A stretch of DNA of 64,000 nt, from positions 8,208 to 72,207 of the forward strand of contig JAYVWC010000082.1 of NCBI GenBank assembly GCA_043786385.1. Reading direction: 5' to 3'. The notes beneath the pieces were generated by a model. The model did no database searches. It had not been told where the DNA came from and saw nothing but the letters and a program-made list of their open reading frames with translations. Below, in pieces: positions 1 through 64,000 of the stretch. The translations under genes were made by a program, and so were the position numbers. Within the stretch, counting starts at the first letter, position 1, and every line of letters begins with the position of its first letter. The stretch comes from Spongiibacteraceae bacterium (lineage in GTDB: Bacteria > Pseudomonadota > Gammaproteobacteria > Pseudomonadales > CAMLJR01).

Positions 1-1
1 G

Positions 2-109
2 TTGATGGTCACGCACGATCCGGTGCTGGGCGGGCGCGCGGGGCGGCATATCCGAATGGTCGACGGCAAGATTGCAGGCGATGCGAGCGGCGGCGATGCG
101 ACCGGTTGA
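2..109 (+). CDS. ABC transporter ATP-binding protein, 3' end only (gene starts left of the window)
   Basis: The frame reads LMVTHDPVLGGRAGRHIRMVDGKIAGD...stop. VTHD is the H-loop region near the C-terminus of ABC ATPases. The stop overlaps the start region of the following permease gene. Confidence 0.6.
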   Translation: MMVTHDPVLGGRAGRHIRMVDGKIAGDASGGDATG

Positions 110-1304
110 TCTGCTGAATTTCAGCGCGCAATCGCTGCTGCGGCAGCGGTTTCGCGGCGTGATGATTTTGTGCGCGATGGGTTTGGGCGTCGCCGCTGTG
201 CTGGCGCTGACCGCGCTCGGCGAAGGCGCCCGCGGTTACGTGATCAATGAGTTTGCATCGATCGGCAAGGATGTATTGTTTTTGATGCCGGGGCGTAAGC
301 AAACCACCGGCAGCGTGCCGCCGATGACCGGTTCAGCAGCGCGCGATATCACATTGGAAGAAGCGTATTTGTTGCCGCGTCGCATCTCGGCGATTCGCGC
401 GGTGGCGCCGCTAATTATCGGCAGCGTGCGCGTTGGTTACAATGAACGCGGTCGCGAAGTGTCGGCGCTCGGCACCACCGCCGAATTATTTGATATTCGC
501 CATTTATATTTGGCGCAAGGTAAAAATTTACCGACCGGCGATTTTCGGCGCGCCAGCGGCGAAGTGGTTATCGGCGAAAAATTAAAACAGGAATTATTCG
601 ATAGCGGTGCGGCGATCGGCGAGTTTGTTCGCATCGGCGATTCGCGCTTTCGCGTGGTCGGTATTCTCTCCGGGCGCGGCGATGCAATGGGTATGGATCT
701 CAGCGATGCGGTGATTATTCCGGTCGCTGCCGCGCAGCGTTTATTTAATGTCTCGGGTTTGTTTCGCGTGGCGATCGCGGTGCGCGATGGGTATTCGGTG
801 CCGGACGTGAAAAAAAGAATCGAAGCCGCGATGCAAGAATTTCATCAAGGCGAACTCGATGTCACCGTGATCAGCCCCGATTCGATGTTGGCAACATTCA
901 ACGGTATCTTGCTGGCGATGACGCTGGCGGTTGCGGCGATCGGTGCGATTAGTTTATTGGTGGCGGGTGTGTTGATTATGAATGTGATGATGATCAGCGT
1001 CAGTCAGCGCACGCGCGAAATCGGTTTGCTGAAAGCGCTCGGTGCATCGTCGTCCGATATTTTGCGCGTGTTTTTAACCGAGGCGATGTTGATGACCGGC
1101 GCCGGCGCGATCTTCGGTGTCATCGTCGGTACCGCGATTGTCTACGCCGGTCGCGCCGCGTTTCCCGATATCCCGTTTCACACACCGTTATGGGCATTGC
1201 TCACTGCAGTGATCGTCGCGCTGTTAACCGGTCTCGCGTTTTCGTGGCTGCCAGCGCGGCGCGCGAGTTTTTTGCAACCCGTCGACGCATTGCAAAAGCC
1301 ATGA
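72..1304 (+). CDS. MacB/LolC-type (FtsX-domain) ABC transporter permease
   Basis: 410-aa ORF with an N-terminal TM (GVMILCAMGLGVAAVLALTAL), a ~230-aa periplasmic domain and a C-terminal FtsX block (SQRTREIGLLKALGASSSDILRVFLTEA). The true start may be the Met at 81 or 96. Confidence 0.85.
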   Translation: MQAMRAAAMRPVDLLNFSAQSLLRQRFRGVMILCAMGLGVAAVLALTALGEGARGYVINEFASIGKDVLFLMPGRKQTTGSVPPMTGSAARDITLEEAYLLPRRISAIRAVAPLIIGSVRVGYNERGREVSALGTTAELFDIRHLYLAQGKNLPTGDFRRASGEVVIGEKLKQELFDSGAAIGEFVRIGDSRFRVVGILSGRGDAMGMDLSDAVIIPVAAAQRLFNVSGLFRVAIAVRDGYSVPDVKKRIEAAMQEFHQGELDVTVISPDSMLATFNGILLAMTLAVAAIGAISLLVAGVLIMNVMMISVSQRTREIGLLKALGASSSDILRVFLTEAMLMTGAGAIFGVIVGTAIVYAGRAAFPDIPFHTPLWALLTAVIVALLTGLAFSWLPARRASFLQPVDALQKP

Positions 1305-2497
1305 GAACAGCTGACGGTTTTCGTTGGGTATTGCGATCGGTGCTATCGCAGCGGCAGCGCAGCGTATTGACTGCGTTAGGTGTGGCGATCGGTATTTCCG
1401 CCGTGGCCTTGTTAACTTCGGTCGGCGAAGGTTTGCGCATTTATTTACTCGATACGTTTTCGATGTTCGGCACGCGCATCGTCACCGTCACCGCCGGTAA
1501 AACTACCACCGAAAGTACCATGGGCATGTTAAAAACGGTGCGTCCGCTGACGTTGCGCGACGTCGAGTATTTACAACGCTTACCGTATGTCGATGCGCTG
1601 ACGCCGTTGGTGCAGGGCAGCGTTAAAGTCGATAGCGGCGGGCGCCAGCGCGATGTCGAGGTATTCGGTGTCGGTCCCGATCTGGAGCGTGCGTGGAATT
1701 TGAAAGTAACCCTCGGCCGCTCGTTGCCGAACGATGAAGGCGCGGCAGCGCGGCCGTACGTGGTGCTGGGCTACAAAGTACGCACCGAATTATTCGGCGA
1801 TGCTAATCCGCTCGGTGCGTTGGTGCGAGTCGGCGGCAGCCGCTTCCGCGTCATCGGTGTGATGGAACCGAAAGGGCAGTTGCTCGGCTTCGATCTCGAC
1901 GAAGTCGTGTATGTGCCGGCGAGTCGCGCCTTGCAATTATTGAATCGCGAAGGCTTAACGCAAATCGATGTGGCGTTCAGCGAGCAGACCACCAGCGCTG
2001 AAATGGTCGCGCGCATTAAACATCAGTTAATCGCAATGCACGGCATCGAGGATTTCACGCTTTTTTCGCAAGAAGATATGCTGAAAAGTCTCGATAAAAT
2101 TTTAAATATCATCACCTTTGCAGTCGCGGCATTGGGCGGTATTTCGTTGGTGGTCGGCGGCGTCGGCGTCGCAACGATCATGACGACGGCGTTACGCGAA
2201 CGGATGGCCGAAATCGGTTTGTTGCGCGCGCTCGGTGCCACGCGCGAACAAACGATGCTGATGTTTTTAGGCGAGGCGATCGTGCTCGCTGGCAGCGGCG
2301 GTTTAGCGGGAATTTTATTGGTGGTCGGCGTAGTCGGTGCAATAAAGTTATTCGTACCCGGCTTGCCGGTATCGCTGCAACCGCTGTATTTATTTTTAGC
2401 GTGGTCGCTATCGACACTGATCGGTTTAGTCGCCGGCATCATGCCGGCGTGGCGCGCATCGCTGCTTGACCCGATCGAGGCGCTGCGGCAGGAATAA
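1301..2497 (+). CDS. MacB/LolC-type (FtsX-domain) ABC transporter permease, second copy
   Basis: An ATGA start/stop overlap with the upstream permease lies at 1301-1304. The architecture is the same (TM1 VLTALGVAIGISAVALL; FtsX block RERMAEIGLLRALGATREQTMLMFLGEA). The ORF-track start at 1190 lies inside the previous gene and was trimmed. Confidence 0.85.
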   Translation: MRTADGFRWVLRSVLSQRQRSVLTALGVAIGISAVALLTSVGEGLRIYLLDTFSMFGTRIVTVTAGKTTTESTMGMLKTVRPLTLRDVEYLQRLPYVDALTPLVQGSVKVDSGGRQRDVEVFGVGPDLERAWNLKVTLGRSLPNDEGAAARPYVVLGYKVRTELFGDANPLGALVRVGGSRFRVIGVMEPKGQLLGFDLDEVVYVPASRALQLLNREGLTQIDVAFSEQTTSAEMVARIKHQLIAMHGIEDFTLFSQEDMLKSLDKILNIITFAVAALGGISLVVGGVGVATIMTTALRERMAEIGLLRALGATREQTMLMFLGEAIVLAGSGGLAGILLVVGVVGAIKLFVPGLPVSLQPLYLFLAWSLSTLIGLVAGIMPAWRASLLDPIEALRQE

Positions 2498-2563
2498 GCT
2501 GTTTCGGTAGCAGTGATAGGCCACCGTTTATACGCGGTGCTTGCGCATAAACGGTGGAGTTGA

Positions 2564-3190
2564 TTAAGCGATTTTGCGTTTGCGTGTTGCGCCCGCCAAA
2601 CCGATCAGACTTGTGCCAAACAACCAAGCGGCAGCGGGAACCGGCACTGCCGCGACGTTAAACACACCCGCGTAGCTGCCACCGCTGGTGCCGGTGACGT
2701 TGCCTCTAACTTCGAGCACGTAATTACCTGCGCCCAACGCTGTGGTTTGGATCAGTGCGGTGGTGACGCCCGGCGCAATGGCTTGAGTCCAGCCATTGAC
2801 AATACCGCCATTAACAGGAAAGCCAAGTTGTGGCAACGTTGGTTGGTTGGCGCTATACAGCCGCACTTGCAAGTTATTAATACCGAAAATATCTGAAAGG
2901 TTAAATGTTGAAGTAATCGAGTTAGCTGACGCTGCCGGAATGCTGAAAATATAATCGTCATAAAAGCCGTATGACGATCCAGTGATCGGCGATGTCGGTG
3001 CGAAATAGGTATTGCCGTACGTGTAAGATGTCGATGGTGATAAGGTGTTGATGGTGGCGGTGCTGCCGGTGATACCGCTAGCAGTTTGCGATACTCCCAG
3101 TTGTAACGATGCTGCAAACGCCGATGTTGTGCTTCCTATTAATAGTGCGAAGCTGGTTAACACTGCGCGTGTGGATTTTGATTTGAGCAT
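2564..3190 (-). CDS. PEP-CTERM sorting-domain secreted protein
   Basis: Signal peptide MLKSKSTRAVLTSFALLIGSTTSAFA. The C-terminus VPVPAAAWLFGTSLIGLAGATRKRKIA has the PEP-like motif, a TM helix and a basic tail. The start was trimmed to the Met at 3190, which follows a GGAGGG Shine-Dalgarno. Confidence 0.8.
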   Translation of the reverse strand: MLKSKSTRAVLTSFALLIGSTTSAFAASLQLGVSQTASGITGSTATINTLSPSTSYTYGNTYFAPTSPITGSSYGFYDDYIFSIPAASANSITSTFNLSDIFGINNLQVRLYSANQPTLPQLGFPVNGGIVNGWTQAIAPGVTTALIQTTALGAGNYVLEVRGNVTGTSGGSYAGVFNVAAVPVPAAAWLFGTSLIGLAGATRKRKIA

Positions 3191-3458
3191 GATCCCTCCC
3201 CGAAATTTATGATGCTGCATTGATTTTGAATGCCCGAGAGCGCGGTCGCCAGTACGGAGCGATCGGCCTAGGGTAAGTTAGCGGGTGTTGGAAGGGCTAT
3301 CTATCAAGGTTTCGTGAATTTTCGCCCATGCAATCTGCATACATTTTGTGCGAAGAAGCGGCGTCGTGCGATTATTAGCGGCGCGGCAACGGCAAAGCGA
3401 ACTTGGCTTATAGGGTTTATTAAAATAATTACTGCGGCAATCGATTCGGCGATTGTAA

Positions 3459-4760
3459 TTAAGGGATAAAGCCGTCGATACCGATCAGCGGTTCCAAGCG
3501 ATAGTACGCGCGAATCGGTTCCGGTAATTCCAAATACTGCGCTAACGACATCGGTTTGACACCGCTCGCGACTCTCTCAAATGGGCCGTCGACATTATCG
3601 GCAGCAAAAACGTTGTAGACGGTATCGAGTTGCAACGCCGGCCCACCCACATACCAATGTGCGCCTTCGCGTTTTATTCGATACGCACCGTACGGCCGCG
3701 CCAACGGCTCGCCGATAAAAACGCCTTGGCCTGGCATCACTACACTTTTCCAATACGCTTCGAGCAATGTTTCGCCAGCCAAATAATGCTTCAGCAAAAT
3801 TTGTGGATTCGGAAATTTTGCGATAAACGCACACGGTTCGACGACGGTGCCGTAGCTGCCGGTGACGCCCGCTTCGAGCCAGCGGAGCGCACTCATTTGC
3901 TCGTGACCAGTTAATTGACCACCGTACGAAGTTAAATGATCGCCGATTGCACCGGGCAGATAATGATTGCTATCGAGCGCTGCAACCTGCACCGATCCCG
4001 TCACATAGAACATCACATCTTTGGCGTTTTCTAACGTTGGTGCTTGTTCGATATGCACTGGCAAGCGTGCGCCGAATTGTTGTAGCACGGCAGGAAATAA
4101 TTCTTTGCGTACGCTGCGCGCGACATCGCTGGTTTCGATCAAATACGCAGCGCCGTTCGGCAGGCTGTAATCGGCTTCGATACCGCGCTCGATCAACGCA
4201 AAGGCAAACGGTTTGCTGGTGGCGGCGAGCATCATCGTCGGGCGAATGCCGAGTTCGTCGAACGGTTTGTGCGTATTTGAATTCGCGTAGCTGCTGGTCG
4301 CGGTTATTTGGCAGCCTTCTGCGCAGTAACGCACATCGTAACCAAATGTGAAGGCGGCGGTGATCGACATGCAGCCAACGCGATACGGTGCCGTCCACGT
4401 TAACGCTAACGCTTGCACACGCGCCGGTAAGCGCGCATCGACGCTGCTTTTCAATACGGCAAACTCGCCGGGTTGCATAATGCTTTTGCCGGGTTTGAAG
4501 CGAATATGTACGATATTGTCGTCGGGAATTTTGCGTCGCTGTTTATAGTAGTTGCCGATCGCAATGCTGAGCGGATCGTCGTCGTTGACGATAATGCCGA
4601 GTTGTGCGGCGGTTAATGCATTCTCCGGCGGTAATACCGTCGGTGCCGCGCTGGCGCCGCTGACAAGCGTCAGCGCGAAAATAAGCGGAGTAAACCACCG
4701 CAGTAGGGTTCGAAAAAAAATTGGCATCACTCTAAGAGCGTATTGTGCGAAAAAGTTCAA
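3459..4760 (-). CDS. Secreted hypothetical protein (no family recognised with confidence)
   Basis: 433-aa ORF with a hydrophobic N-terminal signal (FTPLIFALTLVSGASAAP) and coherent codon usage. No overlapping alternative is convincing. An alternative start is the Met at 4727. Confidence 0.55.
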   Translation of the reverse strand: MNFFAQYALRVMPIFFRTLLRWFTPLIFALTLVSGASAAPTVLPPENALTAAQLGIIVNDDDPLSIAIGNYYKQRRKIPDDNIVHIRFKPGKSIMQPGEFAVLKSSVDARLPARVQALALTWTAPYRVGCMSITAAFTFGYDVRYCAEGCQITATSSYANSNTHKPFDELGIRPTMMLAATSKPFAFALIERGIEADYSLPNGAAYLIETSDVARSVRKELFPAVLQQFGARLPVHIEQAPTLENAKDVMFYVTGSVQVAALDSNHYLPGAIGDHLTSYGGQLTGHEQMSALRWLEAGVTGSYGTVVEPCAFIAKFPNPQILLKHYLAGETLLEAYWKSVVMPGQGVFIGEPLARPYGAYRIKREGAHWYVGGPALQLDTVYNVFAADNVDGPFERVASGVKPMSLAQYLELPEPIRAYYRLEPLIGIDGFIP

Positions 4761-4938
4761 TGGACTCTCTGCAGCGAGCGCGCCGCTATCGAACGCGGCC
4801 AGTGGCGGGGCGGGAATTATCGCCGTCGCCCGATTGCAGCGTCAAGATGGGCGCTAAAGTCATCTGGTGCATAAGTCGCGCATCCATTTTTCATTTTTTT
4901 CGTATACCATCGGCTGGATGCTTTAAGGAGACACGTAG

Positions 4939-5952
4939 ATGGCTATCAAAGTCGGCATTAATGGGTTGGGGCGGATCGGGCGCTTGGCATTGCGCGCGGC
5001 TTGGGATTGGCCGGAGCTGGAGTTTGTGCGCGTTAACGATCCGGCTGGCGACGCCGCAACGTTTGCGCATTTATTGAATTTTGATTCGGTGCACGGGCGT
5101 TGGACGCACGAGGCGAGTTGCGACGGCGATACGATACTGATCGATGGCAAGCGTCTTTTACTAAGCCACAACAAAACGATCGATGAAACCGATTGGTCGG
5201 CTTGCGATGTGGTGATCGAGGCCTCGGGAAAGTTCAAAAAAACTACCGTGCTCGATGCTTATTTACAACAGGGTGTTAAGCGCGTGGTGGTGACGGCGCC
5301 GATCAAAGAGCCGGGCATATTAAATGTCGTGATCGGTGTTAACGATCATTTATTCGACGCAGCTACGCATCGCATTGTCACCGCAGCTTCATGCACGACG
5401 AATTGTTTGGCGCCGGTGGTCAAAGTGATTCACGAAAATTTAATCATCAAGCACGGCAGTATCACGACGATTCACGATCTCACCAATACGCAAACGATTT
5501 TGGATGCACCGCATAAGGATTTGCGGCGTGCGCGCGCCTGCGGCATGAGTATGATTCCGACCACCACCGGTTCGGCTACCGCGATCACGGAAATTTTTCC
5601 GGAGTTGAAAGGGCGCTTGAATGGCCACGCGATTCGCGTTCCATTGGCCAACGCATCGCTGACCGATTGTGTGTTTGAAGTGCAGCGTGCTACCAGTGCT
5701 AGCGAAGTCAATGCCTTATTAAAAACTGCAGCGGCGGGCGCATTGCAGGGAATTTTGGGCTACGAAGAGCGGCCGTTGGTATCGATCGATTATCGCAGCG
5801 ATCCGCGTTCGAGTATTATCGATGCGTTATCGACGTTGGTGGTCGACGGCACTCACGTAAAAATTTATGCGTGGTACGACAACGAGTGGGGCTACGCCAA
5901 TCGCACCGTCGAGCTGGTTAAAAAAGTCGGCCTTGCCGATTGCGCGAACTAA
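4939..5952 (+). CDS. gap: Glyceraldehyde-3-phosphate dehydrogenase (type I), probably the ArsJ-associated paralogue
   Basis: The ORF has the NAD-binding motif INGLGRIGR, the catalytic [10 protein letters not shown] and WYDNEWGY. It is preceded by GGAG. Its stop overlaps or abuts the start of the downstream ArsJ-like MFS gene. Confidence 0.93.
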
Positions 5953-7178
5953 GCCGCATGTTTTCATCCTCCGCTGCGGTGCGGCAGTACGCCATCGTTA
6001 CCGCAAATTACTGGGCGTTCACGCTAACCGACGGCGCGTTGCGCATGTTGGTGGTACTGCACTTCCATCGCCTCGGTTACAGCCCGCTTAGCATTGCATT
6101 ACTGTTTATTTTTTACGAAATGTTTGGCGTGATCACGAATCTCGTAGGCGGCTGGTTTGGCGCGCGCTTCGGTTTGAATCGCACCATGCAAATCGGCTTA
6201 GCACTGCAAGTGCTTGCGCTACTGATGTTGACTGTGCCAGCCGCGCTATTAACGGTGCCGTGGGTTATGGCAGCGCAGGCGTTATCGGGTATCGCCAAAG
6301 ATTTAAATAAAATGAGCGCGAAAAGCGCAATCAAACAACTGGTGCCTACCGCAGCACAGAGCACGTTGTATCGGTGGGTGGCGCTGCTGACCGGTTCAAA
6401 AAATGCGCTGAAAGGCGTCGGATTTTTTTTAGGTGGAGCGCTGTTGACGCTACTCGGCTTTACCCAGTCCGTTGCGGTGATGGCAGCCGCATTGGCATTG
6501 GTCTGGCTGCTCGGCATGAAATATTTGCAGCGCGATTTTGGTGTCGCGAAAAATAAAATCAAATTCCGCGAAATTTTTTCAAAAAGTGCTGCAGTGAATG
6601 TGTTGTCCGCCGCGCGCTTCTTTTTATTTGGTGCGCGCGATGTGTGGTTTGTTGTCGCGTTGCCGGTCTATTTAAGCACTGCATTCGGTTGGGATTTCTG
6701 GTGGGTCGGTGGTTTTCTGGCGCTGTGGGTGATCGGTTACGGCATCGTGCAATCGTTGGCGCCGCAGATAACTGGCAACCGTGCCGACCGTTTGCCGGGC
6801 CGCGATGCAGTATTCGGTTGGGCGGCGCTGCTGGCGATTATTCCTGCCTGCATTGCCATCGGCATGCAACAAACGCTGTCGACCGAACCGATTTTGTTGG
6901 GTGGATTGCTATTGTTCGGTGTTGCATTTGCGATCAATTCATCGCTGCATAGCTATTTGATTGTCAGCTACGCCGATGCCGACGGTGTGGCGCTCGATGT
7001 GGGTTTCTATTATATGGCGAATGCGTTGGGGCGTTTGGTGGGCACTTTATTATCGGGGTGGGTATTCCAGCGTTACGGTTTGCCCGCATGCCTGTGGATT
7101 TCCGCAGTGATGATTGCTGCTGCCGCGTTGATTTCGCTGCGTTTGCCGATGGTGGTTAACAAAGAATCGCTGAATTAA
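5940..7178 (+). CDS. arsJ: MFS transporter resembling ArsJ (organoarsenical / 1-arseno-3-phosphoglycerate efflux permease)
   Basis: About 12 TM segments. The N-terminal segment [24 protein letters not shown] matches my memory of ArsJ. The gene is translationally coupled to the GAPDH gene (start at 5940 overlapping it, or Met at 5958). Confidence 0.65.
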
Positions 7179-7362
7179 CGTCACTTTTCGAGAATTGCTA
7201 TTAGCAGTGGCCAGCGACTTATGTGGGTGATGGGGCCTGCAGCGTACTGCATTTACCCCAAACCGACTGCCGGCCATCGCTATTTTTCACTGCGGTATTA
7301 CGTCGCAGTTCCGCTAACGCCATCCAATTTATTTTGCAATGGCTTTAGTGGCTCTACCGGTG

Positions 7363-7950
7363 TTAAGCCAAGCGGCGGCGCGCTATTCCCGCCAATCCAA
7401 GCAAACCCGACCCGAATAACCATGCAGCAGCAGGTACTGGTACTGAAGTGACTGAAGTATTGGTTAATAAAAAGGTTGCATCATTATAGTCCCAGTCGCC
7501 TCCATTGATTAGATCTTCAAAACCTATATACGTGCCAGCTGGGAGTATCGAGTCACCGTTATAGTTGTACGAATAAATGTGATGTGCGCCATCGCTGTTT
7601 AAGCTCGTATCTGAATACCATTGGTTGCTCGTATTCAATACATTTAACCGCAATATAAGCTCATCTCCGGCGTTAATGTTGTCAAAGCTGATGGAGTCAC
7701 CGTAGCTGGAAGTTTGGTTATTTAGGACTGAAGAGCCCACTTCGACACCGTTGACAAATAAGCTCAATGTGCTCGTGTAACCCGCCTCAGCGTCGACGAA
7801 ATAGGCAACGATGCTTCCAGAATTAGCTGCCGTAAAGCTGTATCCGTGGGGGTTTTCGCTACCGATGCCAGGGTACGCTAATGGGGCTGCATAGCTGCCG
7901 GCTGCGGCAAATGAAAGAGTAAGTGCACAGCTTAAATTTTTAATGTTCAT
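7363..7950 (-). CDS. PEP-CTERM sorting-domain secreted protein with a DUF4114-like module
   Basis: Signal peptide MNIKNLSCALTLSFAAAGSYA. It has GGDWDYNDATF (a D.DYND motif of the DUF4114 type) and the C-terminus VPVPAAAWLFGSGLLGLAGIARRRLA. Confidence 0.8.
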   Translation of the reverse strand: MNIKNLSCALTLSFAAAGSYAAPLAYPGIGSENPHGYSFTAANSGSIVAYFVDAEAGYTSTLSLFVNGVEVGSSVLNNQTSSYGDSISFDNINAGDELILRLNVLNTSNQWYSDTSLNSDGAHHIYSYNYNGDSILPAGTYIGFEDLINGGDWDYNDATFLLTNTSVTSVPVPAAAWLFGSGLLGLAGIARRRLA

Positions 7951-8480
7951 GATTTTTATTGCTCCGAGATAGAGTTGGTTGGGTTGGAATTTTTTGGCCT
8001 ACCACTAAATGGCCGTGTTTAAAAAGTAATTACTACGTTTGTAAAAAGTAACTAGTGCGCGTGTAAAAAAAACAAATAAAGTCGTAGAAATGTACTGCAT
8101 TGATGAAAACATTCGTATATTTAAATTGAGTTAAATATTTATTAATATTTTTGTATTTTTAAAATACATATTTAAAAATTAAGGGGCCATTAAATGAGTG
8201 GGATTTCAGTCGATCTTTGCTCCCGGTGAATCCCCGTTTGAGGAATTAGAGTAATCATACCCCTGATTTTTCGCCCTCTCTGTGCGTCATCGCACTAACT
8301 ATCCCCAATGGATGGGCAGCTTTTAAATATAATTTTGTACATGGGTGGCCTTAAATAAAAGGCATCCTATGACTTTTTTATATCCGTCAATAAATAAACG
8401 CTAAAGATGGCAACTTTGATGTTAAAAGCAGCTAACGTGCCAGATTACATTACTCAAAAGTAACCCGGCATGCAACGCGT

Positions 8481-8506
8481 TTTTTGTTATAAAAGTATAA
8501 CAAAAA
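8481..8506. repeat. Perfect 11-bp inverted repeat TTTTTGTTATA-aaag-TATAACAAAAA
   Basis: Read directly from the sequence. It lies in the 1.1-kb AT-rich divergent intergenic region. A GC palindrome GTGCGCCGGCGCAC follows at 8540-8553. Confidence 0.85.
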
Positions 8507-8858
8507 CATATAGATAGTAATAGGTTTGGCGTCAATTTGGTGCGCCGGCGCACTCGATAAGCGTTAGAGATTGTCAATTATTTCGACATTGCTAAGGGCG
8601 AGATGGCGGCTCACCGCCGAAATATTTGGCGTGTGTATTACGTTTTGTAGTGCCAAAAAATAATAATCCTGCAACACAACTCTGTCAGAGTCGCCCTCGC
8701 TTTAGAAAAGGATTTCGCCGTAATACGAGTTGTGGACGAGATGAGTGATGAAAATTTAAATAAACATTCATCGAATAGACATCGCGTGTATTTATTAAAT
8801 TGGTAAAAAACACTCAGTCAAAACGTTAGCAAATGATTTGTTGGCGATTTGATGAAAA

Positions 8859-8949
8859 GCGGAAATGCCAACCCCGTTGCGAGGCGGGTTCGGAAAGCCA
8901 CGGATCTTGTCGACACAGTATGTAGTCAAGACAGCCGGGTTGCCACCGT
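8859..8949 (+). promoter_or_regulatory. Candidate c-di-GMP-I (GEMM-I) riboswitch aptamer upstream of the PEP-CTERM gene at 9059
   Basis: A hairpin AACCC-C-GUU[GCGA]GGC-GGGUU is capped by a GNRA tetraloop. It is followed by CGGAAAGCC, then a second long hairpin (ACGG...CCG), then GGGUUGCC. This resembles Vc2-type elements GGCAAACC...[GAAA]...CGCAAAGCC...GGGGUUACC recalled from memory. It has not been verified with a covariance model. Confidence 0.4.
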
Positions 8950-9058
8950 GAAATTGGAAGCTGGTTGTTTGTGGGGTTCCGCAATATAGCTTCCCTGTTA
9001 GATGCGCATAAAACCTAACTGTAAGTTCACTGGCTAATTACTCTTGGAGAGATGGAAT

Positions 9059-9895
9059 ATGAAAAAATCACTTTTGGCTCTGGCATTGTCGATGGTTGCT
9101 GCTTCTGCTGCACATGCAGGCGTCGACGGTCGCGCGATAGCGAATGGCGGTCAATCGAGCAACTTCACCGGCGGCACTAGCGTTGCCGATAGCGTTCTGA
9201 ACGGTAAAGCTACAACCAACAGCGGCGGCGAATTCCTGTTGGCAGCATTTACCGACAGCAAATCGTATGCGCTGGACTTAGGTATTCGTTTCGACGCGAT
9301 TTACGACGGCGATATCGCCAACGGTAGCATTTGGAATCTCACCGGCTTCAATATGACCGGCGAAAACTTTATGTGGAACGTCGGCGCATTGTCCGGTCGC
9401 ACCACCTATCTCGCCCCCACCACTATCACTCGCAGCCGGTATGGCGTAATCAGCACCGTTGACTCGCTGAAAACCGCCGCGAACTTCAGCCCAACCAACA
9501 TCGGTGGCGCGATCACCAATATGACCGCGACGAACGGCGCTTTAAGTGGCGTCGATGCTGATTACAGCACCAACTTCGCCTATATCGCGAATACCAACAC
9601 TGACAATAATTATGTTGGCCATGGCGCTTATGGCAACAGCTACGGCGGTCAATTCAACTTCAACACCTCCGGCACCAACGGTTCGGTGCTCGAACTTCAG
9701 TTCATCGGTTTAAACGCTGCCGGCCAAACTCGGGTCACTCAGAGCCTTGGTACTTTAACGCTGAGCGGTACCACACTTACCTATAACAGCGTTGCCGCTC
9801 CTGAAGTGCCGGTGCCGGCTGCTGCTTGGCTGATGGGTTCGGCATTACTCGGTCTCGGTGGTGTGGCTCGCCGCCGCAACCGCAACAAGGCCTAA
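9059..9895 (+). CDS. PEP-CTERM sorting-domain secreted protein
   Basis: ATG at 9059 preceded by GGAGAG. Signal peptide MKKSLLALALSMVAASAAHA. The body is rich in Gly, Asn and Thr. C-terminus VPVPAAAWLMGSALLGLGGVARRRNRNKA. Confidence 0.8.
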   Translation: MKKSLLALALSMVAASAAHAGVDGRAIANGGQSSNFTGGTSVADSVLNGKATTNSGGEFLLAAFTDSKSYALDLGIRFDAIYDGDIANGSIWNLTGFNMTGENFMWNVGALSGRTTYLAPTTITRSRYGVISTVDSLKTAANFSPTNIGGAITNMTATNGALSGVDADYSTNFAYIANTNTDNNYVGHGAYGNSYGGQFNFNTSGTNGSVLELQFIGLNAAGQTRVTQSLGTLTLSGTTLTYNSVAAPEVPVPAAAWLMGSALLGLGGVARRRNRNKA

Positions 9896-9917
9896 CTATT
9901 CGAGTGCTTTGAGCAAT

Positions 9918-9940
9918 CGCGCTGCATAGCAGCGCGTTTT
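9918..9940 (+). terminator. Rho-independent terminator-like hairpin
   Basis: CGCGCTGC-ata-GCAGCGCG followed by TTTT, 23 nt after the stop of the PEP-CTERM gene. Confidence 0.6.
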
Positions 9941-9988
9941 ACCTCAGTAATAGCTCGCTCAATTATTCATTTTTCCTGGAGAATTATC

Positions 9989-11650
9989 ATGAATATGAAC
10001 AAAATCGCTGCGGCCGTTCTCGCCGCTTCGTGCGCGGTCAGCGCCAACGCTGCCATTACCGATAAGCCCTGGTCCGTTGCACCTGCCGATCTGCTGGACG
10101 TATTCGTGTCCGGCGCAACTGCGCAAGATGTGGGATTCGCCTCTGCCTTTTCCGCAAAATGTACCTCTGTCGGCGGTCAGCTGGTGGTGTTCGCGCAATC
10201 TCAAGGCACGCTTGCTGTGCCGCATGCTTCTTACAGCGCCTATTTCTGCACCGAAAAAATGTCGTATACCGGCATGAGCGCGCCGAAATTCGTGCTGCTG
10301 CACAAACGTAGCGAAGGCGGCTCCGGCTGGGGTGTTGGCCCGGTTGCCGGCGCTTCCGCAATCGACCGTTTGGTTATTACCGATGCTGCTTGTACACCTG
10401 ACGCAGCGATCGCTACCAATGCCGCCATCACCGCAGTAGGCACCTTGGTTGCCGCCGACGGCGAGCAAAAATGCGTCGGCACCACCGCAGTGGTTCCGGA
10501 TGCCGGTATCTCCGATGTCGAGCCCAACTTGTTTAATGCTTCCGCCAACCTGATCGACGCGACCATCCTCGAGAACAGTCCGTTCTTCGGCGGCACTCAG
10601 ACAGCGCCCGGTGCGCCCGGCACTGTAGCGACCAACTTGGGCACGTTGGCCCCGGCGATTGCCACCAACGCGTTGACGTTCGGTATTCCGGTGACCTTGA
10701 ATCTGCGCAACGCGCTGCAAGACTTCCAAGGCATGACCTTCACGAGCGCAGCCGATCGCGATCTGGAAGCGAATGCACCGAGCTTGACCAAAACGCAGGT
10801 GGCGTCATTGTTCACCGGCACCATCAAGTCGTGGTCGCAGATCAAAAACGCAGCGGGCCAAGGTTTGAATACTTTTGGTGTGCAGTCCTCCGATCCGGCG
10901 CAGCGCGCCTACGTTTGTCGTCGCTCGCCGGGCTCCGGCACACAAACGCAGTTCAACGCGCTGTTCTTGAACTCTGGTTGCGCGAATGGTGCCGATATCC
11001 CGTTGCGCGATAACGACGAGTTTATCGATTTAGGTTCGAGCGGCGTTTACGAGCCGGGCAACTACATCGGTACCAGCCGTTTGAATGCTTTCCGCACTCC
11101 AACCGATTTGAAAGATGCAGTTGGCGCGCCGGCCGAAGGCCCGGTGATCCACGAGAACCAAGGTTCCGGCGATGTTGATGGTTGCCTGAACAATCTGCAG
11201 GATCAAACGGTGTGGGCAGTTGGCGTGCAGTCGACGGAGCGAGGCAGCGACAAATATCGCTTCGTGAAAATCGACGGTGTAGCGCCAACCACGGCTAACG
11301 TTGCAGCGAACAAGTACTGGGATTGGGCCGGCTCGACTCTGCAATACCGCGCAGCGCTGAGCGGCAGCTTCACCAACGACGACAAGCGTTTTGTTGAAGG
11401 TCTGGCTAAAGACACCAACACCCCGGCCAAACTCGCTGCCGCCAATACCTATAACATCCGTATGTACAAAGTATCGGGTGCCGGTACCGGTGCTGCGAAC
11501 CAGGTGGATGTCGGCTACTTAGCGACGCTCGAAAACGGTTACCTACCGACCATTCCGTTCAGCGAAGCCAGCCCAATCATGTCCTCGCAACGCAGCGGCA
11601 ATACCTGCAGAACCGCAACGATCCCCGGCAACACGCAAATGCTGCCGTAA
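9989..11650 (+). CDS. Secreted PstS-family (PBP_like_2) protein, LapA/DING-like candidate phosphate-binding protein or phosphatase
   Basis: Signal peptide MNMNKIAAAVLAASCAVSANA. It has PstS-like motifs GISDVEP and RRSPGSGTQTQFN. Length is 553 aa. GGAGA Shine-Dalgarno. Confidence 0.65.
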   Translation: MNMNKIAAAVLAASCAVSANAAITDKPWSVAPADLLDVFVSGATAQDVGFASAFSAKCTSVGGQLVVFAQSQGTLAVPHASYSAYFCTEKMSYTGMSAPKFVLLHKRSEGGSGWGVGPVAGASAIDRLVITDAACTPDAAIATNAAITAVGTLVAADGEQKCVGTTAVVPDAGISDVEPNLFNASANLIDATILENSPFFGGTQTAPGAPGTVATNLGTLAPAIATNALTFGIPVTLNLRNALQDFQGMTFTSAADRDLEANAPSLTKTQVASLFTGTIKSWSQIKNAAGQGLNTFGVQSSDPAQRAYVCRRSPGSGTQTQFNALFLNSGCANGADIPLRDNDEFIDLGSSGVYEPGNYIGTSRLNAFRTPTDLKDAVGAPAEGPVIHENQGSGDVDGCLNNLQDQTVWAVGVQSTERGSDKYRFVKIDGVAPTTANVAANKYWDWAGSTLQYRAALSGSFTNDDKRFVEGLAKDTNTPAKLAAANTYNIRMYKVSGAGTGAANQVDVGYLATLENGYLPTIPFSEASPIMSSQRSGNTCRTATIPGNTQMLP

Positions 11651-11715
11651 TACGATAGATCTGCCCGGTGCAATGCCGGGCTAGTACAGTAATGAATTAA
11701 GTACAGCAATAAATT

Positions 11716-11741
11716 AAGGTCGGCTTTAGCCGGCCTTTTTT
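11716..11741 (+). terminator. Rho-independent terminator
   Basis: AAGGTCGGC-ttta-GCCGGCCTT followed by a T-run (TTTTTTAT). Confidence 0.75.
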
Positions 11742-11805
11742 ATTTCTGCGCCGGCTAAATCGATAACCCGTGCGTTTTCTAAACCAGTTTAAAAAATCTT
11801 TCTTT

Positions 11806-11834
11806 GCGTCACGTAAATTTCACTTATTTGTCAT
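11806..11834 (+). promoter_or_regulatory. Pho-box-like array: three 7-bp direct repeats at 11-bp phasing
   Basis: The sequence reads GCGTCAC-gtaa-ATTTCAC-ttat-TTGTCAT. The PhoB half-site consensus is CTGTCAT with a 4-bp AT-rich spacer. The array lies ~190 nt upstream of tpsB. Confidence 0.35.
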
Positions 11835-11869
11835 ATCTAGCGATTACCTTGGCCGGGTTCTGTAAATAA

Positions 11870-11899
11870 CCGTCGCCTACAACGCCGTCGCCTACAACG
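11870..11899. repeat. Perfect 15-bp tandem duplication (CCGTCGCCTACAACG x2)
   Basis: Read directly from the sequence, in the tpsB upstream region. Confidence 0.9.
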
Positions 11900-12019
11900 C
11901 ACGGCTACGCGGGTGTGCTGCATTGGGTAATAAATGCGCGATTCGCTTTTTTGCACCGATTAAATTTGCTGCCGTTGATTTCGGGCTGCGCTGAATTGTT
12001 TTGATGGGAATAACGGCTG

Positions 12020-13687
12020 ATGGTTTTTGCCCGGCATAAAAAAAACGCGTTACAGACCGTGTTCGGCTGGTTTCATTTCGTTCTGGCCTTATCGGCGTTG
12101 ATGCTTGTTTGTGCCGCTTTCGCGAACGCCGATGAGGCTGAAAACGCAGGCGCTAGGACGGCCGCCAGCGATGCGCCGACCGAATCTGCCGCGGTTGAAA
12201 AACGCTTCGATATTTGGGAGTACCGCGTCGAAGGCAACACGCTGTTGGATTCGAGGCAAATTGAGGCGGCGGTATATCCCTACCTGGGGCCGCAGCGTCA
12301 CATCGCGGACGTCAACGAAGCTGCGAGCAATCTCGAGCGCGCATTCAAAGAGGCGGGTTACCCGGTTATTTTCGTCGAAGTGCCGGAGCAGGATGTGTTG
12401 GGCGGCATCGTTACTTTGCGAGTTGTACAGGGCACTGTTGCGCGGGTGCGCGTCAGCGAGGCGCGTTATTTCATGCCGAGCGAGATTCGCGCCGGCTTGC
12501 CGTCGATTGCAACCGGTGCACCACTCCACGTGCCGAGTATGCAGCGCGATATGAACGCTTTGAATGCGCGGTCGTCGGATCTGAAAGTGGCGCCGATATT
12601 GAGTCCGGGAAAAACGCCGGGGAGCGTCGATGTCGAGTTGAAAGTGAAGGACAGCTCGCCGTTGCACGGCGGTATCGAGCTCAATAATTATCATTCGGCG
12701 GATACTTCGCCGACGCGGCTTGGCGTTAGTTTGAGTTACGACAATCTTTGGCAGGAACAGCATAGCCTGGCGTTGCAGTATCAAGTGGCGCCAGAGAATA
12801 CCGATGAAGTTAACGTGTGGGTTGCGACGTATATGTTGCCGCTGCAAGACAGCGACAAGCGCCTGGCATTTTATGCACTCGATTCGAAAAGCGATGTTGC
12901 CACGGTCGGCGTAAACAATGTTATCGGCACGGGCAGTATTTACGGTGCGCGGATGATTATGCCGCTGCAATCGTCGCGCCGTGCAATCCGTTCGTTGACG
13001 CTCGGTTTCGATTACAAGGATTTTCAGGAGATCATTCGTCTCGATCCGCAGACCAGCGACACAACACCGATCAGTTACGGCATGTGGTCCATGCAATACG
13101 CTGTGCTGTTGCCCAGCAGCGCGGCCAGCACCAGGCTCAGTATCGCCACCAATTTTGGTATTCGTGGCTTGGTCAACTCCGATTCCGAATTTGCGTTCAA
13201 ACGTTATAACGGCAAGCCGAACTTCGCGTACCTAAGCGCCAATTTAGATCGCGTCGATTATCTGGCTCACGATTGGCAAATACACAGCGCCGGCGAAGTG
13301 CAGATAGCGAACTCGCCGCTGGTCAACAACGAGCAGTTTTCGGCGGGCGGGCCGAGCTCGGTGCGCGGTTATTATCAATCGCAGCGGCTCGGCGATAACG
13401 GCTTGCGGCTAGGCGTGGAGATGCTAACGCCGTCGCTGTGGAGCCGCGGCCAGTGGCTCAGCGAAACCCGCTTGCTGGGATTTATCGAAGGGGCTCATCT
13501 CGAAGTCGTCGACGCGCTGCCGCAGCAGGACGAGAGTTTCGATCTGTTGGGCGCGGGGCTAGGTCTGCGACTGAAAAATCCATTGGGTTTCGACGTCAGT
13601 TTCGATTGGGGATATCCGCTGCAAGACAGCGGTGATGTGCAAAAGGGCGAAGCGCAATATTACGTCGGTTTGCAATACGCGTTCTAG
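12020..13687 (+). CDS. Two-partner secretion outer-membrane transporter (TpsB; ShlB/FhaC/HecB family)
   Basis: 555 aa with a signal sequence. It has the POTRA-type segment FDIWEYRVEGNTLL...IEAAVYPYLG and a beta-rich C-terminal barrel ending YYVGLQYAF (terminal Phe). It sits immediately upstream of a TPS-domain giant protein. Confidence 0.9.
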   Translation: MVFARHKKNALQTVFGWFHFVLALSALMLVCAAFANADEAENAGARTAASDAPTESAAVEKRFDIWEYRVEGNTLLDSRQIEAAVYPYLGPQRHIADVNEAASNLERAFKEAGYPVIFVEVPEQDVLGGIVTLRVVQGTVARVRVSEARYFMPSEIRAGLPSIATGAPLHVPSMQRDMNALNARSSDLKVAPILSPGKTPGSVDVELKVKDSSPLHGGIELNNYHSADTSPTRLGVSLSYDNLWQEQHSLALQYQVAPENTDEVNVWVATYMLPLQDSDKRLAFYALDSKSDVATVGVNNVIGTGSIYGARMIMPLQSSRRAIRSLTLGFDYKDFQEIIRLDPQTSDTTPISYGMWSMQYAVLLPSSAASTRLSIATNFGIRGLVNSDSEFAFKRYNGKPNFAYLSANLDRVDYLAHDWQIHSAGEVQIANSPLVNNEQFSAGGPSSVRGYYQSQRLGDNGLRLGVEMLTPSLWSRGQWLSETRLLGFIEGAHLEVVDALPQQDESFDLLGAGLGLRLKNPLGFDVSFDWGYPLQDSGDVQKGEAQYYVGLQYAF

Positions 13688-13698
13688 TTATCTGGGAA

Positions 13699-16600
13699 AT
13701 GGTCATGGCTTTGCTGATAAAAATTCGTAACTCACGCGGCAAAATCGGTGCAGCTTGGATCAGTTGCGCAGCTTTTACGTGGAGCGGTCTTAGCTTGCCA
13801 GCGTTCGCCGAGCTGCCGGTGCCGAGAGCCAATCTCAGCAGCGGTGGCGGCAACTATCAAGTCAGTAGCGGCGGGGCCGTCGGCACTATCAATCAAAAAA
13901 GCGAACGCGAAATTTTCAATTGGGAGAGCTTTAATGTCGGCGTCGGTAACGAAGTCGTATTCAAGCAGCCGAGCGCCAGCGCGGTGGCGCTCAACCGTAT
14001 TTTCGATAACGCGCCGAGCGCTATTCTCGGCAAGATCAGCGCCAACGGTTCGATCTATTTAATCAATCGCAACGGCATCGTGTTCGGCGACGGCATCCAC
14101 GGTGGGCAGGTCGATGTGAATGGTCGGTTCTTAGCGACTACGTTGAACATCAACGATACGCAGTTTTTGAACTCGAATTTATTTCAGGCCATCAACAATG
14201 GCGAGGCGGCGTTGGTTGGACATACCGACGATCAAGGTAATGCGCTAACCTCCGGCGCCGTCAAGATAGACAACGGCTTCACGATTAAAACCGGCGAGGG
14301 CGGCGATATTTTAATTTTCGCGCCCGAGGTGATGAATAAGGGCAATCTACTAACGCCGGGCGGCAACGCGGTGCTAGCGGCCAGCCACGATCGTGTATAT
14401 CTAACGGCAAATACCGCGGAGGAAACCGGCAGTAATTTAGGTGGCATTCTGGTTGAAGTCGATACCGGCGGCGATGTGAATAACCTCGGCAAAATTATCG
14501 CCGAGCGCGGTAGCGTGACCTTGCTGGGGCTCGCCGTAAATCAGAACGGTTTGATTCGCGCCACCACCACCGTCGATAACAATGGTGCAATTCGCCTGCT
14601 GGCGCGCGACAAAGCTACCCATGTCACCGCCAGTCAGGCGGAGTTCGCCGCACTGGGTTTCGATGGCCCTAAAGAGTTGCCCGCCAATCTGGCGCGCGCC
14701 AGTCGCACCGGCATTGTCACGATCGGTGCTGGTAGCACCACTGAGGTGTTACCCGATGCCGCAGTCACTAAGGTCGCTGATGCGCAACCGCAACAGCTAT
14801 CGCTGGTCGATGTTATGGGTAGCACCGTTGCCATCGAAGGCGCTGCCACTGTGCGCGCCACCGGCGGCGAGGTACGCATCAACGCCACTCAGTATCCCGC
14901 CACCCTGCAGGATATTCCTGGCAGCCAAAATGCCAGCCGCATGTATATCGATACGAGCGCGCTGATCGATGTATCCGGTACGCGCGATGTTGAGTTGCCA
15001 ATGTCGCGTAACGTCGTCGAGGCTGAACTTCGCGGTACTGAGTTAGCGGATGCGCCGCTGCAACGCAATGGTGTTTTGCGTGGCGAAACCGTCCTGGTCG
15101 ATGCGCGCAAGGGTACCAAGCTTGCCAATATCGAAGGTTATCTGGCGTTGAACGAGCGCACGGTCGGCGAACGTCTCGCCAAGGGCGGCACGATCAAGTT
15201 GCGTTCGGAAGGGGATTTAATCGTCAATCCAGGCGCCAAACTGGATATCTCTGGCGGCTCATTACGCTACCAGGCGGGCTGGTTGAAAACCACTAAGCTC
15301 CTTCAAAACGGCAAGGTGGTGGATATCTCGGACGCCGATCCCGATCAGCCGGTCGATGCGATTCTCGGTAAACGCTCGGTTACCGACGCGCGTTGGGGCG
15401 TCGCGAAGGAATTCGGTGCCGACAGTATTTTTAATATGGGTACCTACGTTGATTCGTTTACCGAAGGCACGGCCGCCGGCGCAATTACCATCAGTGCCAG
15501 CAGCACGGTATTTAATGGTGATATCGCCGCGCACGCGAGTAGCGGGCCGTATCAGCGCACACCCGACAAGCAGGTATTGGCCGGCAGTCTGTCGATCGAT
15601 ACGCGCGGTATCGCTCAGGATGTTGTCTTCACCCCGTTGCAGAGCAAGGCCCGTCTGAAGCTTGATGATCCTATCGCTGTGCTCGACGATTCCGGCCAAC
15701 TGCAGCCGCCGGTATTGGCAATCGCAGATGGCTTGGTGCGCGATAGCGGTCTGAGGCAGCTGAGTGTGACCACCAACGGCCGCGTCGTCCAACAGGCCGA
15801 TAGTCGCCTCGAATTGGCGGCCGGCAATAATAGCAAGCTGGCTGTGAGTGCCAGCGGCGTCGATATCGCCGGCCAGATTCGCGTCGCCGGCGGTACCATC
15901 GATCTGAAAACAAAATCGACGGCGTTCGTCAAGCCCATTCCGGACGATGACGAGACCAATTATGTATTAGCGGTGCGCAACGGTGCGCTGCTCGATGTAT
16001 CCGGTCTGTGGGTCAACGACAATCCGCTGCTGACACCAGACTTAACCACGCCGGTGGTCACCAATGGCGGCCATATCGCACTCGGCGCGCGCGGCGATGT
16101 CGATATCGAGGCCGGCAGCATACTGAACGCCGATGCCGGCGCTTACCGCGACAGCGCTTTGTCCTTTCGCGGCGGCGACGGTGGCACGATCGAACTTGCC
16201 AGCTACCGTCTCGGCGGCTCGGCGCTAACATTGACCGGCGATTATCACGCGTTCGGGTTTGGTGACAGCGGTAAGCTCGCGATCGAGGCCAACGGTATTT
16301 ATATCGGCAGCGATCGCCCAGCGACACTGCCGGCGACGACGTTGGCATTCGCGCCCGAATTTTTCGCCACGCAGGGCTTCGGCAGCTACGCGTTGACCGC
16401 CAATCTTTACGATGCCGAAATCGAGGCCGGCACTACGCTGCGGCTGCAACAGCGTAACTTTGCGCCTATCGGCGCCGGCGCGTTGGCTAGCGGCGACGTG
16501 GTCGATACGGGTTATCTCGGCCTGCTGCCGAGCGGCAGCTCGTTGAGTCTGATCGCGACTGTAGAGACCGTTGCAGCCGCGACCCGCAAGGCTGCCGATT

Positions 16601-19600
16601 TCAGTCTGAGCGCACTCCAGTCGGTGTTGGTGCCGGCGCTCGGGCAGACGATCAACGATCTGCCGATCGCGGAATTGCGGATCGGCAAAGGCGCGTTGAT
16701 CGCCGCAGACCCCGGTGCTGCGCTGGCGTTTAACGCCGGCCAGCGCATCGTTTTCGACGGTCGCATCGAGGCGCCCGGCGGTAGCGTAACCATGACGATT
16801 TCGCCGGACCAGGACGATGTCCGGCGGGGCTCCAGCCAGGGTATCTGGCTGCTCGACGAGGCTGCGATTTCGGTCGCGGCCGCCTTTGTCCCGCAGCAGA
16901 ATGAGCTCGGCACACTCGATGGCCGATTATTCGATGCCGGTTCGATTATGCTCGATGCGCGCGGCGGCTATGTGGTCGGCCAGACCGGCTCGCTGCTCGA
17001 CGTAAGCGGCGCGGCCCAGACGATCGACCGCGTGCAGACCAGCCCGCTGTTCGGCACTCGCATCGATTCGATCGAGCACGCCCTTGCCGCCGGCGCGATC
17101 GATATTCGCGCCGAGCAGGGGATTTTCTTCGATAGCACGTTGCGCACCGAGCGCGCTGCACTCGCCAATGCCGAGGGCGCGTCACTGGCGTTGCGCCTGA
17201 ATGCCAACGCCAGCGGGCGCAACTCGCCCGGCGGCTTCGATCTGGCGCTGCAACTGGTCGATGTCGCGCCCACGGTGACGGTCGGACCGCTGGACGGCAT
17301 CGCTGCTGCAGATCGCGGGCGCGCGGTGATCGGCGCGCAAAAAATTAACGCAGCGCAACTCGATACGCTCACGCTCGAAGTGCAGAACTGGATGAGTGTG
17401 GGGCCTAATACTCTACAGGCCTCCGGACGCCTACAGGTGCTCGACAATGTGCAATTACGCGCACAAAAAAGTATCGCGCTCGCCACTACCAATCTCGATC
17501 TGCAAGGGCGCGATTTGCAGGTGCAAGCGCCGTTTCTGCAGCTTGGTTTAGCCAATGCTGATGCGCGTCTGCAGCAAAGCGATAGCGGCGCGTTGGCACA
17601 GCTAGGGCAAAGCACGGGTCTGTTGGCATTGCAGGGCAAGCTGATCGATCTGGTCGGCAATCTAGCGGTCGGCGGGGCGCGACTCTTGAACCTGCAGGCT
17701 TGCGACGATATCCGCGCTCGCTCGGTGGCATCGTCAAACCCCAGTCAAATTCTGGCGCCGGCCACGTTAACCACCGATGCCGATATTCTGCTGCAGGCGC
17801 GGCAACTGTACCCGACCAGCCTAGCCGACTACCGTTTCGACAACAGCGCCGGCGGCGCTGCCGCCAGCCTCCGTATCGTCGGAGCGCCGGGCGAACGGCA
17901 GCCGGTATTGTCGGCCGGCGGCAAGCTGGGTTTCACCACCGGAATTTTTCGCAATGAGGGTGCGATTATGGCACCGCTCGGGCAGATTGCCATCGACGCT
18001 TCGCAACAAGCAACGCTCGCCGGCGGCAGCCTAACCAGCGTCTCCGCAGATGGTCTGACGATTCCGCTCGGGCGGGTTCTTGGCGGCGATCTGGACTGGA
18101 TCTACCCGCTTAATGGCCAGGCCAGTCTGACGATGCTGGCGGAGAAACGCGTCGAAATCGACGCACCGGCAGTCGCCCTCGAACAGGGCGCCGCTATCGA
18201 TATTTCCGGCGGCGGTAAGGTGTACGCCACGGAATTTACCCCGGGGCCGGGCGGCTCGAAAGATGTGTTAGCGACGGAAAATGCCGGCGCCGCGTTTGCC
18301 ATTATGCCGGCACTGAGCAGCGGCATCGCCGCGTACGATGCGCTGGAGATGCACGGCGTAGATTTAACCGCGGGCAATATAGTCACCTTGCGCGGGGTAC
18401 CTGGCCTCGCCGATGGCAACTACACGGTATTGCCGGCGCGTTACGCATTGCTGCCGGGCGCCTATCTAGTTACGCCGCGCAGCGACAGCAGCTACCTTGC
18501 ACCCGGCCAGGTACTGCCGCGCTTCGATGGCTCGTGGTTGGTGGCCGGCAAAATGGGCGTGGCCGGCACCGCGATTACCGATTCGAACTGGAGCGGCTTT
18601 GTGGTCGCGCCGCGCAGCAGCGTGATAACGCGCAGCGAATACACCATTGCCGATGCCGATACCTATTTCGCCACTAAAAGCCTGACGCCGAAAGATGCGG
18701 GCGCGGTATTGGTATCCGCCACCGACAGTCTGGAATTGGCCGGCACGATTGCCTCCGGCAGCAGCACTGGCCTAGGTGGCCGACTCGATATCAGCGCCGA
18801 TCGGCTTGCAGTGGTAGCGCAGACCGGTACCGAGACAGGCTTCATCGAGCTGCTCGATAGCGCGTTGCAAGGGCTCGGCGTCGACAGCCTGCTGCTCGGC
18901 GGCCGCCGCAGCGTCGAAGGTACCGACATGGTCATCGAGACCACCGCGCAGACAGTAAAAATGGGTGCCGGTGCTTCGCTGAGCGGGCCCGAGATCATTC
19001 TGGCCGCCACCGATTCGGTAACTCTGGCGCGCGATTCCACCCTGGCCGGCACCGGCCGCAAAACCCAACAAGCGGAGGCGTTAAGTGTCGGGCGCGACGG
19101 CGCGCTGGTGCGCGTATCGTCGAGCAGGCAAACCGATTTTACGCGCACCGCTGCGACCGGTGCCACGCCGGGCGAATTGCAAATCGAGCAGGGCGCAACG
19201 CTGCGCGCCGATGCCGCGGTATTGCTCGATGCCAGCGGTTCGGCGGGTTTTGCCGGCAATCTCGATCTGCGCGGTGGCTCGCTGTCGCTGAATGCGGGTC
19301 GCATTGCACTCGGCGGGGATACCGCGATCGACGATGCCTTGCATTTTTCCGGCGCCACGCTGGCCGCGCTCGATATAGACGAGTTGCGTATCAATAGCCG
19401 CAGCACCATCGATTTCTACGGTGCTGTAGACATCGGTTTGCAACGGCTGGAGCTGGCGGGGCAGAGCTTTCGCAATCGCGCCGGAGCGGCGATCGATGTG
19501 TTGTTCAAAGTGGCCGCGCAGGCCACCGTAAAAGGTGTCGATAGTACGGCGAGTACGGCGGCGGGGGCGCCGGGTGGCACCTTCTCGATCGCTGCCGGCG

Positions 19601-22600
19601 AGTTGGTGCTAGGCGACGCTAAACAAACGGCGACGCTGGCTGTGGATAGCTTCGCGCAGACCAATCTGAGCGGTAGCGGACGCATCGTCGGGCGCGGCGA
19701 TCTCACATTAAACAGCGGTGGCGATCTGTCGCTGGATACACCGCTGCTGACCTTGGGCGGGGCGGGTAAGTTAACGGCCGATGCGGCCGGCATTATGACC
19801 GTTCGCAACAGCGCCGGCAGCGCACAGAATTCGGCGTTGGATTTTGCCGGCGCGCTGGCATTGAGCGGCGAACAAGTGATCATCGATACTCAATTGCGAG
19901 TGCCGGCGGGCCGCATCGATCTGATCGCGCGCACCGACGATGTCGAATTGCGCAGCGGCACACTACTCGATACCAGCGGCGTAACGCTGCGCTTCGGCGA
20001 AACTATAGTCGCCAGCGCCGACGGCGGTGTGGTGAATCTCAATGCGCAGCAGGGTGATGTGCGGACGGCGGTCGGTGCGCGCATCGATGTGTCCGCCACC
20101 AGTATCGGCAGTGCCGGTGCGCTGAATATTGCAGCTACGCAGGGTGCGGTGAATCTGCTCGGCAGTATCGATGCGGCGGCAGGGGCCGGCGGCAGCGGCG
20201 GCGCATTCGCACTCGATACACTGGCGCTCGACGATAGCTCGGCGCTGTTCGGGCTATTGCGTGCGGCCGGGTTTACCGAGTCGATCGATATTCGGCAGCG
20301 CAGCGGCGATCTAAATGTGGCGGCCGACGATAGCATCGATAGCGAGCGTGTACGGCTGCGCACCGATAACGGCAACTTGTCGATCGCGGGTGCCATTACC
20401 GCGCTCGGAGAAAAGGCCTCGGTGCTACTGGCGGCAGGTCAAAACCTGTTGCTCGACGCCAGCGCATCGTTGCGTATTGGCGCCGGCGGCGCCAATCACC
20501 GCGGCGAGCTAATGCTATCGGCATTGTCCGGGCAAATCGACGCGCGCACCGGTTCGAGTGTCGATCTGTCCGCCACCGATGCGGCAGCGGAAAATGGCCG
20601 TTTAACGTTGTTGACGACTCGCACCGCCAACGATGTGGCGATCACCAATTTTGACAGCAGCTTGCGCGGCGTCGGCCGCATCGATCTGGTGGCGAGCAAG
20701 GATTACTCGGCGTTGGGCGGCGACAGCGTATTGAACGCCGCTGATATGGCTGCGATCAATTCGGATACCGATAGTTATTTCACGGCTAACGAGGCGAGCA
20801 TAAAAAATCGTCTGACCAATCTCTCCGCAACTAGCGGCTTCCATTTGCAGGCGGGTGCCGTGGTAAAACCAGCGGGCGATCTGACGATTACCGGTCCGAT
20901 CGATTTATCCACCTATCGTTATGGAGTCAATAAAGAAGCCGGCCACTTGATGATTTCGGCAAGCGGCGATTTGACATTGAATGGCGAGCTGAGCGATGGC
21001 CTGGTGGCCGGTACGACTACTGCCGATACGGTGATTCGGGCGCAGAGCGGCGCTGTCGAATCCAAAATTGTGCAGACGGGCGAGTCCTGGTCGCTCAGTC
21101 TGGCGGCCGGCAGCGACAGCGCCAGCAGTTGGTACGGCGATACGGTAACCGGCGTCGGCGACGTCAGCCTAGCCGCCAATAGCCGCCTGCGCACCGGCAC
21201 CGGCGCTATCGAAATTTTTGCCGGCGACGATCTGGTACTGGCCGCCCAGACCTCGGTGATCTACACCGTCGGCCGCGCCGACTACGTTCTGAGCGAGGGT
21301 GCAACCTCGAGTGCGCCGCTGACGCTACAGCCGGACACCGGTGTGTTGTCACCGATCGACTTGTATCGCAATGTGTTGCCGAACCGTGTCGCCTATGCCG
21401 AGCAGGGTGGCGATATCAGTATCGACGTCGGTGGCGATATCGATGCGGCGAATTCGAATCAATTGTTTACGGACTGGTTGCAGCGCGCGCAGGGAACGTT
21501 GAATGACATCGTCTACAACACCTGGGCGGTGGCATCGGCGCGCTTCCAGCAAGGAGTCGCCACTCTGGGCGGCGGCAATATCGATGTTCACGCACGCGGC
21601 ACTATCAGCAATCTCTCGGTATCGACACCGACTACCGGTAAGCAGCTCGGCAGTCTGACGCAGCCACAATCGCTGGAACAGGCGATCGAGATCAACGGCG
21701 GCGGTGATATCGACGTGCGCGCCGGCGGTGACATCAACTCGCTACGCCTGCTGGTCGATCGCGGCACCGCACGGGTTAATGCCGAGGGCGATATCGGCGC
21801 CTGGCGCAGTGTCGATGGCTCCGCGGTTGGCTTCGAAACGCTGGTTGCGATCGGCGCTGCGGAAGCATCGTTCCGCGCCGGCGGCGATATCGCTTTCGCC
21901 GGCGCATTCAACCAAACGATGCTGGCGCAGAGCATATTGCAAAATAAAGGCTTAGCCGTTGCGGAGAACAGAAAAAGCTACTTTTTTACTTATAGCGAGC
22001 AAGCGGCATTAAACGCGCAGTCGCGCGGCGGCAATGTGTCTTTCGCGACCGAGGCAGACTCCACGGCGTTCGCCGCTGCGTTTCCGAATCTACAGCTGGC
22101 CAGTAACAGCGCCACCGCAAAATCGGCGTTGCAGATGTTGCCACCGGTGCTGAACCTGGAAGCTTTGCAAGGCGATATCGAGTTTGCCGACGATAGGCTG
22201 ACCCTGTATCCATCGGCGCGCGGCAATCTGCGTCTGGTCGCCGGCGGCGATATCGTCAACAGCGGAGCAAATCCGTTTACGCTACGTCAATCCGATGCGG
22301 ATCCTTCGCTGTTGCCGACGGCGCTGCGGCCGGTGGCGCGGTTGGGGACGTTGAGCGCTGCGTTGATCGACGATGTGTTCAGCAAACTGTTCAACCCGTT
22401 GCACGAAAATCTGCTAACCCACGCGGCGCAGCCGCTGCACGCCGGCGACGCTGCGCACTCGGTGATTGCGGCCGGCGGCGATATCGGCGCCGACGCCAGC
22501 GCGGGCAGTGCTGCGCTGACCTTCGAGCTGGCGCAGCAGACGCTGATCGACGCCGGCAACGATGTTGCCAACACGACGTTTTATCTACAGCACAATAATC

Positions 22601-24000
22601 TGGCCGATCACAGCCAAATCGGCGCCGGTCGCGATGTCAGTTATCGCTGCGAGAGCTGCAACGATCGCGGCGTTACCATCGCCGGCCCCGGCGTGCTCGA
22701 AGTATCCGCAGGCCGCGACATTGACCTCGGCGCTGCCGGCGGCATCGTGTCGATCGGCGATCGCGATAATCCGGCGTTATCATCCGAGGGCGCCGATATC
22801 CGCTTGTTGGCTGGCATCAATTCGGCGCCTGCCTATGCCGCTTTCGAGGCAAAATATTTACAGGCACCGGAGCAATTCCCGCAGCAGTTCGCGCATTTCC
22901 TATATTGGTCGGCACCCGATGCAGTGGTCTATGACCTGTTACAGACGCAAACCGGGCAGACCTACAACAATCGCGACGCCGCAATCGTAGCGCTACAACA
23001 ATTGCCGCGTAGCGCTGTATTGACGATGGCAAAACAGGCCTATGCGCAATCGTCGGCGCTGGTGCAGCGCGATCTGATAACCGCTGTTTATCTGCAGGAA
23101 ATACAGCGCGGCGGTGTCGAAGACGTGCAGGGTCAGCGAAGCGATGGCAACGGTTTCGCGCGCAGCTATGCGGTCATTGACACTTTGTTCCCCGGTGAGT
23201 TGTGGAAAGGCGATCTCAGCCTGGTGTTCAGCACGGTGCAGACGCAGCGCGGCGGCAATATCGATTTATTGATGCCGGGCGGCGGCATCGATGTGGGACT
23301 GGCGGGCACGTTCGCCGGCACTACCAAGGAGAGTGGTCAGCTCGGCATTATGGCGCAGTCGTTCGGCAGCGTGCGCGCTGTGGTCAAGAACGATATCAAC
23401 ATTAATGCCTCGCGGATATTTGCGCTCGATGCCGGCGATATTCTGCTGTGGTCGTCGGAGCAGGATGTCGACGCCGGCAAAGGCGCAAAAACCTCGCTGA
23501 CTATTCCGCCGCCGCGGCGGGTATTAAATCCCGACACCGGTCAATTCGAAACCGAGCTGCCGGCTGCGTTATCGGGCAGCGGCATTCAGTCTGGCGATAA
23601 CAAACTGACGTCGACTCCCGCGCGTTTTGCCAAATTGACGGTCGGCGCTGCCGATGCGCCGCTGCTGTTTGCGACTGTATCGGCCGCCGGCGCCAGCTAT
23701 TTGTTCGCACCGAAAGGAATAATCGATGCCGGGGATGCCGGTATTACTTCGCAGGGCGACTTATTTCTCGGCGCGCAGCAGGTGTTGGGTGCGGACAACA
23801 TCGATTTTGGGGGGGTTGCGATCGGTATTCCGGTTAGTAGCAATACCGGCGCGGCGCTCGCAGGCGTCGGCGATGTAGCCAACTCCGCAACGGAAAGCGC
23901 GACCAACTCGATGAACTCCGCATTGGCCGAAACCACCACTGCCCTTGCTGAAGGCAATGTCGCGTTTGTGACGGTGGACATATTGGGTGTGGGTAAATAA
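13699..24000 (+). CDS. Giant filamentous-haemagglutinin-family exoprotein (TpsA), 3433 aa
   Basis: The N-terminal TPS (haemagglutination activity) domain reads FNWESFNVGVGNEVVFKQPSASAVALNRIF...SAILGKISANGSIYLINRNGIVFG, where NRNG replaces the NPNG motif. A long Gly/Ala/Asp-rich beta-helix-type repeat body follows. The C-terminal conserved region is GNIDLLMPGGGIDVG...GDILLWSSEQDVDAGKGAKT. No VENN/CdiA-CT boundary was seen. Confidence 0.92.
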   Translation: MVMALLIKIRNSRGKIGAAWISCAAFTWSGLSLPAFAELPVPRANLSSGGGNYQVSSGGAVGTINQKSEREIFNWESFNVGVGNEVVFKQPSASAVALNRIFDNAPSAILGKISANGSIYLINRNGIVFGDGIHGGQVDVNGRFLATTLNINDTQFLNSNLFQAINNGEAALVGHTDDQGNALTSGAVKIDNGFTIKTGEGGDILIFAPEVMNKGNLLTPGGNAVLAASHDRVYLTANTAEETGSNLGGILVEVDTGGDVNNLGKIIAERGSVTLLGLAVNQNGLIRATTTVDNNGAIRLLARDKATHVTASQAEFAALGFDGPKELPANLARASRTGIVTIGAGSTTEVLPDAAVTKVADAQPQQLSLVDVMGSTVAIEGAATVRATGGEVRINATQYPATLQDIPGSQNASRMYIDTSALIDVSGTRDVELPMSRNVVEAELRGTELADAPLQRNGVLRGETVLVDARKGTKLANIEGYLALNERTVGERLAKGGTIKLRSEGDLIVNPGAKLDISGGSLRYQAGWLKTTKLLQNGKVVDISDADPDQPVDAILGKRSVTDARWGVAKEFGADSIFNMGTYVDSFTEGTAAGAITISASSTVFNGDIAAHASSGPYQRTPDKQVLAGSLSIDTRGIAQDVVFTPLQSKARLKLDDPIAVLDDSGQLQPPVLAIADGLVRDSGLRQLSVTTNGRVVQQADSRLELAAGNNSKLAVSASGVDIAGQIRVAGGTIDLKTKSTAFVKPIPDDDETNYVLAVRNGALLDVSGLWVNDNPLLTPDLTTPVVTNGGHIALGARGDVDIEAGSILNADAGAYRDSALSFRGGDGGTIELASYRLGGSALTLTGDYHAFGFGDSGKLAIEANGIYIGSDRPATLPATTLAFAPEFFATQGFGSYALTANLYDAEIEAGTTLRLQQRNFAPIGAGALASGDVVDTGYLGLLPSGSSLSLIATVETVAAATRKAADFSLSALQSVLVPALGQTINDLPIAELRIGKGALIAADPGAALAFNAGQRIVFDGRIEAPGGSVTMTISPDQDDVRRGSSQGIWLLDEAAISVAAAFVPQQNELGTLDGRLFDAGSIMLDARGGYVVGQTGSLLDVSGAAQTIDRVQTSPLFGTRIDSIEHALAAGAIDIRAEQGIFFDSTLRTERAALANAEGASLALRLNANASGRNSPGGFDLALQLVDVAPTVTVGPLDGIAAADRGRAVIGAQKINAAQLDTLTLEVQNWMSVGPNTLQASGRLQVLDNVQLRAQKSIALATTNLDLQGRDLQVQAPFLQLGLANADARLQQSDSGALAQLGQSTGLLALQGKLIDLVGNLAVGGARLLNLQACDDIRARSVASSNPSQILAPATLTTDADILLQARQLYPTSLADYRFDNSAGGAAASLRIVGAPGERQPVLSAGGKLGFTTGIFRNEGAIMAPLGQIAIDASQQATLAGGSLTSVSADGLTIPLGRVLGGDLDWIYPLNGQASLTMLAEKRVEIDAPAVALEQGAAIDISGGGKVYATEFTPGPGGSKDVLATENAGAAFAIMPALSSGIAAYDALEMHGVDLTAGNIVTLRGVPGLADGNYTVLPARYALLPGAYLVTPRSDSSYLAPGQVLPRFDGSWLVAGKMGVAGTAITDSNWSGFVVAPRSSVITRSEYTIADADTYFATKSLTPKDAGAVLVSATDSLELAGTIASGSSTGLGGRLDISADRLAVVAQTGTETGFIELLDSALQGLGVDSLLLGGRRSVEGTDMVIETTAQTVKMGAGASLSGPEIILAATDSVTLARDSTLAGTGRKTQQAEALSVGRDGALVRVSSSRQTDFTRTAATGATPGELQIEQGATLRADAAVLLDASGSAGFAGNLDLRGGSLSLNAGRIALGGDTAIDDALHFSGATLAALDIDELRINSRSTIDFYGAVDIGLQRLELAGQSFRNRAGAAIDVLFKVAAQATVKGVDSTASTAAGAPGGTFSIAAGELVLGDAKQTATLAVDSFAQTNLSGSGRIVGRGDLTLNSGGDLSLDTPLLTLGGAGKLTADAAGIMTVRNSAGSAQNSALDFAGALALSGEQVIIDTQLRVPAGRIDLIARTDDVELRSGTLLDTSGVTLRFGETIVASADGGVVNLNAQQGDVRTAVGARIDVSATSIGSAGALNIAATQGAVNLLGSIDAAAGAGGSGGAFALDTLALDDSSALFGLLRAAGFTESIDIRQRSGDLNVAADDSIDSERVRLRTDNGNLSIAGAITALGEKASVLLAAGQNLLLDASASLRIGAGGANHRGELMLSALSGQIDARTGSSVDLSATDAAAENGRLTLLTTRTANDVAITNFDSSLRGVGRIDLVASKDYSALGGDSVLNAADMAAINSDTDSYFTANEASIKNRLTNLSATSGFHLQAGAVVKPAGDLTITGPIDLSTYRYGVNKEAGHLMISASGDLTLNGELSDGLVAGTTTADTVIRAQSGAVESKIVQTGESWSLSLAAGSDSASSWYGDTVTGVGDVSLAANSRLRTGTGAIEIFAGDDLVLAAQTSVIYTVGRADYVLSEGATSSAPLTLQPDTGVLSPIDLYRNVLPNRVAYAEQGGDISIDVGGDIDAANSNQLFTDWLQRAQGTLNDIVYNTWAVASARFQQGVATLGGGNIDVHARGTISNLSVSTPTTGKQLGSLTQPQSLEQAIEINGGGDIDVRAGGDINSLRLLVDRGTARVNAEGDIGAWRSVDGSAVGFETLVAIGAAEASFRAGGDIAFAGAFNQTMLAQSILQNKGLAVAENRKSYFFTYSEQAALNAQSRGGNVSFATEADSTAFAAAFPNLQLASNSATAKSALQMLPPVLNLEALQGDIEFADDRLTLYPSARGNLRLVAGGDIVNSGANPFTLRQSDADPSLLPTALRPVARLGTLSAALIDDVFSKLFNPLHENLLTHAAQPLHAGDAAHSVIAAGGDIGADASAGSAALTFELAQQTLIDAGNDVANTTFYLQHNNLADHSQIGAGRDVSYRCESCNDRGVTIAGPGVLEVSAGRDIDLGAAGGIVSIGDRDNPALSSEGADIRLLAGINSAPAYAAFEAKYLQAPEQFPQQFAHFLYWSAPDAVVYDLLQTQTGQTYNNRDAAIVALQQLPRSAVLTMAKQAYAQSSALVQRDLITAVYLQEIQRGGVEDVQGQRSDGNGFARSYAVIDTLFPGELWKGDLSLVFSTVQTQRGGNIDLLMPGGGIDVGLAGTFAGTTKESGQLGIMAQSFGSVRAVVKNDININASRIFALDAGDILLWSSEQDVDAGKGAKTSLTIPPPRRVLNPDTGQFETELPAALSGSGIQSGDNKLTSTPARFAKLTVGAADAPLLFATVSAAGASYLFAPKGIIDAGDAGITSQGDLFLGAQQVLGADNIDFGGVAIGIPVSSNTGAALAGVGDVANSATESATNSMNSALAETTTALAEGNVAFVTVDILGVGK

Positions 24001-24072
24001 AGAGCCGGCGTGGGTAAATAAATTTTTGTAAACCGGTGACTTTTTACTGGTGGTTTCTTACAGGTGAGAAAG

Positions 24073-25881
24073 ATGCGCAAATTATTTTTTGTATTACTGC
24101 TGATGGTATCGAGTTTATCGCACGCGTGGTGGAACGATAAGTGGCCGAATCGATTGCCGATAACGGTCGATACCTCTGCTGCCGGTGCCGGGGTCAGCGA
24201 AAATAATAGCGATGTTACCGTGCTGGTGAAATTGCACGCCGGCAATTTTCAGGATTTCTTTTCTGTAAAAGAAGATTTATCCGATCTGCGTTTTATCGGC
24301 GACGATGATAAAACGCCGCTGAAATTTCACGTCGAAAATTTTGATTTGGTGAATCAACTGCTGTACGTGTGGGTGAAAGTGCCGCAGGTAGCTGGCGGCA
24401 TCAACACCGCTCGCCTGTGGATGTACTACGGCAATGCCGAGGTGCCTGGAGCCCAGGATAGTGGCGGCAGCTACGATAACAATACCGCGTTGGTGTACCA
24501 CTTTAACGCCGGTGAAAAAATTCCGCAGGATGCCGGCGTAAATGGCAATCACGCGACCTCGGCCAGCGCCTCAGTGATCGGCGCGGCGATTGCTTCGGGC
24601 TTGAAATTCGAGAGCGGTAATGTCGTATCGATCGACGATAAACCTACGCTGGCGGTGAAGGCCGCGCAGGGTGCGACGATCAGCTTTTGGCTGAAGCCTA
24701 CCAAACTGGAAGGTAATACCTGGTTGTTGCAGCGCAGCGGCGGCAACAGTGAGCTGGTTATCGGTCTCGAACAAAATAATTTGTACGCGCGTTTAAAGCT
24801 CGCGAATGGCCAATTGGTGGAAACCAATAAATCGCCGAGCGTTCGCGCGGATGCCTGGCAATTGGTCACCGCGATTATCGCGCCGAATAGATTGACGTTA
24901 CTCGTCGACGGTAAAGAAGTGGCGACAGCGGCCATTCAGTTGCAGGATTTCGGCGGCGCGATTACGTTGGGCGATGGTGCCCAAGGCGGTCATCCGTTTG
25001 TCGGCGAACTCGATGAGTTCCGGATCGATACGGTGGCGCGCAGCCCGAGCTGGGTGGCTTTGCAAATCAACAATCAAGGTATTCAAGACAAACTGTTGAG
25101 TGTACAAGAGGCCGAACAGTTAGGGTCTGGCGGTAAAGAATCTGGCTTCTGGTCAGTGATCATCGGCAGCCAGGATGAGGTTGGCTGGGCCATTCTAGGC
25201 GTGCTGATGATAATGGCCGTGATCAGTTGGATCGTGATGGGCGGCAAGGCGATTTATGTCGGTCGTGTACAAAAAGATAACAAGCACTTCCTCGATCAAT
25301 ACCGCGAGCTCGGCGATCAAGACCCGGCGCAGTTGGATCGCGACGATACCGCTGAAGATAAAGAGTTGGAAAAGTCGCCGATCACGCAAGCGCTGTTTGG
25401 TAATCATGATCACTTCCAAAGCTCGCCGATTTATCGTGTTTATCATCGCGCGGTGAAGGAAACGCAGGCGCGCTTGGGTAATTCGGTAGGCGCGCGGGCC
25501 AGCGGCTTATCCAATGCGGCAATCGCGTCGATTCGCGCGACGCTCGATACGCAAATGGTGTTTGAAATGCAGCGTCTCAATTCGCAGATGGTGTTGCTAA
25601 CGATCGCGGTTGCGGGCGGACCATTCATCGGTCTGTTCGGCACTGTGGTCGGCGTGATGATCGTATTCGCGGCGATTGCCGCTTCGGGGGATGTCAATAT
25701 CAACGCAATCGCTCCGGGTGTAGCGGCAGCGCTGGCGGCCACCGTGATGGGGCTGTTGGTCGCGATCCCAGCATTGTTTGGTTACAACTATTTAATGTCG
25801 AAAATAAAAGCGACGACCGCCGATATGCGTGTATTTGCCGATGAGTTTGTCACACGGCTTGCTGAATATTACGGGAAATAA
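24073..25881 (+). CDS. MotA/TolQ/ExbB proton-channel protein with an N-terminal periplasmic DUF2341 + LamG-like (concanavalin-type) extension
   Basis: Signal peptide MRKLFFVLLLMVSSLSHA, then WWNDKWPNRLPITVDTS (DUF2341-type). A LamG-like stretch follows (ISFWLKPTKLEGNTWLLQRSG...LLVDGKEV...FVGELDEFRIDTVARS). TM helices and the ExbB core are GGPFIGLFGTVVGVMIVFAAIA...AAALAATVMGLLVAIPALFGYNYL. The ATG at 24073 was preferred over the GTG at 24064. Confidence 0.85.
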   Translation: MRKLFFVLLLMVSSLSHAWWNDKWPNRLPITVDTSAAGAGVSENNSDVTVLVKLHAGNFQDFFSVKEDLSDLRFIGDDDKTPLKFHVENFDLVNQLLYVWVKVPQVAGGINTARLWMYYGNAEVPGAQDSGGSYDNNTALVYHFNAGEKIPQDAGVNGNHATSASASVIGAAIASGLKFESGNVVSIDDKPTLAVKAAQGATISFWLKPTKLEGNTWLLQRSGGNSELVIGLEQNNLYARLKLANGQLVETNKSPSVRADAWQLVTAIIAPNRLTLLVDGKEVATAAIQLQDFGGAITLGDGAQGGHPFVGELDEFRIDTVARSPSWVALQINNQGIQDKLLSVQEAEQLGSGGKESGFWSVIIGSQDEVGWAILGVLMIMAVISWIVMGGKAIYVGRVQKDNKHFLDQYRELGDQDPAQLDRDDTAEDKELEKSPITQALFGNHDHFQSSPIYRVYHRAVKETQARLGNSVGARASGLSNAAIASIRATLDTQMVFEMQRLNSQMVLLTIAVAGGPFIGLFGTVVGVMIVFAAIAASGDVNINAIAPGVAAALAATVMGLLVAIPALFGYNYLMSKIKATTADMRVFADEFVTRLAEYYGK

Positions 25882-25886
25882 ACCTA

Positions 25887-26291
25887 ATGAACGTATCCGA
25901 CGACGACAAGGTTTTTGATGACATCAACGTAACGCCGATGCTCGATTTGGCGTATGTATTGTTAATCATTTTTATTATTTTAACGACGGCAACGGTGCAG
26001 GGCATCAAAGTCAATCTACCGAAAGCGAGCAACGCGCCGAGCTTAAACAAACCGCAGACGAAGGCGGTTACGGTTACGCCGGACGGCACCATTTATCTCG
26101 ATGCGTATCCGGTCAGTCTCGATCAGTTGGAATCGCTGCTGCGGCAATACAAAGCAGTTAACCCCGATTTACCGGTGGTGGTGAAAGCTGATTCGCAGGT
26201 GCAGTACCAGCGGGTCGTCGATGTACTGGATGTATTGGGGCGCGTCGAAATCACCCAGCTCGGTTTGGTGACGCAGAAGGCAGCGAAGTGA
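25887..26291 (+). CDS. exbD: ExbD/TolR family biopolymer transport protein
   Basis: 134 aa with INVTPMLDLAYVLLIIFIILT and a periplasmic domain (VVVKADSQVQYQRVVDVLDVLG). The gap from the exbB-like gene is 5 nt. Confidence 0.9.
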   Translation: MNVSDDDKVFDDINVTPMLDLAYVLLIIFIILTTATVQGIKVNLPKASNAPSLNKPQTKAVTVTPDGTIYLDAYPVSLDQLESLLRQYKAVNPDLPVVVKADSQVQYQRVVDVLDVLGRVEITQLGLVTQKAAK

Positions 26292-26370
26292 ACAGTCGCG
26301 AAATTATCCTCGGTCAAAATTATCCACGGCAAAACGAGTGCGGCGAAAATAAATTGCCATCGTCACTATT

Positions 26371-26399
26371 TTGTCATCACTTTGTTAAATAATTGTCTG
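26371..26399 (+). promoter_or_regulatory. Second Pho-box-like array: three direct repeats at 11-bp phasing
   Basis: The sequence reads TTGTCAT-cact-TTGTTAA-ataa-TTGTCTG in the 137-nt gap between exbD and the tonB-like gene. A -10-like GACAAT/TAACAAT lies downstream. Confidence 0.35.
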
Positions 26400-26428
26400 A
26401 CAATCAATCACCCTAACAATCGGTTCTC

Positions 26429-27055
26429 ATGTCGAAAAAATGGTTAAAAAGGCTGCCTGCTGCGCTGATCGTTTTGGTGATCGTGGTGGCAATTGTCGGC
26501 GTTGTGTACTTAAAAAATCACTTTCATAAGGACGAGACGCAAAAGAAAAAAATGGTGCAGCAGATCACGATGCTGAAGCTGCCGCCACCACCTCCGCCAC
26601 CGCCTCCGCAAGAGCAGATCAAGGAGCCGGAGATAAAGGATGAGCCGATTAAAGAAGAGACCGAAGCGCCGCCCGCTGAGTCTGCTGAAGATAGCCCTGC
26701 ACCAGAGGCAGCCGAAGGCGCAGGAGTTGGCAACGATGGTTTCGGTCTGGGAAAAAATACCGGACGCGGTTGGGGTGCCGGCACCGGCGGCGCTTACGAG
26801 CAGCATGTGCGCCAAGAAATCAACGAATTTATTTTGGGAAACGAGCGGCTAAAACACATGGATTACATCGCCGTGCTGACGTTAAAAATCGGCGAGAGTG
26901 GCGAATTTGAGCAGTACGACGTCGAAATTGTTAGCGGCGATAAAGTGGCCGCCGAGTTGATTCGTAAAATATTGGCCGATAAACGAAAACTGGCAAAGCC
27001 GCGCCCGTTAGAAGCGGCGAGCGTGGTGAAGTTAAGAATTAAATCGGTTTTATAA
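26429..27055 (+). CDS. TonB-like energy transducer (N-terminal TM anchor, Pro-rich spacer, C-terminal domain)
   Basis: TM segment LPAALIVLVIVVAIVGVVYL. Spacer LPPPPPPPPPQEQIKEPEIKDEPIKEE. A ~90-aa C-terminal globular domain follows. The gene sits directly after exbB/exbD homologues. Confidence 0.7.
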   Translation: MSKKWLKRLPAALIVLVIVVAIVGVVYLKNHFHKDETQKKKMVQQITMLKLPPPPPPPPPQEQIKEPEIKDEPIKEETEAPPAESAEDSPAPEAAEGAGVGNDGFGLGKNTGRGWGAGTGGAYEQHVRQEINEFILGNERLKHMDYIAVLTLKIGESGEFEQYDVEIVSGDKVAAELIRKILADKRKLAKPRPLEAASVVKLRIKSVL

Positions 27056-27070
27056 AATTATTTTTTGTCT

Positions 27071-28735
27071 ATGAGAAAAACGATGAATTATCGATTGAGA
27101 AAAGCCATGCTGGTCGCCTTATTAGGAGTTACATCGATTGCGCATGGAGAAAACGCGGCATTGGGCGATGTCACTGCGCAAGATTTGCTGAAATTACTGG
27201 TCGACGAAGGCGTGATCGACAAAAATAAATTAAAAGCGTTAACCGAAAAAATTCAAGAGCGCAAAAAAACAGCGGCTGGGGCGGCGGTCGATAGCGTTGC
27301 AGAGACACAGCGCGATGTGAAGCCCGCTGCCGAGGGTCAAGTGATCCGCGTGCCGTACGTGCCGGCATATATCAAAGATGAAATTCGCGATGAGGTGCGC
27401 ATCGGTTTGAAAGAGGATGTGTCGCGCGATGTATTGGCGCAGGCCAAACAAGAGCGCTGGGGATTGCCGGGCGCACTGCCGGAGTGGATCGACACAATTC
27501 AATTCTACGGCGATGCCCGACTGCGTTATCAGGGCGATATGTTCGCGGAGGGCAACAGCGAAAGTCTATACCTCGACATCAATGAAGTGAATGCCGTCGG
27601 TGATATCGATAAATTAACCGATTCTGCATTTATCAATACTACCGAGGATCGCGAGCGGATGCGCGTGCGGATGCGGCTCGGGATGAAGGCAAAAATCAGC
27701 AATTCGGTCGAGGCCGGTTTGCGTTTAGTCACCGGCAATGGCAACGATCCAGTGAGCACCAATCAAACGTTGGGCAACTACGGTGAGAAGTATCAATCAA
27801 CATTCGATCTCGCGTATCTAAGCTATAAAAATCAGACGCGCAGTGTGCAGCTCGCGGGTGGCAGAATCAAAAATCCATTTTTCAGCACCGATTTAGTGTG
27901 GGACAACGATCTGACCTTCGAAGGCGTCGCGGGCAGTTGGCATTGGCTGCGCAGCGACGGTATGGACGAGCAGTTCCGGCAGGCCGACCCCTACATTACG
28001 GTGGGCGTTTTTCCGCTTGGCGAGGTGGAGAAATCCAGCGACGACAAATGGCTTTACGCTGCGCAGTTCGGCTTGGATTACGCATTTACGGATCAATCTA
28101 AACTTGAGCTGGGCGCGGCGTATTATCACTACGCCAATGTGGCCGGTGTTAGGAACGAACCGAATAGCAATCTTACCGATTACACCGCGCCCGATTACCT
28201 GCAGAAAGGCAATAGCCTGTTCAATATCCGCAACGATTTGGCCAATACCAGTCTTGTGTTGCTAGGGTTGTTGCCGGATTACCATCTCGCCAACGTCACG
28301 GCCGGCTACGATTTGGCGACGCTGGCGCCGCATCACATATTTTTGACTGCGGATTACGTCAAAAATATCGGCTTCGATCAGGATGAAATCGTTGCGCGGC
28401 GCGGCTCGCCAATCGATGAAGAAATCACCGGTTGGATGGTGCGCGCAGCTGTGGGCTGGCCGGTGGTGGCGCAGCGCGGCAATTGGCTGGCTGCGTTATC
28501 GTATCGTTATCTGGAACGCGATGCGGTGCTGGATGCCTTTACCGATTCGGACTTCCATCTCGGCGGTACCGATGCTAAAGGTTACGTGCTCGAGTTTCAA
28601 TACGGTCTCGACGAGGATATTTGGTTAACCACGAAATGGATGAGTTCCGACGAGATCGAGGGCGATCTGATCGGCGGCGGCGGGGGGCCGTTCGGCATCG
28701 ACACTCTGCAGCTCGATATCAATGCGAAATTTTAA
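27071..28735 (+). CDS. Porin-like outer-membrane beta-barrel protein (putative porin family)
   Basis: Signal peptide MLVALLGVTSIAHG. The N-terminal helical segment is DLLKLLVDEGVIDKNKLKALTEKIQERKK. A long region of alternating aromatic and Gly beta-strand pattern follows. The C-terminus is LQLDINAKF (terminal Phe). Confidence 0.6.
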   Translation: MRKTMNYRLRKAMLVALLGVTSIAHGENAALGDVTAQDLLKLLVDEGVIDKNKLKALTEKIQERKKTAAGAAVDSVAETQRDVKPAAEGQVIRVPYVPAYIKDEIRDEVRIGLKEDVSRDVLAQAKQERWGLPGALPEWIDTIQFYGDARLRYQGDMFAEGNSESLYLDINEVNAVGDIDKLTDSAFINTTEDRERMRVRMRLGMKAKISNSVEAGLRLVTGNGNDPVSTNQTLGNYGEKYQSTFDLAYLSYKNQTRSVQLAGGRIKNPFFSTDLVWDNDLTFEGVAGSWHWLRSDGMDEQFRQADPYITVGVFPLGEVEKSSDDKWLYAAQFGLDYAFTDQSKLELGAAYYHYANVAGVRNEPNSNLTDYTAPDYLQKGNSLFNIRNDLANTSLVLLGLLPDYHLANVTAGYDLATLAPHHIFLTADYVKNIGFDQDEIVARRGSPIDEEITGWMVRAAVGWPVVAQRGNWLAALSYRYLERDAVLDAFTDSDFHLGGTDAKGYVLEFQYGLDEDIWLTTKWMSSDEIEGDLIGGGGGPFGIDTLQLDINAKF

Positions 28736-28745
28736 GGGGTCGCGC

Positions 28746-29414
28746 ATGTTGAGCAAACATCGTTATAAAGGCTTCTCGATCGCATGGTTGTTGGCCAATT
28801 TGCTCGCTGTGAATGGTTTTGCGATAAACAACGCAGCCGCGCAGGATACCAATGCCAATGCACAAAAAAATGCGTTGGCGAAAGCGCAATATATGCTGCG
28901 TCAGGCGACTAGCGAAAAATCTGAAGCACAACAGCAAGCCGAGACGCTAAAGAAACAGATCGATACGCTGACTAAGGAGTTGGCCACGGTGAAATCCGCC
29001 GCTAGCGAAAATAAGCAAAAAATGGAAGAGAAATTCAGCGGTACCATCGAGCAATGGAAACAGCACGATGAAAAGGCCGGTGGTCAATTGACGACGTTAC
29101 GTACGCAATTGAAGGAGCAAACCCAGCTTCGTGCGCAGCTGGAGGAAAAACTTAAAATTCAAACCGATAATTTTTCAATGTGCTACGGCAATAATAAACA
29201 ATTGCTCGATGTTAATCGCGAGTTGCTCGATCGCTATCAGCACAAGGGCGTGCTCGATGCGGTCAGTCAGAAGGAGCCGTTCACCGGTCTTAAAGAAGTC
29301 GAAATAGAAAATCTGGTGCAGGATTATCGCTATCGGATCGATGATTTAAGTGTTGCTGCACCTGCTGCGGAAAAGGTTCCGGTTGCCGGTCAGCAATCGC
29401 CAGCAGTTGAGTAG
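28746..29414 (+). CDS. Secreted coiled-coil protein
   Basis: ATG at 28746 follows an AAGGGG Shine-Dalgarno. Signal sequence FSIAWLLANLLAVNGFA. It has heptad-like Q/E/K-rich stretches (QQQAETLKKQIDTLTKELATVKSAASENKQKMEEKF...LRTQLKEQTQLRAQLEEKLK). Confidence 0.6.
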   Translation: MLSKHRYKGFSIAWLLANLLAVNGFAINNAAAQDTNANAQKNALAKAQYMLRQATSEKSEAQQQAETLKKQIDTLTKELATVKSAASENKQKMEEKFSGTIEQWKQHDEKAGGQLTTLRTQLKEQTQLRAQLEEKLKIQTDNFSMCYGNNKQLLDVNRELLDRYQHKGVLDAVSQKEPFTGLKEVEIENLVQDYRYRIDDLSVAAPAAEKVPVAGQQSPAVE

Positions 29415-29493
29415 TAGGCAGATGCGATGGAGCAGCACTGAAGCACAGAATTGAGTTAAATAAAAAATCTGGATCAAGGTCAAGGGGTGAGCG

Positions 29494-30009
29494 ATGGCGA
29501 TCAAGAAAAATATTTCGGTGCGGTTGGGTGTCGCGGATCTGCGGCGCGTTAAGGAAATTGCATTGCGGCTCGACGTCAAAGAGTCGGAAATTTTTCGTTA
29601 CGCCGTCAAAGCGTTATCGACGCGGTTGATGCCGCTGTTAAATCGCCAATTGAGTGGAGTGCCGATGTTAGTTGCACTGCTCGAAAGCGGCGAGGAGATG
29701 CTCGGCTATTTTGAATTCGATGTACCACATTTGGAGCGTTTGATAAATGGCAGTATCGATCACCTCGCCGTGGTCGAGCACGAGGATATCGAAATGTTGG
29801 CGATCGGTATTATCAATCCCGATTATTTGGCGGCGCGCATTTCTGAAAAATTAAATGCCAGTATCGAGCCTGCGCTGGCGTTCGATGCATTGCAAAATTA
29901 TCTATTCCGTAAATATCAAGTGCGCGCGTATGCGGCGGTGGTCGGTAGCGCAGCCGATAACAGCAGCGATGGTATTAGCAGCATGAGCATGCAGGCCGTG
30001 CCGGCCTGA
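29494..30009 (+). CDS. Hypothetical protein (weak ribbon-helix-helix-like N-terminus)
   Basis: 171-aa ORF preceded by AAGGGGTGAG. The N-terminus is KKNISVRLGVADLRRVKEIALRLDVKESEIFRYAVK. No family was recognised. Confidence 0.45.
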   Translation: MAIKKNISVRLGVADLRRVKEIALRLDVKESEIFRYAVKALSTRLMPLLNRQLSGVPMLVALLESGEEMLGYFEFDVPHLERLINGSIDHLAVVEHEDIEMLAIGIINPDYLAARISEKLNASIEPALAFDALQNYLFRKYQVRAYAAVVGSAADNSSDGISSMSMQAVPA

Positions 30010-30010
30010 T

Positions 30011-30847
30011 TTATTTATCGCCCGGGTAACTTCGCATCGGGATAAACGGATGAAACGCGATCTCGATACCTTCTTCGATATCGCTGTCGTCGTTTAGTAC
30101 GTGTTTGCGGCGCGCAAACTTGGCCTCGCCTTTGGTATCGATCGTCTGTAGCGTGTCGAGTCCACCGTGGCTACTGAACAAGCCTTCCATGTTGGTCGAA
30201 TAAATCGTCAAGACCAAGCTCGCCACTTTAACCGATTGATTCCAATCAAACCCTTCCGGTACACCTTCTGCACCGGCGGACGCCATGCTCGGTTTGCGGC
30301 TGACGCCATCCCAACGCGCCAAATGATCCATGCCGACCGTATGCGCCGAGTCGCGTTCGACAACGTCAGTAAATACAATCGCATCGATATCGGTGGTGTC
30401 GCGTAATGTGGTGGCAGTGGTAACCATCACCGCACGCCAAGTTGCGGGATCGACGTGGCCGGTGGTTGGATCGTACATATCGCCGTAGGTGCGAACCGCT
30501 TGATTCCACGCATTATCGAATACGTAGCCCGGTGCAATTTGATAGCCGTGCTTTTCCAGATACGCTTTCACCATTTCATCGATACGCGTCGAAGCTTTTT
30601 GTAAATAGAAGCGCGTCGGCTCGCCGCTGACATTGGTGGTGGCGATCACCAGCTTTTTCAGCGGTTTTTGCGCGATCGCCGTCTGGTTTATTTCATAGGG
30701 AAATACGGTGGGGTTGTGGCTGGTGCTGGCGCACGCGGCGAGCACCGCGATAACGGCACCAATCGCGACGCGCACTAATGGTCTGCGCATCAATGGGCGT
30801 CGTAAAAAAGAAAACGGTAGAATGCGTGACATTAACGATAATTCCAT
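30011..30847 (-). CDS. Lipoprotein of unknown function
   Basis: Lipobox AVLAAC follows MRRPLVRVAIGAVI. The start is ambiguous (Met at 30847, 30832 or 30790). The ORF-track N-terminal extension to 31369 overlaps the ybfF-like gene and is Arg/Pro-rich junk. Confidence 0.6.
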   Translation of the reverse strand: MELSLMSRILPFSFLRRPLMRRPLVRVAIGAVIAVLAACASTSHNPTVFPYEINQTAIAQKPLKKLVIATTNVSGEPTRFYLQKASTRIDEMVKAYLEKHGYQIAPGYVFDNAWNQAVRTYGDMYDPTTGHVDPATWRAVMVTTATTLRDTTDIDAIVFTDVVERDSAHTVGMDHLARWDGVSRKPSMASAGAEGVPEGFDWNQSVKVASLVLTIYSTNMEGLFSSHGGLDTLQTIDTKGEAKFARRKHVLNDDSDIEEGIEIAFHPFIPMRSYPGDK

Positions 30848-30903
30848 GACAGGGGTCGAAGCGCGCACCATTCTAACGCTGGCCACCCCGACTGAGAAGG
30901 GAA

Positions 30904-31695
30904 ATGCAAAAAGCTGATGTTGTACCTGTACCTGAGCATTTGCACTATGCGCTATTCGGTAGCGCGGGCGAGTGGGTATTGTTGTTGCATGGGCTGTTCG
31001 GTGCGGGTGAAAATCTCGGCGCGCTGGCGAAGGTGTTGGCGGTCGAGCATCGTGTCGTGCAGATCGATTTGCGCAATCACGGTCGCTCGCCGCACCGCCC
31101 GACGATGAATCTAGCGCTGCTGGCGGCGGATATCGCCGCGCTGCAGGATCGCTTGGGCATTGCGCGCAGCCATCTGGTTGGCCACTCGCTTGGCGGCAAA
31201 GTGGCGATGCAATTAGCGCTGAGCCAACCCGAGCGCGTCGCGCGCTTGGTCGTCGCCGATATCGCGCCGGTAAACTATGCGCCACATCATCAAGCGATTT
31301 TTGCCGCGTTGCAGGCGGTCGATCTCGCACAGCTTGCATCGCGTAGCGCGGCTGATGTGGTGCTAGCAAAATTTATCGACGAGCCGACGGTGCGACAGTT
31401 TTTGTTGAAGAGTTTATATCGCGCCGATGCCGGCTTTCAGTGGCGGTTCAATTTGCCGACGCTAATCGATCATTATGCCGAGTTGTTGGCGGGGCCGAGC
31501 GGTACGCCCTTTACCGGCCCGACGTTATTTATCAAAGGCGAATTGTCCGATTATCTACTCGCCGCGCACGAGGTCGCGCTGCGCGAGTGGTTTCCAAATT
31601 TTAAATTTAAAACGATCGCCGCTGCCGGGCATTGGCTGCATGCCGAAAAGCCGATCGCATTTAATAAATTGGTGCAGCAGTTTTTGCGGGCTTGA
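30904..31695 (+). CDS. ybfF: Alpha/beta-hydrolase esterase, YbfF orthologue
   Basis: It is collinear with E. coli YbfF as recalled: LLHGLFGAGENLG...QIDLRNHGRSPH...GHSLGGKVAM...IAPV.Y...GHWLHAEKP. Confidence 0.85.
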   Translation: MQKADVVPVPEHLHYALFGSAGEWVLLLHGLFGAGENLGALAKVLAVEHRVVQIDLRNHGRSPHRPTMNLALLAADIAALQDRLGIARSHLVGHSLGGKVAMQLALSQPERVARLVVADIAPVNYAPHHQAIFAALQAVDLAQLASRSAADVVLAKFIDEPTVRQFLLKSLYRADAGFQWRFNLPTLIDHYAELLAGPSGTPFTGPTLFIKGELSDYLLAAHEVALREWFPNFKFKTIAAAGHWLHAEKPIAFNKLVQQFLRA

Positions 31696-31838
31696 GTTTG
31701 CGAGTTGAAGGCGGCGAGTCGGTCGATCGGTAGTGCGGTCTGGCAGTACAAATATTGTGCTATCTTGTGGGCTGCAGCATGGAATAAAATGTGCTTAAGG
31801 CTATATTAATAACAATATTCTGACGACAGGCCGGTCCG

Positions 31839-32564
31839 ATGCAACGAATCGTGGTGCTCAATCCAAAAGGCGGCTCCGGCAAGACCATGCTGGCCACCAA
31901 TCTTGCCAGTTATTTCGCGAAACGCGGCGATAAAACAGTGCTGATGGATTACGACAGCCAAGGTTCGAGCACTTATTGGGTGGGGCAGCGTTCAGTCCAG
32001 CACGCGCCGGTGCAGGTGATCTCGGCGTATAAACAGCCGCTCGGTGTCACTCGTAGCTGGTTTTTACGGGTGCCGCCGCAGACTAAAACGTTAATCATCG
32101 ATACCCCCGCAGCGCTTGATTTCGGCACACAGCAACGTCTGTTGCAAGAAGCTTCGGCGATCGTTATCCCGGTGCTGCCGGCCGATGGCGATATTCATGC
32201 GGCGTCGAATTGCATTGCTGATTTATTGACTGCGACAAAAATTCGGCGCGAGGATGGGCGCATTGCGGTGGTCGCCAATCGCGTGCGCAAAAATACTTTG
32301 GCGTACCAACGCCTGGTGTATTTTCTGAACTCGCTGCGCATTCCCTTTCTGACCACGCTGCGCGATACGCAGAACTACATCAACGCAGCGGCGCAGGGGC
32401 TTGGTATCTGCGATATGCCCGAGCAGCAGGTGCAAGAGGATTTTGATGCGTGGTTGCCGCTGTTCAACTGGTTGGCGCGACGCGAGTCGAGCGAACTGCA
32501 TCTGCAGCAACTCGGCGGGCCTGTACAGGCGGCCACCTTGCAACAGAATCGTTTTAATTTCTAA
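31839..32564 (+). CDS. Orphan ParA/MinD-family ATPase
   Basis: It has the deviant Walker A NPKGGSGKTMLATNLA and YDSQGSS. No parB or plasmid context is present. Confidence 0.8.
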   Translation: MQRIVVLNPKGGSGKTMLATNLASYFAKRGDKTVLMDYDSQGSSTYWVGQRSVQHAPVQVISAYKQPLGVTRSWFLRVPPQTKTLIIDTPAALDFGTQQRLLQEASAIVIPVLPADGDIHAASNCIADLLTATKIRREDGRIAVVANRVRKNTLAYQRLVYFLNSLRIPFLTTLRDTQNYINAAAQGLGICDMPEQQVQEDFDAWLPLFNWLARRESSELHLQQLGGPVQAATLQQNRFNF

Positions 32565-33862
32565 ACCTCGACCAACGCCGCAACCTCGACCATGCCGTGC
32601 GTCAATAATTTTAAATCGTCGGCATTTATAATGAACGGCGGCATCGCGTAAATAAATTTCCCGAACGGCCGCACCCATAAACCGCGTTGAATAAATAAAT
32701 CTTGAATCGCCGCGACGTTAATCGTCTCGCGCATTTCGATAATGCCGATCGCGCCGAGTATGCGCACATCGGCGACCTGCGCTAATTGGCGCGCTGGCTC
32801 CAAACCCTCTCGCAATTGCGTTTCAATCGTTTGTACTTGGCGCTGCCACGGTTGCGAAATTAATAGCTCGATACTCGCGCACGCGATCGCGCAAGCTAAC
32901 GCATTGCCCATAAATGTAGGGCCGTGCATCAGCGCACCGGCGCCGCCGCTGCAAATGCCATCGCTGACGCGCGTGGTACACAGCGTCGCGGCTAAACTCA
33001 AATAGCCGCCGGTGAGCGCTTTACCCAAACACATAATATCGGGGCTGATGCCGGCGTGCTCGCACGCAAATAATTTACCGGTGCGCCCAAAGCCAGTGGC
33101 GATTTCATCGCAGATCAACAAGACATCGTAGCGGTCGCACAGTGCGCGCACGTGCTGCAAATACGCTGGCGCGTATAAATGCATGCCGCCGGCTGCTTGT
33201 AAAATCGGTTCGAGAATAACCGCAGCAATTTCGTCGCTATGGTGTTCAAGCAATGCGCGTAGCGATTCGATATGTTGTTCGACAAAATTTTCATCGAAGC
33301 ACGGGCTGGGTTTATCGGCAAAAAAATGTTGTGGCAATACGCTGCTAAACAATTGATGCATACCTTCGACCGGATCGCACACCGACATCGCCATAAACGT
33401 ATCGCCGTGATAACCGCCGCGCACGGTCAGCAATTTTTGTTTTTGGTTGTTGCCTTGTGCGCGCCAAAATTGCAGCGCCATTTTTATTGCGATCTCGACA
33501 GCTACCGAACCTGAATCGCTAAAAAAAACTTTCGTCAACGGTGTCGGCGTGAAATTCACCAGCAGCTTGCCGAGTTTGATCGCAGCCGGATGCGTAAGGC
33601 CGCCGAACATCACATTCGACATCGCGGCTAATTGTTGCTGTGCCGCCGCGTTCAATAGCGGATGGTTGTAGCCGTGAATCGCACTCCACCACGAGCTGGT
33701 GCCATCGATCAAATCGCGACCATCGGCTAATTGCAAACGCACGCCGTGCGCGGCCACCACCGGATACACCGGCGCTGTATTTGGCAGCGCTGCGTAGGGG
33801 TGCCAAATATGTTCGCGATCAAGCTGTAGCAGCTGCGCGATGGAATTGGAATCGAGCGACAT
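32561..33862 (-). CDS. bioA: Adenosylmethionine-8-amino-7-oxononanoate aminotransferase
   Basis: Class-III aminotransferase with HIWHPYA, FFSDSGSVAVE, DEIATGFGRTGKLFA and PPFII. The start was trimmed to the Met at 33862 (MSLDSNS). Confidence 0.9.
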   Translation of the reverse strand: MSLDSNSIAQLLQLDREHIWHPYAALPNTAPVYPVVAAHGVRLQLADGRDLIDGTSSWWSAIHGYNHPLLNAAAQQQLAAMSNVMFGGLTHPAAIKLGKLLVNFTPTPLTKVFFSDSGSVAVEIAIKMALQFWRAQGNNQKQKLLTVRGGYHGDTFMAMSVCDPVEGMHQLFSSVLPQHFFADKPSPCFDENFVEQHIESLRALLEHHSDEIAAVILEPILQAAGGMHLYAPAYLQHVRALCDRYDVLLICDEIATGFGRTGKLFACEHAGISPDIMCLGKALTGGYLSLAATLCTTRVSDGICSGGAGALMHGPTFMGNALACAIACASIELLISQPWQRQVQTIETQLREGLEPARQLAQVADVRILGAIGIIEMRETINVAAIQDLFIQRGLWVRPFGKFIYAMPPFIINADDLKLLTHGMVEVAALVEV

Positions 33863-34043
33863 AGTTTGATTGCCTGGTAGCGGGGTGAAAGTAAAATCGA
33901 AATCGGCACGCGCCATTATCGCAGATTTCGTGAAGGGCATTATTGCTCAAAATTAGGATGGCGAAATCGACGGAAAAGTTATCCGTATCGACTACAATTA
34001 GCGGCCAAACGGCAGCGATAAACGACGAGGGAGATGAGTTGCG

Positions 34044-35057
34044 ATGAAAGTGTTGGTGACGGGCGGAGCAGGGTATATCGGCAGCCATACCTGCGTGGAA
34101 TTGCTGAATGCGAGCCACGAGGTAATCGTGGTCGATAATCTGAGCAACAGCAGCGAAGAATCGCTGCGCCGCGTGCAGCGCATCACCGGCCGCGCGGTTA
34201 GCTTCGAGCGCGCCGATGTGCGCGATGCCGCCGCGCTCGAACGCATATTTGCGCAGCAGCCGATCGATGCGGTAATCCACTTTGCCGGCCTCAAAGCGGT
34301 CGGCGAATCGGTGCAGCAACCGCTGCGTTATTATCAGAATAATGTCGAAGGTACGCTGACATTGTGCGAGGCGATGGCGCGTCACAATGTATTCAATCTG
34401 GTATTCAGCTCGTCGGCCACCGTATACGGCGATCCGCACACCGTGCCGATCACCGAAAGTTTTCCGCTCTCCGCGACCAATCCGTACGGCCGCTCGAAAT
34501 TGATGGTCGAAGATATTCTGCGCGATCTCGGCAAAGCCGATCCGCATTGGAATTTAATTTTGCTGCGCTATTTCAATCCGGTCGGTGCGCACGAAAGCGG
34601 TTTAATCGGCGAAGACCCGAACGGTATTCCGAATAATTTGGTGCCATACATCACACAAGTAGCAGTCGGCAAACTCGAACAACTCGCGGTATTCGGCAAC
34701 GATTGGCCGACACCCGACGGCACCGGCGTACGCGATTATATTCACGTCGTCGATCTCGCCATCGGCCATTTAAAAGCGCTCGACAAACTCGCGCAAAACC
34801 CGGGCGTTGTAGCGATCAACCTCGGCACTGGCCACGGCTATTCGGTACTCGACATGATCGCCGCGGTCGAAAAAGCCAGCGCGAAAAAAATCAATTACCG
34901 CTTCGACCCACGCCGCCCCGGCGATATCGCCAGCTGCTACGCCAATCCGGCATTTGCATTTAAAGAATTAAATTGGAAAGCAGAGCGCGGCATTGAGCAG
35001 ATGACGTGCGATGCATGGAATTGGCAGAAGATGAATCCGATGGGGTATGGGGAGTGA
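34044..35057 (+). CDS. galE: UDP-glucose 4-epimerase
   Basis: It has [38 protein letters not shown] (YxxxK) and [15 protein letters not shown]. Confidence 0.95.
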
Positions 35058-35078
35058 GTGGATTAGGAGTGCACGGAT

Positions 35079-35621
35079 ATGCGCGTTAGGCTGGTAGTTT
35101 CGTTTTTATTTTTATTCTCTAGCTTAGTTCAAGGTGCTGGCTTCGATTGCGCGAAAGCCGCTACGGCAATTGAAAAGCTTGTGTGCAAAAATCCTGAATT
35201 ATTAGAATTGGATAGTCAATTAGCCGTTTCATATAAGAATGCATTAGCTGCGGCAAAGGATGTCGCTTTACTTAAAGACCTGCAGCTAACGTGGTTGCGT
35301 AATGTTCGCAATATGTGTTTAGACACTAGCTGTTTGGAAATTGAATATCGCTTAAGAATTATACAGTTGGCCTCCGCATCCGAATGGATGACTGATGAGA
35401 AGGAGCAGTCTATATGCAAAGATGTGGTCGATGCGATTAATGAGGGTTCTATTATAAATCGATTTGAGAAATTTGTTCCTGCGAGTAAAGAAGACCAAAA
35501 CTTATTTTTAGAGAAGAAAAAATCCTCTTCTAGCTTTTATTACATGAGTCAAACTTTAAATATAACCTCAAAGCTAGGAGGCACTAGGTTTAGTTCATGG
35601 CACCGGCACTTGTGGCGATGA
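35079..35621 (+). CDS. Secreted DUF1311 (LprI-like) domain protein; possibly the 5' part of a frameshifted longer gene
   Basis: Signal peptide VVSFLFLFSSLVQGA. It has the DUF1311-type pattern FDCAKAATAIEKLVCKNPELLELDSQL...Y...LQLTWLRNVRNMC. The region is visibly AT-richer than its flanks. Confidence 0.6.
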   Translation: MRVRLVVSFLFLFSSLVQGAGFDCAKAATAIEKLVCKNPELLELDSQLAVSYKNALAAAKDVALLKDLQLTWLRNVRNMCLDTSCLEIEYRLRIIQLASASEWMTDEKEQSICKDVVDAINEGSIINRFEKFVPASKEDQNLFLEKKKSSSSFYYMSQTLNITSKLGGTRFSSWHRHLWR

Positions 35622-35655
35622 TGACATCATCGAAATTTCATCAAAAAATACAGCG

Positions 35656-36384
35656 ATGTTCATGTATCCGCCCGATGATGATCAAGAAAGGCTTCGCTGG
35701 TCGGGTTGGGGTAATCGGGTTTATTTTCTTTGGGTTAAAGGAGAGCCCGTTGTAATTAAAGGAGAGTTCGATTGGGGATATTCAAAAGCTGAATTGGTCA
35801 GTTGGTTGGCGCCGGATGGCGCTCAGCGAGCATTGTGTTATCTGCGCGTTGATTCGGGGAAACCACCACGACGTGAAATAGTCCGCAACGAAAACCCGGC
35901 GCTTTGTGGTGCTTTAAAGAGTGGCTCGGTGCAGTTTGTTAGTTGGTCTAGTGAGCCCGTTGCTGAGAAAATAATTGATGATTACGGTCATACTTCCATT
36001 CCGGAGAGGACGACTGCAATAGACATTAATGCAGATGGAAAGACCGAAAAAATCGGTCAGTTTTTGTATGAGTCTAGTGCAGGCTGCGGTGGTTCTAGTC
36101 AATGGCTTCAAGAATTGGTGCCGGAGTCATCTTCGGCTTCGCTTAAAGAGGTTCTTAACGGTGGAATTACTAGAGGGCCGATAAAAAACGTGGGAAGTGG
36201 CGACCCGTGGTCTTCCGTAAATATTTTTCTATTCCAAAAAAAACCTTATATTCTCGAAGCAGGTGAAGAGTCGAGCGCAGCGGTAACTTCTGTCTGGGGC
36301 GGTAAAAAGGAAACATGGTGCGAATACAATATATTACCCCAATATGAAGTAGATGTATTTTACCCCGTAGAAAGTTGGCCTTGA
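35656..36384 (+). CDS. Hypothetical protein; possibly the 3' part of the same frameshifted gene
   Basis: 242-aa ORF with no Shine-Dalgarno before its ATG. Its frame is already open from 35578 and overlaps the end of the upstream ORF, giving the continuous reading ...SKLGG/ALGLVHGTGTCGDDDIIEISSKNTAMFMYPPDD. Confidence 0.5.
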   Translation: MFMYPPDDDQERLRWSGWGNRVYFLWVKGEPVVIKGEFDWGYSKAELVSWLAPDGAQRALCYLRVDSGKPPRREIVRNENPALCGALKSGSVQFVSWSSEPVAEKIIDDYGHTSIPERTTAIDINADGKTEKIGQFLYESSAGCGGSSQWLQELVPESSSASLKEVLNGGITRGPIKNVGSGDPWSSVNIFLFQKKPYILEAGEESSAAVTSVWGGKKETWCEYNILPQYEVDVFYPVESWP

Positions 36385-36473
36385 TCCAAAGAGTGAGTGT
36401 GTGCATTATTTTCTTAGAATTGCGGATTTAATTCCCCATCGTAGCAGCCGACTGAAGCGAAAATTTTGCGGGG

Positions 36474-36660
36474 AAAGCGGCCAAGGATGGCCGCTTTAGG
36501 TCTGTCGCGACACGATGTCGCGTCAGGCCGACCTGTAAAATATTCGCGAGAAGGAGGGGATTTATCGCGTAGCGATAAACTGCGGAATCGGGGTCGCCTT
36601 CTTTGGGTTACTTTTCTTGGCGAGGCAAGAAAAGTGACGCGCGCCGCAGGCGTTACCTGC
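36474..36660. repeat. Array of five consecutive stem-loops (REP-like structured intergenic element and convergent-gene terminator zone)
   Basis: The hairpins are AAAGCGGCC/GGCCGCTTT (36474-36497), GGTCTG.CGCGACA/TGTCGCG.CAGGCC (36499-36529) and TTTATCGC/GCGATAAA (36561-36579). They are followed by TTACTTTTCTTG/CAAGAAAAGTGA (36608-36637) and GCAGG/CCTGC (36646-36660). Confidence 0.6.
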
Positions 36661-36694
36661 CAGTAGGCGAAACTTGAAGGGGGATTGGAATAAG

Positions 36695-37702
36695 TTACAA
36701 GCGCGATTTATCGCGCTGCTGCCAATACTCTTCCGCTAACACCAATGCCGCTTGCGGATTGTCCGCGCGCTGCAACAACCTCAATACAATCGCCAACGTA
36801 CCGATAATTGCCAGCTCGCCGTATTCATCGCTGGTGATGCCGCGCCAAATGCCGCGTAGTAATTCGATATCGAGTTGTTCGTCTTGCTCTTGTCGGCCTT
36901 CGATCATTTTTGGCCAGGTTTCTTCGCTCATCACACCGTCGTGAACGCTGTACACTTTGCTTTGCGCTTCGGGTTTGCGTTCGATTTCGCCGCCTTCGCC
37001 TTTAAATACGCTGGCGTGCGGTTGTGCTAAATCGACGGCGGCTTGTTGATGATTTAACGCGTACGCGGGATGAAATACGCTTTGCATGCTGTGCGGTGCG
37101 CTGAGCGGATTTAATAAACGCACCAACGTGTGTACCGGCGAGCGCAGACCGAATTCGTTGCGCAAATCGATCATCGCTTGCAGCGGCGGGCAGATGTGAC
37201 GCAGTGGCATAAATGCGAATTGAGTTTTATCGAGCGCGCTCGCAACGTCTTGCCAATTTTCGCAGCTAGCGATGCCAAGCGCATTCAATGCCGATTCGGT
37301 GTACAGGCGGCCTTTGGTATGACCGCCAGCGCCGTGCATAAATACGCGCACGCCATGATCGGCAAGCGTCAGTGCGCTCAACAAAAACCACGGCAGATGT
37401 TTGCGCTTGCCGGCGTAACTCGACCAATCGAGATCGGCGGTGAGTGCGGTGGGCGCATCGATTTGCGCGCGCGCGGCTTCGACAAAACCGGTTAATTCAT
37501 CGGCGCTTTCTTCTTTCACGCGCAGCAACATCAGAAACGCGCCGAGTTGCACGTCTTTGACTTGGCCGCGCAGAATCATTTCCATTGCGATGCGCGCTTC
37601 TTCGCGCGTCAGCGAGCGCGAGCCGGTTTTGCCTTTGCCGAGAATGCGCACGTACGGCGCGAAGCGGTGTTCGTTGGGTTTGGCAATTAAATCGCTCACC
37701 AC
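36695..37702 (-). CDS. ybiB: YbiB-like TrpD2-family (glycosyl transferase family 3 fold) protein
   Basis: It has ILGKGKTGSRSLTREEARIAMEMILRGQVKDVQLGAFLMLLRVKEESADELTGFVEAAR and HGAGGHT, collinear with E. coli YbiB as recalled. Confidence 0.7.
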   Translation of the reverse strand: MVSDLIAKPNEHRFAPYVRILGKGKTGSRSLTREEARIAMEMILRGQVKDVQLGAFLMLLRVKEESADELTGFVEAARAQIDAPTALTADLDWSSYAGKRKHLPWFLLSALTLADHGVRVFMHGAGGHTKGRLYTESALNALGIASCENWQDVASALDKTQFAFMPLRHICPPLQAMIDLRNEFGLRSPVHTLVRLLNPLSAPHSMQSVFHPAYALNHQQAAVDLAQPHASVFKGEGGEIERKPEAQSKVYSVHDGVMSEETWPKMIEGRQEQDEQLDIELLRGIWRGITSDEYGELAIIGTLAIVLRLLQRADNPQAALVLAEEYWQQRDKSRL

Positions 37703-37722
37703 GTACCTCTACTAATTTGCGG

Positions 37723-38064
37723 CTATAAACAGTTTTCCGGGCGCGGCAGGCCGGCGATTTTGCTGGCGATTTTGGCCGGGCTGCCGGGAAACAATTGCAG
37801 CAGATAAATGCTGTTACCTTTGTCTTTGCCGAGTTGCTGGCTTACGTATTTCACCAGCGGGCGCATCGCCGGTGCTTGTTCGTACTGACGATAAAATTCG
37901 CGCAGCAGTTCGATAATTTCCCAGTGCGCGGCGCTTAACTCGATGCGTTCCGCTTTCGAAAAAGCGTTGGCGATGGCGCGATTCCACGCATTGAAATCGG
38001 CCAAAAAACCATCGGCATCGGTGGCGCCATTAACTAGATTAATGGGCGTGTTTTCGCTCGACAT
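37723..38064 (-). CDS. tusE: TusE/DsrC-family sulfurtransferase
   Basis: 113 aa with HWEIIELLREFY and the C-terminal arm GLPRPENCL, which has a single penultimate-region Cys (TusE-like, not the two-Cys DsrC type). Confidence 0.85.
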   Translation of the reverse strand: MSSENTPINLVNGATDADGFLADFNAWNRAIANAFSKAERIELSAAHWEIIELLREFYRQYEQAPAMRPLVKYVSQQLGKDKGNSIYLLQLFPGSPAKIASKIAGLPRPENCL

Positions 38065-38067
38065 CGC

Positions 38068-38361
38068 TCAATACCAACTGTGAATGCTGGCGTGCTCGCA
38101 ACACAGTTGCACAAAGCCAGCGTAATCGATGACGTTAAAATTGGCGTCTAACTTTTCAGTTAAACCGCGCGCGGCGGCATCGGCATCGAGCACGTAAGCG
38201 CGTTGCGTTTTCTGCTGAATTTGTTGCGCCGCTTCGCTGCCAGCGATCGCGGCGTACACGCCATCTTCGATCAACAGTACGATTGCTTGCGCATCGCACA
38301 CGCGCAGACAATCGGCGAGACAGCTGCGGCTAAACGGTGCTTGATTGACGATATGCAGCAT
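38068..38361 (-). CDS. tusB: Sulfurtransferase complex subunit TusB (DsrH family)
   Basis: 97 aa (MLHIVNQAPF...) in third position of the tusD-tusC-tusB order, with 3-nt gaps. Confidence 0.8.
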   Translation of the reverse strand: MLHIVNQAPFSRSCLADCLRVCDAQAIVLLIEDGVYAAIAGSEAAQQIQQKTQRAYVLDADAAARGLTEKLDANFNVIDYAGFVQLCCEHASIHSWY

Positions 38362-38363
38362 CG

Positions 38364-38726
38364 TTAAAACTCCAGCACGACATCGTGCTTCGCGAGCAGT
38401 GCGCTGATTTCCGGCACGCTGAGCGATTGCACCGGCAAGATCAAATCGGCTGCGTTTAGTTGGCGCGCTTGCAATGCTTCGGCATCGACGTACAGCGTCT
38501 CGATATCGTACAGCGGCAGCGCACTTAATTGCTTGTCGTGCGTTTTCTGGCCGATGCGCTCGCCGTGCTGCGCCGCGAGCAATTGCGCGACGCCATCGCC
38601 GAGAAACAACATCGCCACCGATTGATCGAACGCCGCTGCGGCCAGTGCGGCATCAAGCGCTTCGCGCGCATACGAGCTGCCGTACGGCGCGCGTCGGCAA
38701 ACGATTAGAAAGCTTTTTTTGATCAC
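38364..38726 (-). CDS. tusC: Sulfurtransferase complex subunit TusC (DsrF family)
   Basis: 120 aa of DsrE/F fold (FLIVCRRAPYGSSYAREALDAALA) in the middle of the operon. Confidence 0.8.
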   Translation of the reverse strand: MIKKSFLIVCRRAPYGSSYAREALDAALAAAAFDQSVAMLFLGDGVAQLLAAQHGERIGQKTHDKQLSALPLYDIETLYVDAEALQARQLNAADLILPVQSLSVPEISALLAKHDVVLEF

Positions 38727-38756
38727 GATCGCAACGCTCTCATCTGCGATTTCATT

Positions 38757-39152
38757 TCACGCACCAAATGTCACAACGCGATCGGCCAATAGACAGGCTT
38801 CGACCCATTGCCCCAAGCCCGATAACGCGAAGCCGGGTTGCAGATTACCAGCGCATTTACCGTGACGCTGGGCTGCATCGGCATCGAGCATGCCGCGTTT
38901 GATCGCGCTGGCGACGCAGACCACTAAATCGATTTGATGCGTCGCAGCGAGTTCGCTCCATTGCTCGGCGAGCGCGGGTTCGCCGGTCGGCGGAATCGCG
39001 AATTGATTCGCGCAGTACACGCCATCGTGATAAAAAAATACGCGCAGCACGCGATGACCGGCCTGCACTGCCGCGCGCGCGAACGCCAACGCGCTGTGCG
39101 GCGCTTGCGTTGACAGCGGTGCACCGAGCACCATCAAGGCAAATATCGTCAT
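38757..39152 (-). CDS. tusD: Sulfurtransferase complex subunit TusD (DsrE family)
   Basis: 131 aa with FFYHDGV and the conserved active-site Cys context LVVCVASAIKRG. Confidence 0.85.
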   Translation of the reverse strand: MTIFALMVLGAPLSTQAPHSALAFARAAVQAGHRVLRVFFYHDGVYCANQFAIPPTGEPALAEQWSELAATHQIDLVVCVASAIKRGMLDADAAQRHGKCAGNLQPGFALSGLGQWVEACLLADRVVTFGA

Positions 39153-39213
39153 CGTTAAATCATTCGCTAGCTACTAGGATCGCGTCGTGCGTTGATAAAA
39201 CGGCGCCGCCAAT

Positions 39214-39240
39214 AAAAAAGCCCCGGCGCGAGCCGAGGCT
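39214..39240 (-). terminator. Rho-independent terminator after yccA
   Basis: On the minus strand: AGCCTCGGC-tcgc-GCCGGGGCT followed by TTTTTT. Confidence 0.75.
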
Positions 39241-39258
39241 TATCGAATAATAATCGTG

Positions 39259-39927
39259 TTACCGATTATTGCCGTTCAGCGACATCAGAATGCTGAGCAG
39301 GCTCATAAACAAATTGTAGATCGATACATACAGCGCCACCGCGGCGCGAATGTAATTGGTTTCGCCGCCGTGAATGATCGCGCTGGTTTCGAACAGAATC
39401 ATCGCGCTGGCAAACAACATAAAGCCGGCGTTAATCGCTAATTGCAGCGCTGGCATGTGCAGGAAAATACCGGCGATCATCGCGATCACCAATACGATGC
39501 TGCCGGCGAACAAGAAGCCTTGCAGAAACGAGAAGTCTTTGCGCGATACCAACGCATAGCCCGACAGCGCGAAGAAAATCACTGCGGTGCCGCCCAACGC
39601 CTGCATCACCATACTTGCACCGAGCGGCGTGTGCATGATCGCGCTCAGCATTGGGCCGAGCATCGCGCCCATAAAGCCGGTGAACGCAAATACTGCGGCG
39701 AGGCCCCATACGCTATTGGCGAGCATTTGCGTGAGGAACAATAAGCCGTAGGTGCCGCCGATCATGATCCAGATATTCGGCATGCCGTTATCGCGCGCCA
39801 GGTACGAAGCAAACGCGCTCCATGCCAGTGTCATGCCCAATAACAGATAGGTATTTTTGACGACTTTGTTGACCGCGAGCGCGCGGTCCGCCGCATAACT
39901 AGTCGATAAAATACTTTGCTCTTGCAT
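39259..39927 (-). CDS. yccA: BAX inhibitor-1/YccA family membrane protein (FtsH modulator)
   Basis: It is highly collinear with E. coli YccA as recalled (VKNTYLLLGMTLAWSA...LFETSAIIHGGETNYIRAAVALYVSIYNLFMSLLSIL). The start at 39927 follows a GGAG Shine-Dalgarno. Confidence 0.9.
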   Translation of the reverse strand: MQEQSILSTSYAADRALAVNKVVKNTYLLLGMTLAWSAFASYLARDNGMPNIWIMIGGTYGLLFLTQMLANSVWGLAAVFAFTGFMGAMLGPMLSAIMHTPLGASMVMQALGGTAVIFFALSGYALVSRKDFSFLQGFLFAGSIVLVIAMIAGIFLHMPALQLAINAGFMLFASAMILFETSAIIHGGETNYIRAAVALYVSIYNLFMSLLSILMSLNGNNR

Positions 39928-40204
39928 CGCGTCTTTCTCCAAGGGTTAAGACTGATTCGCTGATCGATCCGGCTGTTGAGTCGGGTTCGACCATCATACC
40001 GGGGTGGTTCGCAAAATCAAGAATACCACCCTTTGACAGCGTTCGACGTGAAAGTTGCGTGCTGCTTATGAGGCCGCACTCATGCTGGCGTTGGCCATAC
40101 ATCTTGAGCTGCTGCAAAAATGACCAAGGTTGTGTTCTTTAGTAGGCCTTTTAAAAATGCGGGTAGACAAATCGGGCGCCAGGCCCGAAAATGCTCCGCG
40201 GTTT

Positions 40205-40294
40205 GGAAGCGTGGCAGAGCGGTTGAATGCAACAGTCTTGAAAACTGTCGAGGCTTCACGGCCTCCGTGAGTTCGAATCTCACCGCTTCCGCCA
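40205..40294 (+). tRNA. serT: tRNA-Ser (anticodon UGA), CCA encoded
   Basis: Acceptor stem GGAAGCG/CGCTTCC. Anticodon stem ACAGT/ACTGT with loop CUUGAAA. Long variable arm. T-arm GTGAG-TTCGAAT-CTCAC. Terminal GCCA. Confidence 0.95.
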
Positions 40295-40363
40295 TTTTAA
40301 ACAAGTAATTCAGCGAAACTTCGCAGCGTCCGAACGGTGCAAGTACTTGCTAGGCAGTAGCCA

Positions 40364-40389
40364 AAAGCCCCTTGAGCTGGGGCTTTTTT
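40364..40389 (+). terminator. Rho-independent terminator after the tRNA
   Basis: AAGCCCC-ttgagct-GGGGCTT followed by TTTTTT. Confidence 0.7.
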
Positions 40390-40544
40390 ATTTCTGCGAA
40401 AAAATCGCTGTAAGTAAATCGTAAGTAGTCCAGCTACACCGAGCACCTTCGCTTAGTGCAGATAAATTTTAGAGGCACCTCAGGAATTAGCGCATCAATG
40501 CTTCTGACCCTACCCTGATTTATTGCCCGGATGGGCAAATTCCT

Positions 40545-40868
40545 TTATCCAAGCTTTGCGCTTATGTAACGATTCAAACTTACGCCGGCTTCTGCCGCTT
40601 TAATCGCCAACATGCGATGCTGTTGCGGTGGAATGCGTACTTGAAATTTGCCGCTAAAGCTTTTATCAGCTATCGGTTCGGGAATAGGCTCCTTGTTGGC
40701 GATCATGCCGGCGACGACATCGCGCACCAGCTCGACGATGCCATCGATCGCCAAGCCGCATGACTCTGCCAAATGCGACAGGCTGGGAAACTCTGCGCAC
40801 AGACCGACGAACTCGCCGTCTTCTTCGGACCATGTAACGCGGTAGGTGTAGTGTTCGTGATTAACCAT
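40545..40868 (-). CDS. hicB: Type II antitoxin, HicB family
   Basis: It has YTYRVTWSEEDGEFVGLCAEFPSLSHLAES (HicB N-domain) and a C-terminal RHH-like QQHRMLAIKAAEAGVSLNRYISAKL. It overlaps the hicA stop by 8 nt. Confidence 0.85.
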   Translation of the reverse strand: MVNHEHYTYRVTWSEEDGEFVGLCAEFPSLSHLAESCGLAIDGIVELVRDVVAGMIANKEPIPEPIADKSFSGKFQVRIPPQQHRMLAIKAAEAGVSLNRYISAKLG

Positions 40869-41118
40869 TATTCAGGCTCTCCAGTTTTTCGATCGCCGCC
40901 AATACCTGTCGCACCTGATAGGACTTCGCTTTGCCATCTTTACCGCGCTGAATGTTGACGCGCGGATCGCCCGGCCAAGGGGTGCGGTAGACTTGGTGGC
41001 TGCTGCCGGACTGGCGCGACTCGCCAAAGTAGTGATCGCAGACCTTTTGCAGATCGGTGAGCGCGACGTTTTGCGGGTTTTGCCGCAGGGCGGCCAGCAG
41101 TTTCTGTATTTGAGGCAT
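40861..41118 (-). CDS. hicA: Type II toxin, HicA-family mRNA interferase
   Basis: It has LRQNPQNVALTDLQKV...RQSGSSHQVYR...VNIQRGKDGKAKSYQVRQVL. ATG at 41118. A TTGATT-N17-CATAAT promoter-like pair lies just upstream, which would leave an almost leaderless transcript. Confidence 0.8.
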   Translation of the reverse strand: MPQIQKLLAALRQNPQNVALTDLQKVCDHYFGESRQSGSSHQVYRTPWPGDPRVNIQRGKDGKAKSYQVRQVLAAIEKLESLNNG

Positions 41119-41435
41119 GGCTATTATGGTATCACTATTAGTATCAATCAAGGGTTGGTGAGGGAGTCGACATCACATTCGTGTTATCCGTAGCGATCGT
41201 GTCGCAATAGCGCGCCCGATAACTTCGCTAGGGTAGCCCACCATCACTATCCGGTATTATGCATCGCACGAGGCATGCGCTACATGCATTTCGATTGCAC
41301 TTTTGATAGCAAAAATAATTCCGGCTGCGACGATCGCGCACTAGCGCTGACGATCGACAATTCGCCGACGAAAATAAATCGTGAGTTGCCAATGTCATCC
41401 CAACCGATAACAACACCCTCTGAGCCGACAGATAA

Positions 41436-42285
41436 AAAAATAAAGCTGCATCCCGATGTGATGCGTGGTTGTCTTCGGTGGCGCATGAACGCGTACGCGG
41501 TTATTCGTTCGGCGTGCATAAAGCGCTCGATAAATCCGGCGCGGTGCTCGGCCCGTTAGCGGCGTATGGCGTGCTGAGCTGGCTCGGCGATGGTGCTTCG
41601 ACGTTTCGTTTATTGTTCTGGATTGCGCTAATTCCTGCGCTGCGCTGCGCTGCTCTGCATTGCGATTTTATTGCGGGTGCCAGAGCGGCCTGCGGTACAG
41701 CGGCCACGCGAAAATATATTCGCGGCCTGGGCGCTGTTAAGTCCGGCGTTCAAACGCTATCTGGTGCCGGCGGGAATTTTTTCGCTGGCGTATTTCAGTT
41801 TTAGTTTTTTATTGTTGCGCGCGCACAGCGTTGGCTTCAGCGTTAAAAAAATCGTGTTGCTGTATGCGTTGTTCAATATTGCGATCGTTGCCGTCGCACC
41901 GACGATCGGTAAGCTCGGCGATAATATCGGCAGGGCGCGCATAATTATGTTGAGCTACGCGATTTATTTGGCGGTGAGCGTTGGCTTTGCATTGGCGACT
42001 GCGCGTTGGCAGATCATCGTGCTGTTCGTTATTTATGGCGTGTTTTACGCAATCGATGAAGCGCAAAGCAAGGCGTTTATCGCCGATATCGAGTTGGAGA
42101 GACGTGCATCGGCGATTGGGCTCTACAATTTCGTGACGGGGTTGATGTACTTACCGGCATCGTTACTCGCGGGCGCTTTGTGGTTACTGCATCCAGCCAG
42201 CGCTTTTTGGATGGCAGCGGGCCTCGCCTGCGCGGCGTTGTTGGTTTTTGCGTGGTTGCGACCCGATAGGTTACTTAACTTTTAA
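41436..42285 (+). pseudogene. MFS transporter remnant: 5'-truncated and internally frameshifted
   Basis: The reading frame opens only at 41436, within a mid-protein MFS motif (HERVRGYSFGVHKALDKSGAVLGPLAAYG). About 130 N-terminal codons are absent. The frame switches near 41640-41670 inside a GCGCTGCGCTGCGCTGCTCTGC run. The second frame (41671-42285) carries the C-terminal six-TM half. Confidence 0.65.
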
Positions 42286-42295
42286 GATGGGCGTT

Positions 42296-42832
42296 TTAAC
42301 CCTTACGCCTAAACCACGGTAGCGGTTGATCGACGCCGGCGGAGTACGAATCGGTGAAATCGTAAAGGCTGGCGATGGCCGTTTCCGGGTCGCTGGTTTC
42401 CAGTGCGAATGCGTCGAAGCCGCAGCGGCTCAGATAATACAATTGATCGCGAATAAATTGTCCGATCGCGCGCACTTCGCCGTGGTAGGCGTAGTGTTCG
42501 CGCAGCATGCGGCCGGTAGAAAAGCCGCGGCCATCCATGAACACCGGAAAGTCGATCGCGATCACGGCAAGCTGAGCCAAATCGTTAGCCAAATCCGCCA
42601 ACGGTTGCTCGCCACTTAACCATACGCCGATTTCGCCGCGCGCGAGCAATGCCTCGCGCTGTTCGAGCCAATACGCCAGAGGCACAATCAACGCGCCAGC
42701 GGGCAGGCCATCAACGGGGATTTCGCGCAATAGTTGCCAGCGGTCGTCGATTACCGCGCCATTTTTAATTAGTCGCGTCGCATTCACCGTACTGCCGGTC
42801 ACCGCAGCGCTGGTCTCAGTGGGCTTTGTCAT
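42296..42832 (-). CDS. DUF934-family protein (sulfite-reductase-associated)
   Basis: It has IDFPVFMDGRGFSTGRMLREHYAYHGEVRAIGQFIRDQLYYLSRCGFDAFAL. It overlaps the upstream cysI-like gene by 17 nt. Confidence 0.75.
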   Translation of the reverse strand: MTKPTETSAAVTGSTVNATRLIKNGAVIDDRWQLLREIPVDGLPAGALIVPLAYWLEQREALLARGEIGVWLSGEQPLADLANDLAQLAVIAIDFPVFMDGRGFSTGRMLREHYAYHGEVRAIGQFIRDQLYYLSRCGFDAFALETSDPETAIASLYDFTDSYSAGVDQPLPWFRRKG

Positions 42833-44480
42833 AGACGCGCTCCTTAAACAATTCGATGCCTACGCGGCGAAAAGTGGCGAGGAAAGGTTCGCCTTCGTGT
42901 CGTAGCTCGACATAGATATCTAGAATTTTTTCGATCACATCGGGTACATCGGCTTGCGAAAAGGAAGGGCCGAGAATTGCGCCGATGCTGGCGTCTTTGC
43001 CTTGATTGCCGCCGAGCGAAATTTGATAAAACTCGGCGCCTTTTTTATCGACGCCGAGAATGCCGATATGACCAACATGGTGGTGGCCACACGCGTTCAT
43101 GCAACCGGAAATATTTAAATCGAGTTCGCCGAGATCGTAGACGTAGTCGAGATCGTCGAATCGCCGTTGAATCGCCTCTGCAACTGGAATCGATTTGGCG
43201 TTGGCTAACGAGCAATAATCGCCGCCGGGGCAGCAAATAATATCGGTGAGATGGCCGATATTCGGCGTGGCGACACCGATGGCGGTCGCTGCTTCCCACA
43301 CCGCGAATAAATCGCTTTGGCGAATATCCGGCAAAATTAAATTTTGATAATGGCTGGCGCGTATTTCACCGAAGCCGTAGCGATCGGCTAACTCGGCGAT
43401 CGCTTCCATCTGCTCGGCGGTCGCATCGCCGGGCGCGTAGCCGGTGGTTTTTAACGACAGCGTGACGATGCGGTAGCCGGGTTGCTTATGGCGCGCGGTA
43501 TTGTGCTTGAGCCAGCGCGCGAACGCGGGTTGTTGCGCACTGCGTTGCTGTAGTGCAGCTTCTTCTGCGGCGGCATCGAGCAGTTGATAAGCGGGCGCTT
43601 GAAAAAACGATTGCGCGTGCGCGATCGCTTCCGGTGTCAGCGTATTCGGACCATCTTTTAAATAAACCCATTCGGCTTCGACGCGCTCGCGGAATGCAGC
43701 GGGGCCCATCGCGCGCACTAAAATTTTTACCCGCGCTTTGTATTTGTTGTCGCGACGCCCGAGTTGATTGTAAACGCGCAGAATCGCTTCGAGATACGTC
43801 AACAAATGTTGCTTGGGCAGAAACTCATTGATCACTTCGCCGATCACCGGCGTGCGACCCAAGCCACCGCCAACCAAAATTTTAAAGCCGTGTTCGCCGG
43901 TGCTATTGCGCACGATTTCGATACCGATATCGTGCACGTGCATCGCGGCGCGATCGCTTGCCGAGCCGCACACGGCAATTTTGAATTTACGCGGCAGGAA
44001 TGCAAACTCTGGATGAAACGTCGACCACTGGCGAATGATTTCGCAGTACGGACGCGCATCTTCGATTTCATCGAAGGCCACGCCGGAGAAATGATCGGCG
44101 GTGGTGTTGCGAATGCAATTGCCACTGGTTTGAATCGCGTGCATTTCGACGCTGGCGAGTTGTTCGAGGATCTCCGGTGTATCCTCCAGCTCGGGCCAGT
44201 TCAGTTGGAGATTTTGGCGGGTGCTGAAGTGCCCGAAGCCTTTGTCGTAACGGCGACTGATGTCGGCGAGCTTGCGCAGTTGACGCGCGCTCAGCGTGCC
44301 GTAGGGAATTGCGATGCGCAGCATGTACGCCAAACGCTGCATATACAGGCCGTTTTGCAAGCGTAGCGGCAAAAATTGTTGCGCGGTTAATTCGCCGGCG
44401 GCGAAACGCTCGGCCTGGCCGCGAAATTGACGTGCGCGCTGATCGACGAGCAGTTGATCCTGGGGGTTGTATTGATACAT
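42816..44480 (-). CDS. cysI: Nitrite/sulfite reductase hemoprotein (CysI-like, sirohaem-[4Fe-4S])
   Basis: It has a two-fold NIR_SIR repeat and Cys clusters TSGNCIRN and CPGGDYCSLA...GCMNACGHHH. The start was trimmed to the Met at 44480 (MYQYNPQ). Confidence 0.85.
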   Translation of the reverse strand: MYQYNPQDQLLVDQRARQFRGQAERFAAGELTAQQFLPLRLQNGLYMQRLAYMLRIAIPYGTLSARQLRKLADISRRYDKGFGHFSTRQNLQLNWPELEDTPEILEQLASVEMHAIQTSGNCIRNTTADHFSGVAFDEIEDARPYCEIIRQWSTFHPEFAFLPRKFKIAVCGSASDRAAMHVHDIGIEIVRNSTGEHGFKILVGGGLGRTPVIGEVINEFLPKQHLLTYLEAILRVYNQLGRRDNKYKARVKILVRAMGPAAFRERVEAEWVYLKDGPNTLTPEAIAHAQSFFQAPAYQLLDAAAEEAALQQRSAQQPAFARWLKHNTARHKQPGYRIVTLSLKTTGYAPGDATAEQMEAIAELADRYGFGEIRASHYQNLILPDIRQSDLFAVWEAATAIGVATPNIGHLTDIICCPGGDYCSLANAKSIPVAEAIQRRFDDLDYVYDLGELDLNISGCMNACGHHHVGHIGILGVDKKGAEFYQISLGGNQGKDASIGAILGPSFSQADVPDVIEKILDIYVELRHEGEPFLATFRRVGIELFKERVYDKAH

Positions 44481-44781
44481 CGGCAGTAAACCTTTTCGCC
44501 TTAAAATAATACGCTCGCAAGTCAAAAATAGATGTCGGCTTGCGAGCGAGGTAAATAAAAACAGGCGTGTACCTTAGCAGATTTGGCGAGTCAGCAAAAC
44601 CAGCGCTTGTTTATAACGTAAGGGTAGAAAACTATAATAAATACAGTCGCGCGCCTATCCGTATTCAGAGCTATGTGTCAGTGGCTTTTCCGAACAGCAC
44701 GCGATCGTTCAGAGGGTGGATCGGTAACTGTAGGGTTATCGATCTACGATACCCGTTGAGATAAATGGCGGAGCTGGGTTG

Positions 44782-44895
44782 TTAGGCAATAGTTTTGTCC
44801 TTAGACAATAGTTTTGTTCTTAGGCAATAGTTTTGTTGTTAGATAATGGTTTTGTTGTTACGCAATAGCTTTGTTGTTATGCAGTTATTGCTATA
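44782..44895. repeat. Six contiguous 19-bp tandem repeats (consensus TTAGGCAATAGTTTTGTTG)
   Basis: The units are TTAGGCAATAGTTTTGTCC, TTAGACAATAGTTTTGTTC and TTAGGCAATAGTTTTGTTG, then TTAGATAATGGTTTTGTTG, TTACGCAATAGCTTTGTTG and TTATGCAGTTATTGCTATA. The last unit runs into a TATAAT box (44892-44897). Confidence 0.9.
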
Positions 44896-44941
44896 ATATC
44901 GCGCCAATACCCCATTAACTCCCGCTTGCTTAGGTGATTTC

Positions 44942-45082
44942 ATGTCTCAACACGACCATGCTCCGGCCTCATCGACTACGAATACGCCTGATAACGGCGA
45001 TGCTAAAGCCGATGTCATTGCAACTATCGCACTGATCGCGCTGGTGGTTAGCACAGTGGTGTTTTGGCTGAAAAGTATGTGA
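44942..45082 (+). CDS. Small (46-aa) single-TM protein, absent from the ORF track
   Basis: AGGTGA Shine-Dalgarno 5 nt upstream. The protein is MSQHDHAPASSTTNTPDNGDAKADVIATIALIALVVSTVVFWLKSM. A TATAAT box lies ~45 nt upstream. A GCGGGCC/GGCCCGC hairpin lies just downstream. Confidence 0.4.
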   Translation: MSQHDHAPASSTTNTPDNGDAKADVIATIALIALVVSTVVFWLKSM

Positions 45083-45098
45083 TTTACCCGCGGGCCTT

Positions 45099-45353
45099 TC
45101 AGTGGCCCGCTTGTTTCAACACCAGTGTTACGATCGAAAACACCGTCGCAATAAACAACAACGTAAACACCACTCCCGCAATAACGTAAACCCGCGCTTT
45201 GCCGTGCTTAAAATCGCGCTCCTGGTTTTTACGGCTTTGCACGCCGATCGCTGCCGATAAGACGCTGCGCAGTACATCTTTTACGCCGAACTCTGATTGC
45301 TCTTCCGGTGGTTGTTGCTGTTTTGGTGGCTGCTTTGAGATATTTTCACTCAT
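45099..45353 (-). CDS. DUF2970-like small membrane protein
   Basis: 84 aa with VLSAAIGVQSRKNQERDFKHGKARVYVIAGVVFTLLFIATVF. It lies downstream of metH on the same strand. Confidence 0.6.
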   Translation of the reverse strand: MSENISKQPPKQQQPPEEQSEFGVKDVLRSVLSAAIGVQSRKNQERDFKHGKARVYVIAGVVFTLLFIATVFSIVTLVLKQAGH

Positions 45354-45397
45354 TGGTTTGCTCTCATCATGGCTGGATTTTCACCAGGCCGAATTGT

Positions 45398-48300
45398 TTA
45401 CGTTGCTGCAGCGTTTGGCACAGGCTGCTCCGCGGGCTCGTAACCTAATGCGGGCATCAGCCAGCGTTCCATTTCCGCAATGGACATACCTTTGCGTTGC
45501 GCAATGCTCTCGACTTGATCGCGCTGAATTTTACCGACCGCAAAATAGTCGGCTTCGGGGTGCGAATAATAGAAGCCGCTGACGCTCGCCGCTGGCAACA
45601 TCGCAAAATGCTCGGTGAGTTCGACGCCGATTTGCTCGGCATCGAGCAGTTTGAACAGTGTGGCTTTTTCGGTGTGATCGGGGCAAGCAGGATAGCCCGG
45701 CGCGGGGCGAATGCCGCGGTAGCGCTCCTTTATCAACGCATCGTTGTCGAGATTTTCATCGCTGGCGTACGCCCAGAATTCGCGCCGTACGCGCAGGTGC
45801 ATATGCTCGGCGAGCGATTCGGCCAAGCGATCGGCGAGCGCGCGCACCATGATGCTGCTGTAATCATCGTTGGCGGCGATAAATTGTTTCGATAATTCAT
45901 CGGCGCCGAGCCCGGTGGTGACGACGAAGCCGCCGATGTAATCGGCCACGCCGCTATCTTTCGGCGCGATAAAATCGGCGAGACTTTGATTCGGCTTACC
46001 ATTCGGTTTTTCGATCTGTTGCCGTAACTGATGCAGCGTGGCTAATGTCTGCGTACGCTCATTGTTAGAGTACACCTCGATATCGTCGCCACCGACGCGA
46101 GCAGCCGGCCAAAAACCAATCGCTGCACTAGCGCGAATTAGTTTTTCATCAACTAGACGTTTGAGCATTGCCTGTGCATCGGCAAATAAATTGCGCGCGG
46201 CTTCGCCGACTTTTTCATCGTCGAGAATGTCCGGGTATTTGCCGGCCAATTCCCAGCTGATAAAAAACGGTGTCCAATCGATCGTTGCGACCAGTTTTTC
46301 CAGCGGATAATTTTCGAACACTTTAACGCCGGTAAATTGTGGTTTCGGCGGCGTGTAATTGCTCCAATCGAGTTGCGGTGCGCGCGCAATCGCTTCGACA
46401 TAGCTGATCGGTTTCGATTTCGGTTGACGATTCGCGTTGCGCACGCGTAACGCTTCGTATTCGCTGCGACAAGCTGCGATAAAGTTGTCTTTCAATTCGT
46501 CGCTGAGCAAATTGCTCGCCACTGAAACGCTGCGTGATGCATCGGGCACGTACACCACTGCATCGTTTTTATATTGTGGTTCGATTTTTACCGCGGTGTG
46601 CGCTTTCGATGTAGTGGCGCCGCCGATCATCAACGGCAAATGGAAATCGAGACGCTGCATTTCGCGCGCGACATGCACCATCTCGTCGAGCGATGGCGTG
46701 ATCAAGCCGCTTAGGCCGATGATGTCGACATTTTTTTCTTTGGCGACGCGCAAAATTTCTTCGCACGACACCATCACGCCGAGATCGATGACTTCATAGT
46801 TGTTGCATTGCAATACCACGCCGACGATATTTTTGCCAATGTCGTGCACATCGCCTTTGACAGTGGCCATTAAAATTCGGCCGTTGGCTTTTGCACCGAC
46901 TTCTTTCGCGGCTTCGATATAAGGCGTTAGGTGGGCGACTGCCTGTTTCATCACGCGCGCACTTTTAACCACTTGCGGCAGAAACATTTTTCCTTGGCCG
47001 AATAAATCGCCGACCACATTCATGCCGTCCATCAGCGGACCTTCGATGACTTGGATCGGACGCGCGAACTGTTGCCGCGCTTCTTCGGTATCTTGTTCGA
47101 TAAATACCGTAATACCTTTCACCAACGCGTGTTCGATGCGCTTGGCCACCGGCCAACTGCGCCACACCAAATCCTCTTCGGGTTTCTTGCCGCCTTCTTT
47201 CGCGTATTTATCGGCGATCTCTAACAGACGTTCGGTGCCGTCGGCGCGCCGATTTAAAATAACGTCTTCGACGCGCTCGCGCAGTTCGGCAGGGATGTCT
47301 TCGTAAATCGCCAATTGACCGGCGTTGACGATGCCCATGCTGAGCCCGGCGCGAATTGCGTGATATAGAAACACCGCGTGAATCGCTTCGCGCATTGGAT
47401 TATTGCCGCGAAACGAGAACGAGACATTACTGATGCCGCCGGAAATTTTTGCGTACGGCAATTCGCGGCGAATAAATTTGCACGAATTGATGAAATCGAC
47501 CGCATAGTTATTGTGTTCGTCGATGCCGGTGGCGACCGCAAACACGTTTGGATCGAAAATAATATCCTCGGGCGGAAAGCCGACTACGTTGACCAGTAAA
47601 TCGTACGAGCGTTTACAAATCGCATTTTTGCGTGCTTCGGTATCGGCCTGACCTTTTTCATCGAATGCCATAACGATAACCGCGGCACCGTAGCGGCGGC
47701 ACAATTTCGCACGCTGAATAAATTCAGCTTCGCCTTCTTTCATGCTGATCGAATTGACGATACATTTGCCTTGCACGCATTTCAAGCCGGCTTCGATCAC
47801 ATCCCATTTGGATGAATCGATCATGATCGGCACGCGCGAAATATCCGGTTCGCCAGCGATTAGATTCAGGAAGGTCACCATCGCCTTCTGCGAATCCAAC
47901 ATGCCTTCGTCCATGTTGATATCGATAATCTGCGCGCCGCTCTCGACTTGTTGCAGCGCTACCGTTAGCGCTGCGGTGTAATTTTCATCGCGAATCAATT
48001 GCGCAAATTTTGCCGAGCCGGTGATATTGGTGCGCTCGCCGACGTTGACGAATAGCGAGCTGTCGTCGATAACAAATGGTTCCAGACCACTGAGATGACA
48101 GGCTTTCTTCAGCTCTGGAATTTTGCGCGGCGGCATCGCGGCAATCGCGTTGGCGACCGCGCGAATATGCGCAGGTGTGGTGCCGCAACAGCCGCCGAGA
48201 ATATTGACCATGCCGCTCTGCGCGAACTCGGCAACGATTTCCGCCATCTCAGCAGCGGATTCGTCGTATTCGCCGAACTCATTCGGCAAGCCGGCGTTCG

Positions 48301-49129
48301 GATGCGCGCTGACCAGCGTATCGGCGCATTGCGATAACGCATACACATACGGCCGTAATTCTTTAGCGCCGAGCGCGCAATTAAGGCCGATGCTAAGCGG
48401 CTTCGCGTGTGCGACCGAATACCAAAATGCTTCAGTGGTTTGTCCCGATAATGTGCGGCCAGAGGCATCGGTAATCGTGCCGGAAATCATAATCGGCAGC
48501 TCGTAGCCGATGTCGTCGAAATAACTGTGCACGGCGAAAATTGCCGCTTTCGCGTTCAACGTGTCGAACACCGTTTCGATCATGATGATATCGGCGCCGC
48601 CATCGATTAAACCTTTGGTGGCTTCGCGATAATTCTCGACCAATAAATCGAAGGTGACATTGCGAAAACCTGGATCGTTGACGTCCGGCGAAATTGTTGC
48701 GGTGCGACTGGTCGGGCCGAGCACGCCCGCTACGAAGCGCGGACGATCAGGCGTTTTCGCGGTCATCGCATCGGCGACGGTGCGGGCGAGCCGCGCACCG
48801 GTGACGTTCAATTCGTAGACTAGTTCCTCCATGCCGTAATCGGCCTGCGAAACTCGCGTCGAGTTAAACGTATTGGTCTCAAGAATATCGGAACCGGCTT
48901 CCAGGTAGGCGGTATGGATCGCGCTGATAATTTGCGGCTGCGTCAATACCAGCAGATCGTTGTTGCCCTTGATGTCGCGGTGATAATCGGCAAAGCGGGT
49001 GCCGCGATAATCGGCCTCTTGCAGCCCGTAAGTCTGGATCATCGTACCCATCGCGCCATCGAGCAGCAGAATGCGTTGCTGCAAGGCTTGCTTGAGGAGG
49101 GCGGTACGATGCTCGCGGTCGGTGCTCAT
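45398..49129 (-). CDS. metH: Cobalamin-dependent methionine synthase
   Basis: 1243 aa with the Hcy-binding and pterin-binding barrels, the B12-binding motif [11 protein letters not shown] (DxHxxG) followed by [10 protein letters not shown], and a C-terminal AdoMet activation domain. Confidence 0.97.
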
Positions 49130-49188
49130 AAATGCTCCAGTAGGGTTTGGCGGAAAATCTTTTCCAGTGGTGCAGTATAAGAGGGATT

Positions 49189-49222
49189 CAAACCTATATC
49201 AAAAGTTGTTGATATAGGTTTG
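49189..49222. promoter_or_regulatory. 14-bp perfect inverted repeat CAAACCTATATCAA-aagttg-TTGATATAGGTTTG (candidate operator)
   Basis: Read directly from the sequence. It is centred ~75 bp upstream of the metH start codon and ~200 bp upstream of nfuA, in the divergent intergenic region. Confidence 0.5.
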
Positions 49223-49408
49223 CTGGCATTTTTTTGGATTCGCCGTGCTCACCCGAAATACCCGACTGTAGAAGTAGGGCATAGCTTTATGGTAGATTGG
49301 CGATTCTACAGTAACGGCCACCGTGTAACTTGGTGGTTTCCCACTGAAGCCCTATCAGTTTTTGTCGACACACGTTTTGAACAAATGTTTTGCGGGTACA
49401 TGCATCTT

Positions 49409-50023
49409 ATGAATGAGCTTACGATCGATAGCAGCGCGGCTTTAAAGCTGACAATCACCGAGGATGCCCGCGAATACCTCGCCGAGTTGTTAACGAAGCA
49501 GGAGGAGGGTGTGCTCGGTGTGCGCATGTTTATCAATCAGCCTGGCACACCAAAAGCTGAAACCTGCATTGCGTATTGCCGCGCCGACGACAACAAGCCC
49601 GACGATTTGGTGCTGAATTATCCGGAGTTCACCGCGTATTTCGAACGCCGCAGCCTGCCGTTTTTGGAGGATGCGTTAGTCGATTACGCAAAAGATCGCA
49701 TGGGCGGGCAGCTCACGATCAAAGCGCCAAACGCTAAATTACCGCAGGTCGGCGACGATAGTCCGTTGGAGGATCGCGTCAACTATCTGCTGTATAACGA
49801 AGTGAATCCATCGCTGGCGGCACACGGCGGCGAAGTCAGCCTGGTTGAAATCACCAGCGAAGATTTCGCAATTTTAAAATTCGGCGGTGGTTGCCAAGGC
49901 TGCGGTATGGTCGATGTGACACTGAAGCAAGGCGTAGAAAAAACCCTGCTCGAACAAATTCCGCAATTAAAAGGCGTGCGCGATGTGACTGATCACAGCG
50001 ATCGCACGCAGGCGTATATGTAA
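49409..50023 (+). CDS. nfuA: Fe-S cluster biogenesis protein NfuA
   Basis: It has an N-terminal degenerate A-type domain ([13 protein letters not shown]...) and a C-terminal Nfu domain with [15 protein letters not shown]. The start was trimmed from 49220 to the Met at 49409. Confidence 0.85.
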
Positions 50024-50078
50024 TGCCGGATGACGCTGATCAGCACCATTCTTGGGTTGCACTGCTGTTAAATTGTAT

Positions 50079-52004
50079 TCACCAATAGAACGAGGCGGAG
50101 GCCTTTATTTCTGAGGCCACATGCTTTTCGTAGGTTAGGCGCCAGTCCCAATCGTGATGGTTCCCAAAGCGGTTTTCCCAATGGATAATCGGATCAACGG
50201 CTCGATTGCCATTCATGTAGGCGCGTTCGCCGACTGCAAATCGGGTGCGCCAGCCGGGCAGAATGTCCCATGCTAAGCCGATGCGTGCCGTCGCTGCGAG
50301 AGTGCCGCTTTCTAAGGCGCTGCTTTGTGCTCGTCCTTCTAACATCCCGTACGCTACCGCGCTCGAAGTGATACGTGCGGCCCTTCCGGCTCCACTTTCA
50401 ATGTTGAATACGGTGCAACTATCGCAACTTAAATCCTGCTGCTCGAAGCCAAATTTTATTTTCCAAGCGTTGCCGCCATCGCCAGGTAAGTTTGTTCGAG
50501 ATAAATTTAACGTTTCGATTTCAACTAAATCTAAGCTTTTAAAGCGCATACGATTATTTTCAAATACGGTACGGAGATCGAACATTGAAAGCGACGAATT
50601 TGGAGCCCTACCGGCATCGAGTGCTAAAAAGTCGTAATACGCAGGTCTGATGCGCAGCTCAATACCACCGCCTAAGTTACTATTTTCGAAGGTGCTGGCT
50701 TGCAACAGCATCGGCGGCTGCCCCTCGTGCGGAGCGGGTGGGTTGTCTGTCGGCCAGATTGAATTGCCACTGGGTAGTCGTAGCCGTTCGATTAACAGGG
50801 CTTGCTTAACGCTTCGATATTTTTCGGGCTGATGCTCATCGGCGCTACGAAATTGATAGTAGTCAATCAGTGTTTCGATCGTTCGAACCTGCTGAGGCTC
50901 AGATAATTGAAGATATTGCTCGGCGTTGAATTGCTGCGGCGTATTTACCAATAATCTGAGCACATGCTGTTCAGCTGGTGAGAGCGCAAAATATTTATCG
51001 TAAAAGCGGTTTTGTCGCGACGGAATGCGTCCTACTTTAGCGACTAATGGCACCCCGTCTCTATCAATTAAGACCAATTTATTAAATACGGTCGATGGAA
51101 TTGCCCACGGTGTGTCGGCTAGTAGAGGCTGCTCGATTACTAGGCTCAATAGCTCGGCAATTGCGGTTGCGCAGTTTTCGCTAAAAAAAAGGTAGTTAAA
51201 TTTAACCCTCAATAACTCCCAGCCATGTGCGACGACCGCATCCGTTTCTGCTTTGCTAAGTGCTAATTGATACTCCCATAAATCGCGTAAATCGACTTCG
51301 GCGTAGCTGTGATTGTGGCGATAAAATTTTTCGTGAGAAAAGCCTGCGTCGTATCCGCCGAGCAAGCCCTTATAAATATAAACAACTCCACTTTCCTGGG
51401 GAGGTACTAACGCACCATAGCTCATGCTCGGATCGAGTAGCTCATTCGCAGCTATTGCATCGGGCGTATTAAATTTTAGTAGCAAGTGTCCGTATAGCGA
51501 TGCGGGATTACTTAGATAACCGGTTGCGAATATCACGCTAATCGAATTGACGCGTCCATTGACTGACCACGCTTGATATTTCTCGCATTTCACATCGGGT
51601 GGTGTTAGCTCGCCCCAATCTAGCGATTTGCGTAACCATTGGTAGCGCGCGACAAATCGACATTGCGGATGTTGATTTAAATCTTCACCGGGTGCTTGAA
51701 AAAATGCCGCTAGCGTCGCGGATAATTCGGCAGATGGGTTTTTAGAGCCCTCTGGAGAGAGGAAAAATTCTGGAGAGATAACGCTACTTTTGACGCCTTG
51801 GTTGTTGTGGGTCTGACGGTAGTGCAATAGTGCGCGCCAATAGCGATTCTCAGATAAATGTAGTTTATCGGCTTGCTGAATCAGGCCTGAGATGTTTGGC
51901 GTTGCATCGAACTCACGATCGGGATGCGTTGGCTGCGCCAACCCGCTTGAGACGAAAGTAATAGTAATTAGTGCAGAAAAAGCGGCAAATAAACTACGGC
52001 GCAT
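50079..52004 (-). CDS. DUF4105-domain periplasmic protein
   Basis: Signal peptide MRRSLFAAFSALITITFVSSGLA. It has the motifs ASLYGHLLLKFN and YLFFSENCATAI, typical of DUF4105 as I recall it. The C-terminal third is beta-rich and ends in ASFYW (OMP-like). Confidence 0.65.
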   Translation of the reverse strand: MRRSLFAAFSALITITFVSSGLAQPTHPDREFDATPNISGLIQQADKLHLSENRYWRALLHYRQTHNNQGVKSSVISPEFFLSPEGSKNPSAELSATLAAFFQAPGEDLNQHPQCRFVARYQWLRKSLDWGELTPPDVKCEKYQAWSVNGRVNSISVIFATGYLSNPASLYGHLLLKFNTPDAIAANELLDPSMSYGALVPPQESGVVYIYKGLLGGYDAGFSHEKFYRHNHSYAEVDLRDLWEYQLALSKAETDAVVAHGWELLRVKFNYLFFSENCATAIAELLSLVIEQPLLADTPWAIPSTVFNKLVLIDRDGVPLVAKVGRIPSRQNRFYDKYFALSPAEQHVLRLLVNTPQQFNAEQYLQLSEPQQVRTIETLIDYYQFRSADEHQPEKYRSVKQALLIERLRLPSGNSIWPTDNPPAPHEGQPPMLLQASTFENSNLGGGIELRIRPAYYDFLALDAGRAPNSSLSMFDLRTVFENNRMRFKSLDLVEIETLNLSRTNLPGDGGNAWKIKFGFEQQDLSCDSCTVFNIESGAGRAARITSSAVAYGMLEGRAQSSALESGTLAATARIGLAWDILPGWRTRFAVGERAYMNGNRAVDPIIHWENRFGNHHDWDWRLTYEKHVASEIKASASFYW

Positions 52005-52084
52005 ATATGAAGTGCTTGAGGGTGTGGGGAAATAAAAGAGCCTGGTATAAAATACCAGGCTCTTTTTAAGCGGCGCTTAAACTG

Positions 52085-52630
52085 TTACGACGCTTGGCAT
52101 TGATTTGCATATTGACCGGAAACTTTTTTATCCAGCAGCAAATAGTATTCCTGAGCTTTTTCGGTGTTGCTCTTCTGTACATAGGACGCGGTATTTACCG
52201 ATTTACTGAAATCGGTGCGCATCGAGGCCAGAATATCTTTTTGAGCAGAGCTGTCACAACCCAGAATGTTCAGCATGGCCGTAACGTGCGAGCCGCTACC
52301 GCTGGCTGTTTCTTCTTCAATGTTAACGTACGTTTCATTGATAAAAAGTGCCGCGACGACTCTTTTTCCTTCACAAGTATTTTTTGATGAAACAGCAGAT
52401 GTCGTAGCAGTGATGCCAGCATCCCAGATAACGTTAGAAATTACGGCGGCCCACTTGGTTTCGTCGAATATCATCGCGCCGATACCGCAATCGGTAAATA
52501 GATTGAGGCCGTCGTCTTTGGAGGCTCTTTCAAGCTTTGGCTTTGCATCTTGAGCCGGTGCGTCGGCATATACTTGGAACGGGGTCGCTAAACAAAATAC
52601 GGCAGCTGCAAAAATAGACCTTTTCAACAT
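52085..52630 (-). CDS. Secreted protein, DUF3015-like
   Basis: Signal peptide MLKRSIFAAAVFCLATPFQVYA. It has DCGIGAMIF...ITATTSAVSSKNTCEG, reminiscent of DUF3015. It is adjacent to the DUF4105 gene. Confidence 0.45.
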   Translation of the reverse strand: MLKRSIFAAAVFCLATPFQVYADAPAQDAKPKLERASKDDGLNLFTDCGIGAMIFDETKWAAVISNVIWDAGITATTSAVSSKNTCEGKRVVAALFINETYVNIEEETASGSGSHVTAMLNILGCDSSAQKDILASMRTDFSKSVNTASYVQKSNTEKAQEYYLLLDKKVSGQYANQCQAS

Positions 52631-52901
52631 GAGGACATTCCCTTTTTGATTTATGTGGACTTAATCTTTTGCGTATAAGTAGTACGGCTTTAACGATAAT
52701 CAATTTATTTCTATATGGCAAGTAATTATATTGGGCGCATAGTGGGTGTGTTAAGCATTCATAAGATACTGGTCGCATGATTTGATGACTTTCTGCCATA
52801 GTTCGGGATTAGAGCTGTGAATGAGCTGTTTTAACTTGGGGGCCGAGCTACTACTCTATCGCGGAGTTATCGCTGATCAGGTGCCATCCGTGGCGACAGT
52901 G

Positions 52902-53942
52902 TTAGCCGGCGCCGATTCGCTGTAGCAACTCTTGATAAAGCGGATTAGCGCCGGGCGATGCGAACATCGGTTGCTCGCCGGCCTGCCGTCGCAATGAATC
53001 GATCAGTGTTAGCAATGCAGCGCCGCGAAACAGCGCAAACGTTTCGTACCAATAAAGATCCTGCAATTGACGGCCAGTTTTCTGCTGGTAGCGATCGAGC
53101 AATTGGTGGCGATCGGGAAAACCGGGCACTTTCTTGCGCGTCAATTTGATAGTCATGTCCTCTTGCGCAAAAAACCACGCGAGATCGTGCTCTGCCGGAC
53201 CGATCGTGCTCATATCCCAATCCAGCACCGCTTTGGGCGCGTAATCATCGCCATAGATGACGTTGCCGTAGCGCACATCGCCCCATAGCAGCACTGGTGC
53301 TGGATCGATGCGCGGTTTATTGGCTACACACCACGCGAGCGAATCGGACAGCACTTGATCCGGCGCGCTGGCGGATGACCACATCAAATAATTCGACCAA
53401 TAATCGAGATCGGCGGCGTTATCGCGCGCCGGAATGTCTTTCGCACACGCCGAGGTAATATCCGCGCTGTGAACGGTGGCGACGATATCGATGAAATGCT
53501 CACTGATGAGCCGCTGTGCAGCGCTGTCGAGTTGCATCAGCCAAGGATCGAATGCCGCAGCGCCGCCAATGACGTGACCCTCAATTTTCGGCATTACCAT
53601 AAACGGTGTGCCGAGCCACTGCGGATCGGTTTCGGTGGTGAACGGCTGCGCCAATACCACACCGGTGGTGGCGGCGAGTCGCAGCGATGCATCCTGCGCG
53701 ATTAAGCTGTAATTGCTGTGGATACCGCTGCTCGATTCGGGTGCCATGCGTATCACCCAGGATGATGACTTTACGTCGGTGTTTTCTTGCCACGTAACAT
53801 CGATCATGGCGATTTCGCTAGCAAAACCGCCCGTTGGAAATACCGGTTCGCTAATAAGAATATCGCTAACGCCGCGCGTATGTGTTAGCCAGCGTGCGAA
53901 TCCGGTTTTCAATAATTCGGTGTCGAGATGTTTGGTCGGCAT
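52902..53942 (-). CDS. Phosphotransferase-family (APH/choline-kinase fold) protein
   Basis: It has the Brenner/APH motifs LLWGDVRYGNVIY and VLDWDMSTIGPAEHDLAWF. Confidence 0.8.
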   Translation of the reverse strand: MPTKHLDTELLKTGFARWLTHTRGVSDILISEPVFPTGGFASEIAMIDVTWQENTDVKSSSWVIRMAPESSSGIHSNYSLIAQDASLRLAATTGVVLAQPFTTETDPQWLGTPFMVMPKIEGHVIGGAAAFDPWLMQLDSAAQRLISEHFIDIVATVHSADITSACAKDIPARDNAADLDYWSNYLMWSSASAPDQVLSDSLAWCVANKPRIDPAPVLLWGDVRYGNVIYGDDYAPKAVLDWDMSTIGPAEHDLAWFFAQEDMTIKLTRKKVPGFPDRHQLLDRYQQKTGRQLQDLYWYETFALFRGAALLTLIDSLRRQAGEQPMFASPGANPLYQELLQRIGAG

Positions 53943-53969
53943 CAGAATCTCCTAATGGATTTTAATGAA

Positions 53970-55133
53970 TTACGGATCGATACCGTTGGCGGTCAAGCCG
54001 ATATCGGGATGCGCACCTTTGATCAACGTTTGTAAATCGCCATAGCCGACGCCGCCGCTCTCATCTTCAACGCGCACCAGCGCCATGCGGTGATGTCTTA
54101 CATTGGGTAATGCTGATTCGTCGGTGCAATCGGCGATGTAATCGCCGTCGCAATGTGATTTACCGCGCCACTCGCCGTGGTAATGGCCGCCGTAGCTGCC
54201 ATACAAAGCAGTGGCGAGATGGAAGCCGGTGTTCGATACCGGCGTGAAGCGATAGGTGTGCTCGACGCCTTGGGCATCGACCGCGCTAAATGTGCCGCCG
54301 AGAATGCGGCGAGTGCGATCGTCGAAACGCAGATTTGGTTTGCCGCTGACAAATAATGTGCGCTTACCGTTGGCATGCTCGATGCCACCCTGGAATGAAT
54401 GATGCGCGAAGCCGGGCCCGGAGTAATTTTGATAATAAAAATGCAGCCCGTAATGAGAGCCGTCCGGGCGCTGACAGTAGACGGGAAACCACAACGCGTA
54501 GAGTGCAATGCCTGCCGGCGTTTTTGCCGGAGCGAGTTCTTTCTCCGGCGGACCTACACTGTAGCGCACACCCCACGAGCGATCGCGTGTGGCCACCCAG
54601 TCGGAGCTGAATTCTTTTTTTACGCTATCGATCGAATACCAGCCGGTTGCAGAGCCTGTTTGATGAAAGCGCAGCAGATCGGCATTAACGCGATAACCGT
54701 CGCGGCTGAGATGTATTTCGCGCTCTTCGGGAAACGGTGGAATTTCGGATTCGGCGATCCACTCGAACGCGATCGGCTGCGCATCGTTTTCCGCGAGCGA
54801 AAACCGAATCACGCGTTTTGGTTTCATCTCCAGAATTTCATAGCGCAGCGGGCCGATTTGCGTAGTCTCCGAATCGGCGCCTAGCTCGCGGCTAGCGCGC
54901 ACCGTCCATTGTTCTTTGCCGCGCGAAATACCGGCCCAGCCATCCATCACATTGCGATTGATGTATTTGCCGAGACCGAAGGCTAATTGCACCGAGCCAT
55001 CTTTTGCCGCAGACATCGCGCAGACTTTCTCAGTCCACGATTTCTCCGATTGACTGACGCGACCAAAAGTATCTGCCGTTTGATGGATCAGTAATTCATC
55101 GGAGGGCAGCAGGATGCCTTGATTGTTGTACAT
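53970..55133 (-). CDS. Hypothetical protein, co-oriented with the phosphotransferase gene
   Basis: 387-aa ORF with coherent coding potential and a 27-nt gap to the downstream kinase-fold gene. No family was recognised with confidence. Confidence 0.55.
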   Translation of the reverse strand: MYNNQGILLPSDELLIHQTADTFGRVSQSEKSWTEKVCAMSAAKDGSVQLAFGLGKYINRNVMDGWAGISRGKEQWTVRASRELGADSETTQIGPLRYEILEMKPKRVIRFSLAENDAQPIAFEWIAESEIPPFPEEREIHLSRDGYRVNADLLRFHQTGSATGWYSIDSVKKEFSSDWVATRDRSWGVRYSVGPPEKELAPAKTPAGIALYALWFPVYCQRPDGSHYGLHFYYQNYSGPGFAHHSFQGGIEHANGKRTLFVSGKPNLRFDDRTRRILGGTFSAVDAQGVEHTYRFTPVSNTGFHLATALYGSYGGHYHGEWRGKSHCDGDYIADCTDESALPNVRHHRMALVRVEDESGGVGYGDLQTLIKGAHPDIGLTANGIDP

Positions 55134-55314
55134 GTGCTCGCCTTATATTGCCCGAAATAAATCAGTGTAATTTGAAAGCGATCCAGCTTGCAAAATAACT
55201 TCAGGACGTTGCAGTAATTTAATGCTGGACTGTAGAAAGCGAGAGTGATCGCGGTTCGCGGCAACAGCACAACCCCGCGCTTCGCAATGATTTGTCCTAT
55301 CGCTTCGATATGTT

Positions 55315-55365
55315 GTTTAATGCCGCAGCTAGTTTAATGCCGCAGCTAGTTTAAAGACGCAACTA
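55315..55365. repeat. 17-bp tandem repeat x3 (GTTTAATGCCGCAGCTA x2, then GTTTAAAGACGCAACTA)
   Basis: Read directly from the sequence, 40 nt upstream of the CPBP protease gene. Confidence 0.9.
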
Positions 55366-55405
55366 TTATGGATCGTACAATTTACTGCTGAAAGATAGGA
55401 ATCAC

Positions 55406-56254
55406 ATGCAGGAATCGGAATTAATTTTACTAGCGTTCTCGCAATTGCTATACGCCGCCGCGGTGATGTTGGCGATGTGGGTGATCGATCGCGGCAAGCG
55501 CGAACTGGTGCCGTATCTCGCCGCGCTGATCATCGTCAGCCTGCTCGGCTTTACCGCAGCGGGTTATGTCGAGCTGCCGACAGCGATCGCAGCGATGATT
55601 TGCTACACGCTGATTGCGACGGTATATCTCGCATTGCCCGAATACTGGCGGCGCCAAGTGCGTTACGGCGCTATGGCGCTGGGGTTGTTGGCGGGTTTTC
55701 ACGAGGTGCCGGGCATCGGCAGCGTGCCGCTGTATTCGAAGTGGTGGCAGTACGGCAGCAAATTACTCGCGTTTAATTTTTCGATCGATAAAGCGTATGC
55801 GGGTTTGTTGTTGGCATTGATCGCGGCGCAATTTCATCCGCAAAAACAAAGCTGGCGCGCGCTGTGGATCTTGCCGGTCGGTCTCGGCGCGTTGTTATTG
55901 CTCGTGCGCCTGCTGGGCTTTCCGCTGCACCCGACCGTGCCGCAGTACGCAGCGGCGTTTGTGTTCGTCAATTTGATGGAAACTTGTTTCGCCGAGGAAT
56001 TATTTTTTCGCGGTGCGCTGCAACGCGAGTTAATGCTGTATCTGGCGCCGTGGCCGGCAATTATTATCACTGCGCTACTATTCGGTTTAGTGCATCTTTC
56101 GCGCGGTTGGGAGTTTGCCGGATTGGCCGTATTGAGTGGTGTATTGCACGGCACAATTTATCGGCGCACCGGTATGCTCTCGCTGAGCGTGCTCAGTCAC
56201 TTTCTGGTCAATGTCGCGTGGATTATGTTATTTCCAACGGTCGGCCATTTTTAA
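55406..56254 (+). CDS. CPBP-family intramembrane glutamic endopeptidase (CAAX protease-like)
   Basis: A multi-TM protein with motif 1 EELFFRGALQ and motif 2 FGLVH..., followed by HFLVN. Confidence 0.85.
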   Translation: MQESELILLAFSQLLYAAAVMLAMWVIDRGKRELVPYLAALIIVSLLGFTAAGYVELPTAIAAMICYTLIATVYLALPEYWRRQVRYGAMALGLLAGFHEVPGIGSVPLYSKWWQYGSKLLAFNFSIDKAYAGLLLALIAAQFHPQKQSWRALWILPVGLGALLLLVRLLGFPLHPTVPQYAAAFVFVNLMETCFAEELFFRGALQRELMLYLAPWPAIIITALLFGLVHLSRGWEFAGLAVLSGVLHGTIYRRTGMLSLSVLSHFLVNVAWIMLFPTVGHF

Positions 56255-56260
56255 ATTGAT

Positions 56261-58717
56261 TTATGTTCTACGCCGGTTCGATTCGTTTTCAAGACGACTT
56301 TGATAACGGCTACAAAATTCGAGCAAATTACTCGGATGTAGCGGACGGCTGAAAAAATAGCCTTGGCCATAGTCACAACCGGCTTCGCGCAAAAATTTAC
56401 ATTGCGCTTCGGTTTCGATGCCTTCGGCGACCACTTTGTAACGCAGTTTATGCGCCATCGCGATCACCGCAGCGGTGATCTCCATATCGTCGGTGTCGTC
56501 GGGAATATCCATCACGAACGAGCGATCGACTTTAATGATGTTGACCGGCAGTCGTTTTAAATAACTCAACGACGAATAACCGGTGCCGAAATCATCGATC
56601 GACAAGCCGATGCCGAGCGCTTTGATATTCTGCATCGTCGCGAGCGTGGTCTCCAGATTTTCCATGATCATCGTTTCGGTCAGTTCGAGTTCGAGCTGTG
56701 CCGGGCGCAGGCCGAATTCGATTAGCGTTTCGCCGATATGGCGTACCAGCTGCGTATCCTCGAACTGCTTTAGCGACAAATTGACGGCCATCACCGCGCG
56801 ATTGCTGACCAGCTTGGCATCGCATAACGCGCGCATCTGCTGGCACGCGGCGCGCAAAATCCAACGGCCCAACGGAATAATTAATCCGGTTTCTTCGGCG
56901 ACTGGAATAAATTCGAGCGGACTGACGATACCGCGCTCAGCGTGTTGCCAGCGCACTAAGGCTTCGAAACCGATCAATTGGCCGGTGTTCAAATCGATCT
57001 GCGGTTGATAGTGCAACAGAAATGCCTGCTGCTCGATCGCCTGTCGCAACTGTTGCACTAAGTGCAGATGCGCGATCAACACCGTGTTCATTTCTGCGGT
57101 GAAAAACGTGAAATTATTGCGTCCTTGATCTTTCGCGCGATACAGCGCCATATCAGCATTTTTGATCAGCACTTCGGCCTCGGTGGTGTCCTCTGGCGAC
57201 ACCGAGATGCCCATGCTGACGCTGACATTCACTTCCTCGCTATCGAGCAATGTCGGCTTGCTGAGGCCGAGTAGAATTTTTTCGGCGATTGTCGATACCG
57301 TCAACATATCGGGAATGTTAGGCAGAATCACCGCAAATTCATCGCCGCCGAGTCGCGCTACGGTGTCGGTAAAACGCACGCATTGTTTCAAGCGCTCCGC
57401 GATCACGATCAGTAAGGTATCACCCGAATCGTGGCCCATCGAATCGTTGACGTTTTTAAAATGATCGACGTCGATCAAAATTAGCGCGACGCTATGATGG
57501 GTGCGTTGCGTGTTGCTGAGCATGTGTTCCAAACGATTGCGAAATAAACGGCGGTTGGCGAGCCCGGTTAGGATGTCGTAAAACGCCATCTGTTCGAGTT
57601 GATCGTGCGCTTGTTTCAGTTCGGAGATATCCGATACCGTGCCGAGAAAACCGATTTGTTGGTGATTGGCATCGCGCAGCGGTGCAATGTCGCCGGCGAT
57701 CCATTTGATCGAGCCATTGGCGCGCAATAGGCTGCAATCGATCGCAATTTGCGGACTGGCTTTTTGGATCAACGCATTGAATTGTTCGCTGACATGGCGC
57801 TTATCGTCGGGATGAACGACCTTCAGCCAACCGTGATTGAGCAATTGCTCGATGCTGAGGCCGGTGATGTTGGCCAGTTCTGCGTTGGCGTAAGTGCATT
57901 GACCGCGACTATCGAGTTGAAAAATACCAACCTTCGACGACTCGCTGATCAACCGAAATTTTTCTTCGCTCTCGCGCAGCCGCAGATCTTCGTGCTCGAT
58001 CAACGCCAGCATGCGATTGAATGAATCGACCACCTGACCGACTTCATCGTCGCTGAATTTATCGGCGCGAATCGAGTAATTATCGTACTCCGTCACCAGC
58101 GTGGCAGCTTTGCCCAGCATCAGTAGTGGGTGCAATAGATGTCGCGATAACAGCATGCCAATCAGCCCCGCGACGCCGACTGCAAATAACACCACTGGGA
58201 TCATCGCCAATAGCTTGTGTTGCAGCAGCGTATTAAAAGTCGCGAGCGATACGCGCAAATACAGCATGCCAACGGCGCTGTTATCGACCAAGATCGGCTG
58301 CCATACCTCCAGGTAACGATTGGTGAATTGTATGTGTTGCGCGGCGGTGACGATTGCGGTGGTGGGGCAGCTTTGCTCGGTATCGGACTGAAAGTGCGCA
58401 AATAAGATCGGTGCCGAAAGTGGTTCGGTGCTTTCATTGGTGCCGCTGCGATAGACGCAACCGAGCAGGGCACTTTTGCGATATTGCAGCGTGTTCAAAT
58501 TATTTTGCGCCAGTGCGCTATCGCCAAACACGATCGCCGCACCGCTGCGATCGGCGATGATTTTTGACATCGCGCCTAATTCTTCGCTCAACACAGCGCG
58601 CAGACTGTACTGATCGTACGCAGCGATGGCGGTTATCGCCGCCAATAAGCCGATAAGACTGGTCGCCAGCGAGAGTAATACGAGCTTGCTGCTGATCGAT
58701 AAATTAAGCCGCTTCAA
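56261..58717 (-). CDS. Membrane sensor with HAMP-PAS-GGDEF-EAL domains (c-di-GMP cyclase/phosphodiesterase)
   Basis: Two TM helices flank a ~150-aa periplasmic region. A PAS domain follows (GIFQLDSRGQCTYAN). GGDEF motif RLGGDEFAVIL. EAL motifs EALVRW, DDFGTGYSSL and EGIETE. Confidence 0.9.
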   Translation of the reverse strand: MKRLNLSISSKLVLLSLATSLIGLLAAITAIAAYDQYSLRAVLSEELGAMSKIIADRSGAAIVFGDSALAQNNLNTLQYRKSALLGCVYRSGTNESTEPLSAPILFAHFQSDTEQSCPTTAIVTAAQHIQFTNRYLEVWQPILVDNSAVGMLYLRVSLATFNTLLQHKLLAMIPVVLFAVGVAGLIGMLLSRHLLHPLLMLGKAATLVTEYDNYSIRADKFSDDEVGQVVDSFNRMLALIEHEDLRLRESEEKFRLISESSKVGIFQLDSRGQCTYANAELANITGLSIEQLLNHGWLKVVHPDDKRHVSEQFNALIQKASPQIAIDCSLLRANGSIKWIAGDIAPLRDANHQQIGFLGTVSDISELKQAHDQLEQMAFYDILTGLANRRLFRNRLEHMLSNTQRTHHSVALILIDVDHFKNVNDSMGHDSGDTLLIVIAERLKQCVRFTDTVARLGGDEFAVILPNIPDMLTVSTIAEKILLGLSKPTLLDSEEVNVSVSMGISVSPEDTTEAEVLIKNADMALYRAKDQGRNNFTFFTAEMNTVLIAHLHLVQQLRQAIEQQAFLLHYQPQIDLNTGQLIGFEALVRWQHAERGIVSPLEFIPVAEETGLIIPLGRWILRAACQQMRALCDAKLVSNRAVMAVNLSLKQFEDTQLVRHIGETLIEFGLRPAQLELELTETMIMENLETTLATMQNIKALGIGLSIDDFGTGYSSLSYLKRLPVNIIKVDRSFVMDIPDDTDDMEITAAVIAMAHKLRYKVVAEGIETEAQCKFLREAGCDYGQGYFFSRPLHPSNLLEFCSRYQSRLENESNRRRT

Positions 58718-59017
58718 AGACGCTCTCCGATAGCTTCATTGATCATTGTAGTTTATGCGCTATTTCGAGCAGATTGGCACTGATATTAAAGCCTATTCGA
58801 TAAATTTGCTGAGGTTGTAAAGGTAGGCGGCCTTGATTCGATACTCGCGATCGGGTTCGGCGGCGAATGCCGATGTCGGCAATAGCATGCTTGCAATCAA
58901 CACCACCAACATCACTGGGGTGTTATCGATGACGAGTTGCAACGCTGCACAACCGATCTACCCGTTTTGTTATGGGGGCATCGATCGCTATAATCCGAAC
59001 CATGAGCATGAGTCCTT

Positions 59018-59055
59018 GTTGCAAATAATAACTGTTGCAAATAATAACTGTCGCA
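59018..59055. repeat. 16-bp tandem repeat (GTTGCAAATAATAACT x2 plus a partial third copy)
   Basis: Read directly from the sequence, in the 570-bp divergent intergenic region. Confidence 0.9.
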
Positions 59056-59291
59056 GATAGCTGATGTAGACAACCGTTAAAGATAGCGGTTAAAAGATAC
59101 CCTTGTTGCATGCGATCTATTATGGTCCGATCGCAATGGACTTTGCCAGTATCGGCAAGTGTCGGTGCGGCTTCGCCGCGCGCTGGGCTCTTGCTGGCGT
59201 TGAGTAAAAGCGACACACTTGCGGATGCGATGGGAATGTCGGTCTGCGCTAAGAGTGTCGATCCGCGAACGGTGGTAGGGAGAACGATAAT

Positions 59292-60335
59292 ATGTTGCGC
59301 AACCAGCAAATGCAGGAGCACTGGCTGGACAAAGTGTGGATGGTTTTGTTCGGCGATAGCGGCGTGCTGGTAACGCCCGGACAAATCCGCCGCGAAGGTC
59401 TGGATCGTGTGCGCGTGCGCGCTGCCGAAGTGGCCGCGATTGCCACCGCCGAGCGCGAGCTGGCCGAGTTGCGCAGCGGCCGCAAAGTGATGGGGCATAG
59501 TGGTCATTTGGTTGATGCGGTCGCTGTCGGCGACGTACCGATGTACAGTTTTATCGAGCGCGCGCCCACCGATCAAGATGCCATTTTTGCGCGCTTTGCA
59601 AATCCCGAACATCTGCTCGATTCAGTGGTCAGCGAAGCCTCGCATCGCGATCTCGGACGCTCGCTGCATATTCGTCGCATCGCATTGCTTGCGGAAGAGG
59701 AGGTGCTCGCCGGTTTCGCGCTCGGTGGGTTGGCAACCGCCGAACTCAGCACGCATTGGCTGCAGCGCTGGCGCCAACTGGCGCAGGATGTATCGAGCCT
59801 CGAGCTGCAACGCTTATGGGCGCGCTTACTGGTGCGCGAAGTCGCGATGCCGGGCCGCTATAGTCTGGCGACTTTAGATACGCTCGGCACCATCGGCGAA
59901 CACGAAATTCACGGCATTATTTTGCTATCGCGTTACGTATTCGGCGAATTTATTTTCGATGCGCGTGGCCGCTACTTTCAACCCGATTTGCATGGTGTTT
60001 GGTTAAGCAATGCAGCATTGATGGGCCTACTACATCCGATCGATGCACAACGCAATTTAACGCTGCGCGCGCAAGACGATGATCAACAACCGCTACTATT
60101 GATCAACCACAATCGCGCCATGCAATTATCCGAACTCGGCAGCGAAGGCGTGCAACTGCCGGTACTACGACTCACCGCGATCGGCAAACAATTATTTCAA
60201 ATCTGCGGCGGCGATGCCGATATGGCGTATCTATTCGATCTCGCCGCGTATCTCGCTGAACGCAATGTCAAAGTTGCACTCGGCGAATGGCAACCGCTGC
60301 GCAGACACTTCGAGAAAAAATTCGATTATTCGTAA
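59292..60335 (+). CDS. DUF2806-like hypothetical protein
   Basis: The segment WLQRWRQLAQDVSSLELQRLWARLLVREVAMPGRYSLATLDTLGTIGEHE matches my memory of DUF2806. Length is 347 aa. Confidence 0.5.
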   Translation: MLRNQQMQEHWLDKVWMVLFGDSGVLVTPGQIRREGLDRVRVRAAEVAAIATAERELAELRSGRKVMGHSGHLVDAVAVGDVPMYSFIERAPTDQDAIFARFANPEHLLDSVVSEASHRDLGRSLHIRRIALLAEEEVLAGFALGGLATAELSTHWLQRWRQLAQDVSSLELQRLWARLLVREVAMPGRYSLATLDTLGTIGEHEIHGIILLSRYVFGEFIFDARGRYFQPDLHGVWLSNAALMGLLHPIDAQRNLTLRAQDDDQQPLLLINHNRAMQLSELGSEGVQLPVLRLTAIGKQLFQICGGDADMAYLFDLAAYLAERNVKVALGEWQPLRRHFEKKFDYS

Positions 60336-60484
60336 TTGATCATCTCTCTACCATCTAGACCCGGCGGGCCTAAAGGGAGAGGGGAGGGGCGGTGTAATGC
60401 CCAATCGATTAAAGCAAACTTTATTTTACAGCAAGATACAAGGTCTTGAGATGTGCGCTAACAGCGCCGGTGATCGATCGCTGA

Positions 60485-61207
60485 TCAGCGCGCCGATTTC
60501 TTTTCAATCCGCAAATACAATTGCTGCCCAGGTTTCCGCCCTGTGTTGATCGTGCCGGGCGGTGGCGCACTCGGTTGCGGTAGCAATGGAATCCACGCGC
60601 CGATTTCGCCGACCAGCGTGTTGCCGAATACGCGCCGATCTTGATTTTCCTGTTTGCTGTAACTCACCAAAATTTGCGCGCTGCGATTATTTAACAGTTG
60701 AATTTGCAGCAGCAATGAGCTGATTTTTTGCGGTACATTATCGATGGCAATAAGCCAACCATTGGCGACCGGCTGCTGCGCAATTTTTTGATAATCGATC
60801 GTCACGAATGCACTTTCAACGGTATCGACCGTATAGCCATCGTCGCCGCTCGAATAAACGATGGTGCCGTTTTGTTCGCTGCTTGGTGGCAGCCGTTCGC
60901 GCAATGTCAAATGTAATGGAGTAGGGGCGCGATCGATTTTAGTGAGCAGCGTACTGATTTCATCAAGCTGCGTTGGCGTACCCACGACTACCAGTTTTCC
61001 TTGAAACAGATCGGCGCGTACCTTGTCGCCGAACGTGCTGCGCAAAAGTTGTAGTACGCTCTCAGTGTTTGGATTGGTTAGCTCGAATACGCGCGTCTCG
61101 GCCAGCGCTGCGATAGCGGTGGCACACAGCCCGATGACGAGCACTGTACGCAGCGCTATTTTCATGCATGACTTGGTTGCGAGCAGCGTTTTCATAAGCA
61201 GCAACAT
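60485..61207 (-). CDS. Secreted protein with an N-terminal secretin-N/NolW-like module (tentative)
   Basis: Signal peptide MKIALRTVLVIGLCATAIAALA, then RVFELTNPNTESVLQLLRSTFGDKVRADLFQGKLVVVGTPTQLDEISTLLTKID. The ORF-track extension to 61447 overlaps the GNAT gene and was trimmed. The start may also be at 61165. Confidence 0.5.
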   Translation of the reverse strand: MLLLMKTLLATKSCMKIALRTVLVIGLCATAIAALAETRVFELTNPNTESVLQLLRSTFGDKVRADLFQGKLVVVGTPTQLDEISTLLTKIDRAPTPLHLTLRERLPPSSEQNGTIVYSSGDDGYTVDTVESAFVTIDYQKIAQQPVANGWLIAIDNVPQKISSLLLQIQLLNNRSAQILVSYSKQENQDRRVFGNTLVGEIGAWIPLLPQPSAPPPGTINTGRKPGQQLYLRIEKKSAR

Positions 61208-61251
61208 CCTATTTCGGCGCAAAATTACCCGTACTTTAAAATTACCAGTCT

Positions 61252-62160
61252 TCATAAGTGCAAAAGGCGCAGCTCGGGATCGTCGATACTGCGTTGCCAT
61301 AACTCGTCGAACTGCGCGCTGTAGTCTTCGGCGGCCGGTCGATTGTTGTAATCGCTCCAGGCCTTTTCCGGCGCTTGTAACGAGTAACACAATACACCGC
61401 GTTGATCGGCGACGAGAAAATTTTCTTTGATATCGATGGCGTCGCAATCGGCACGTCGCAATTGAATCGTGCTGCTGAGACGACGCTGCAGTTCGAGCAG
61501 GCGGTGTCCGCGTTGTACGATCGGGCGCACGTCGACGACTAAAATACGGATTTCACTATAGCGGCTGTGGCGCGCCAGTTGCGTTAACGCGTCGGCAAAT
61601 TCGCTCGAATCAAATAATTCGTGGTCGAGGTCATTCGAGAGTAAACGCAATTGACGTCGGCATTGTTGCGCTAGATCGAGCGCGGTGGCGCGTCGCTCGG
61701 CGCCAAAGCGACCGCTGTCGCTGCCCAGCAAACGCTGTTCGCGCAACACTAAACGCATCGTGCGATGCGGAATGCCGGCATCGCTAAACTCCGGGCCTTC
61801 GGCGTTAAAACCGTGACGTTGATAAAATTCCAACGCGTGTGTTTGCGCGTGTAAATACACTTCGCGCAATTGGTTTTTTTGTGCCTGTGCGAGTGCGGCT
61901 TGCAGCAGTGCCGCGCCGACTCCGCGTCGTCGTCCGCGCTGCAACACGGCCATGCGGCCGAGATGGCCGTTGCGCAATAGTCGCACGGTACCGATCGGTT
62001 GCCCTTCAACGAGCGCCAGCCAATGTTCGGCCGTGTCATCTTCGCCATCCCATTCGAGCGACTCGGGTACGGACTGCTCCTCGATAAATACGAGACGGCG
62101 AATTTCCGCTAGGATTTTTTCATCGCGCGACCACTGCGCAGATCGTATTTCAATCGTCAT
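61252..62160 (-). CDS. GNAT-family N-acetyltransferase with a C-terminal extension
   Basis: It has the acetyl-CoA-binding pattern LGRMAVLQRGRRRGVGAALLQAAL and a ~150-aa unassigned C-terminal domain. Confidence 0.75.
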   Translation of the reverse strand: MTIEIRSAQWSRDEKILAEIRRLVFIEEQSVPESLEWDGEDDTAEHWLALVEGQPIGTVRLLRNGHLGRMAVLQRGRRRGVGAALLQAALAQAQKNQLREVYLHAQTHALEFYQRHGFNAEGPEFSDAGIPHRTMRLVLREQRLLGSDSGRFGAERRATALDLAQQCRRQLRLLSNDLDHELFDSSEFADALTQLARHSRYSEIRILVVDVRPIVQRGHRLLELQRRLSSTIQLRRADCDAIDIKENFLVADQRGVLCYSLQAPEKAWSDYNNRPAAEDYSAQFDELWQRSIDDPELRLLHL

Positions 62161-63349
62161 CCTCGAACACCAAGCTGCCTTGATTGTAGAGCGCCAGCAA
62201 CAAGTTTAGCGCTGGTTCCGATTTCAACATGTCGGCATTAATTTGTAGGCCAGTGTACGCATTGCCGGCACAAATTTGTTCGGCCAACGCGGCCGTGTGT
62301 GTAGCGCATGGAAAGACTTCGCCATCGGCAAATAATAATAAATCCGCGCTGCGGCGAATAAATGCAAAGCGGCTCGCCGGATGTTGCAGCAACGGCGTGC
62401 CAGCGCGCAATGATTTTTGTAATTGCGCTGCGGTCAGCAGTGTTTCGGGTTGTTGTTCGAGTTCGGGATATTTGCGCGCGGTGCTGAATTTGCCGAACCA
62501 GTGTTGGAACGCAGCGCTATCGTGCAGATTTTCGGTGGCGAGTCGCTGTAATTCTACCAACGCTTGCGCGCTGATTTCGCCGGGATTATCGGCGATGGTC
62601 AAATTTGCATCGCTGTAGCGGTCGTCATCGTTGAGTTGCGCAATAACGTGATCGCTCCAATGCCCAAGCAACTCGCTGTGGCTCGGTGCGCGCAGGCCGA
62701 TCGAGTAGGTCATGCAGTCGGTGCCGATCGCGATACCGTTGTGCGCATAGCGTGGCGGTAGATACAGAATGTCGCCCGGCTCCAATACCCATTCGTGCTG
62801 CGGTTCAAAGTGTGCGAGCAAACGCAGTTCATCGTGCGGCAATAATTCGGTGTGCTGATCGCAGCGCGCACCGACTTGCCAGCGACGCTGACCGAGGCCT
62901 TGAATTAAAAAAACATCGTATTGATCGAAGTGCGGCCCGACGCCGCCGCGATCAGCCGCATAGCTGACCATCACATCGTCGATGCGCCAGTTCGGAATAA
63001 AACGAAACGGTTCGAGTAGCTCGGCGACTTCGGGCACGTAGTGATCGACCGCCTGTACCAATAAAGTCCAATCCTGTTCCGATAATTTACTGAAGCGTGC
63101 CTCCGGAATCGGTCCGTGTTCCAAATTCCATTGCTGAGGTTTTTGCGCGGTAAATTTTTGCAGCACGATACGCGATTCGATTTCATCTTCGCACGCGAGC
63201 CCGGCCAACTCATTGGCATCGAGCGGGTTGTGCCAGTCGCGCCACGGATTTTTAATCAGCAGCGGTTTTTGCTGCCAGTAATCGCGTAGAAATTGTGCTC
63301 GATCGAATTTATCCGGATTGAAGTCGAATGTTGGCAGCTCGGTTGGCAT
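62150..63349 (-). CDS. roxA: Ribosomal protein uL16 arginine hydroxylase (JmjC/cupin), RoxA/YcfD orthologue
   Basis: It is collinear with E. coli YcfD as recalled: WTLLVQAVDHY...IPNWRIDDVMVSYA..GGVGPHFDQYDVFLIQG.G.RRWQVG...EPGDILYLPP...H. Confidence 0.85.
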   Translation of the reverse strand: MPTELPTFDFNPDKFDRAQFLRDYWQQKPLLIKNPWRDWHNPLDANELAGLACEDEIESRIVLQKFTAQKPQQWNLEHGPIPEARFSKLSEQDWTLLVQAVDHYVPEVAELLEPFRFIPNWRIDDVMVSYAADRGGVGPHFDQYDVFLIQGLGQRRWQVGARCDQHTELLPHDELRLLAHFEPQHEWVLEPGDILYLPPRYAHNGIAIGTDCMTYSIGLRAPSHSELLGHWSDHVIAQLNDDDRYSDANLTIADNPGEISAQALVELQRLATENLHDSAAFQHWFGKFSTARKYPELEQQPETLLTAAQLQKSLRAGTPLLQHPASRFAFIRRSADLLLFADGEVFPCATHTAALAEQICAGNAYTGLQINADMLKSEPALNLLLALYNQGSLVFEDDD

Positions 63350-63353
63350 CGTG

Positions 63354-64000
<647 letters not shown>

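Follow-up and report, generated by a model that had tools for sequence, protein, structure and literature searches.

The window (the whole stretch of DNA analyzed here, 64 kb in length) contains at positions 8857 to 8949 of the forward strand an element that is predicted to be a genuine class I c-di-GMP riboswitch, located in the leader of a gene for a secreted PEP-CTERM surface protein. The observations are very probably explained jointly by a canonical c-di-GMP-I aptamer in an operon leader of about 240 nt and a switch based on a long-range helix (LR), with an ON switch as the favored direction. This finding is correct yet fairly ordinary, because the type of RNA sensor is well known. The aptamer itself is no surprise for riboswitch specialists; the additions are only LR and the conserved gene cassette.

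The covariance-model scan shows a match to RF01051 (c-di-GMP-I) at positions 8857 to 8947 (+), with 49.7 bits against a gathering score of 35. Its E value is 1e-6 for a search of both strands of the 64-kb window with 4227 families, and the alignment spans the entire model (positions 1 to 87 of 87). The parts of the aptamer and the evidence for each are as follows.

8857..8949, +, c-di-GMP-I (GEMM-I) aptamer (full-model match to RF01051; RNAalifold on relatives)
8859-8862 with 8946-8949, +, helix P1 (sequence and RF01051)
8868-8893, +, helix P2, with the GCGA loop at 8879-8882 (RF01051)
8894-8896, +, AAA linker (RF01051)
8896-8941, +, helix P3 (RF01051)
8867, 8894, and 8943, +, predicted ligand contacts G8867 (Vc2 G20), A8894 (A47), and C8943 (C92) (alignment to the model consensus)
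8891 with 8934, +, interhelical pair C8891-G8934 (Vc2 C44-G83) (alignment to the model consensus)

The initial annotation, which had been made from the DNA sequence alone, proposed that a PEP-CTERM protein gene has a c-di-GMP-I aptamer in its leader and named the RF01051 covariance model as the check. The score above the gathering threshold and the conservation of the element before homologous genes elsewhere bear out this proposal. The individual parts that it had recognized by eye were also recovered, namely, the first hairpin with its GCGA loop (8870 to 8890), the junction CGGAAAGCC (8891 to 8899), the second hairpin (8901 to 8937), the 3' segment GGGUUGCCACCGU (8937 to 8949), and the basal pairing, in which GCGG at 8859 to 8862 can pair with CCGU at 8946 to 8949. 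The two outer A-U pairs that it had drawn for the first hairpin (A8870 and A8871 with U8889 and U8890) do not hold: the family model has an internal loop there, and these pairs are not conserved, since A8871 is replaced by C in all relatives.

The aptamer is found upstream of all 11 full-length homologues of the downstream gene for which upstream DNA was available, at protein identities of 32 to 78%. None of the other 37 scanned loci, which match the protein only partly (36 of them in the sorting signal alone), contains it. In a metagenome scan seeded on the 5' half of the aptamer alone, the first complete downstream open reading frame had a PEP-CTERM-like end in 25 of 25 leaders, so this aptamer subtype is systematically associated with PEP-CTERM proteins. 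Most of the relatives are annotated as metagenome-assembled genomes of Spongiibacteraceae or Gammaproteobacteria; the species-level genome collection contains no close relative, the best match being at 36%.

A link between PEP-CTERM genes and c-di-GMP riboswitches has already been noted in the literature. Riboswitches of the same class (Ribo4-7) precede PEP-CTERM/VPLPA-CTERM genes in Methylophaga nitratireducenticrescens GP59, also a gammaproteobacterium, and are compared with the window here by their description (PMC12530212). The GP59 genes lie near exopolysaccharide genes, and for three of the four riboswitches located before PEP-CTERM genes, transcript levels were raised in biofilm (PMC12530212). 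However, Ribo4-7 were listed from the genome annotation only, without leader anatomy or mechanism, and the cassette found in the window (genes for PepA-like and PBP-like proteins, TpsB, and TpsA) is absent from the GP59 description (PMC12530212). Our literature search returned nothing that joins the exosortase with a c-di-GMP riboswitch, and co-mentions of GEMM and PEP-CTERM were incidental. Regulation of PEP-CTERM proteins is otherwise described mainly through PrsK/PrsR and RpoN. The present leader would provide a direct and testable link from the biofilm second messenger c-di-GMP to the production of an exosortase-sorted (PEP-CTERM) matrix protein. Given the systematic association, such leaders could mark or report c-di-GMP-controlled floc and matrix formation in uncultured gammaproteobacteria.

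The rest of the leader contains the following elements.

8802..8810, +, putative extended -10 promoter element TGGTAAAAA (suggested by conservation)
8942..8952, +, 5' strand of LR, GCCA-cc-GUGAA; its positions include the C92 equivalent and the 3' strand of P1
8956..8994, +, hairpin H1, stem GGAAGCU/AGCUUCC with an inner hairpin (fold)
8997..9019, +, hairpin H2 (GUUAG...CUAAC), which follows H1 inside LR (fold)
9026..9034, +, 3' strand of LR, UUCAC-UGGC, which pairs with 8942-8952 in the minimum-free-energy fold
9035-9045, +, U-rich linker UAAUUACUCUU, directly after the 3' strand of LR
9046..9061, +, Shine-Dalgarno sequence GGAGAG (9046-9051) and ATG start codon (9059-9061) (sequence)

The putative -10 element was not called by the promoter consensus scan. 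The sequence GGTAAAAAACA is conserved in the four closest leaders, and two leaders (L084 and L085) have a -35-like hexamer, TTGCGA or TTGTGA, 16 nt upstream of the -10-like element. If the -10 element is real, the transcript would start about 40 nt upstream of the aptamer, near 8817 to 8820. At the other end of the leader, the start is conserved in relatives as ATGAAAAAATC (MKKS). In the stretch from the aptamer to the start codon, a terminator scan gave no compact terminator.

The initial annotation regarded the 7-bp stem formed by GGAAGCT (8956 to 8962) and the complementary AGCTTCC (8988 to 8994) as a possible expression platform. This stem belongs to a real and structurally conserved hairpin: all related leaders have a hairpin at the position of H1, with different sequences, such as CUGAAAUUUUUGC/GCAAAAAAUUCAG in L002 and GGCUGCUGA/UCAGCGUCC in L089. 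Its role as a switching element is unsupported, because H1 lies clear of both the aptamer and the Shine-Dalgarno sequence and lacks a U tract on its 3' side. H1 also forms in both modeled states and was rejected as a terminator or an anti-Shine-Dalgarno element. The equivalents of H2 are terminator-like, with an AUUUU(U)CG tail, in L002, L003, L055, and L090 but not in L001 and L093. The distant group has a hairpin that resembles a terminator (GCAGCAC...GCGUUGCAUUUUCG), but it too was rejected as the regulated terminator: it is clear of the aptamer, L001 and L093 have no U-rich tail after it, and the window has a deletion of about 18 nt at this place.

LR is a better candidate for the switch than H1. 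Both of its strands are conserved in all 12 leaders, which fall into two groups, and the intervening 61 to 100 nt are divergent and unrelated between the groups. The lower helix has four of four pairs in each of the 12 leaders, and the upper helix has four to seven; as its seventh pair, the distant group has G-C, the window has U-A, and two other leaders have U.G or G.U. Covariation is thin, with one pair changed on both sides and the remainder consisting of wobble changes; the case for LR comes mainly from the complementarity of two conserved blocks. In 9 of the 12 leaders, including that of the window, LR is part of the free minimum-free-energy fold, whereas in L084, L085, and L089 the free fold pairs otherwise at one or both LR parts. 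The fold with LR is better by 4.6 to 9 kcal/mol than the one in which P1 is forced; co-transcriptional prefix folding gave noisy results for P1. Among the 8 nt that follow LR, at least 5 are U in 8 of the 12 leaders and 7 are U in two. This tract reads UUUUUUU in L001 and L093 and UUUUAC in L084 and L089; it is poor in L085, L091, and the window (UAAUUACUCUU, with 4 U in the first 8 nt).

These features suggest the following mechanism. Without ligand, the 3' edge of the aptamer (8942 to 8952) would pair with positions 9026 to 9034. The edge used in this way includes the cytosine expected to pair with one guanine of c-di-GMP as well as the 3' strand of P1, and positions 8942 to 8944 also belong to the predicted ligand pocket; because of this overlap LR excludes P1 and the pocket. 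LR would close a branched structure that holds H1 and H2 and would end at the U-rich tract that adjoins the ribosome-binding site on its 5' side. Once c-di-GMP is bound, P1 and the three-helix junction would be locked and LR could not form, so that LR and the U tract might constitute an attenuator or terminator relieved by c-di-GMP. A high c-di-GMP level would then lead to more surface protein and, via partial read-through of the hairpin at 9918 to 9936, to more of the PBP-like protein. We infer an ON switch as the favored direction. It is conceivable, if somewhat doubtful, that LR represents an unusual branched attenuator, whose stem draws its 5' strand from the ligand pocket, surrounds 61 to 100 nt of pre-folded hairpins, and stops at a U tract beside the ribosome-binding site, and that places a conserved surface module under direct RNA control by c-di-GMP. 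If this is true, the PepA-like exosortase cargo, the PBP-like protein, and the giant adhesin of a two-partner secretion system would form one c-di-GMP-controlled surface module.

The same logic is found in GEMM ON switches such as Vc1/gbpA, in which the 3' edge of the aptamer is contested by a segment farther downstream and the ligand prevents this pairing (PMC1950547); c-di-GMP raises gbpA expression through Vc1 (PMC4744006). The window differs from these systems: about 75 nt separate the competing strand from the aptamer edge, only a weak U tract follows, and in place of a compact hairpin there is a helix around a branched loop with two or three hairpins. For a terminator, a stem enclosing 61 to 100 nt of branched structure is unusual. 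As for a translational output, thermodynamic models of the two states show no difference in the accessibility of the Shine-Dalgarno sequence or the start codon. Sequestration of the Shine-Dalgarno sequence was rejected as the output, with the unpaired probability of positions -15 to +3 unchanged between the free and the P1-forced folds in the 12 leaders. With equal accessibility in both states, a translational mechanism is unsupported, and the direction is predicted from the attenuator reading.

The most serious alternative, although an unlikely one, is an OFF switch with the same aptamer, in which the locking of P1 would free UUCACUGGC (9026 to 9034) to pair with the initiation region, so that translation falls. 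The tail of the aptamer, GUGAAA, resembles the start region (AUGAAA), and the fold of the window with P1 forced pairs UUCACU with AG-A-UGGA at 9050 to 9057. L088 offers a perfect pairing of UUUUUUCA with UGAAAAAA at the start codon, but the accessibility in that leader changes in the opposite direction. Forcing P1 lowers the accessibility of the Shine-Dalgarno sequence from 0.32 to 0.05 in L003 and from 0.27 to 0.15 in L001; the mean over positions -15 to +3, however, is equal in both states across all 12 leaders. In most leaders the pairing consists of just 4 or 5 A-U-rich pairs, and in L084 it is absent. Of the four transcripts with PEP-CTERM riboswitches in Methylophaga, one was more abundant in planktonic cells (PMC12530212), which fits an OFF switch, whereas the U-rich tract after LR would be left unexplained by it.

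Less probable still is that the aptamer binds c-di-GMP but does not control expression here, being either a relic or masked by other elements of the long leader. Such a case is known from Bc1 of Bacillus thuringiensis, where a long multi-hairpin expression platform follows the class I aptamer, as is proposed for the window, and ligand binding goes without a change in expression (PMC11218506). In Bc1 there are two compact canonical terminators, and expression does not respond in vivo (PMC11218506), whereas the window lacks a compact terminator before the start codon. The window also lacks the good U tract of L001 and L093, and its deletion of about 18 nt relative to the distant group falls at their terminator-like hairpin, both of which would suit a nonfunctional leader. 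Against this, the four closest relatives (58 to 78% protein identity) have retained the aptamer, both LR strands, H1, and the surroundings of the Shine-Dalgarno sequence while the neighboring leader sequence has diverged, which argues for selection on the whole leader.

With respect to the ligand, the aptamer shares the three-helix junction fold with Vc2 of Vibrio cholerae (tfoY leader), whose structure has been solved. With the Vc2 numbers placed on the Rfam consensus by a mapping made in this analysis, the nucleotides of the ligand and tertiary contacts are all canonical in the alignment: G20, A47, C92, the C44-G83 pair, and the AAA linker are each matched at the aligned positions (for the roles of the contact nucleotides in c-di-GMP-I, see PMC4744006 and PMC5888326). 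C8891 lies in a UUC bulge of P2 and G8934 in an AG bulge of P3; their counterparts form an interhelical Watson-Crick pair described as universally conserved (PMC4744006). The AAA linker is nearly invariant across the GEMM family (PMC1950547). The GAAA tetraloop of Vc2 docks in a receptor in the second hairpin, whereas the window combines the GCGA loop with a plain P3 helix without a receptor. This agrees with the GYRA subtype, as a receptor is expected only with a GAAA loop and GYRA-type loops go without one (PMC1950547). Further differences from Vc2 include the internal loop (AAC/UUC in the window, AAA/GAC in Vc2), a P1 of only 4 bp, and the regulated gene.

It is very improbable that this fold recognizes another ligand, that is, 3'3'-cGAMP (GEMM-Ib) or the ligand of the c-di-GMP-I-GGC variant. 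The GGC model (RF03167) scored 51.3 bits in the narrow scan, slightly more than the 49.7 bits of RF01051, but this is below its own gathering score of 59. Its consensus has a G at the A47 position (GACGCGAAGCC), where the window has A8894, a mismatch in the alignment. In work of 2015, Kellenberger and also Nelson reportedly found that an A in place of G20 marks the cGAMP-selective GEMM members; the equivalent of G20 here is G8867, not A. On the basis of these key nucleotides, the two other specificities were rejected.

RNAalifold analysis of 28 distinct related aptamers, all of which have a GCGA or GUGA loop, predicted 20 base pairs. Compensatory changes affecting both partners occur in 6 of these, chiefly in the distal part of P3 and at the top of P2. 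The first pair of P1 changes from G.U to A-U in relatives. The invariance of P2 and the junction is uninformative either way, because both served as the search pattern. The probability of a chance resemblance to a riboswitch, without an RNA function, is negligible: all that favors it is that P3 contains an A8904.C8932 mismatch and that its distal part is aligned with low posterior probability, and it is effectively refuted already by the E value over the whole window, the occurrence of the element before 11 homologous genes elsewhere (41.5 to 55 bits), and the compensatory base pair changes.

Downstream of the leader, the window encodes the following cassette.

9059..9895, +, gene A, encoding a secreted VPLPA-CTERM (PEP-CTERM-type) protein of 278 amino acids, distantly PepA-like (TIGR03370)
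9918..9940, +, intergenic GC hairpin CGCGCUGC-AUA-GCAGCGCG (9918-9936) followed by UUUU (terminator scan)
9989..11650, +, gene B, encoding a secreted protein of 553 amino acids with a marginal match to PBP (PstS-like) (PF12849, 27.5 against a cutoff of 27)
12020-13687, +, TpsB (ShlB and POTRA_2 domains)
13699-24000, +, TpsA-like protein of 3433 amino acids (judged by size and position only)

Gene A begins 110 nt 3' of the aptamer and is the first, and probably the most strongly expressed, gene of the operon. The assignment of its product to the PEP-CTERM proteins in the initial annotation is correct: the protein has a signal peptide and matches TIGR03370 at residues 250 to 273 (VPVPAAAWLMGSALLGLGGVARRR) with 31.8 bits, above the cutoff of 25.35, and its C terminus consists of the motif, a transmembrane helix, and an Arg cluster. 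It aligns end to end with PepA (NF033554), a PEP-CTERM protein associated with flocculation in Zoogloea and Aquincola (PMC9850573). The window protein scores 19.4 bits against the floc_PepA profile, with residues 4 to 274 covering profile positions 5 to 261 of 261. Among the 24 members of the gene A family, 17 match this profile (best E = 5e-12), all below its cutoff of 80 bits; the gene A product is a distant relative of PepA and not a member of NF033554. Expression of PepA has been described as RpoN dependent, and a riboswitch is unmentioned there (PMC9850573). The gene A product contains no Pfam domain; searches of the PDB with its AF2 model (pLDDT 73) found no fold match at E < 0.5, and its sequence profile had no match in the PDB. 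No exosortase was found among the window open reading frames scanned.

Each of the 11 loci examined has a strong hairpin immediately 3' of gene A, and the one in the window probably serves as a partial terminator or a 3' stabilizer. The initial annotation had raised possible read-through into the PstS-like gene. This is plausible because genes A and B are always adjacent, but a strong GC hairpin intervenes in every locus, so read-through is probably partial. Gene B, whose product has no solved structural relative, is also conserved: tblastn found homologues (31 to 88% identity) after gene A in all eight loci checked (L001, L002, L003, L085, L089, L090, L091, and L093). In the same eight loci, gene B is followed by TpsB. 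The order PepA-like gene, PBP-like gene, TpsB is the setting of all 11 homologues that have the riboswitch.

The GGDEF-EAL sensor noted in the initial annotation is present in the window as a CHASE8-PAS-GGDEF-EAL protein, encoded at 56261-58717 (-). Its gene is 47 kb from the leader, and nothing ties the two specifically. No second aptamer was found in the window (for example, before TpsB) at E values up to 0.5; in L001, a second aptamer is located directly upstream of TpsB.

The RNA element at 8857-8947 (+) matches the c-di-GMP-I riboswitch aptamer (RF01051) over the whole model (positions 1-87 of 87; E = 1e-6). The initial annotation, which had proposed such a riboswitch at 8859-8994, regarded the covariance match as decisive, and the score, 49.7 bits, exceeds the gathering score of 35. 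An Rfam 15 scan of the whole window yields three matches that exceed their own gathering scores, and the sequence blocks originally read by eye are all found, correctly placed, within 8850-9000. The c-di-GMP-I-GGC variant (RF03167) is ruled out: in a narrow, permissive scan it scores 51.3 bits, under its own gathering score of 59, and the window has an A (CGGAAAGCC), aligned as a mismatch, where the consensus has a G (GACGCGAAGCC), which argues for the canonical type. Judged by its sequence, the element is a canonical c-di-GMP-I riboswitch, correctly identified from the start, and any Rfam-based annotation would call it. Its helices and loops, taken from the RF01051 model alignment and the window sequence, are as follows.

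Aptamer features (window positions, strand)
G8859-G8862 with C8946-U8949, +, helix P1
G8867, +, unpaired, immediately 5' of P2
C8868/C8869 with G8892/G8893, +, base of helix P2
upper part of P2, +, AAC/UUC internal loop, then helix CCCGUU/GGCGGG
8879-8882, +, GCGA tetraloop of P2
8894-8896, +, AAA linker
8896-8941, +, helix P3
8942-8949, +, 3' segment GCC-A-CCGU

In Vc2, the solved riboswitch of Vibrio cholerae, c-di-GMP is contacted by G20, A47, and C92, and the interhelical pair C44-G83 has been described as universally conserved (PMC4744006, PMC5888326). The aligned equivalents, G8867, A8894, C8943, and C8891-G8934, are all canonical; the Vc2 numbers were mapped onto the Rfam consensus in this analysis. 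GEMM RNAs are known to include members in which a GYRA-type loop, such as GCGA here, goes with a second hairpin that has no tetraloop receptor, and their AAA linker is nearly invariant (PMC1950547). P3 contains an A8904.C8932 mismatch at a position where relatives have G-C, G.U, or A-U. The first hairpin of the initial annotation is present, but its two outer A-U pairs lack conservation, since every relative has C in place of A8871.

The gene downstream, gene A, starts with an ATG at 9059, preceded by GGAGAG at 9046-9051, and encodes a 278-aa protein with a signal-peptide-like N terminus and the C-terminal end VPVPAAAWLMGSALLGLGGVARRR. The product matches the VPLPA-CTERM sorting domain (TIGR03370; 31.8 bits versus a cut-off of 25.35), in agreement with the predicted PEP-CTERM-type gene, and contains no detectable Pfam domain. 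It aligns weakly, end to end, with the NCBIfam profile of the flocculation protein PepA, which is matched by 17 of 24 family members (best E = 5e-12), all under the curated cut-off. An AlphaFold2 model (pLDDT 73), built from 24 homologues, shows many β-strands, and no PDB entry matches its fold significantly.

A search limited to a single genome per species gave nothing closely related to this protein (best identity, 36%). In its three full-length homologues (loci L001 to L003), an RF01051 match lies 125 to 260 nt upstream of the gene; none of the other 37 loci scanned, with partial protein matches (36 to the C-terminal sorting signal alone), has one. A protein search added closer relatives, at 58 to 78% identity, and more distant ones. 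The riboswitch is found in all of L084, L085, L088 to L091, L093, and L055, the last coming from a DNA scan with the aptamer 5' half (45.6 to 55 bits), and thus precedes all 11 full-length homologues that have upstream DNA; L004, the one partial homologue, lacks it. The gene order is also kept: a TIGR03790-family gene (-), a gene for an ~200-aa protein (-), an ~900-nt noncoding gap, gene A, gene B for a PBP-like protein of 500 to 555 aa, and TpsB. The ~200-aa protein is a DUF4114/VPLPA-CTERM protein in the window (7363-7950), with confirmed homologues in L089 and L091. The TIGR03790-family protein (433 aa, 3459-4760, -; 231 bits) is 59 to 80% identical to its counterparts next to the cassette in seven other loci. 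The window alone has gapdh (4939-5952) and arsJ, a gene for organoarsenical efflux (5940-7178), both on the plus strand, between that gene and the cassette. Neither the DUF4114 gene at 7363-7950 (-) nor that for an FxDxF-family VPLPA-CTERM protein at 2564-3220 (-) has a riboswitch, so the predicted RNA-level control by c-di-GMP applies to one of the three PEP-CTERM-type genes here.

The stretch from the aptamer to the start codon contains no compact terminator. The stem GGAAGCU/AGCUUCC (8956-8962 with 8988-8994), initially suggested as the expression platform, is real and appears in the minimum-free-energy fold; a hairpin occupies this position in every related leader despite differing sequences, and is thus structurally conserved. 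Its suggested role finds no support, as it leaves the aptamer and the ribosome-binding site untouched and no U tract follows it. Two other blocks are kept in all 12 leaders (the window and 11 homologue loci): the nearly invariant aptamer 3' tail GCCACCGUGAAA(G) and (CU)UUCAC-U(U)GGC, located 7 to 11 nt 5' of the Shine-Dalgarno sequence. They are complementary and form a long-range helix (LR) with a CC bulge between its parts.

Parts of LR, from sequence complementarity
8942-8945 (GCCA) with 9031-9034 (UGGC), +
8948-8952 (GUGAA) with 9026-9030 (UUCAC), +

The lower helix has 4/4 pairs in 12/12 leaders, and the upper one has 4 to 7; at the seventh pair the window has U-A and the distant group G-C, the remaining changes being wobbles. 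The 61 to 100 nt inside LR are unrelated between the two leader groups. Nine of the 12 leaders, the window among them, form LR in their unconstrained minimum-free-energy fold, and it is better by 4.6 to 9 kcal/mol than the fold with P1 forced. It draws on the C92 equivalent and on half of the 3' strand of P1 and is therefore incompatible with the ligand-bound aptamer; this mutual exclusion follows directly from the sequence. LR, whose action we infer, is the likely switching element. Natural variants of the ligand pocket occur in L084 (1294-1383; GUC for GCC, with U replacing the C92 equivalent) and L091 (2394-2485; GCU). In both, G.U wobbles preserve LR; the variants may differ genuinely in affinity or may be assembly errors.

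A U-rich tract follows the 3' strand of LR and differs among the leaders.

Tract after the 3' strand of LR
UUUUUUU, L001 and L093
UUUUAC, L084 and L089
UUUUAUUA, L090
UUCUAUUA, L002, L003, and L055
only UAAUUACUCUU, window

For the predicted riboswitch an ON switch is favoured, at roughly even odds; that the LR stem closes a branched loop weighs against it. The main rival is an OFF switch, in which the released LR strand would pair with the start region, a pairing that is weak. Occlusion of the ribosome-binding site as the output is disfavoured, since thermodynamic modelling predicts a Shine-Dalgarno and start region that is equally accessible in both states. A silent element, like Bc1 of Bacillus thuringiensis, is a minor alternative to the ON switch.

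A GC hairpin after the first gene usually goes with high output of that gene and lowered read-through into the next. All 11 loci have a strong GC hairpin 3' of gene A, in the window CGCGCUGC-AUA-GCAGCGCG (9918-9936) followed by UUUU, so gene B, and perhaps the two-partner-secretion genes, would be under weaker riboswitch control than gene A. In L001, from a Spongiibacteraceae MAG, a second RF01051 aptamer (5651-5733; 43.5 bits) lies between gene B and TpsB, which gives its two-partner-secretion genes a predicted c-di-GMP sensor of their own; the equivalent window site, 11651-12019, has no aptamer match even with E up to 0.5. Strongly conserved noncoding blocks at 8636-8790, 70 to 220 nt 5' of the aptamer, are common to L084, L085, and L089. 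Among them are the block CGAGATGAGTGAAGAAAATTTAAATAAACATTCATCGAA and two direct copies of GTAWTACGWKTTGT, at ~8638 and ~8721. They are likely promoter-upstream or transcription factor sites, in which case the leader is not the sole level of control. The GGDEF-EAL sensor noted earlier is indeed encoded in the window, as a CHASE8-PAS-GGDEF-EAL protein (56261-58717, -), 47 kb from the riboswitch and without a specific link to it.

The association of c-di-GMP riboswitches with PEP-CTERM genes is already noted in the literature: Methylophaga nitratireducenticrescens GP59 is reported to carry seven such riboswitches in its genome, four of them before PEP-CTERM/VPLPA-CTERM genes, with higher transcript levels in biofilm for three of these four (PMC12530212). 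Added here are the conserved cassette, LR as the likely switching element, and a systematic link between PEP-CTERM cargo genes and this subtype of aptamer. The link comes from a scan of a metagenome collection with the aptamer 5' half only (GAGGCGGGTTCGGAAAGCCNCGG), which gave 33 loci, one of them a chance match in GC-rich coding DNA. The first downstream ORF is complete in 25 loci and in every case encodes a signal-peptide protein ending in a PEP-CTERM-like signal, VPVPxAVWLFGSAL...RRRK or VPEADSYAMMLAGLGLVG...RRRK; 24 of these products have 250 to 300 aa and one (L072) just 80 aa. Among seven distinct proteins checked with HMMs, six match PEP-CTERM-type profiles, two above curated cut-offs. 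Many of these loci are near-duplicates, so that the distinct groups number roughly ten. Two c-di-GMP-I aptamers, 1.4 kb apart, are present in each of L067 (2027-2118 and 3423-3511) and L069 (1531-1619 and 2924-3015), where the aptamer found by the pattern scan precedes a PEP-CTERM gene; this may resemble the four-riboswitch cluster reported in Methylophaga GP59.

The window also contains a partial TwoAYGGAY RNA match (RF01731; 36469-36543, +; 46.8 bits, threshold 43) to positions 43-122 of the 168-position model and a tRNA-Ser (anticodon TGA; 40205-40294, +). A weak, subthreshold match to sRNA sX4 (35.4 versus 70) overlaps this tRNA and is probably its artefact. Directly 3' of the giant TpsA-like gene, 24064-25881 (+) encodes an unusual fusion of DUF2341 and LamG (concanavalin-like) domains ahead of a MotA/TolQ/ExbB proton-channel domain.

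Follow-up and report, generated by a model that had tools for sequence, protein, structure and literature searches.

Why should a two-partner secretion (TPS) pair, of a kind established to secrete without envelope energy (PMC5422565), be encoded together with a motor-like module of its own and a porin-like outer-membrane protein (OMP)? The locus that raises this question lies in a window of 64,000 nucleotides of Spongiibacteraceae DNA, in which eight same-strand genes occupy positions 12020-30009, bracketed by two terminator-like sites. From 5' to 3' they encode TpsB, a TpsA of 3433 aa, a DUF2341-LamG-ExbB fusion, ExbD, a TonB/TolA-like protein, a Porin_5 OMP, a coiled-coil protein and a 171-aa ORF.

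A public contig with 100% identity carries independently called genes that make up the same set, with sizes of 3431 aa for TpsA, 602 for ExbB, 134 for ExbD, 208 for the TonB-like protein, 550 for Porin_5, 222 for the coiled-coil protein and 171 for the last ORF. All ORF positions of a preliminary description of this DNA were reproduced in the window and so were its short intergenic gaps, some of which vary with start codon choice: 11 nt between tpsB and tpsA, 63 nt (GTG at 24064) or 72 nt (ATG at 24073) between tpsA and exbB, 5 nt between exbB and exbD, 137 nt between exbD and the tonB-like gene, and 9 nt (TTG at 27065), 15 nt (ATG at 27071) or 27 nt (ATG at 27083) between the latter and the OMP gene. 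The OMP and coiled-coil genes overlap by 14 nt or, with an ATG at 28746, are 10 nt apart, and 79 nt separate the coiled-coil gene from the 171-aa ORF. The strong terminator described before the block corresponds to a terminator-like hairpin at 11716-11737 (forward strand; 9-bp stem with six G-C pairs, then a T-run), which closes the upstream PBP-like gene; the 3' edge is marked by a hairpin at 29992-30008 (forward strand; 7-bp stem with six G-C pairs, then a T-rich tail). Since the terminator scan overall showed no enrichment over shuffles, only the positions of these hairpins carry meaning. The block holds neither a periplasmic binding protein gene nor an inner-membrane importer gene, and the "PstS-like" label of the protein upstream of it stems from a borderline match (27.5 bits against a cutoff of 27), with no relative in the PDB. 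A VPLPA-CTERM protein is encoded at 9044-9895 of the window.

Domain searches against Pfam and NCBIfam upheld the domain calls. TpsB (555 aa; 12020-13687, forward strand, as are all genes of the block) is an Omp85-type TPS transporter (ShlB, E=2e-20; POTRA_2, E=5e-17; Omp85) in which a signal peptide and the L6 motif VRGY are visible. TpsA (13699-24000) starts with a TPS domain resembling those of EtpA, HxuA and HMW1, continues with a long Gly/Ala-rich stretch, presumed to form a beta-helix, and with a helical bundle plus a DUF3739 beta-helix, and ends in a disordered tail of about 55 aa with a conserved VxVxGxG as its last element. A search of TpsA for toxin or enzyme folds found none, and the VENN motif is absent. 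The next gene (24064-25881) encodes an ExbB/TolQ-like stator subunit of 605 aa (602 aa from the ATG at 24073; DUF2341, Laminin_G_3 and MotA_ExbB), whose signal peptide is followed by a periplasmic DUF2341 and LamG domain of about 340 aa, and this fused architecture is kept in 57 of 59 loci. Its partner, an ExbD/TolR-like subunit of 134 aa (25887-26291), has an ExbD domain and carries the transmembrane Asp in TPMLDLAYVLL. For both subunits the TolQ/TolR models outscore the ExbB/ExbD models, the top NCBIfam match of the fusion being TolQ with 131 bits against 65 for ExbB, both below cutoff, and the TolQ and TolR scores all lie far under the curated cutoffs. The putative energy transducer (208 aa; 26429-27055) consists of a TM helix, a poly-Pro tract and a TonB_2-type C-terminal domain. 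The match of the window protein to TonB_2 is weak (20.7 bits, under the cutoff of 22); among its orthologues 38 of 40 match this family (best E=9e-12) and five match TolA_C. Unlike in TonB and TolA, the TM helix of this family has no His. The protein also shows a weak GltJ-like match.

What would such a motor act upon? The Porin_5 protein (27065-28735; E=5e-164) was predicted with a pLDDT of 86 as a porin barrel of about 16 strands on an N-terminal helical periplasmic stalk, and the model contains no plug, much as the preliminary description had read it by eye. OmpM1 was the top fold match, followed by OmpF, PhoE, MOMP, AlgE and OprB; TonB-dependent transporters (TBDTs) were absent among the matches. 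Its plug-less, porin-type fold led us to reject the protein as a TonB-dependent receptor. The N-terminus comprises a signal peptide, a conserved helical hairpin (residues ~38-70), the motif VIRVPYVPAYIKDEIRD (residues ~92-108) and a stalk helix (101-130) ahead of the barrel, and no peptidoglycan-binding domain was detected in it. The motif is conserved and disordered, modelled at a pLDDT of ~55, and is retained even in orthologues at 33-37% identity; this sequence pattern and the low pLDDT suggest a docking site for the transducer. Furthermore, a stripe of arginines (R152/154/196/198/200/202/204/220/267) is conserved at 91-100%, and sequence pattern and pLDDT suggest that these residues face the lumen. 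The stripe recalls OprP, whose structure has an arginine ladder.

The OMP gene is followed by that of a secreted coiled-coil protein (28722-29414; 222 aa from the ATG at 28746) with the conserved C-terminal module C..N..KLY..N.ELL..Y..EPFTGLK.VE.ENL; its homologue in Pseudomonas-type cassettes occupies the PA0697 position (hhalign probability 99.5%, E=3e-22). The last ORF (29494-30009) encodes a cytoplasmic protein of 171 aa with a ribbon-helix-helix-like N-terminus, its match to RHH_1 (E=0.07) not being significant; no Pfam family was found for either protein. Although counted with the block before, this ORF is not a conserved member of the cassette, occurring within 3 kb in only 10 of 65 loci. 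It is a lineage-specific accessory gene, possibly with a regulatory role, and Pho-box-like arrays precede it in 8 of the 16 loci that have it.

Synteny was examined for 80 Porin_5 orthologues, drawn from 80 species, with denominators that differ per gene. Upstream of Porin_5 lie the ExbB fusion and ExbD in 57 of 59 loci, TPS genes in 47 of 52 and the TonB-like gene in 61 of 62, and the coiled-coil gene is present in at least 63 of 70, so the adjacency of TPS pair and motor is not specific to this genome. The distance from the end of tpsA to exbB is 40-350 nt in most loci. An arrangement that recurs in dozens of species lies far outside what chance would give: the cassette is real, is found across hundreds of species and has the window block as a member, within the Proteobacteria. 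Collinear annotated cassettes occur on Klebsiella, Burkholderia, Cupriavidus and Methylosinus replicons. The motor, porin and coiled-coil genes form a tighter core (57/59) than the linkage to TPS; in 5 of 52 loci this core has no TPS genes nearby, and DUF3739 TpsA genes are also found apart from the module. The earlier proposal of a machine dedicated to the exoprotein is not supported by these loci. Neighbours of the cassette in related loci or the window include PhoX, a secreted nuclease with a T2SS and the PBP-like protein.

Such neighbours would suit phosphorus scavenging, as would the Pho-box-like arrays. A Pho-box-like array of three [CT]TGTCA[TC]-type heptamers with an 11-nt period lies 186 nt 5' of tpsB (11806-11834, forward strand), its score of 17/21 placing it among the top four sites on both strands of the window. 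Four phased heptamers in the exbD-tonB spacer (26360-26399, forward strand) score 18 and 17 of 21, the best of the window; this array, which two close relatives (L001 and L002) also have before tonB, is a probable internal PhoB-dependent promoter. Both gaps with these arrays are long enough to house a promoter. In related loci such arrays are strongly enriched on the coding strand, where 201 co-directional intergenic segments contain 38 of them, against 4 on the other strand and 0.9 after shuffling. The Pho boxes here are consensus matches only, and PhoB-dependent transcription from promoters 5' of tpsB and internally 5' of tonB is strongly indicated. In P. aeruginosa the corresponding operon is under PhoB/VreI control and low Pi strongly induces the PdtA, PA0696 and PA0698 proteins (PMC4971064, PMC7035377, PMC9769906).

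This P. aeruginosa operon, pdtA-phdA-pdtB-exbB2-exbD2-tonB4-PA0696-PA0701 (PUMA3/sigma-VreI, PhoB regulon), had been named as a parallel, correctly according to published descriptions. Its core genes belong to the same families and follow the same order (TpsA, TpsB, ExbB, ExbD, a TonB-like protein, a "putative porin" and a signal-peptide protein) and shares the link to phosphate starvation. The Klebsiella plasmid and Burkholderia chromid cassettes were compared with the window directly; the connection to P. aeruginosa runs through these and the Cupriavidus and Methylosinus cassettes, all four of which show the published pdtA-pdtB-exbB2D2-tonB4-PA0696-PA0701 order, together with the published PAO1 gene order. 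In the window, by contrast, tpsB precedes tpsA, the phdA, YbjN (PA0698), PPIase (PA0699) and LysR genes are missing, no VreAIR system or Hxc T2SS adjoins, and the RHH-like ORF and a second Pho-box array within the operon are added. The novelty of the locus had been overrated: a 2009 paper already described the operon and its conservation across genera (PMC2729926), and cooperation between TPS and Ton is known from HxuCBA (PMC5422565). This haem-haemopexin system of Haemophilus influenzae joins the genes of a TPS pair to that of an energy-dependent outer-membrane importer of a scarce nutrient (PMC4873976, PMC5422565); HxuA, whose TPS domain that of the window resembles, works extracellularly and makes the nutrient accessible. 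However, HxuC is a plugged canonical 22-strand TBDT on the housekeeping TonB and its signal is iron, whereas the window combines a porin-like barrel with its own motor and a phosphate signal.

How, then, might the motor be used? We consider it possible, if somewhat short of an even chance, that the cassette encodes a motor-gated anion channel for the uptake of a phosphorus source to which the fibre gives access. Two known systems suggest other uses. A motor coupled to a surface adhesin, as in Agl-Glt of Myxococcus, could have its counterpart in a TonB-like protein or LamG crown that grips the C-terminal tail of TpsA while this is still in the periplasm, so that the proton motive force drives, arrests, retracts or tensions the fibre on an outer-membrane platform of porin and coiled-coil protein. 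The closeness of tpsA to exbB and the 47 of 52 TPS linkages would agree with this, as would the TpsA end, which fits strand addition, the lack of an enzyme or toxin domain pointing to another role for TpsA, and the GltJ-like match; nevertheless, we find it unlikely, since TPS export is independent of envelope energy (PMC5422565), module and TpsA each occur without the other, and the arginine-lined channel would be left without a role. More doubtful still is a second Tol-Pal-like system that would tether or remodel the outer membrane during phospholipid replacement in phosphate-starved cells, TpsA being merely co-regulated. Stator scores, a transducer of the TolA/TonB clan with the five TolA_C matches among its orthologues, a periplasmic coiled-coil partner reminiscent of CpoB and a motor-porin unit able to stand alone argue for it, and the nearest fold is that of an outer-membrane-tethering porin, OmpM1 of Veillonella parvula (PDB 8bys; Foldseek E=8e-17), with ~16 strands and an N-terminal helical stalk. 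Yet OmpM1 shares ~15% identity, has no motor partner and alone bears an SLH peptidoglycan-binding domain; the stator scores fall far below cutoffs, TolB and Pal homologues are absent, the module is linked to TPS and Pho-box-like arrays, and neither the arginine stripe nor the 90% TPS linkage is explained.

The least probable of the readings, with a slender chance, assigns the cassette to matrix formation, the lectin-like LamG crown and the porin handling an anionic exopolysaccharide or anchoring PEP-CTERM surface proteins and TpsA serving as matrix fibre. In 12-16 of 80 loci the downstream genes include XrtA/PEP-CTERM-like export, chain-length, kinase, ATPase and PrsT-like ones, 14 of 80 have PEP-CTERM or VPLPA tails, the window has its own VPLPA-CTERM protein, and the fold matches include AlgE and OprB. 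These neighbours are confined to a minority of loci with scores under NCBIfam cutoffs, however; Pseudomonas-type cassettes have none of them, and no exosortase or EPS export genes adjoin the window block.

With Ton systems the cassette shares MotA_ExbB, ExbD, the transmembrane Asp and a transducer with TM anchor, Pro-rich rod and TonB_2 domain, but its partner OMP is not a TBDT, its ExbB carries some 340 aa of LamG/DUF2341, its transducer has no TM His and its stator scores nearer to TolQR. OprP/OprO and PhoE are likewise Pho-regulated porin-fold barrels, PhoE being among the fold matches; OprP/OprO belong to Porin_O_P, however, and the window differs from them in its N-terminal stalk and motor genes. 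Against the anion channel stand the lack of binding-protein and importer genes in the block and the passive operation of phosphate porins such as OprP, and we know of no 16-strand porin demonstrated to depend on TonB or TolA. In addition, the 90% linkage to a 3400-aa fibre exceeds the need of a simple co-regulated uptake system. In a zebrafish assay, which did not address phosphorus uptake, P. aeruginosa with transposon insertions in tonB4 or PA0696 showed no virulence phenotype (PMC2729926).

Nevertheless, the arginine stripe, the Pho boxes and the phosphatase and nuclease neighbours favour import, the option placed second in the preliminary description, and the persistence of the motor-porin unit without adjacent TPS genes in five loci supports it. 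In the gated channel that we propose, a proton-driven TolQR/ExbBD-like stator would power the TonB-like protein, whose C-terminal domain would dock by strand addition on the conserved, disordered VRVPYVP segment at the periplasmic end of the porin stalk and, by pulling it, open or activate the channel. Its ladder of about nine conserved arginines would then admit an anionic phosphorus compound, with phosphate esters, polyphosphate and nucleic-acid fragments as candidate substrates, which the TpsA fibre might capture or expose outside the cell. The LamG crown and the coiled-coil protein might serve as scaffolds or spacers in the periplasm. The logic would be that of HxuA/HxuB/HxuC, with a porin-type gate and a motor of its own in place of the TBDT and the housekeeping TonB.

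The block consists of eight co-directional genes on the forward strand (12020-30009), found alike in the ORF list and in a separate gene call made for a public contig of 100% identity. The first two, tpsB (12020-13687; ShlB, POTRA_2 and Omp85 in Pfam/NCBIfam) and tpsA (13699-24000), form a two-partner secretion (TPS) pair, in which TpsA is a 3433-aa protein with a TPS domain at its N-terminus and DUF3739 at its C-terminus. They are followed by an exbB fusion gene (24064-25881; 605 aa) joining a signal peptide, DUF2341 and Laminin_G_3 to MotA_ExbB, by exbD (25887-26291), whose ExbD domain includes the transmembrane Asp, and by a tonB-like gene (26429-27055; 208 aa) encoding a TM anchor, a poly-Pro tract and a weak C-terminal TonB_2 domain. 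The gene of an outer membrane protein with a full-length Porin_5 match (27065-28735; E=5e-164), a coiled-coil gene with a signal peptide (28722-29414) and orf171 (29494-30009; 171 aa) complete the block, the last two matching no Pfam family. Together with the domain searches, these gene calls agree with the seven to eight genes seen in the preliminary description, and its gap lengths are reproduced if ATG starts at 24073, 27071 and 28746 are taken. Ordinary chromosomal genes flank the block on both sides. The hairpin scan gave terminator-like hairpins at 11716-11737 and 29992-30008, for which only position counts, because terminator and promoter consensus scans of the window showed no enrichment over shuffles. 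On the opposite strand, the gene call of the public contig shortens the 452-aa ORF at 30011-31369 to a probable protein of 273 aa whose signal sequence (LAACAST) is lipoprotein-like; its gene is convergent, abuts the block terminator and gave no family match. The G+C content is 0.60-0.63 over most of tpsA (16000-24000) versus 0.51-0.52 over the motor and porin genes (24000-30000), with flanks at 0.53-0.56, which may be an effect of the Gly/Ala-rich fibre or may reflect separate histories of the two halves.

Database relatives of the Porin_5 protein number more than 3,300. In a scan of one genome per species, at least 573 species carried a porin relative, and the 80 best loci (L numbers below; further L numbers denote annotated replicons) were fetched, among them loci from Spongiibacteraceae, Methylococcales, Thiobacillus, Steroidobacteraceae, Rhodoferax, Hydrogenophaga, Thiohalobacter and many MAGs. 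Each locus was scored by tblastn with every protein of the window, and the denominators given here are the loci that can be judged. Upstream of the porin, ExbB with its N-terminal fusion and ExbD were present in 57/59 loci and TPS genes in 47/52, while the coiled-coil gene lay downstream in at least 63/70. The interval between exbD and the porin held a TonB-like ORF with a TM helix, a poly-Pro tract and a conserved C-terminus in 61 of 62 loci. By contrast with the frequency of the TPS genes, these counts single out the unit of motor, porin and coiled-coil protein as the invariant core. The TPS pair is a very frequent partner of this core and not an obligatory neighbour: in five loci the unit follows unrelated genes, and the nearest 10 kb contain no TPS gene. 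Where TPS genes are present, mostly 40-350 nt separate the end of tpsA from exbB, and two orders occur, tpsB-tpsA-exbB as in the window and tpsA-tpsB-exbB. The reverse association is only partly informative, since among six contexts of a DUF3739 C-terminus the module was found downstream in three, was clearly absent in one and two were incomplete. The orf171 gene, located at most 3 kb from the porin in only 10/65 loci, is a lineage-specific accessory.

Some loci hold additional genes. In three Thiobacillus loci (L029:5480-7009, L035 and L076), tpsA is separated from the exbB fusion by the gene of a protein of about 510 aa that carries a choice-of-anchor I domain and a PEP-CTERM tail; in six beta-proteobacterial loci, an ankyrin-repeat protein is encoded after the porin and before the coiled-coil gene. 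Two MAGs assigned outside Proteobacteria, L002 (labelled Verrucomicrobiaceae) and L031 (labelled Candidatus Methylomirabilis), encode porins 56% and 44% identical to that of the window and hold other cassette genes as well, which suggests lateral transfer or, alternatively, contamination during binning.

In Pseudomonas aeruginosa, pdtA (PA0690), phdA, pdtB, exbB2, exbD2, tonB4 and PA0696-PA0701 are controlled by sigma-VreI and PhoB; the phdA promoter yields one transcript from phdA to PA0701 and pdtA has a separate promoter (PMC4971064). The products of the genes after tonB4 are described as a putative porin (PA0696), a protein with a signal peptide (PA0697), a YbjN protein (PA0698) and a PPIase (PA0699; PMC7035377). 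Homologues of the TPS, exbBD and PA0696 genes occur as a group in Pseudomonas, Burkholderia, Rhodopseudomonas and Janthinobacterium, and mutants in tonB4 and PA0696 did not differ from the wild type in zebrafish virulence (Llamas et al. 2009, PMC2729926). PdtA, PA0696 and PA0698 are among the most induced proteins at low Pi, their function being unknown (PMC9769906), and a review of TPS systems from 2017 places PdtA in the group of "unknown function" (PMC5422565). We linked the window to the PAO1 operon through annotated replicons, foremost a Klebsiella plasmid, taking the PA0690-PA0701 order from the literature. The Klebsiella quasipneumoniae IncFIB plasmid encodes, in sequence, an FHA-family TpsA, TpsB, a 612-aa MotA/TolQ/ExbB protein, ExbD, TonB and a putative porin, and then a hypothetical protein, YbjN, PPIase, another hypothetical protein and LysR, which is the order of PA0690-PA0701. 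Its genes are collinear with those of the window in tblastn, with identities of 34% for the porin, 31% for the ExbB N-terminal fusion, 45% for the ExbB C-terminal part, 52% for ExbD, 37% for TpsB and 32% for the TpsA C-terminus; a Burkholderia arboris chromid is likewise collinear with similar identities. Furthermore, the coiled-coil protein is homologous to the products of the PA0697-slot gene (hhalign 99.5%, E=3e-22), with which it has a conserved C-terminal module in common. Collinearity and PA0697-slot homology therefore place the block in the pdt/exbB2-type cassette family. The parallel with Pho-regulated pdtA/pdtB next to exbB2-exbD2, named in the preliminary description, is thus borne out by the literature and the collinear replicons, and the window system is a further member of a known, mechanistically uncharacterised cassette whose conserved association was published in 2009.

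Accessories of the YbjN, PPIase, LysR and VreAIR types occur in the Klebsiella, Methylosinus and Cupriavidus versions, and none was found in the window. The alphaproteobacterial Methylosinus plasmid carries the cassette core with a VreA/VreI/VreR-like trio and tpsA in last position, and on the Cupriavidus plasmid the core adjoins a T2SS and a secreted nuclease. The full TpsA-to-LysR cassette of the conjugative IncFIB plasmid of K. quasipneumoniae (L088; NZ_CP084804, 113774-147369) adjoins IS26, IS3 and an ars operon; a K. pneumoniae plasmid (H7, NZ_CP065459) is a further replicon of this set, and a Leclercia IncN plasmid (L091, NZ_CP040895) retains a shortened porin remnant among IS elements. 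Given these plasmid copies, the cassette is horizontally mobile and present in clinical Enterobacteriaceae.

Pho boxes were scored as consensus matches, namely phased triplets of [CT]TGTCA[TC] heptamers with a period of 11 nt. Four such sites were found in the window against about three expected, so that the count alone does not exceed chance; three of the four lie on the coding strand within the two large spacers of the block, which together measure 506 nt. One array (11806-11834), among the best sites of the window, precedes tpsB by 186 nt, and the best of all (26360-26399) lies about 30 nt before the tonB-like gene. The related loci (80 in all) gave 87 coding-strand matches, of which 60 were intergenic, intergenic DNA making up 10.7% of the sequence. 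In 201 co-directional intergenic segments, the coding strand contained 38 arrays (in 26 segments), the opposite strand 4 and shuffles 0.9 +/- 1. The arrays stand upstream of exbB (10 loci), of tonB in the closest relatives, of the orf171 family and of Wza-like genes. Owing to this enrichment and to the Pseudomonas experiments, control by phosphate starvation is the best-supported property of the cassette and is strongly indicated; for the present organism, the consensus matches suggest the same. The exbD-tonB spacer (26292-26428, 137 nt) has its array followed by a TAACAAT -10-like hexamer, so the genes from tonB through the porin and coiled-coil genes to orf171 may be transcribed separately. 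The same array is found in the two closest relatives (L001 and L002), and most other loci have no spacer at this place.

The product of orf171 represents an undescribed family, whose N-terminus resembles a ribbon-helix-helix (NISVRLxxxDLRRIKxIAxRLGVKESDxFRF); the Pfam match to RHH is sub-threshold and the PDB gave no convincing relative. A counterpart of YbjN (PA0698) was ruled out, as the protein has no significant Pfam match and no PDB relative and occurs in few loci. Members of the family were found in 16 related loci (e.g. L004:14760-15293 and L026:9162-9659); in 8 of them the gene is preceded by its own Pho-box-like array, and hence the protein may be a Pho-regulated DNA-binding protein.

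TpsB comprises POTRA_2 and a ShlB/Omp85 barrel with the L6 VRGY motif present as SSVRGYY, and its gene is separated from tpsA by 11 nt. The TPS domain of TpsA (71.5 bits, cutoff 33.5) is similar to those of EtpA, HxuA and HMW1, and is followed by a Gly/Ala-rich body. The C-terminal 384 aa were modelled (pLDDT 76) as a helical bundle, a beta-helix (DUF3739) and a disordered tail of about 55 aa ending in VxVxGxG. A fold search with this model gave no significant match and none that was toxin-like, and no VENN-type motif was found in the TpsA sequence. A CdiBAI contact-dependent inhibition system was ruled out, since motif, toxin fold and immunity gene are all missing; the gene directly downstream of tpsA is exbB.

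The stator contains the MotA_ExbB and ExbD domains with the transmembrane Asp of ExbD in place. In NCBIfam it scores higher on the TolQ/TolR than on the ExbB/ExbD models, all below cutoff: the top matches reach 131 bits for TolQ (cutoff 221) and 91 for TolR (cutoff 127), and the ExbB/ExbD equivalog cutoffs are not reached. The DUF2341-LamG domain is periplasmic, because it follows the signal peptide and precedes TM1; a PDB search with it returned no informative solved relative, and a 2025 survey catalogues DUF2341 appendages on such stators as of unknown function (PMC12505986). The transducer of the window gives 20.7 bits for TonB_2 (cutoff 22), a Pfam family matched by 38/40 transducer orthologues, compared with 10/40 for TonB_C and 5/40 for TolA. 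A TM-helix His (SHLS motif) was found neither in the window transducer nor in 40 aligned orthologues, and the family profile gave only weak TonB matches in the PDB (E about 0.1). Thus the motor architecture is common to the block and the Ton system, but the transducer of the block has no TM His and its outer membrane protein is not a TonB-dependent transporter. An anti-phage defence system of the Zorya-like/MotAB-like type was ruled out, as stator, transducer and porin had no PADLOC matches, and the 230-aa coiled-coil protein yielded coiled-coil noise only.

In the AlphaFold2 model of the porin (mean pLDDT 86), two helices (38-47 and 53-70) and a long one (101-130) precede about 16 strands, which occupy 145-555; there is no plug. 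Against the PDB, Foldseek ranked OmpM1, a trimeric porin of Veillonella with a stalk, first (E=8e-17), ahead of MOMP, the OmpF/OmpC/PhoE group, AlgE and OprB. No TonB-dependent transporter was among the listed fold matches and neither TonB_dep_Rec nor Plug was matched in Pfam; a canonical TonB-dependent receptor was accordingly ruled out by Pfam (Porin_5), structure model and fold search. The N-terminal extension falls within the Porin_5 model itself and keeps two motifs, TxxDLLxLLVxEGV and VRVPYVPxYIKDEIRD, even at 33-37% overall identity. The second begins in a low-confidence stretch (pLDDT ~55), and conservation combined with low pLDDT is, by analogy, the signature of a docking peptide such as the TonB box or the TolA-binding N-terminus of TolB. 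In addition, nine arginines are 91-100% conserved among orthologues: R152 and R154 on strand 1, R196, R198, R200, R202 and R204 on strand 2, where they alternate with hydrophobic residues, R220 on strand 3 and R267 on strand 5; K210 on strand 2 is K in 81% and K or R in about 86%. From this pattern we infer that the conserved arginines line one wall of the lumen, as in the arginine ladder of OprP. The phosphate porins OprP and OprO belong to Porin_O_P, in contrast to the porin of the window, a Porin_5 protein with a stripe of alternating conserved arginines. Our literature search found no functional study of Porin_5/PF16930 or of DUF2341 with ExbB.

The surroundings of the cassette were also considered. 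The 553-aa secreted protein encoded at 9989-11650 matches PBP_like_2 over only about 100 residues (27.5 bits, cutoff 27) and has no solved PDB relative, so that the PstS-like neighbour of the preliminary description is unsupported as firm evidence; weak homologues (25-31% identity) adjoin the cassette in two related loci, L004 and L032. Taken together, PhoX, the nuclease with T2SS and this weakly PBP-like protein point to phosphorus scavenging. Just upstream of the block lie genes for a DUF4114 protein (7363-7950) and a VPLPA-CTERM protein (9044-9895), and PEP-CTERM or VPLPA tails were found in 14/80 loci. XrtA/PEP-CTERM-like genes stand 2-10 kb downstream of the porin in L005, L010, L014, L020, L021, L026, L041, L073 and others, and some loci of this type have a Pho-box-like array before a Wza-like gene.

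The genes of the block, their conservation, the fold class and the motifs are established; as to function, the evidence leans towards energised import. In this mechanism, the stator would energise the TonB-like protein, which would dock on the N-terminal motif of the porin and thereby would gate an arginine-lined anion channel; the channel would pass a phosphorus compound captured or exposed by the TpsA fibre. The logic would be Hxu-like, except that the gate is of the porin type and the motor is private. As a whole we regard this statement as tentative, with a chance somewhat short of even. The motor could instead engage TpsA through its conserved disordered C-terminal tail, the stalked porin and the coiled-coil protein forming a platform in the outer membrane; a type Vb fibre would in that case be driven, held, retracted or put under tension by the proton-motive force. 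The frequent presence of TPS genes is consistent with such a role, the loci with a core but no TPS gene are less so, and we consider it unlikely. The functional coupling proposed in the preliminary description has withstood the computational tests named there, with the linkage recurring in many genomes and the outer membrane protein not being a TonB-dependent transporter, but its notion of a machine dedicated to the exoprotein is not borne out by those five loci.

A Tol-Pal-like envelope system of phosphate-starved cells appears more doubtful still: TolQ/TolR are the best stator matches, yet far below cutoff, and the block has neither a TolB nor a Pal gene. A role in the matrix or in EPS, to which we give the lowest probability, would fit the best matches found downstream of 12-16 loci (an XrtA/PEP-CTERM export protein, a chain-length determinant, a tyrosine autokinase, an ATPase and a PrsT-like TPR protein), all of which are below cutoff. 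The periplasmic LamG crown of the stator and the coiled-coil protein are explained by none of the four readings.

The cassette is widespread, its porin having relatives in at least 573 species-level genomes of alpha-, beta- and gammaproteobacteria, and conjugative plasmids of Klebsiella carry it as well. In P. aeruginosa, phosphate starvation and infection place its proteins among those with the strongest induction. The predicted porin docking motif, arginine ladder, TpsA tail and two PhoB-type promoters make this 15-year-old "hypothetical operon" testable. If energised import through a gated porin is true, it would provide the first example of a porin-type gate that lacks a plug and depends on TonB/TolA. 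If the motor acts on TpsA, the view of TPS as energy-independent would be overturned and a new class, a motor-coupled surface fibre, would emerge. Either way, whether gating a plug-less porin or acting on a TPS fibre, the motor would represent a new use of proton-motive force at the outer membrane.

Follow-up and report, generated by a model that had tools for sequence, protein, structure and literature searches.

The window, a stretch of 64,000 nucleotides from contig JAYVWC010000082.1 of a Spongiibacteraceae bacterium, contains a gene cluster built around an unusually long ExbB/TolQ homolog, called long ExbB in what follows. The genes and the probable borders of the cluster are these:

11716..11737, + strand: terminator-like hairpin upstream of tpsB (9-bp stem, 6 GC pairs, T-run), probable 5' boundary of the transcription unit
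12020..13687, + strand: TpsB, a ShlB/FhaC-type outer-membrane transporter (Pfam ShlB and POTRA_2)
13699..24000, + strand: TpsA exoprotein, 3433 aa, with an N-terminal TPS domain and a C-terminal DUF3739 (Pfam), ending 72 nt before long ExbB
24073..25881, + strand: long ExbB, a 602-aa DUF2341-LamG-ExbB/TolQ protein (ORF, translation, Pfam), counterpart of P. aeruginosa ExbB2
25887..26291, + strand: ExbD, 134 aa, beginning 5 nt after the ExbB stop (Pfam ExbD, E = 1.9e-29), with transmembrane Asp D20
26429..27055, + strand: TonB-like protein, 208 aa, with an N-terminal TM helix, a poly-Pro/Glu/Lys spacer and a small C-terminal domain (Pfam DUF5775, weak TonB_2)
27083..28735, + strand: Porin_5 outer-membrane protein (Pfam Porin_5, E = 5e-164), predicted by AlphaFold as a plug-less 16-strand barrel with a periplasmic helical stalk of ~115 aa
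28722..29414, + strand: secreted coiled-coil protein at the PA0697 position, assigned by homology to a Klebsiella protein, start codon uncertain
29494..30009, + strand: 171-aa conserved ORF closing the cluster, with homologues in 19/80 loci (E = 1e-17 to 1e-35)
29992..30008, + strand: terminator-like hairpin at the end of orf171 (7-bp stem, 6 GC pairs, T-run), probable 3' boundary

The two border hairpins are the strongest sites of a region-wide promoter and terminator scan, in which the total number of sites was not over chance. The 171-aa ORF has no Pfam or NCBIfam match, and its assignment as a homologue of YbjN (PA0698) was rejected on comparison. A PstS-like gene is found upstream in the window.

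The start of long ExbB is placed at ATG 24073 in preference to an in-frame GTG at 24064; homologues begin at the MRK of that ATG, and a Shine-Dalgarno-like GGTGAG lies 5-10 nt upstream of it. Pfam matches DUF2341 at aa 68-133 (E = 1.2e-12, 48.5 bits against a cut-off of 23.4), Laminin_G_3 at aa 183-329 (E = 1.8e-18, 67.5 bits against 27.6) and MotA_ExbB, PF01618, at aa 479-585 (E = 4.6e-26, 91.5 bits against 22.9). The AlphaFold model has a mean pLDDT of 81, rising to ~90 over aa 26-345, and shows two domains of beta structure, then a linker disordered at 352-366, then a helical core resembling that of TolQ. Together with hydropathy and Foldseek, these results give the following parts:

24073..24126, + strand: putative signal peptide, aa 1-18 (MRKLFFVLLLMVSSLSHA), from sequence features, with predicted cleavage before W19
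24127..24492, + strand: DUF2341 beta-sandwich, aa 19-140, including the WWNxxWxxR cassette start (Pfam; strands at 26-119, pLDDT 80-92)
24568..25107, + strand: LamG or concanavalin-like jelly-roll, aa 166-345 (Pfam Laminin_G_3; pLDDT 91-96)
25108..25176, + strand: flexible Gly/Ser-rich linker, aa 346-368, from the cassette to TM1 (pLDDT below 50 at the disordered residues; 32% mean pairwise identity)
25177..25878, + strand: TolQ/ExbB core, with TM1 at ~371-393, cytoplasmic helices at 394-504, TM2-TM3 at 505-572 and a C-terminal helix (Pfam MotA_ExbB, Foldseek)

An earlier note, made from the letters of the DNA, had read the gene as a signal peptide, a DUF2341 and a LamG-like segment set ahead of three TM helices and an ExbB core, and had proposed Pfam calls and structure prediction as checks. 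That anatomy is right: all three Pfam domains score far over their cut-offs, and AlphaFold folds the periplasmic part into beta domains. The extension had been put at ~380 aa and is actually ~350 aa once the signal peptide is cleaved. The note had also named a sequencing frameshift that joins two ORFs as what would undo the reading. We regard this artefact, a sequencing or assembly error that would have run a periplasmic DUF2341/LamG protein into a normal ExbB, as ruled out, with next to no chance of being true, because the three-domain architecture is shared by upwards of 100 homologues that are full-length (598-640 aa) and come from isolates, plasmids and MAGs, and cassette and core lie in one ORF in 78/80 species genomes. 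The other two are split MAG assemblies (L033, L052). A single ORF is likewise present in 37/37 metagenome loci, the alignment is collinear across the junction of cassette and core, and the gene here is one genuine ORF. On function, the note had suggested that the lectin-fold domain tethers the motor to a glycan, to peptidoglycan or to the exoprotein itself, which would be one option among several.

The core belongs to the MotA/TolQ/ExbB family (PF01618) by its profile score, by 3 TM helices with the N-terminus outside, by the channel motifs (the Thr of GTVxG, the Thr of ALxAT, and IPA) and by an adjacent partner bearing the Asp. Hydropathy puts the TM segments at about 371-393, 505-530 and 545-570. 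Foldseek aligns the core with a TM-score of 0.8 to the TolQ structures 8vlw, 9kpz and 9ddm, and the GLFGTVxG and APGxAxALxAT...IPA stretches align with TolQ 8vlw. Residues T524, T557 and P566 are conserved in at least 95% of 88 members, and TM2-TM3 is 81% identical across the long-ExbB family. In the adjacent ExbD, D20 lies within INVTPMLD, which aligns with S. marcescens ExbD (7ajq_F) including INVTPxxD.

The core is neither tolQ nor exbB in the sense of the NCBIfam equivalogs, scoring 131.1 bits against the cut-off of 221 for TIGR02796 (tolQ) and 64.8 bits against 206.2 for TIGR02797 (exbB). Genes for TolA, TolB or Pal do not flank it. Compared with E. coli and A. baumannii TolQ and with E. 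coli ExbB (220-244 aa), long ExbB shares the 3 TM helices, the TM2/TM3 motifs, a helical cytoplasmic domain at a TM-score of ~0.8, and the pairing with an ExbD/TolR protein carrying a TM Asp. Unlike these canonical proteins, it has 368 extra residues at the N-terminus, and neither TolA/TolB/Pal nor a TonB-dependent transporter with a plug is among its partners. A precedent for the extension is the "long" ExbB of S. marcescens (the HasB partner; PDB 6YE4/7AJQ), in which a signal peptide and a periplasmic extension likewise come before a pentameric ExbB core. There, the extension contacts the C-terminal domain of HasB, a dedicated TonB paralogue (Biou et al. 2022). The Serratia extension is ~50 aa (a few to 150 across its family), Ala/Pro-rich and unstructured, whereas the one here runs to 350 aa and folds as a two-domain cassette, and the core here is nearer TolQ than ExbB. 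With those features and no has genes nearby, we do not place the protein in the Serratia type.

Of the periplasmic part, the N-terminus MRKLFFVLLLMVSSLSHA|WW resembles a Sec signal peptide; A18-W19-W20 is invariant in an alignment of 31 homologues, and pLDDT is low at aa 14-17. DUF2341 is the best conserved section, at 51% mean pairwise identity. Its start, WWNDKWPNR, falls outside the Pfam match, and we assign it to the same repeat unit because every repeat of a giant DUF2341 protein opens with such a start. In these giant surface proteins (e.g. RJQ13687.1 of Candidatus Parcubacteria), the DUF2341-LamG cassette occurs in tandem, as the same ~320-aa unit running from a WWNxxWxxR start to a GxxDExRxS...RS..W end, at 26-31% identity, and the DUF2341-region motifs recur in every repeat of one from Parcubacteria. 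The giants carry 2-24 copies over 1.3-7.8 kaa with no membrane motor domain, in contrast to the single copy fused here to an ExbB core.

The jelly-roll fold of the second domain, of the LamG or concanavalin-A-like kind, is confirmed by sequence profile and by structure comparison: Foldseek matches the periplasmic beta region to a clostridial neurotoxin Hc domain (E = 6e-9, ~220-245 aligned columns), and a profile search of solved structures matches an arabinanase accessory domain. These nearest solved relatives bind receptors or carbohydrates, LamG and ConA-like folds often bind carbohydrates, and the same cassette is reused on cell surfaces in the giant proteins. All of this would suit a true lectin that ties the pentamer of ExbB to peptidoglycan or to some other glycan of the periplasm, either fixing the ring or positioning the motor under an outer-membrane partner. 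Against such a lectin, the LamG half is the least conserved of the domains (34% mean pairwise identity, against the higher figure for DUF2341), and comparison with other DUF2341-LamG cassettes found no ExbB-specific conserved ligand site; the conserved residues are those of the general cassette fold, common to all such cassettes including the giant-protein repeats, so no specific ligand site is defined. Moreover, in known motors the contact with peptidoglycan is already supplied by ExbD-type subunits. We consider the lectin unlikely.

The earlier note had presented the architecture as unusual, but it is already catalogued and widespread. At NCBI such sequences carry the name "DUF2341 domain-containing protein", and DUF2341 figures in a 2025 paper as an uncharacterised appendage of Ton/Tol-type motors. 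A genome scan confirmed at least 577 stretches, and Porin_5 clusters number in the thousands. The family ranges over Proteobacteria, Nitrospirota, Desulfobacterota and Verrucomicrobiota and is also found on Klebsiella and Burkholderia replicons. The DUF2341-LamG-ExbB architecture is thus not new, and what our analysis adds is its linkage to partner genes. For this window, long ExbB is an ordinary member of the family, with the collinear architecture over its full length and the conserved neighbourhood.

One of the closest known relatives is in P. aeruginosa. Protein P0182 of that species aligns with aa 5-602 of long ExbB at 37% identity (E = 7e-110), and P. aeruginosa ExbB2 (PA0693) has the same DUF2341, Laminin_G_3 and MotA_ExbB domains in 608-615 aa. 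The neighbours are alike as well: a TpsA with DUF3739, TpsB, ExbD, a TonB-like protein, Porin_5 and a protein of ~220 aa. The P. aeruginosa order, TpsA (4181 aa), DUF772, TpsB, long ExbB, ExbD, TonB_2, Porin_5, 220 aa, YbjN, PPIase, 141 aa, LysR, AraC, fits the published PA0690-PA0701a list. The P. aeruginosa protein is PA0693 by synteny and published gene descriptions rather than by PAO1 sequence, and long ExbB is the counterpart of ExbB2. There are differences between the loci: the order in the window is tpsB-tpsA and in P. aeruginosa tpsA-tpsB, and several features are missing from the window, namely PUMA3 sigma/anti-sigma genes, a phdA-like gene separating tpsA from tpsB and, behind the cluster, genes for YbjN, PPIase and LysR.

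In P. aeruginosa the exbB2-exbD2-tonB4 cluster (PA0690-PA0701) belongs to the PhoB/sigma-VreI regulon, a virulence regulon induced by phosphate starvation. Transposon mutants of tonB4 and PA0696 had no phenotype in one reported assay, and our literature search turned up no work on the function of exbB2/tonB4, of PA0696 or of the DUF2341 appendage. A Pho-box search of the window (CTGTCATNNNNCTGTCAT, up to 3 mismatches) gave 1 match against 2.9 expected by chance. The sequence TTGTCATCACTTTGTTAA between exbD and tonB, spotted by eye as a candidate, was dropped at 4 mismatches. PUMA3-type sigma/anti-sigma genes are absent from the window and present in 1/80 loci. With neither a Pho box nor a PUMA3 regulator in the window, the phosphate-starvation link may not carry over to the window organism.

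Downstream of long ExbB and ExbD, the TonB-like protein sits where tonB4 (PA0695) does. It scores 20.7 bits against a cut-off of 22 for TonB_2, its homologues are annotated "energy transducer TonB", and its TM helix, inspected by eye, has no Ser/His motif of the E. coli TonB/TolA kind. The coiled-coil protein is homologous, weakly but consistently, to the protein that Klebsiella has at the PA0697 position, and its other matches are SMC-like coiled coils only. The Porin_5 protein has OmpM1 as its best Foldseek match (2e-16). OmpM1 of Veillonella and DcaP of Acinetobacter share with it a 16-strand barrel following a periplasmic helical extension; in OmpM1 the stalk terminates in an SLH domain that binds peptidoglycan, whereas the Porin_5 stalk has short helices and a conserved N-terminal VRVPY(V/I)P motif and is linked genetically to a motor of the Ton type. 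Searching the PDB by sequence with Porin_5 and with the TonB-like protein gave no meaningful match. A classical TonB-dependent client has 22 strands, a plug and a TonB box; Porin_5 has no Pfam match to Plug or TonB_dep_Rec, and no TonB box is recognised in it, which keeps the classical Ton mechanism from being carried over as it stands. The VRVPY(V/I)P strand is a candidate TonB-box analogue only.

The main point of interest is which of these neighbours goes with the cassette. We counted over 80 species genomes and 80 metagenome loci, taking the rates for Porin_5, the coiled-coil protein and TPS over loci with room. ExbD is beside long ExbB in 78/80 loci and a TonB-like protein is present in 75/80; Porin_5 is found in 65/68 loci with room, and the coiled-coil protein in 60/63 and 59/64 in two locus sets. 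Asked reciprocally, starting from Porin_5, an ExbB core is present in 37/39 loci with room, and the cassette is on 37/37 of those. A TpsA gene is directly upstream of long ExbB in 50/80 loci, and a TPS gene lies within 10 kb in 53/64 loci with room. The cassette is kept in the other 11/64, a count made within the 10-kb span. A plasmid locus of Methylomagnum has long ExbB with no TPS gene or Porin_5 within ~11.6 kb upstream and 16 kb downstream. Hence long ExbB is co-inherited, nearly without exception, with the TonB-like protein, the stalked plug-less Porin_5 and the coiled-coil protein, and usually with TpsB/TpsA too.

These counts bear on whether the cassette might bind a periplasmic part of TpsA, for instance its C-terminal DUF3739, so that the motor would hold, pull or release the exoprotein and energise type Vb secretion. 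The frequent position of a DUF3739-bearing TpsA directly upstream and the TPS genes within 10 kb would fit, some TpsA C-termini are known to stay periplasmic, and the distances of LamG and the TpsA C-terminus are modestly correlated (partial rho 0.29). That correlation is one of several in a mirror-tree comparison of the cassette domains with their partners, all weak at rho ~0.3 (TonB C-domain, coiled-coil, porin barrel, TpsA C-terminus), and no partner is singled out. Against binding of TpsA are the 11/64 loci and the Methylomagnum locus, which keep the cassette without TPS in the spans covered, the tighter linkage of long ExbB to Porin_5 and the coiled-coil protein than to TPS, and the general view of TPS secretion as energy-independent. 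The comparisons lean away from an obligatory partnership with TpsA, and we hold this role for the cassette to be improbable.

We are almost certain that long ExbB is a motor channel subunit and a member of the module described above. It is the A subunit, the proton channel, of a dedicated inner-membrane motor of the Ton/Tol type. Solved ExbB/TolQ complexes are 5:2, with five A subunits around an ExbD dimer, and in that arrangement five cassettes, ~5 × 36 kDa, would stand as a periplasmic crown above the channel. We propose that the crown may be a scaffold on which proteins dock, and not a lectin for free sugars. The TonB-like protein (by its C-terminal domain), and/or the porin stalk or the coiled-coil protein, would be kept beside the motor in this way, and the crown may so do, on a bigger scale, what the short unstructured extension of Serratia ExbB does for HasB. 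Proton-driven movement would then be handed on to the stalked porin, leading to its opening or remodelling. Arguments for a scaffold are the retention of the cassette in loci without TPS genes and the precedents of Serratia ExbB-HasB and hxuCBA. The docking mechanism taken by itself is tentative, and we give it rather less than an even chance. An ExbB2-type motor channel subunit whose cassette crown serves as a docking scaffold is our best combined explanation, held at just short of even confidence.

For the remaining components, the hxuCBA system of H. influenzae offers an analogy. There too a TPS pair is encoded with an energised outer-membrane protein, the exoprotein capturing the nutrient source and the outer-membrane protein importing it. 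By analogy with HxuA/HxuB/HxuC, TpsA may be a surface-exposed capture or adhesion component and the porin an energised conduit. The two systems differ in that HxuC is a classical plugged TBDT working on the housekeeping Ton system, whereas here the porin is plug-less and the cluster brings its own crowned motor. A bolder extension of the docking scaffold is a distinct proton-driven trans-envelope machine, in which a five-fold lectin-fold crown would grip the porin stalk, and possibly the TpsA tail, in place of a TBDT plug; we think this rather doubtful. If true, type Vb secretion or a porin would gain a source of energy with which neither is currently credited. The motor itself is a third kind of Ton/Tol-like motor, one whose channel subunit has a folded periplasmic domain, and the tight coupling to a stalked plug-less porin, with the usual TPS pair, gives a testable entry point in the tractable P. 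aeruginosa.

Long ExbB is a 602-aa protein in which a periplasmic DUF2341-LamG unit, the cassette (aa 19-350), is joined to a TolQ/ExbB core. It is encoded by a real ORF whose translation likely starts at the ATG at 24073, because MRK is common to the homologue N-termini and a GGTGAG motif lies shortly 5′. The protein begins with MRKLFFVLLLMVSSLSHA/WW, which resembles a Sec signal peptide; residues A18, W19, and W20 do not vary in an alignment of 31 homologues. Pfam places DUF2341 at aa 68-133 (E = 1.2e-12), Laminin_G_3 at aa 183-329 (E = 1.8e-18), and MotA_ExbB at aa 479-585 (E = 4.6e-26), 3 matches that are independent of one another and each strongly significant. Hydropathy gives 3 TM segments at ~371-393, 505-530, and 545-570. 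The AlphaFold model, with a mean pLDDT of 81 and about 90 across aa 26-345, consists of 2 beta domains and a helical core, with the Gly/Ser linker at 352-366 disordered. Foldseek against the PDB aligns the periplasmic beta region with clostridial neurotoxin Hc domains, a lectin-like jelly roll (E = 6e-9), and the C-terminal part with TolQ and ExbB chains at a target-normalised TM-score of ~0.8. The core sequence is closer to TolQ than to ExbB, scores under the equivalog cut-offs of both, and keeps the channel motifs GLFGTVxG and APGxAxALxAT...IPA. Domain, model, and motif evidence therefore agree with the earlier note on the ORF, the lectin-like LamG/DUF2341 fold of the N-terminal region, and the ExbB core, the exception being its extension of ~380 aa, which is ~350 aa in the mature protein. 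Long ExbB is a TolQ/ExbB-type channel subunit with intact motifs and a cognate ExbD, and its cassette, which is exported and folded, is flexibly tethered. From solved 5:2 complexes, we infer that 5 cassettes would form a crown of ~180 kDa above the channel.

Features of the gene cluster in the window
9989-11650 (+), PstS-like secreted protein, 553 aa, weak PstS/PBP_like_2 match
11716-11737 (+), strong terminator-like hairpin between the PstS-like gene and TpsB
12020-13687 (+), TpsB
13699-24000 (+), TpsA, 3433 aa, C-terminal DUF3739
24073-25881 (+), long ExbB, 602 aa
25887-26291 (+), ExbD, beginning 5 nt past long ExbB, TM Asp present
26429-27055 (+), TonB-like protein, 208 aa, poly-Pro spacer
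27083-28735 (+), Porin_5, E = 5e-164
28722-29414 (+), secreted coiled-coil protein
29494-30009 (+), conserved 171-aa ORF
29992-30008 (+), second strong hairpin, at the 171-aa ORF

The GC content of the long ExbB gene (0.53) agrees with that of the window (0.54), the remainder of which holds housekeeping genes. The 72 nt separating the tpsA stop from the long ExbB start hold a weak hairpin at 24032-24051 (+), with 8 pairs (3 GC), that might attenuate read-through out of the 10-kb tpsA gene. The 171-aa ORF, which matches nothing in Pfam or NCBIfam, is conserved 3′ of the module in 19/80 loci; inspected by eye, its N-terminus resembles a ribbon-helix-helix DNA-binding motif. The ORF is not YbjN, the protein that occupies that position in Pseudomonas and Klebsiella. 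Polysaccharide-related genes lie 3′ of the module in 2 unrelated genomes, with a ParA/CbiA-like ATPase and an NAD-dependent epimerase/dehydratase at window 31839-36384, and Poly_export and Polysacc_synt at 16679-21830 of locus L002.

A frameshift or assembly fusion as the origin of long ExbB was rejected, as the collected full-length homologues share its architecture. A protein search returned 505 matches, of which over 100 span the full length (598-640 aa) and have the identical 3 Pfam domains; the closest named ones are Spongiibacteraceae MAGs, and 12 full-length homologues are on plasmids or secondary replicons (Klebsiella, Burkholderia, Cupriavidus, Variovorax, Methylomagnum, and others). 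Scanning genomes with a profile of the cassette alone confirmed at least 577 stretches, the matches listed spanning Gamma-, Beta-, and Alphaproteobacteria, Nitrospirota, Desulfobacterota, Geobacteraceae, and Verrucomicrobiota. Cassette and core share a single ORF in 78/80 fetched genome loci, the other 2 being split MAG assemblies.

The cassette also exists outside the motor. A full scan of aa 19-350 against 1.84 billion cluster representatives matched 463 proteins at E <= 1e-30 and 4061 at E <= 1e-10. Besides the ~600-aa ExbB fusions, the top matches are giant proteins, 1.3-7.8 kaa long and matched in 2-24 stretches each (P0361-P0509; one, P0369, is RJQ13687.1 from Candidatus Parcubacteria), in which Pfam finds DUF2341 and Laminin_G_3 alternating and no motor domain. 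The tandem copies therefore make this a reusable extracytoplasmic cassette. Every repeat of ~320 aa starts with WWNxxWxxR and ends with GxxDExRxS..RS..W, so the invariant residues of the ExbB version belong to the general cassette fold and do not mark a motor-specific ligand site. Long ExbB proteins share on average 81% pairwise identity in TM2-TM3, against 51% over the DUF2341 half, 36% over the cytoplasmic loop, and 34% over the LamG half. That the lectin-like cassette binds peptidoglycan or another glycan we consider less likely than the docking reading given below.

Proteins of the window and of Klebsiella served as phmmer queries to look for partners in the 80 genome loci. ExbD is beside long ExbB in 78/80 and the TonB-like protein in 75/80; where enough downstream sequence exists, Porin_5 is found in 65 of 68 loci and the coiled-coil protein in 60 of 63, the 2 being equally tight in linkage. 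Reciprocally, among 80 metagenome loci collected by a Porin_5 profile, 39 had at least 3.1 kb upstream; 37 of these have an ExbB core there, fused to the cassette in 37/37, and no short ExbB was seen beside Porin_5. The coiled-coil gene follows Porin_5 in 59 of 64. By both counts, therefore, long ExbB has its firmest partners in ExbD and in 3 proteins with which its co-inheritance is near-obligate: the TonB-like protein, the stalked porin Porin_5, which lacks a plug, and the secreted coiled-coil protein. Binding of the cassette to the periplasmic tail of TpsA is a less likely alternative to docking, on which the same loci bear: TpsA is directly upstream of long ExbB in 50/80, and TPS genes (the TpsB/TpsA pair) are within 10 kb in 53 of the 64 loci having room, the cassette being kept without them in the other 11. 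At the locus level, TPS is frequent yet dispensable, and TpsA is not the tightest partner.

The coiled-coil gene occurs without a nearby Porin_5 gene in L004, L026, and L031. L004, a Methylomagnum ishizawai plasmid, carries at 11602-22300 a minimal module of long ExbB, ExbD, TonB, and coiled-coil protein only, without TPS or Porin_5 and with PhoX and another alkaline phosphatase within 10 kb. L003, the conjugative IncFIB plasmid pKqq_SB98_1 of Klebsiella quasipneumoniae, has at 1-24400 a complete cluster like the P. aeruginosa PUMA3 set (ECF sigma, anti-sigma, TpsA, TpsB, long ExbB, ExbD, TonB, porin, YbjN, PPIase, LysR), adjoining IS elements and an ars operon; the entire module is therefore horizontally mobile.

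A sequence search found no relative of Porin_5 in the PDB. In its AlphaFold model (pLDDT 77), 16 strands form a barrel that lacks a plug. Some 115 periplasmic residues precede the barrel as a helical stalk, encoded at ~27150-27500, in which 2 short helices are followed by a low-confidence segment and then by a long helix at 95-124. The best structural match is Veillonella OmpM1 (E = 2e-16), an "attachment porin" with a periplasmic stalk, followed by DcaP, AlgE, and general porins. As modeled, Porin_5 is not a classical TonB-dependent transporter. Its best-conserved N-terminal motif, VRVPY(V/I)P (80-90% identity, n = 70), lies in the low-confidence segment and could be a TonB box analogue. The coiled-coil protein has a conserved C-terminal region containing one Cys, and by position and weak similarity is the counterpart of PA0697.

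The P. aeruginosa members are 608-615 aa, with 904 sequences in one cluster. With one of them, P0182, the window protein shares 37% identity over the whole length (E = 7e-110). The P0182 locus reads TpsA (4181 aa, TPS + DUF3739), DUF772, TpsB, long ExbB, ExbD, TonB_2, Porin_5, a 220-aa protein, YbjN, PPIase, a 141-aa protein, LysR, and AraC, agreeing with the published order pdtA-phdA-pdtB-exbB2-exbD2-tonB4-PA0696-...-PA0701a, the PhoB/sigma-VreI regulon. We equate P0182 with PA0693 (ExbB2) by synteny and gene descriptions. That TPS, exbBD, and PA0696 homologues occur together in further genera was pointed out already in 2009. The PstS-like gene just 5′ of the window cluster, separated from it by the terminator-like hairpin and with homologues in 5/80 related loci, echoes the phosphate-starvation setting. 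Neither a Pho box nor a PUMA3 regulator was found in the window, so the phosphate-starvation control known for the P. aeruginosa cluster may not extend to this organism.

As to what the crown does, we lean tentatively, at less than even confidence, toward a docking scaffold. It would tether to the motor the C-domain of the TonB-like protein, and/or the stalk of the porin or the coiled-coil protein, and proton-driven movement would thereby reach the porin. The TPS pair would contribute a component for capture or adhesion at the cell surface, a role modeled on HxuA, which serves the TonB-dependent HxuC. The only characterised precedent, which agrees with a docking scaffold, is the ExbB of S. marcescens, whose short periplasmic extension binds the HasB C-terminal domain and influences Has function. 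A distance-matrix co-variation test of the cassette against candidate partners gave weak signals, none discriminating between them.

Pfam's DUF2341 entry itself names MotA/TolQ/ExbB proteins. The homologues go under "DUF2341 domain-containing protein" or "MotA/TolQ/ExbB proton channel family protein" at NCBI. In a 2025 study on relatives of MotAB, DUF2341 is one of the uncharacterised appendages listed for the N-termini of non-flagellar A subunits. The window's long ExbB is an additional member of a known, widespread, functionally uncharacterised family, and therefore no discovery in its own right; the family is a well-defined problem, directly approachable in P. aeruginosa.
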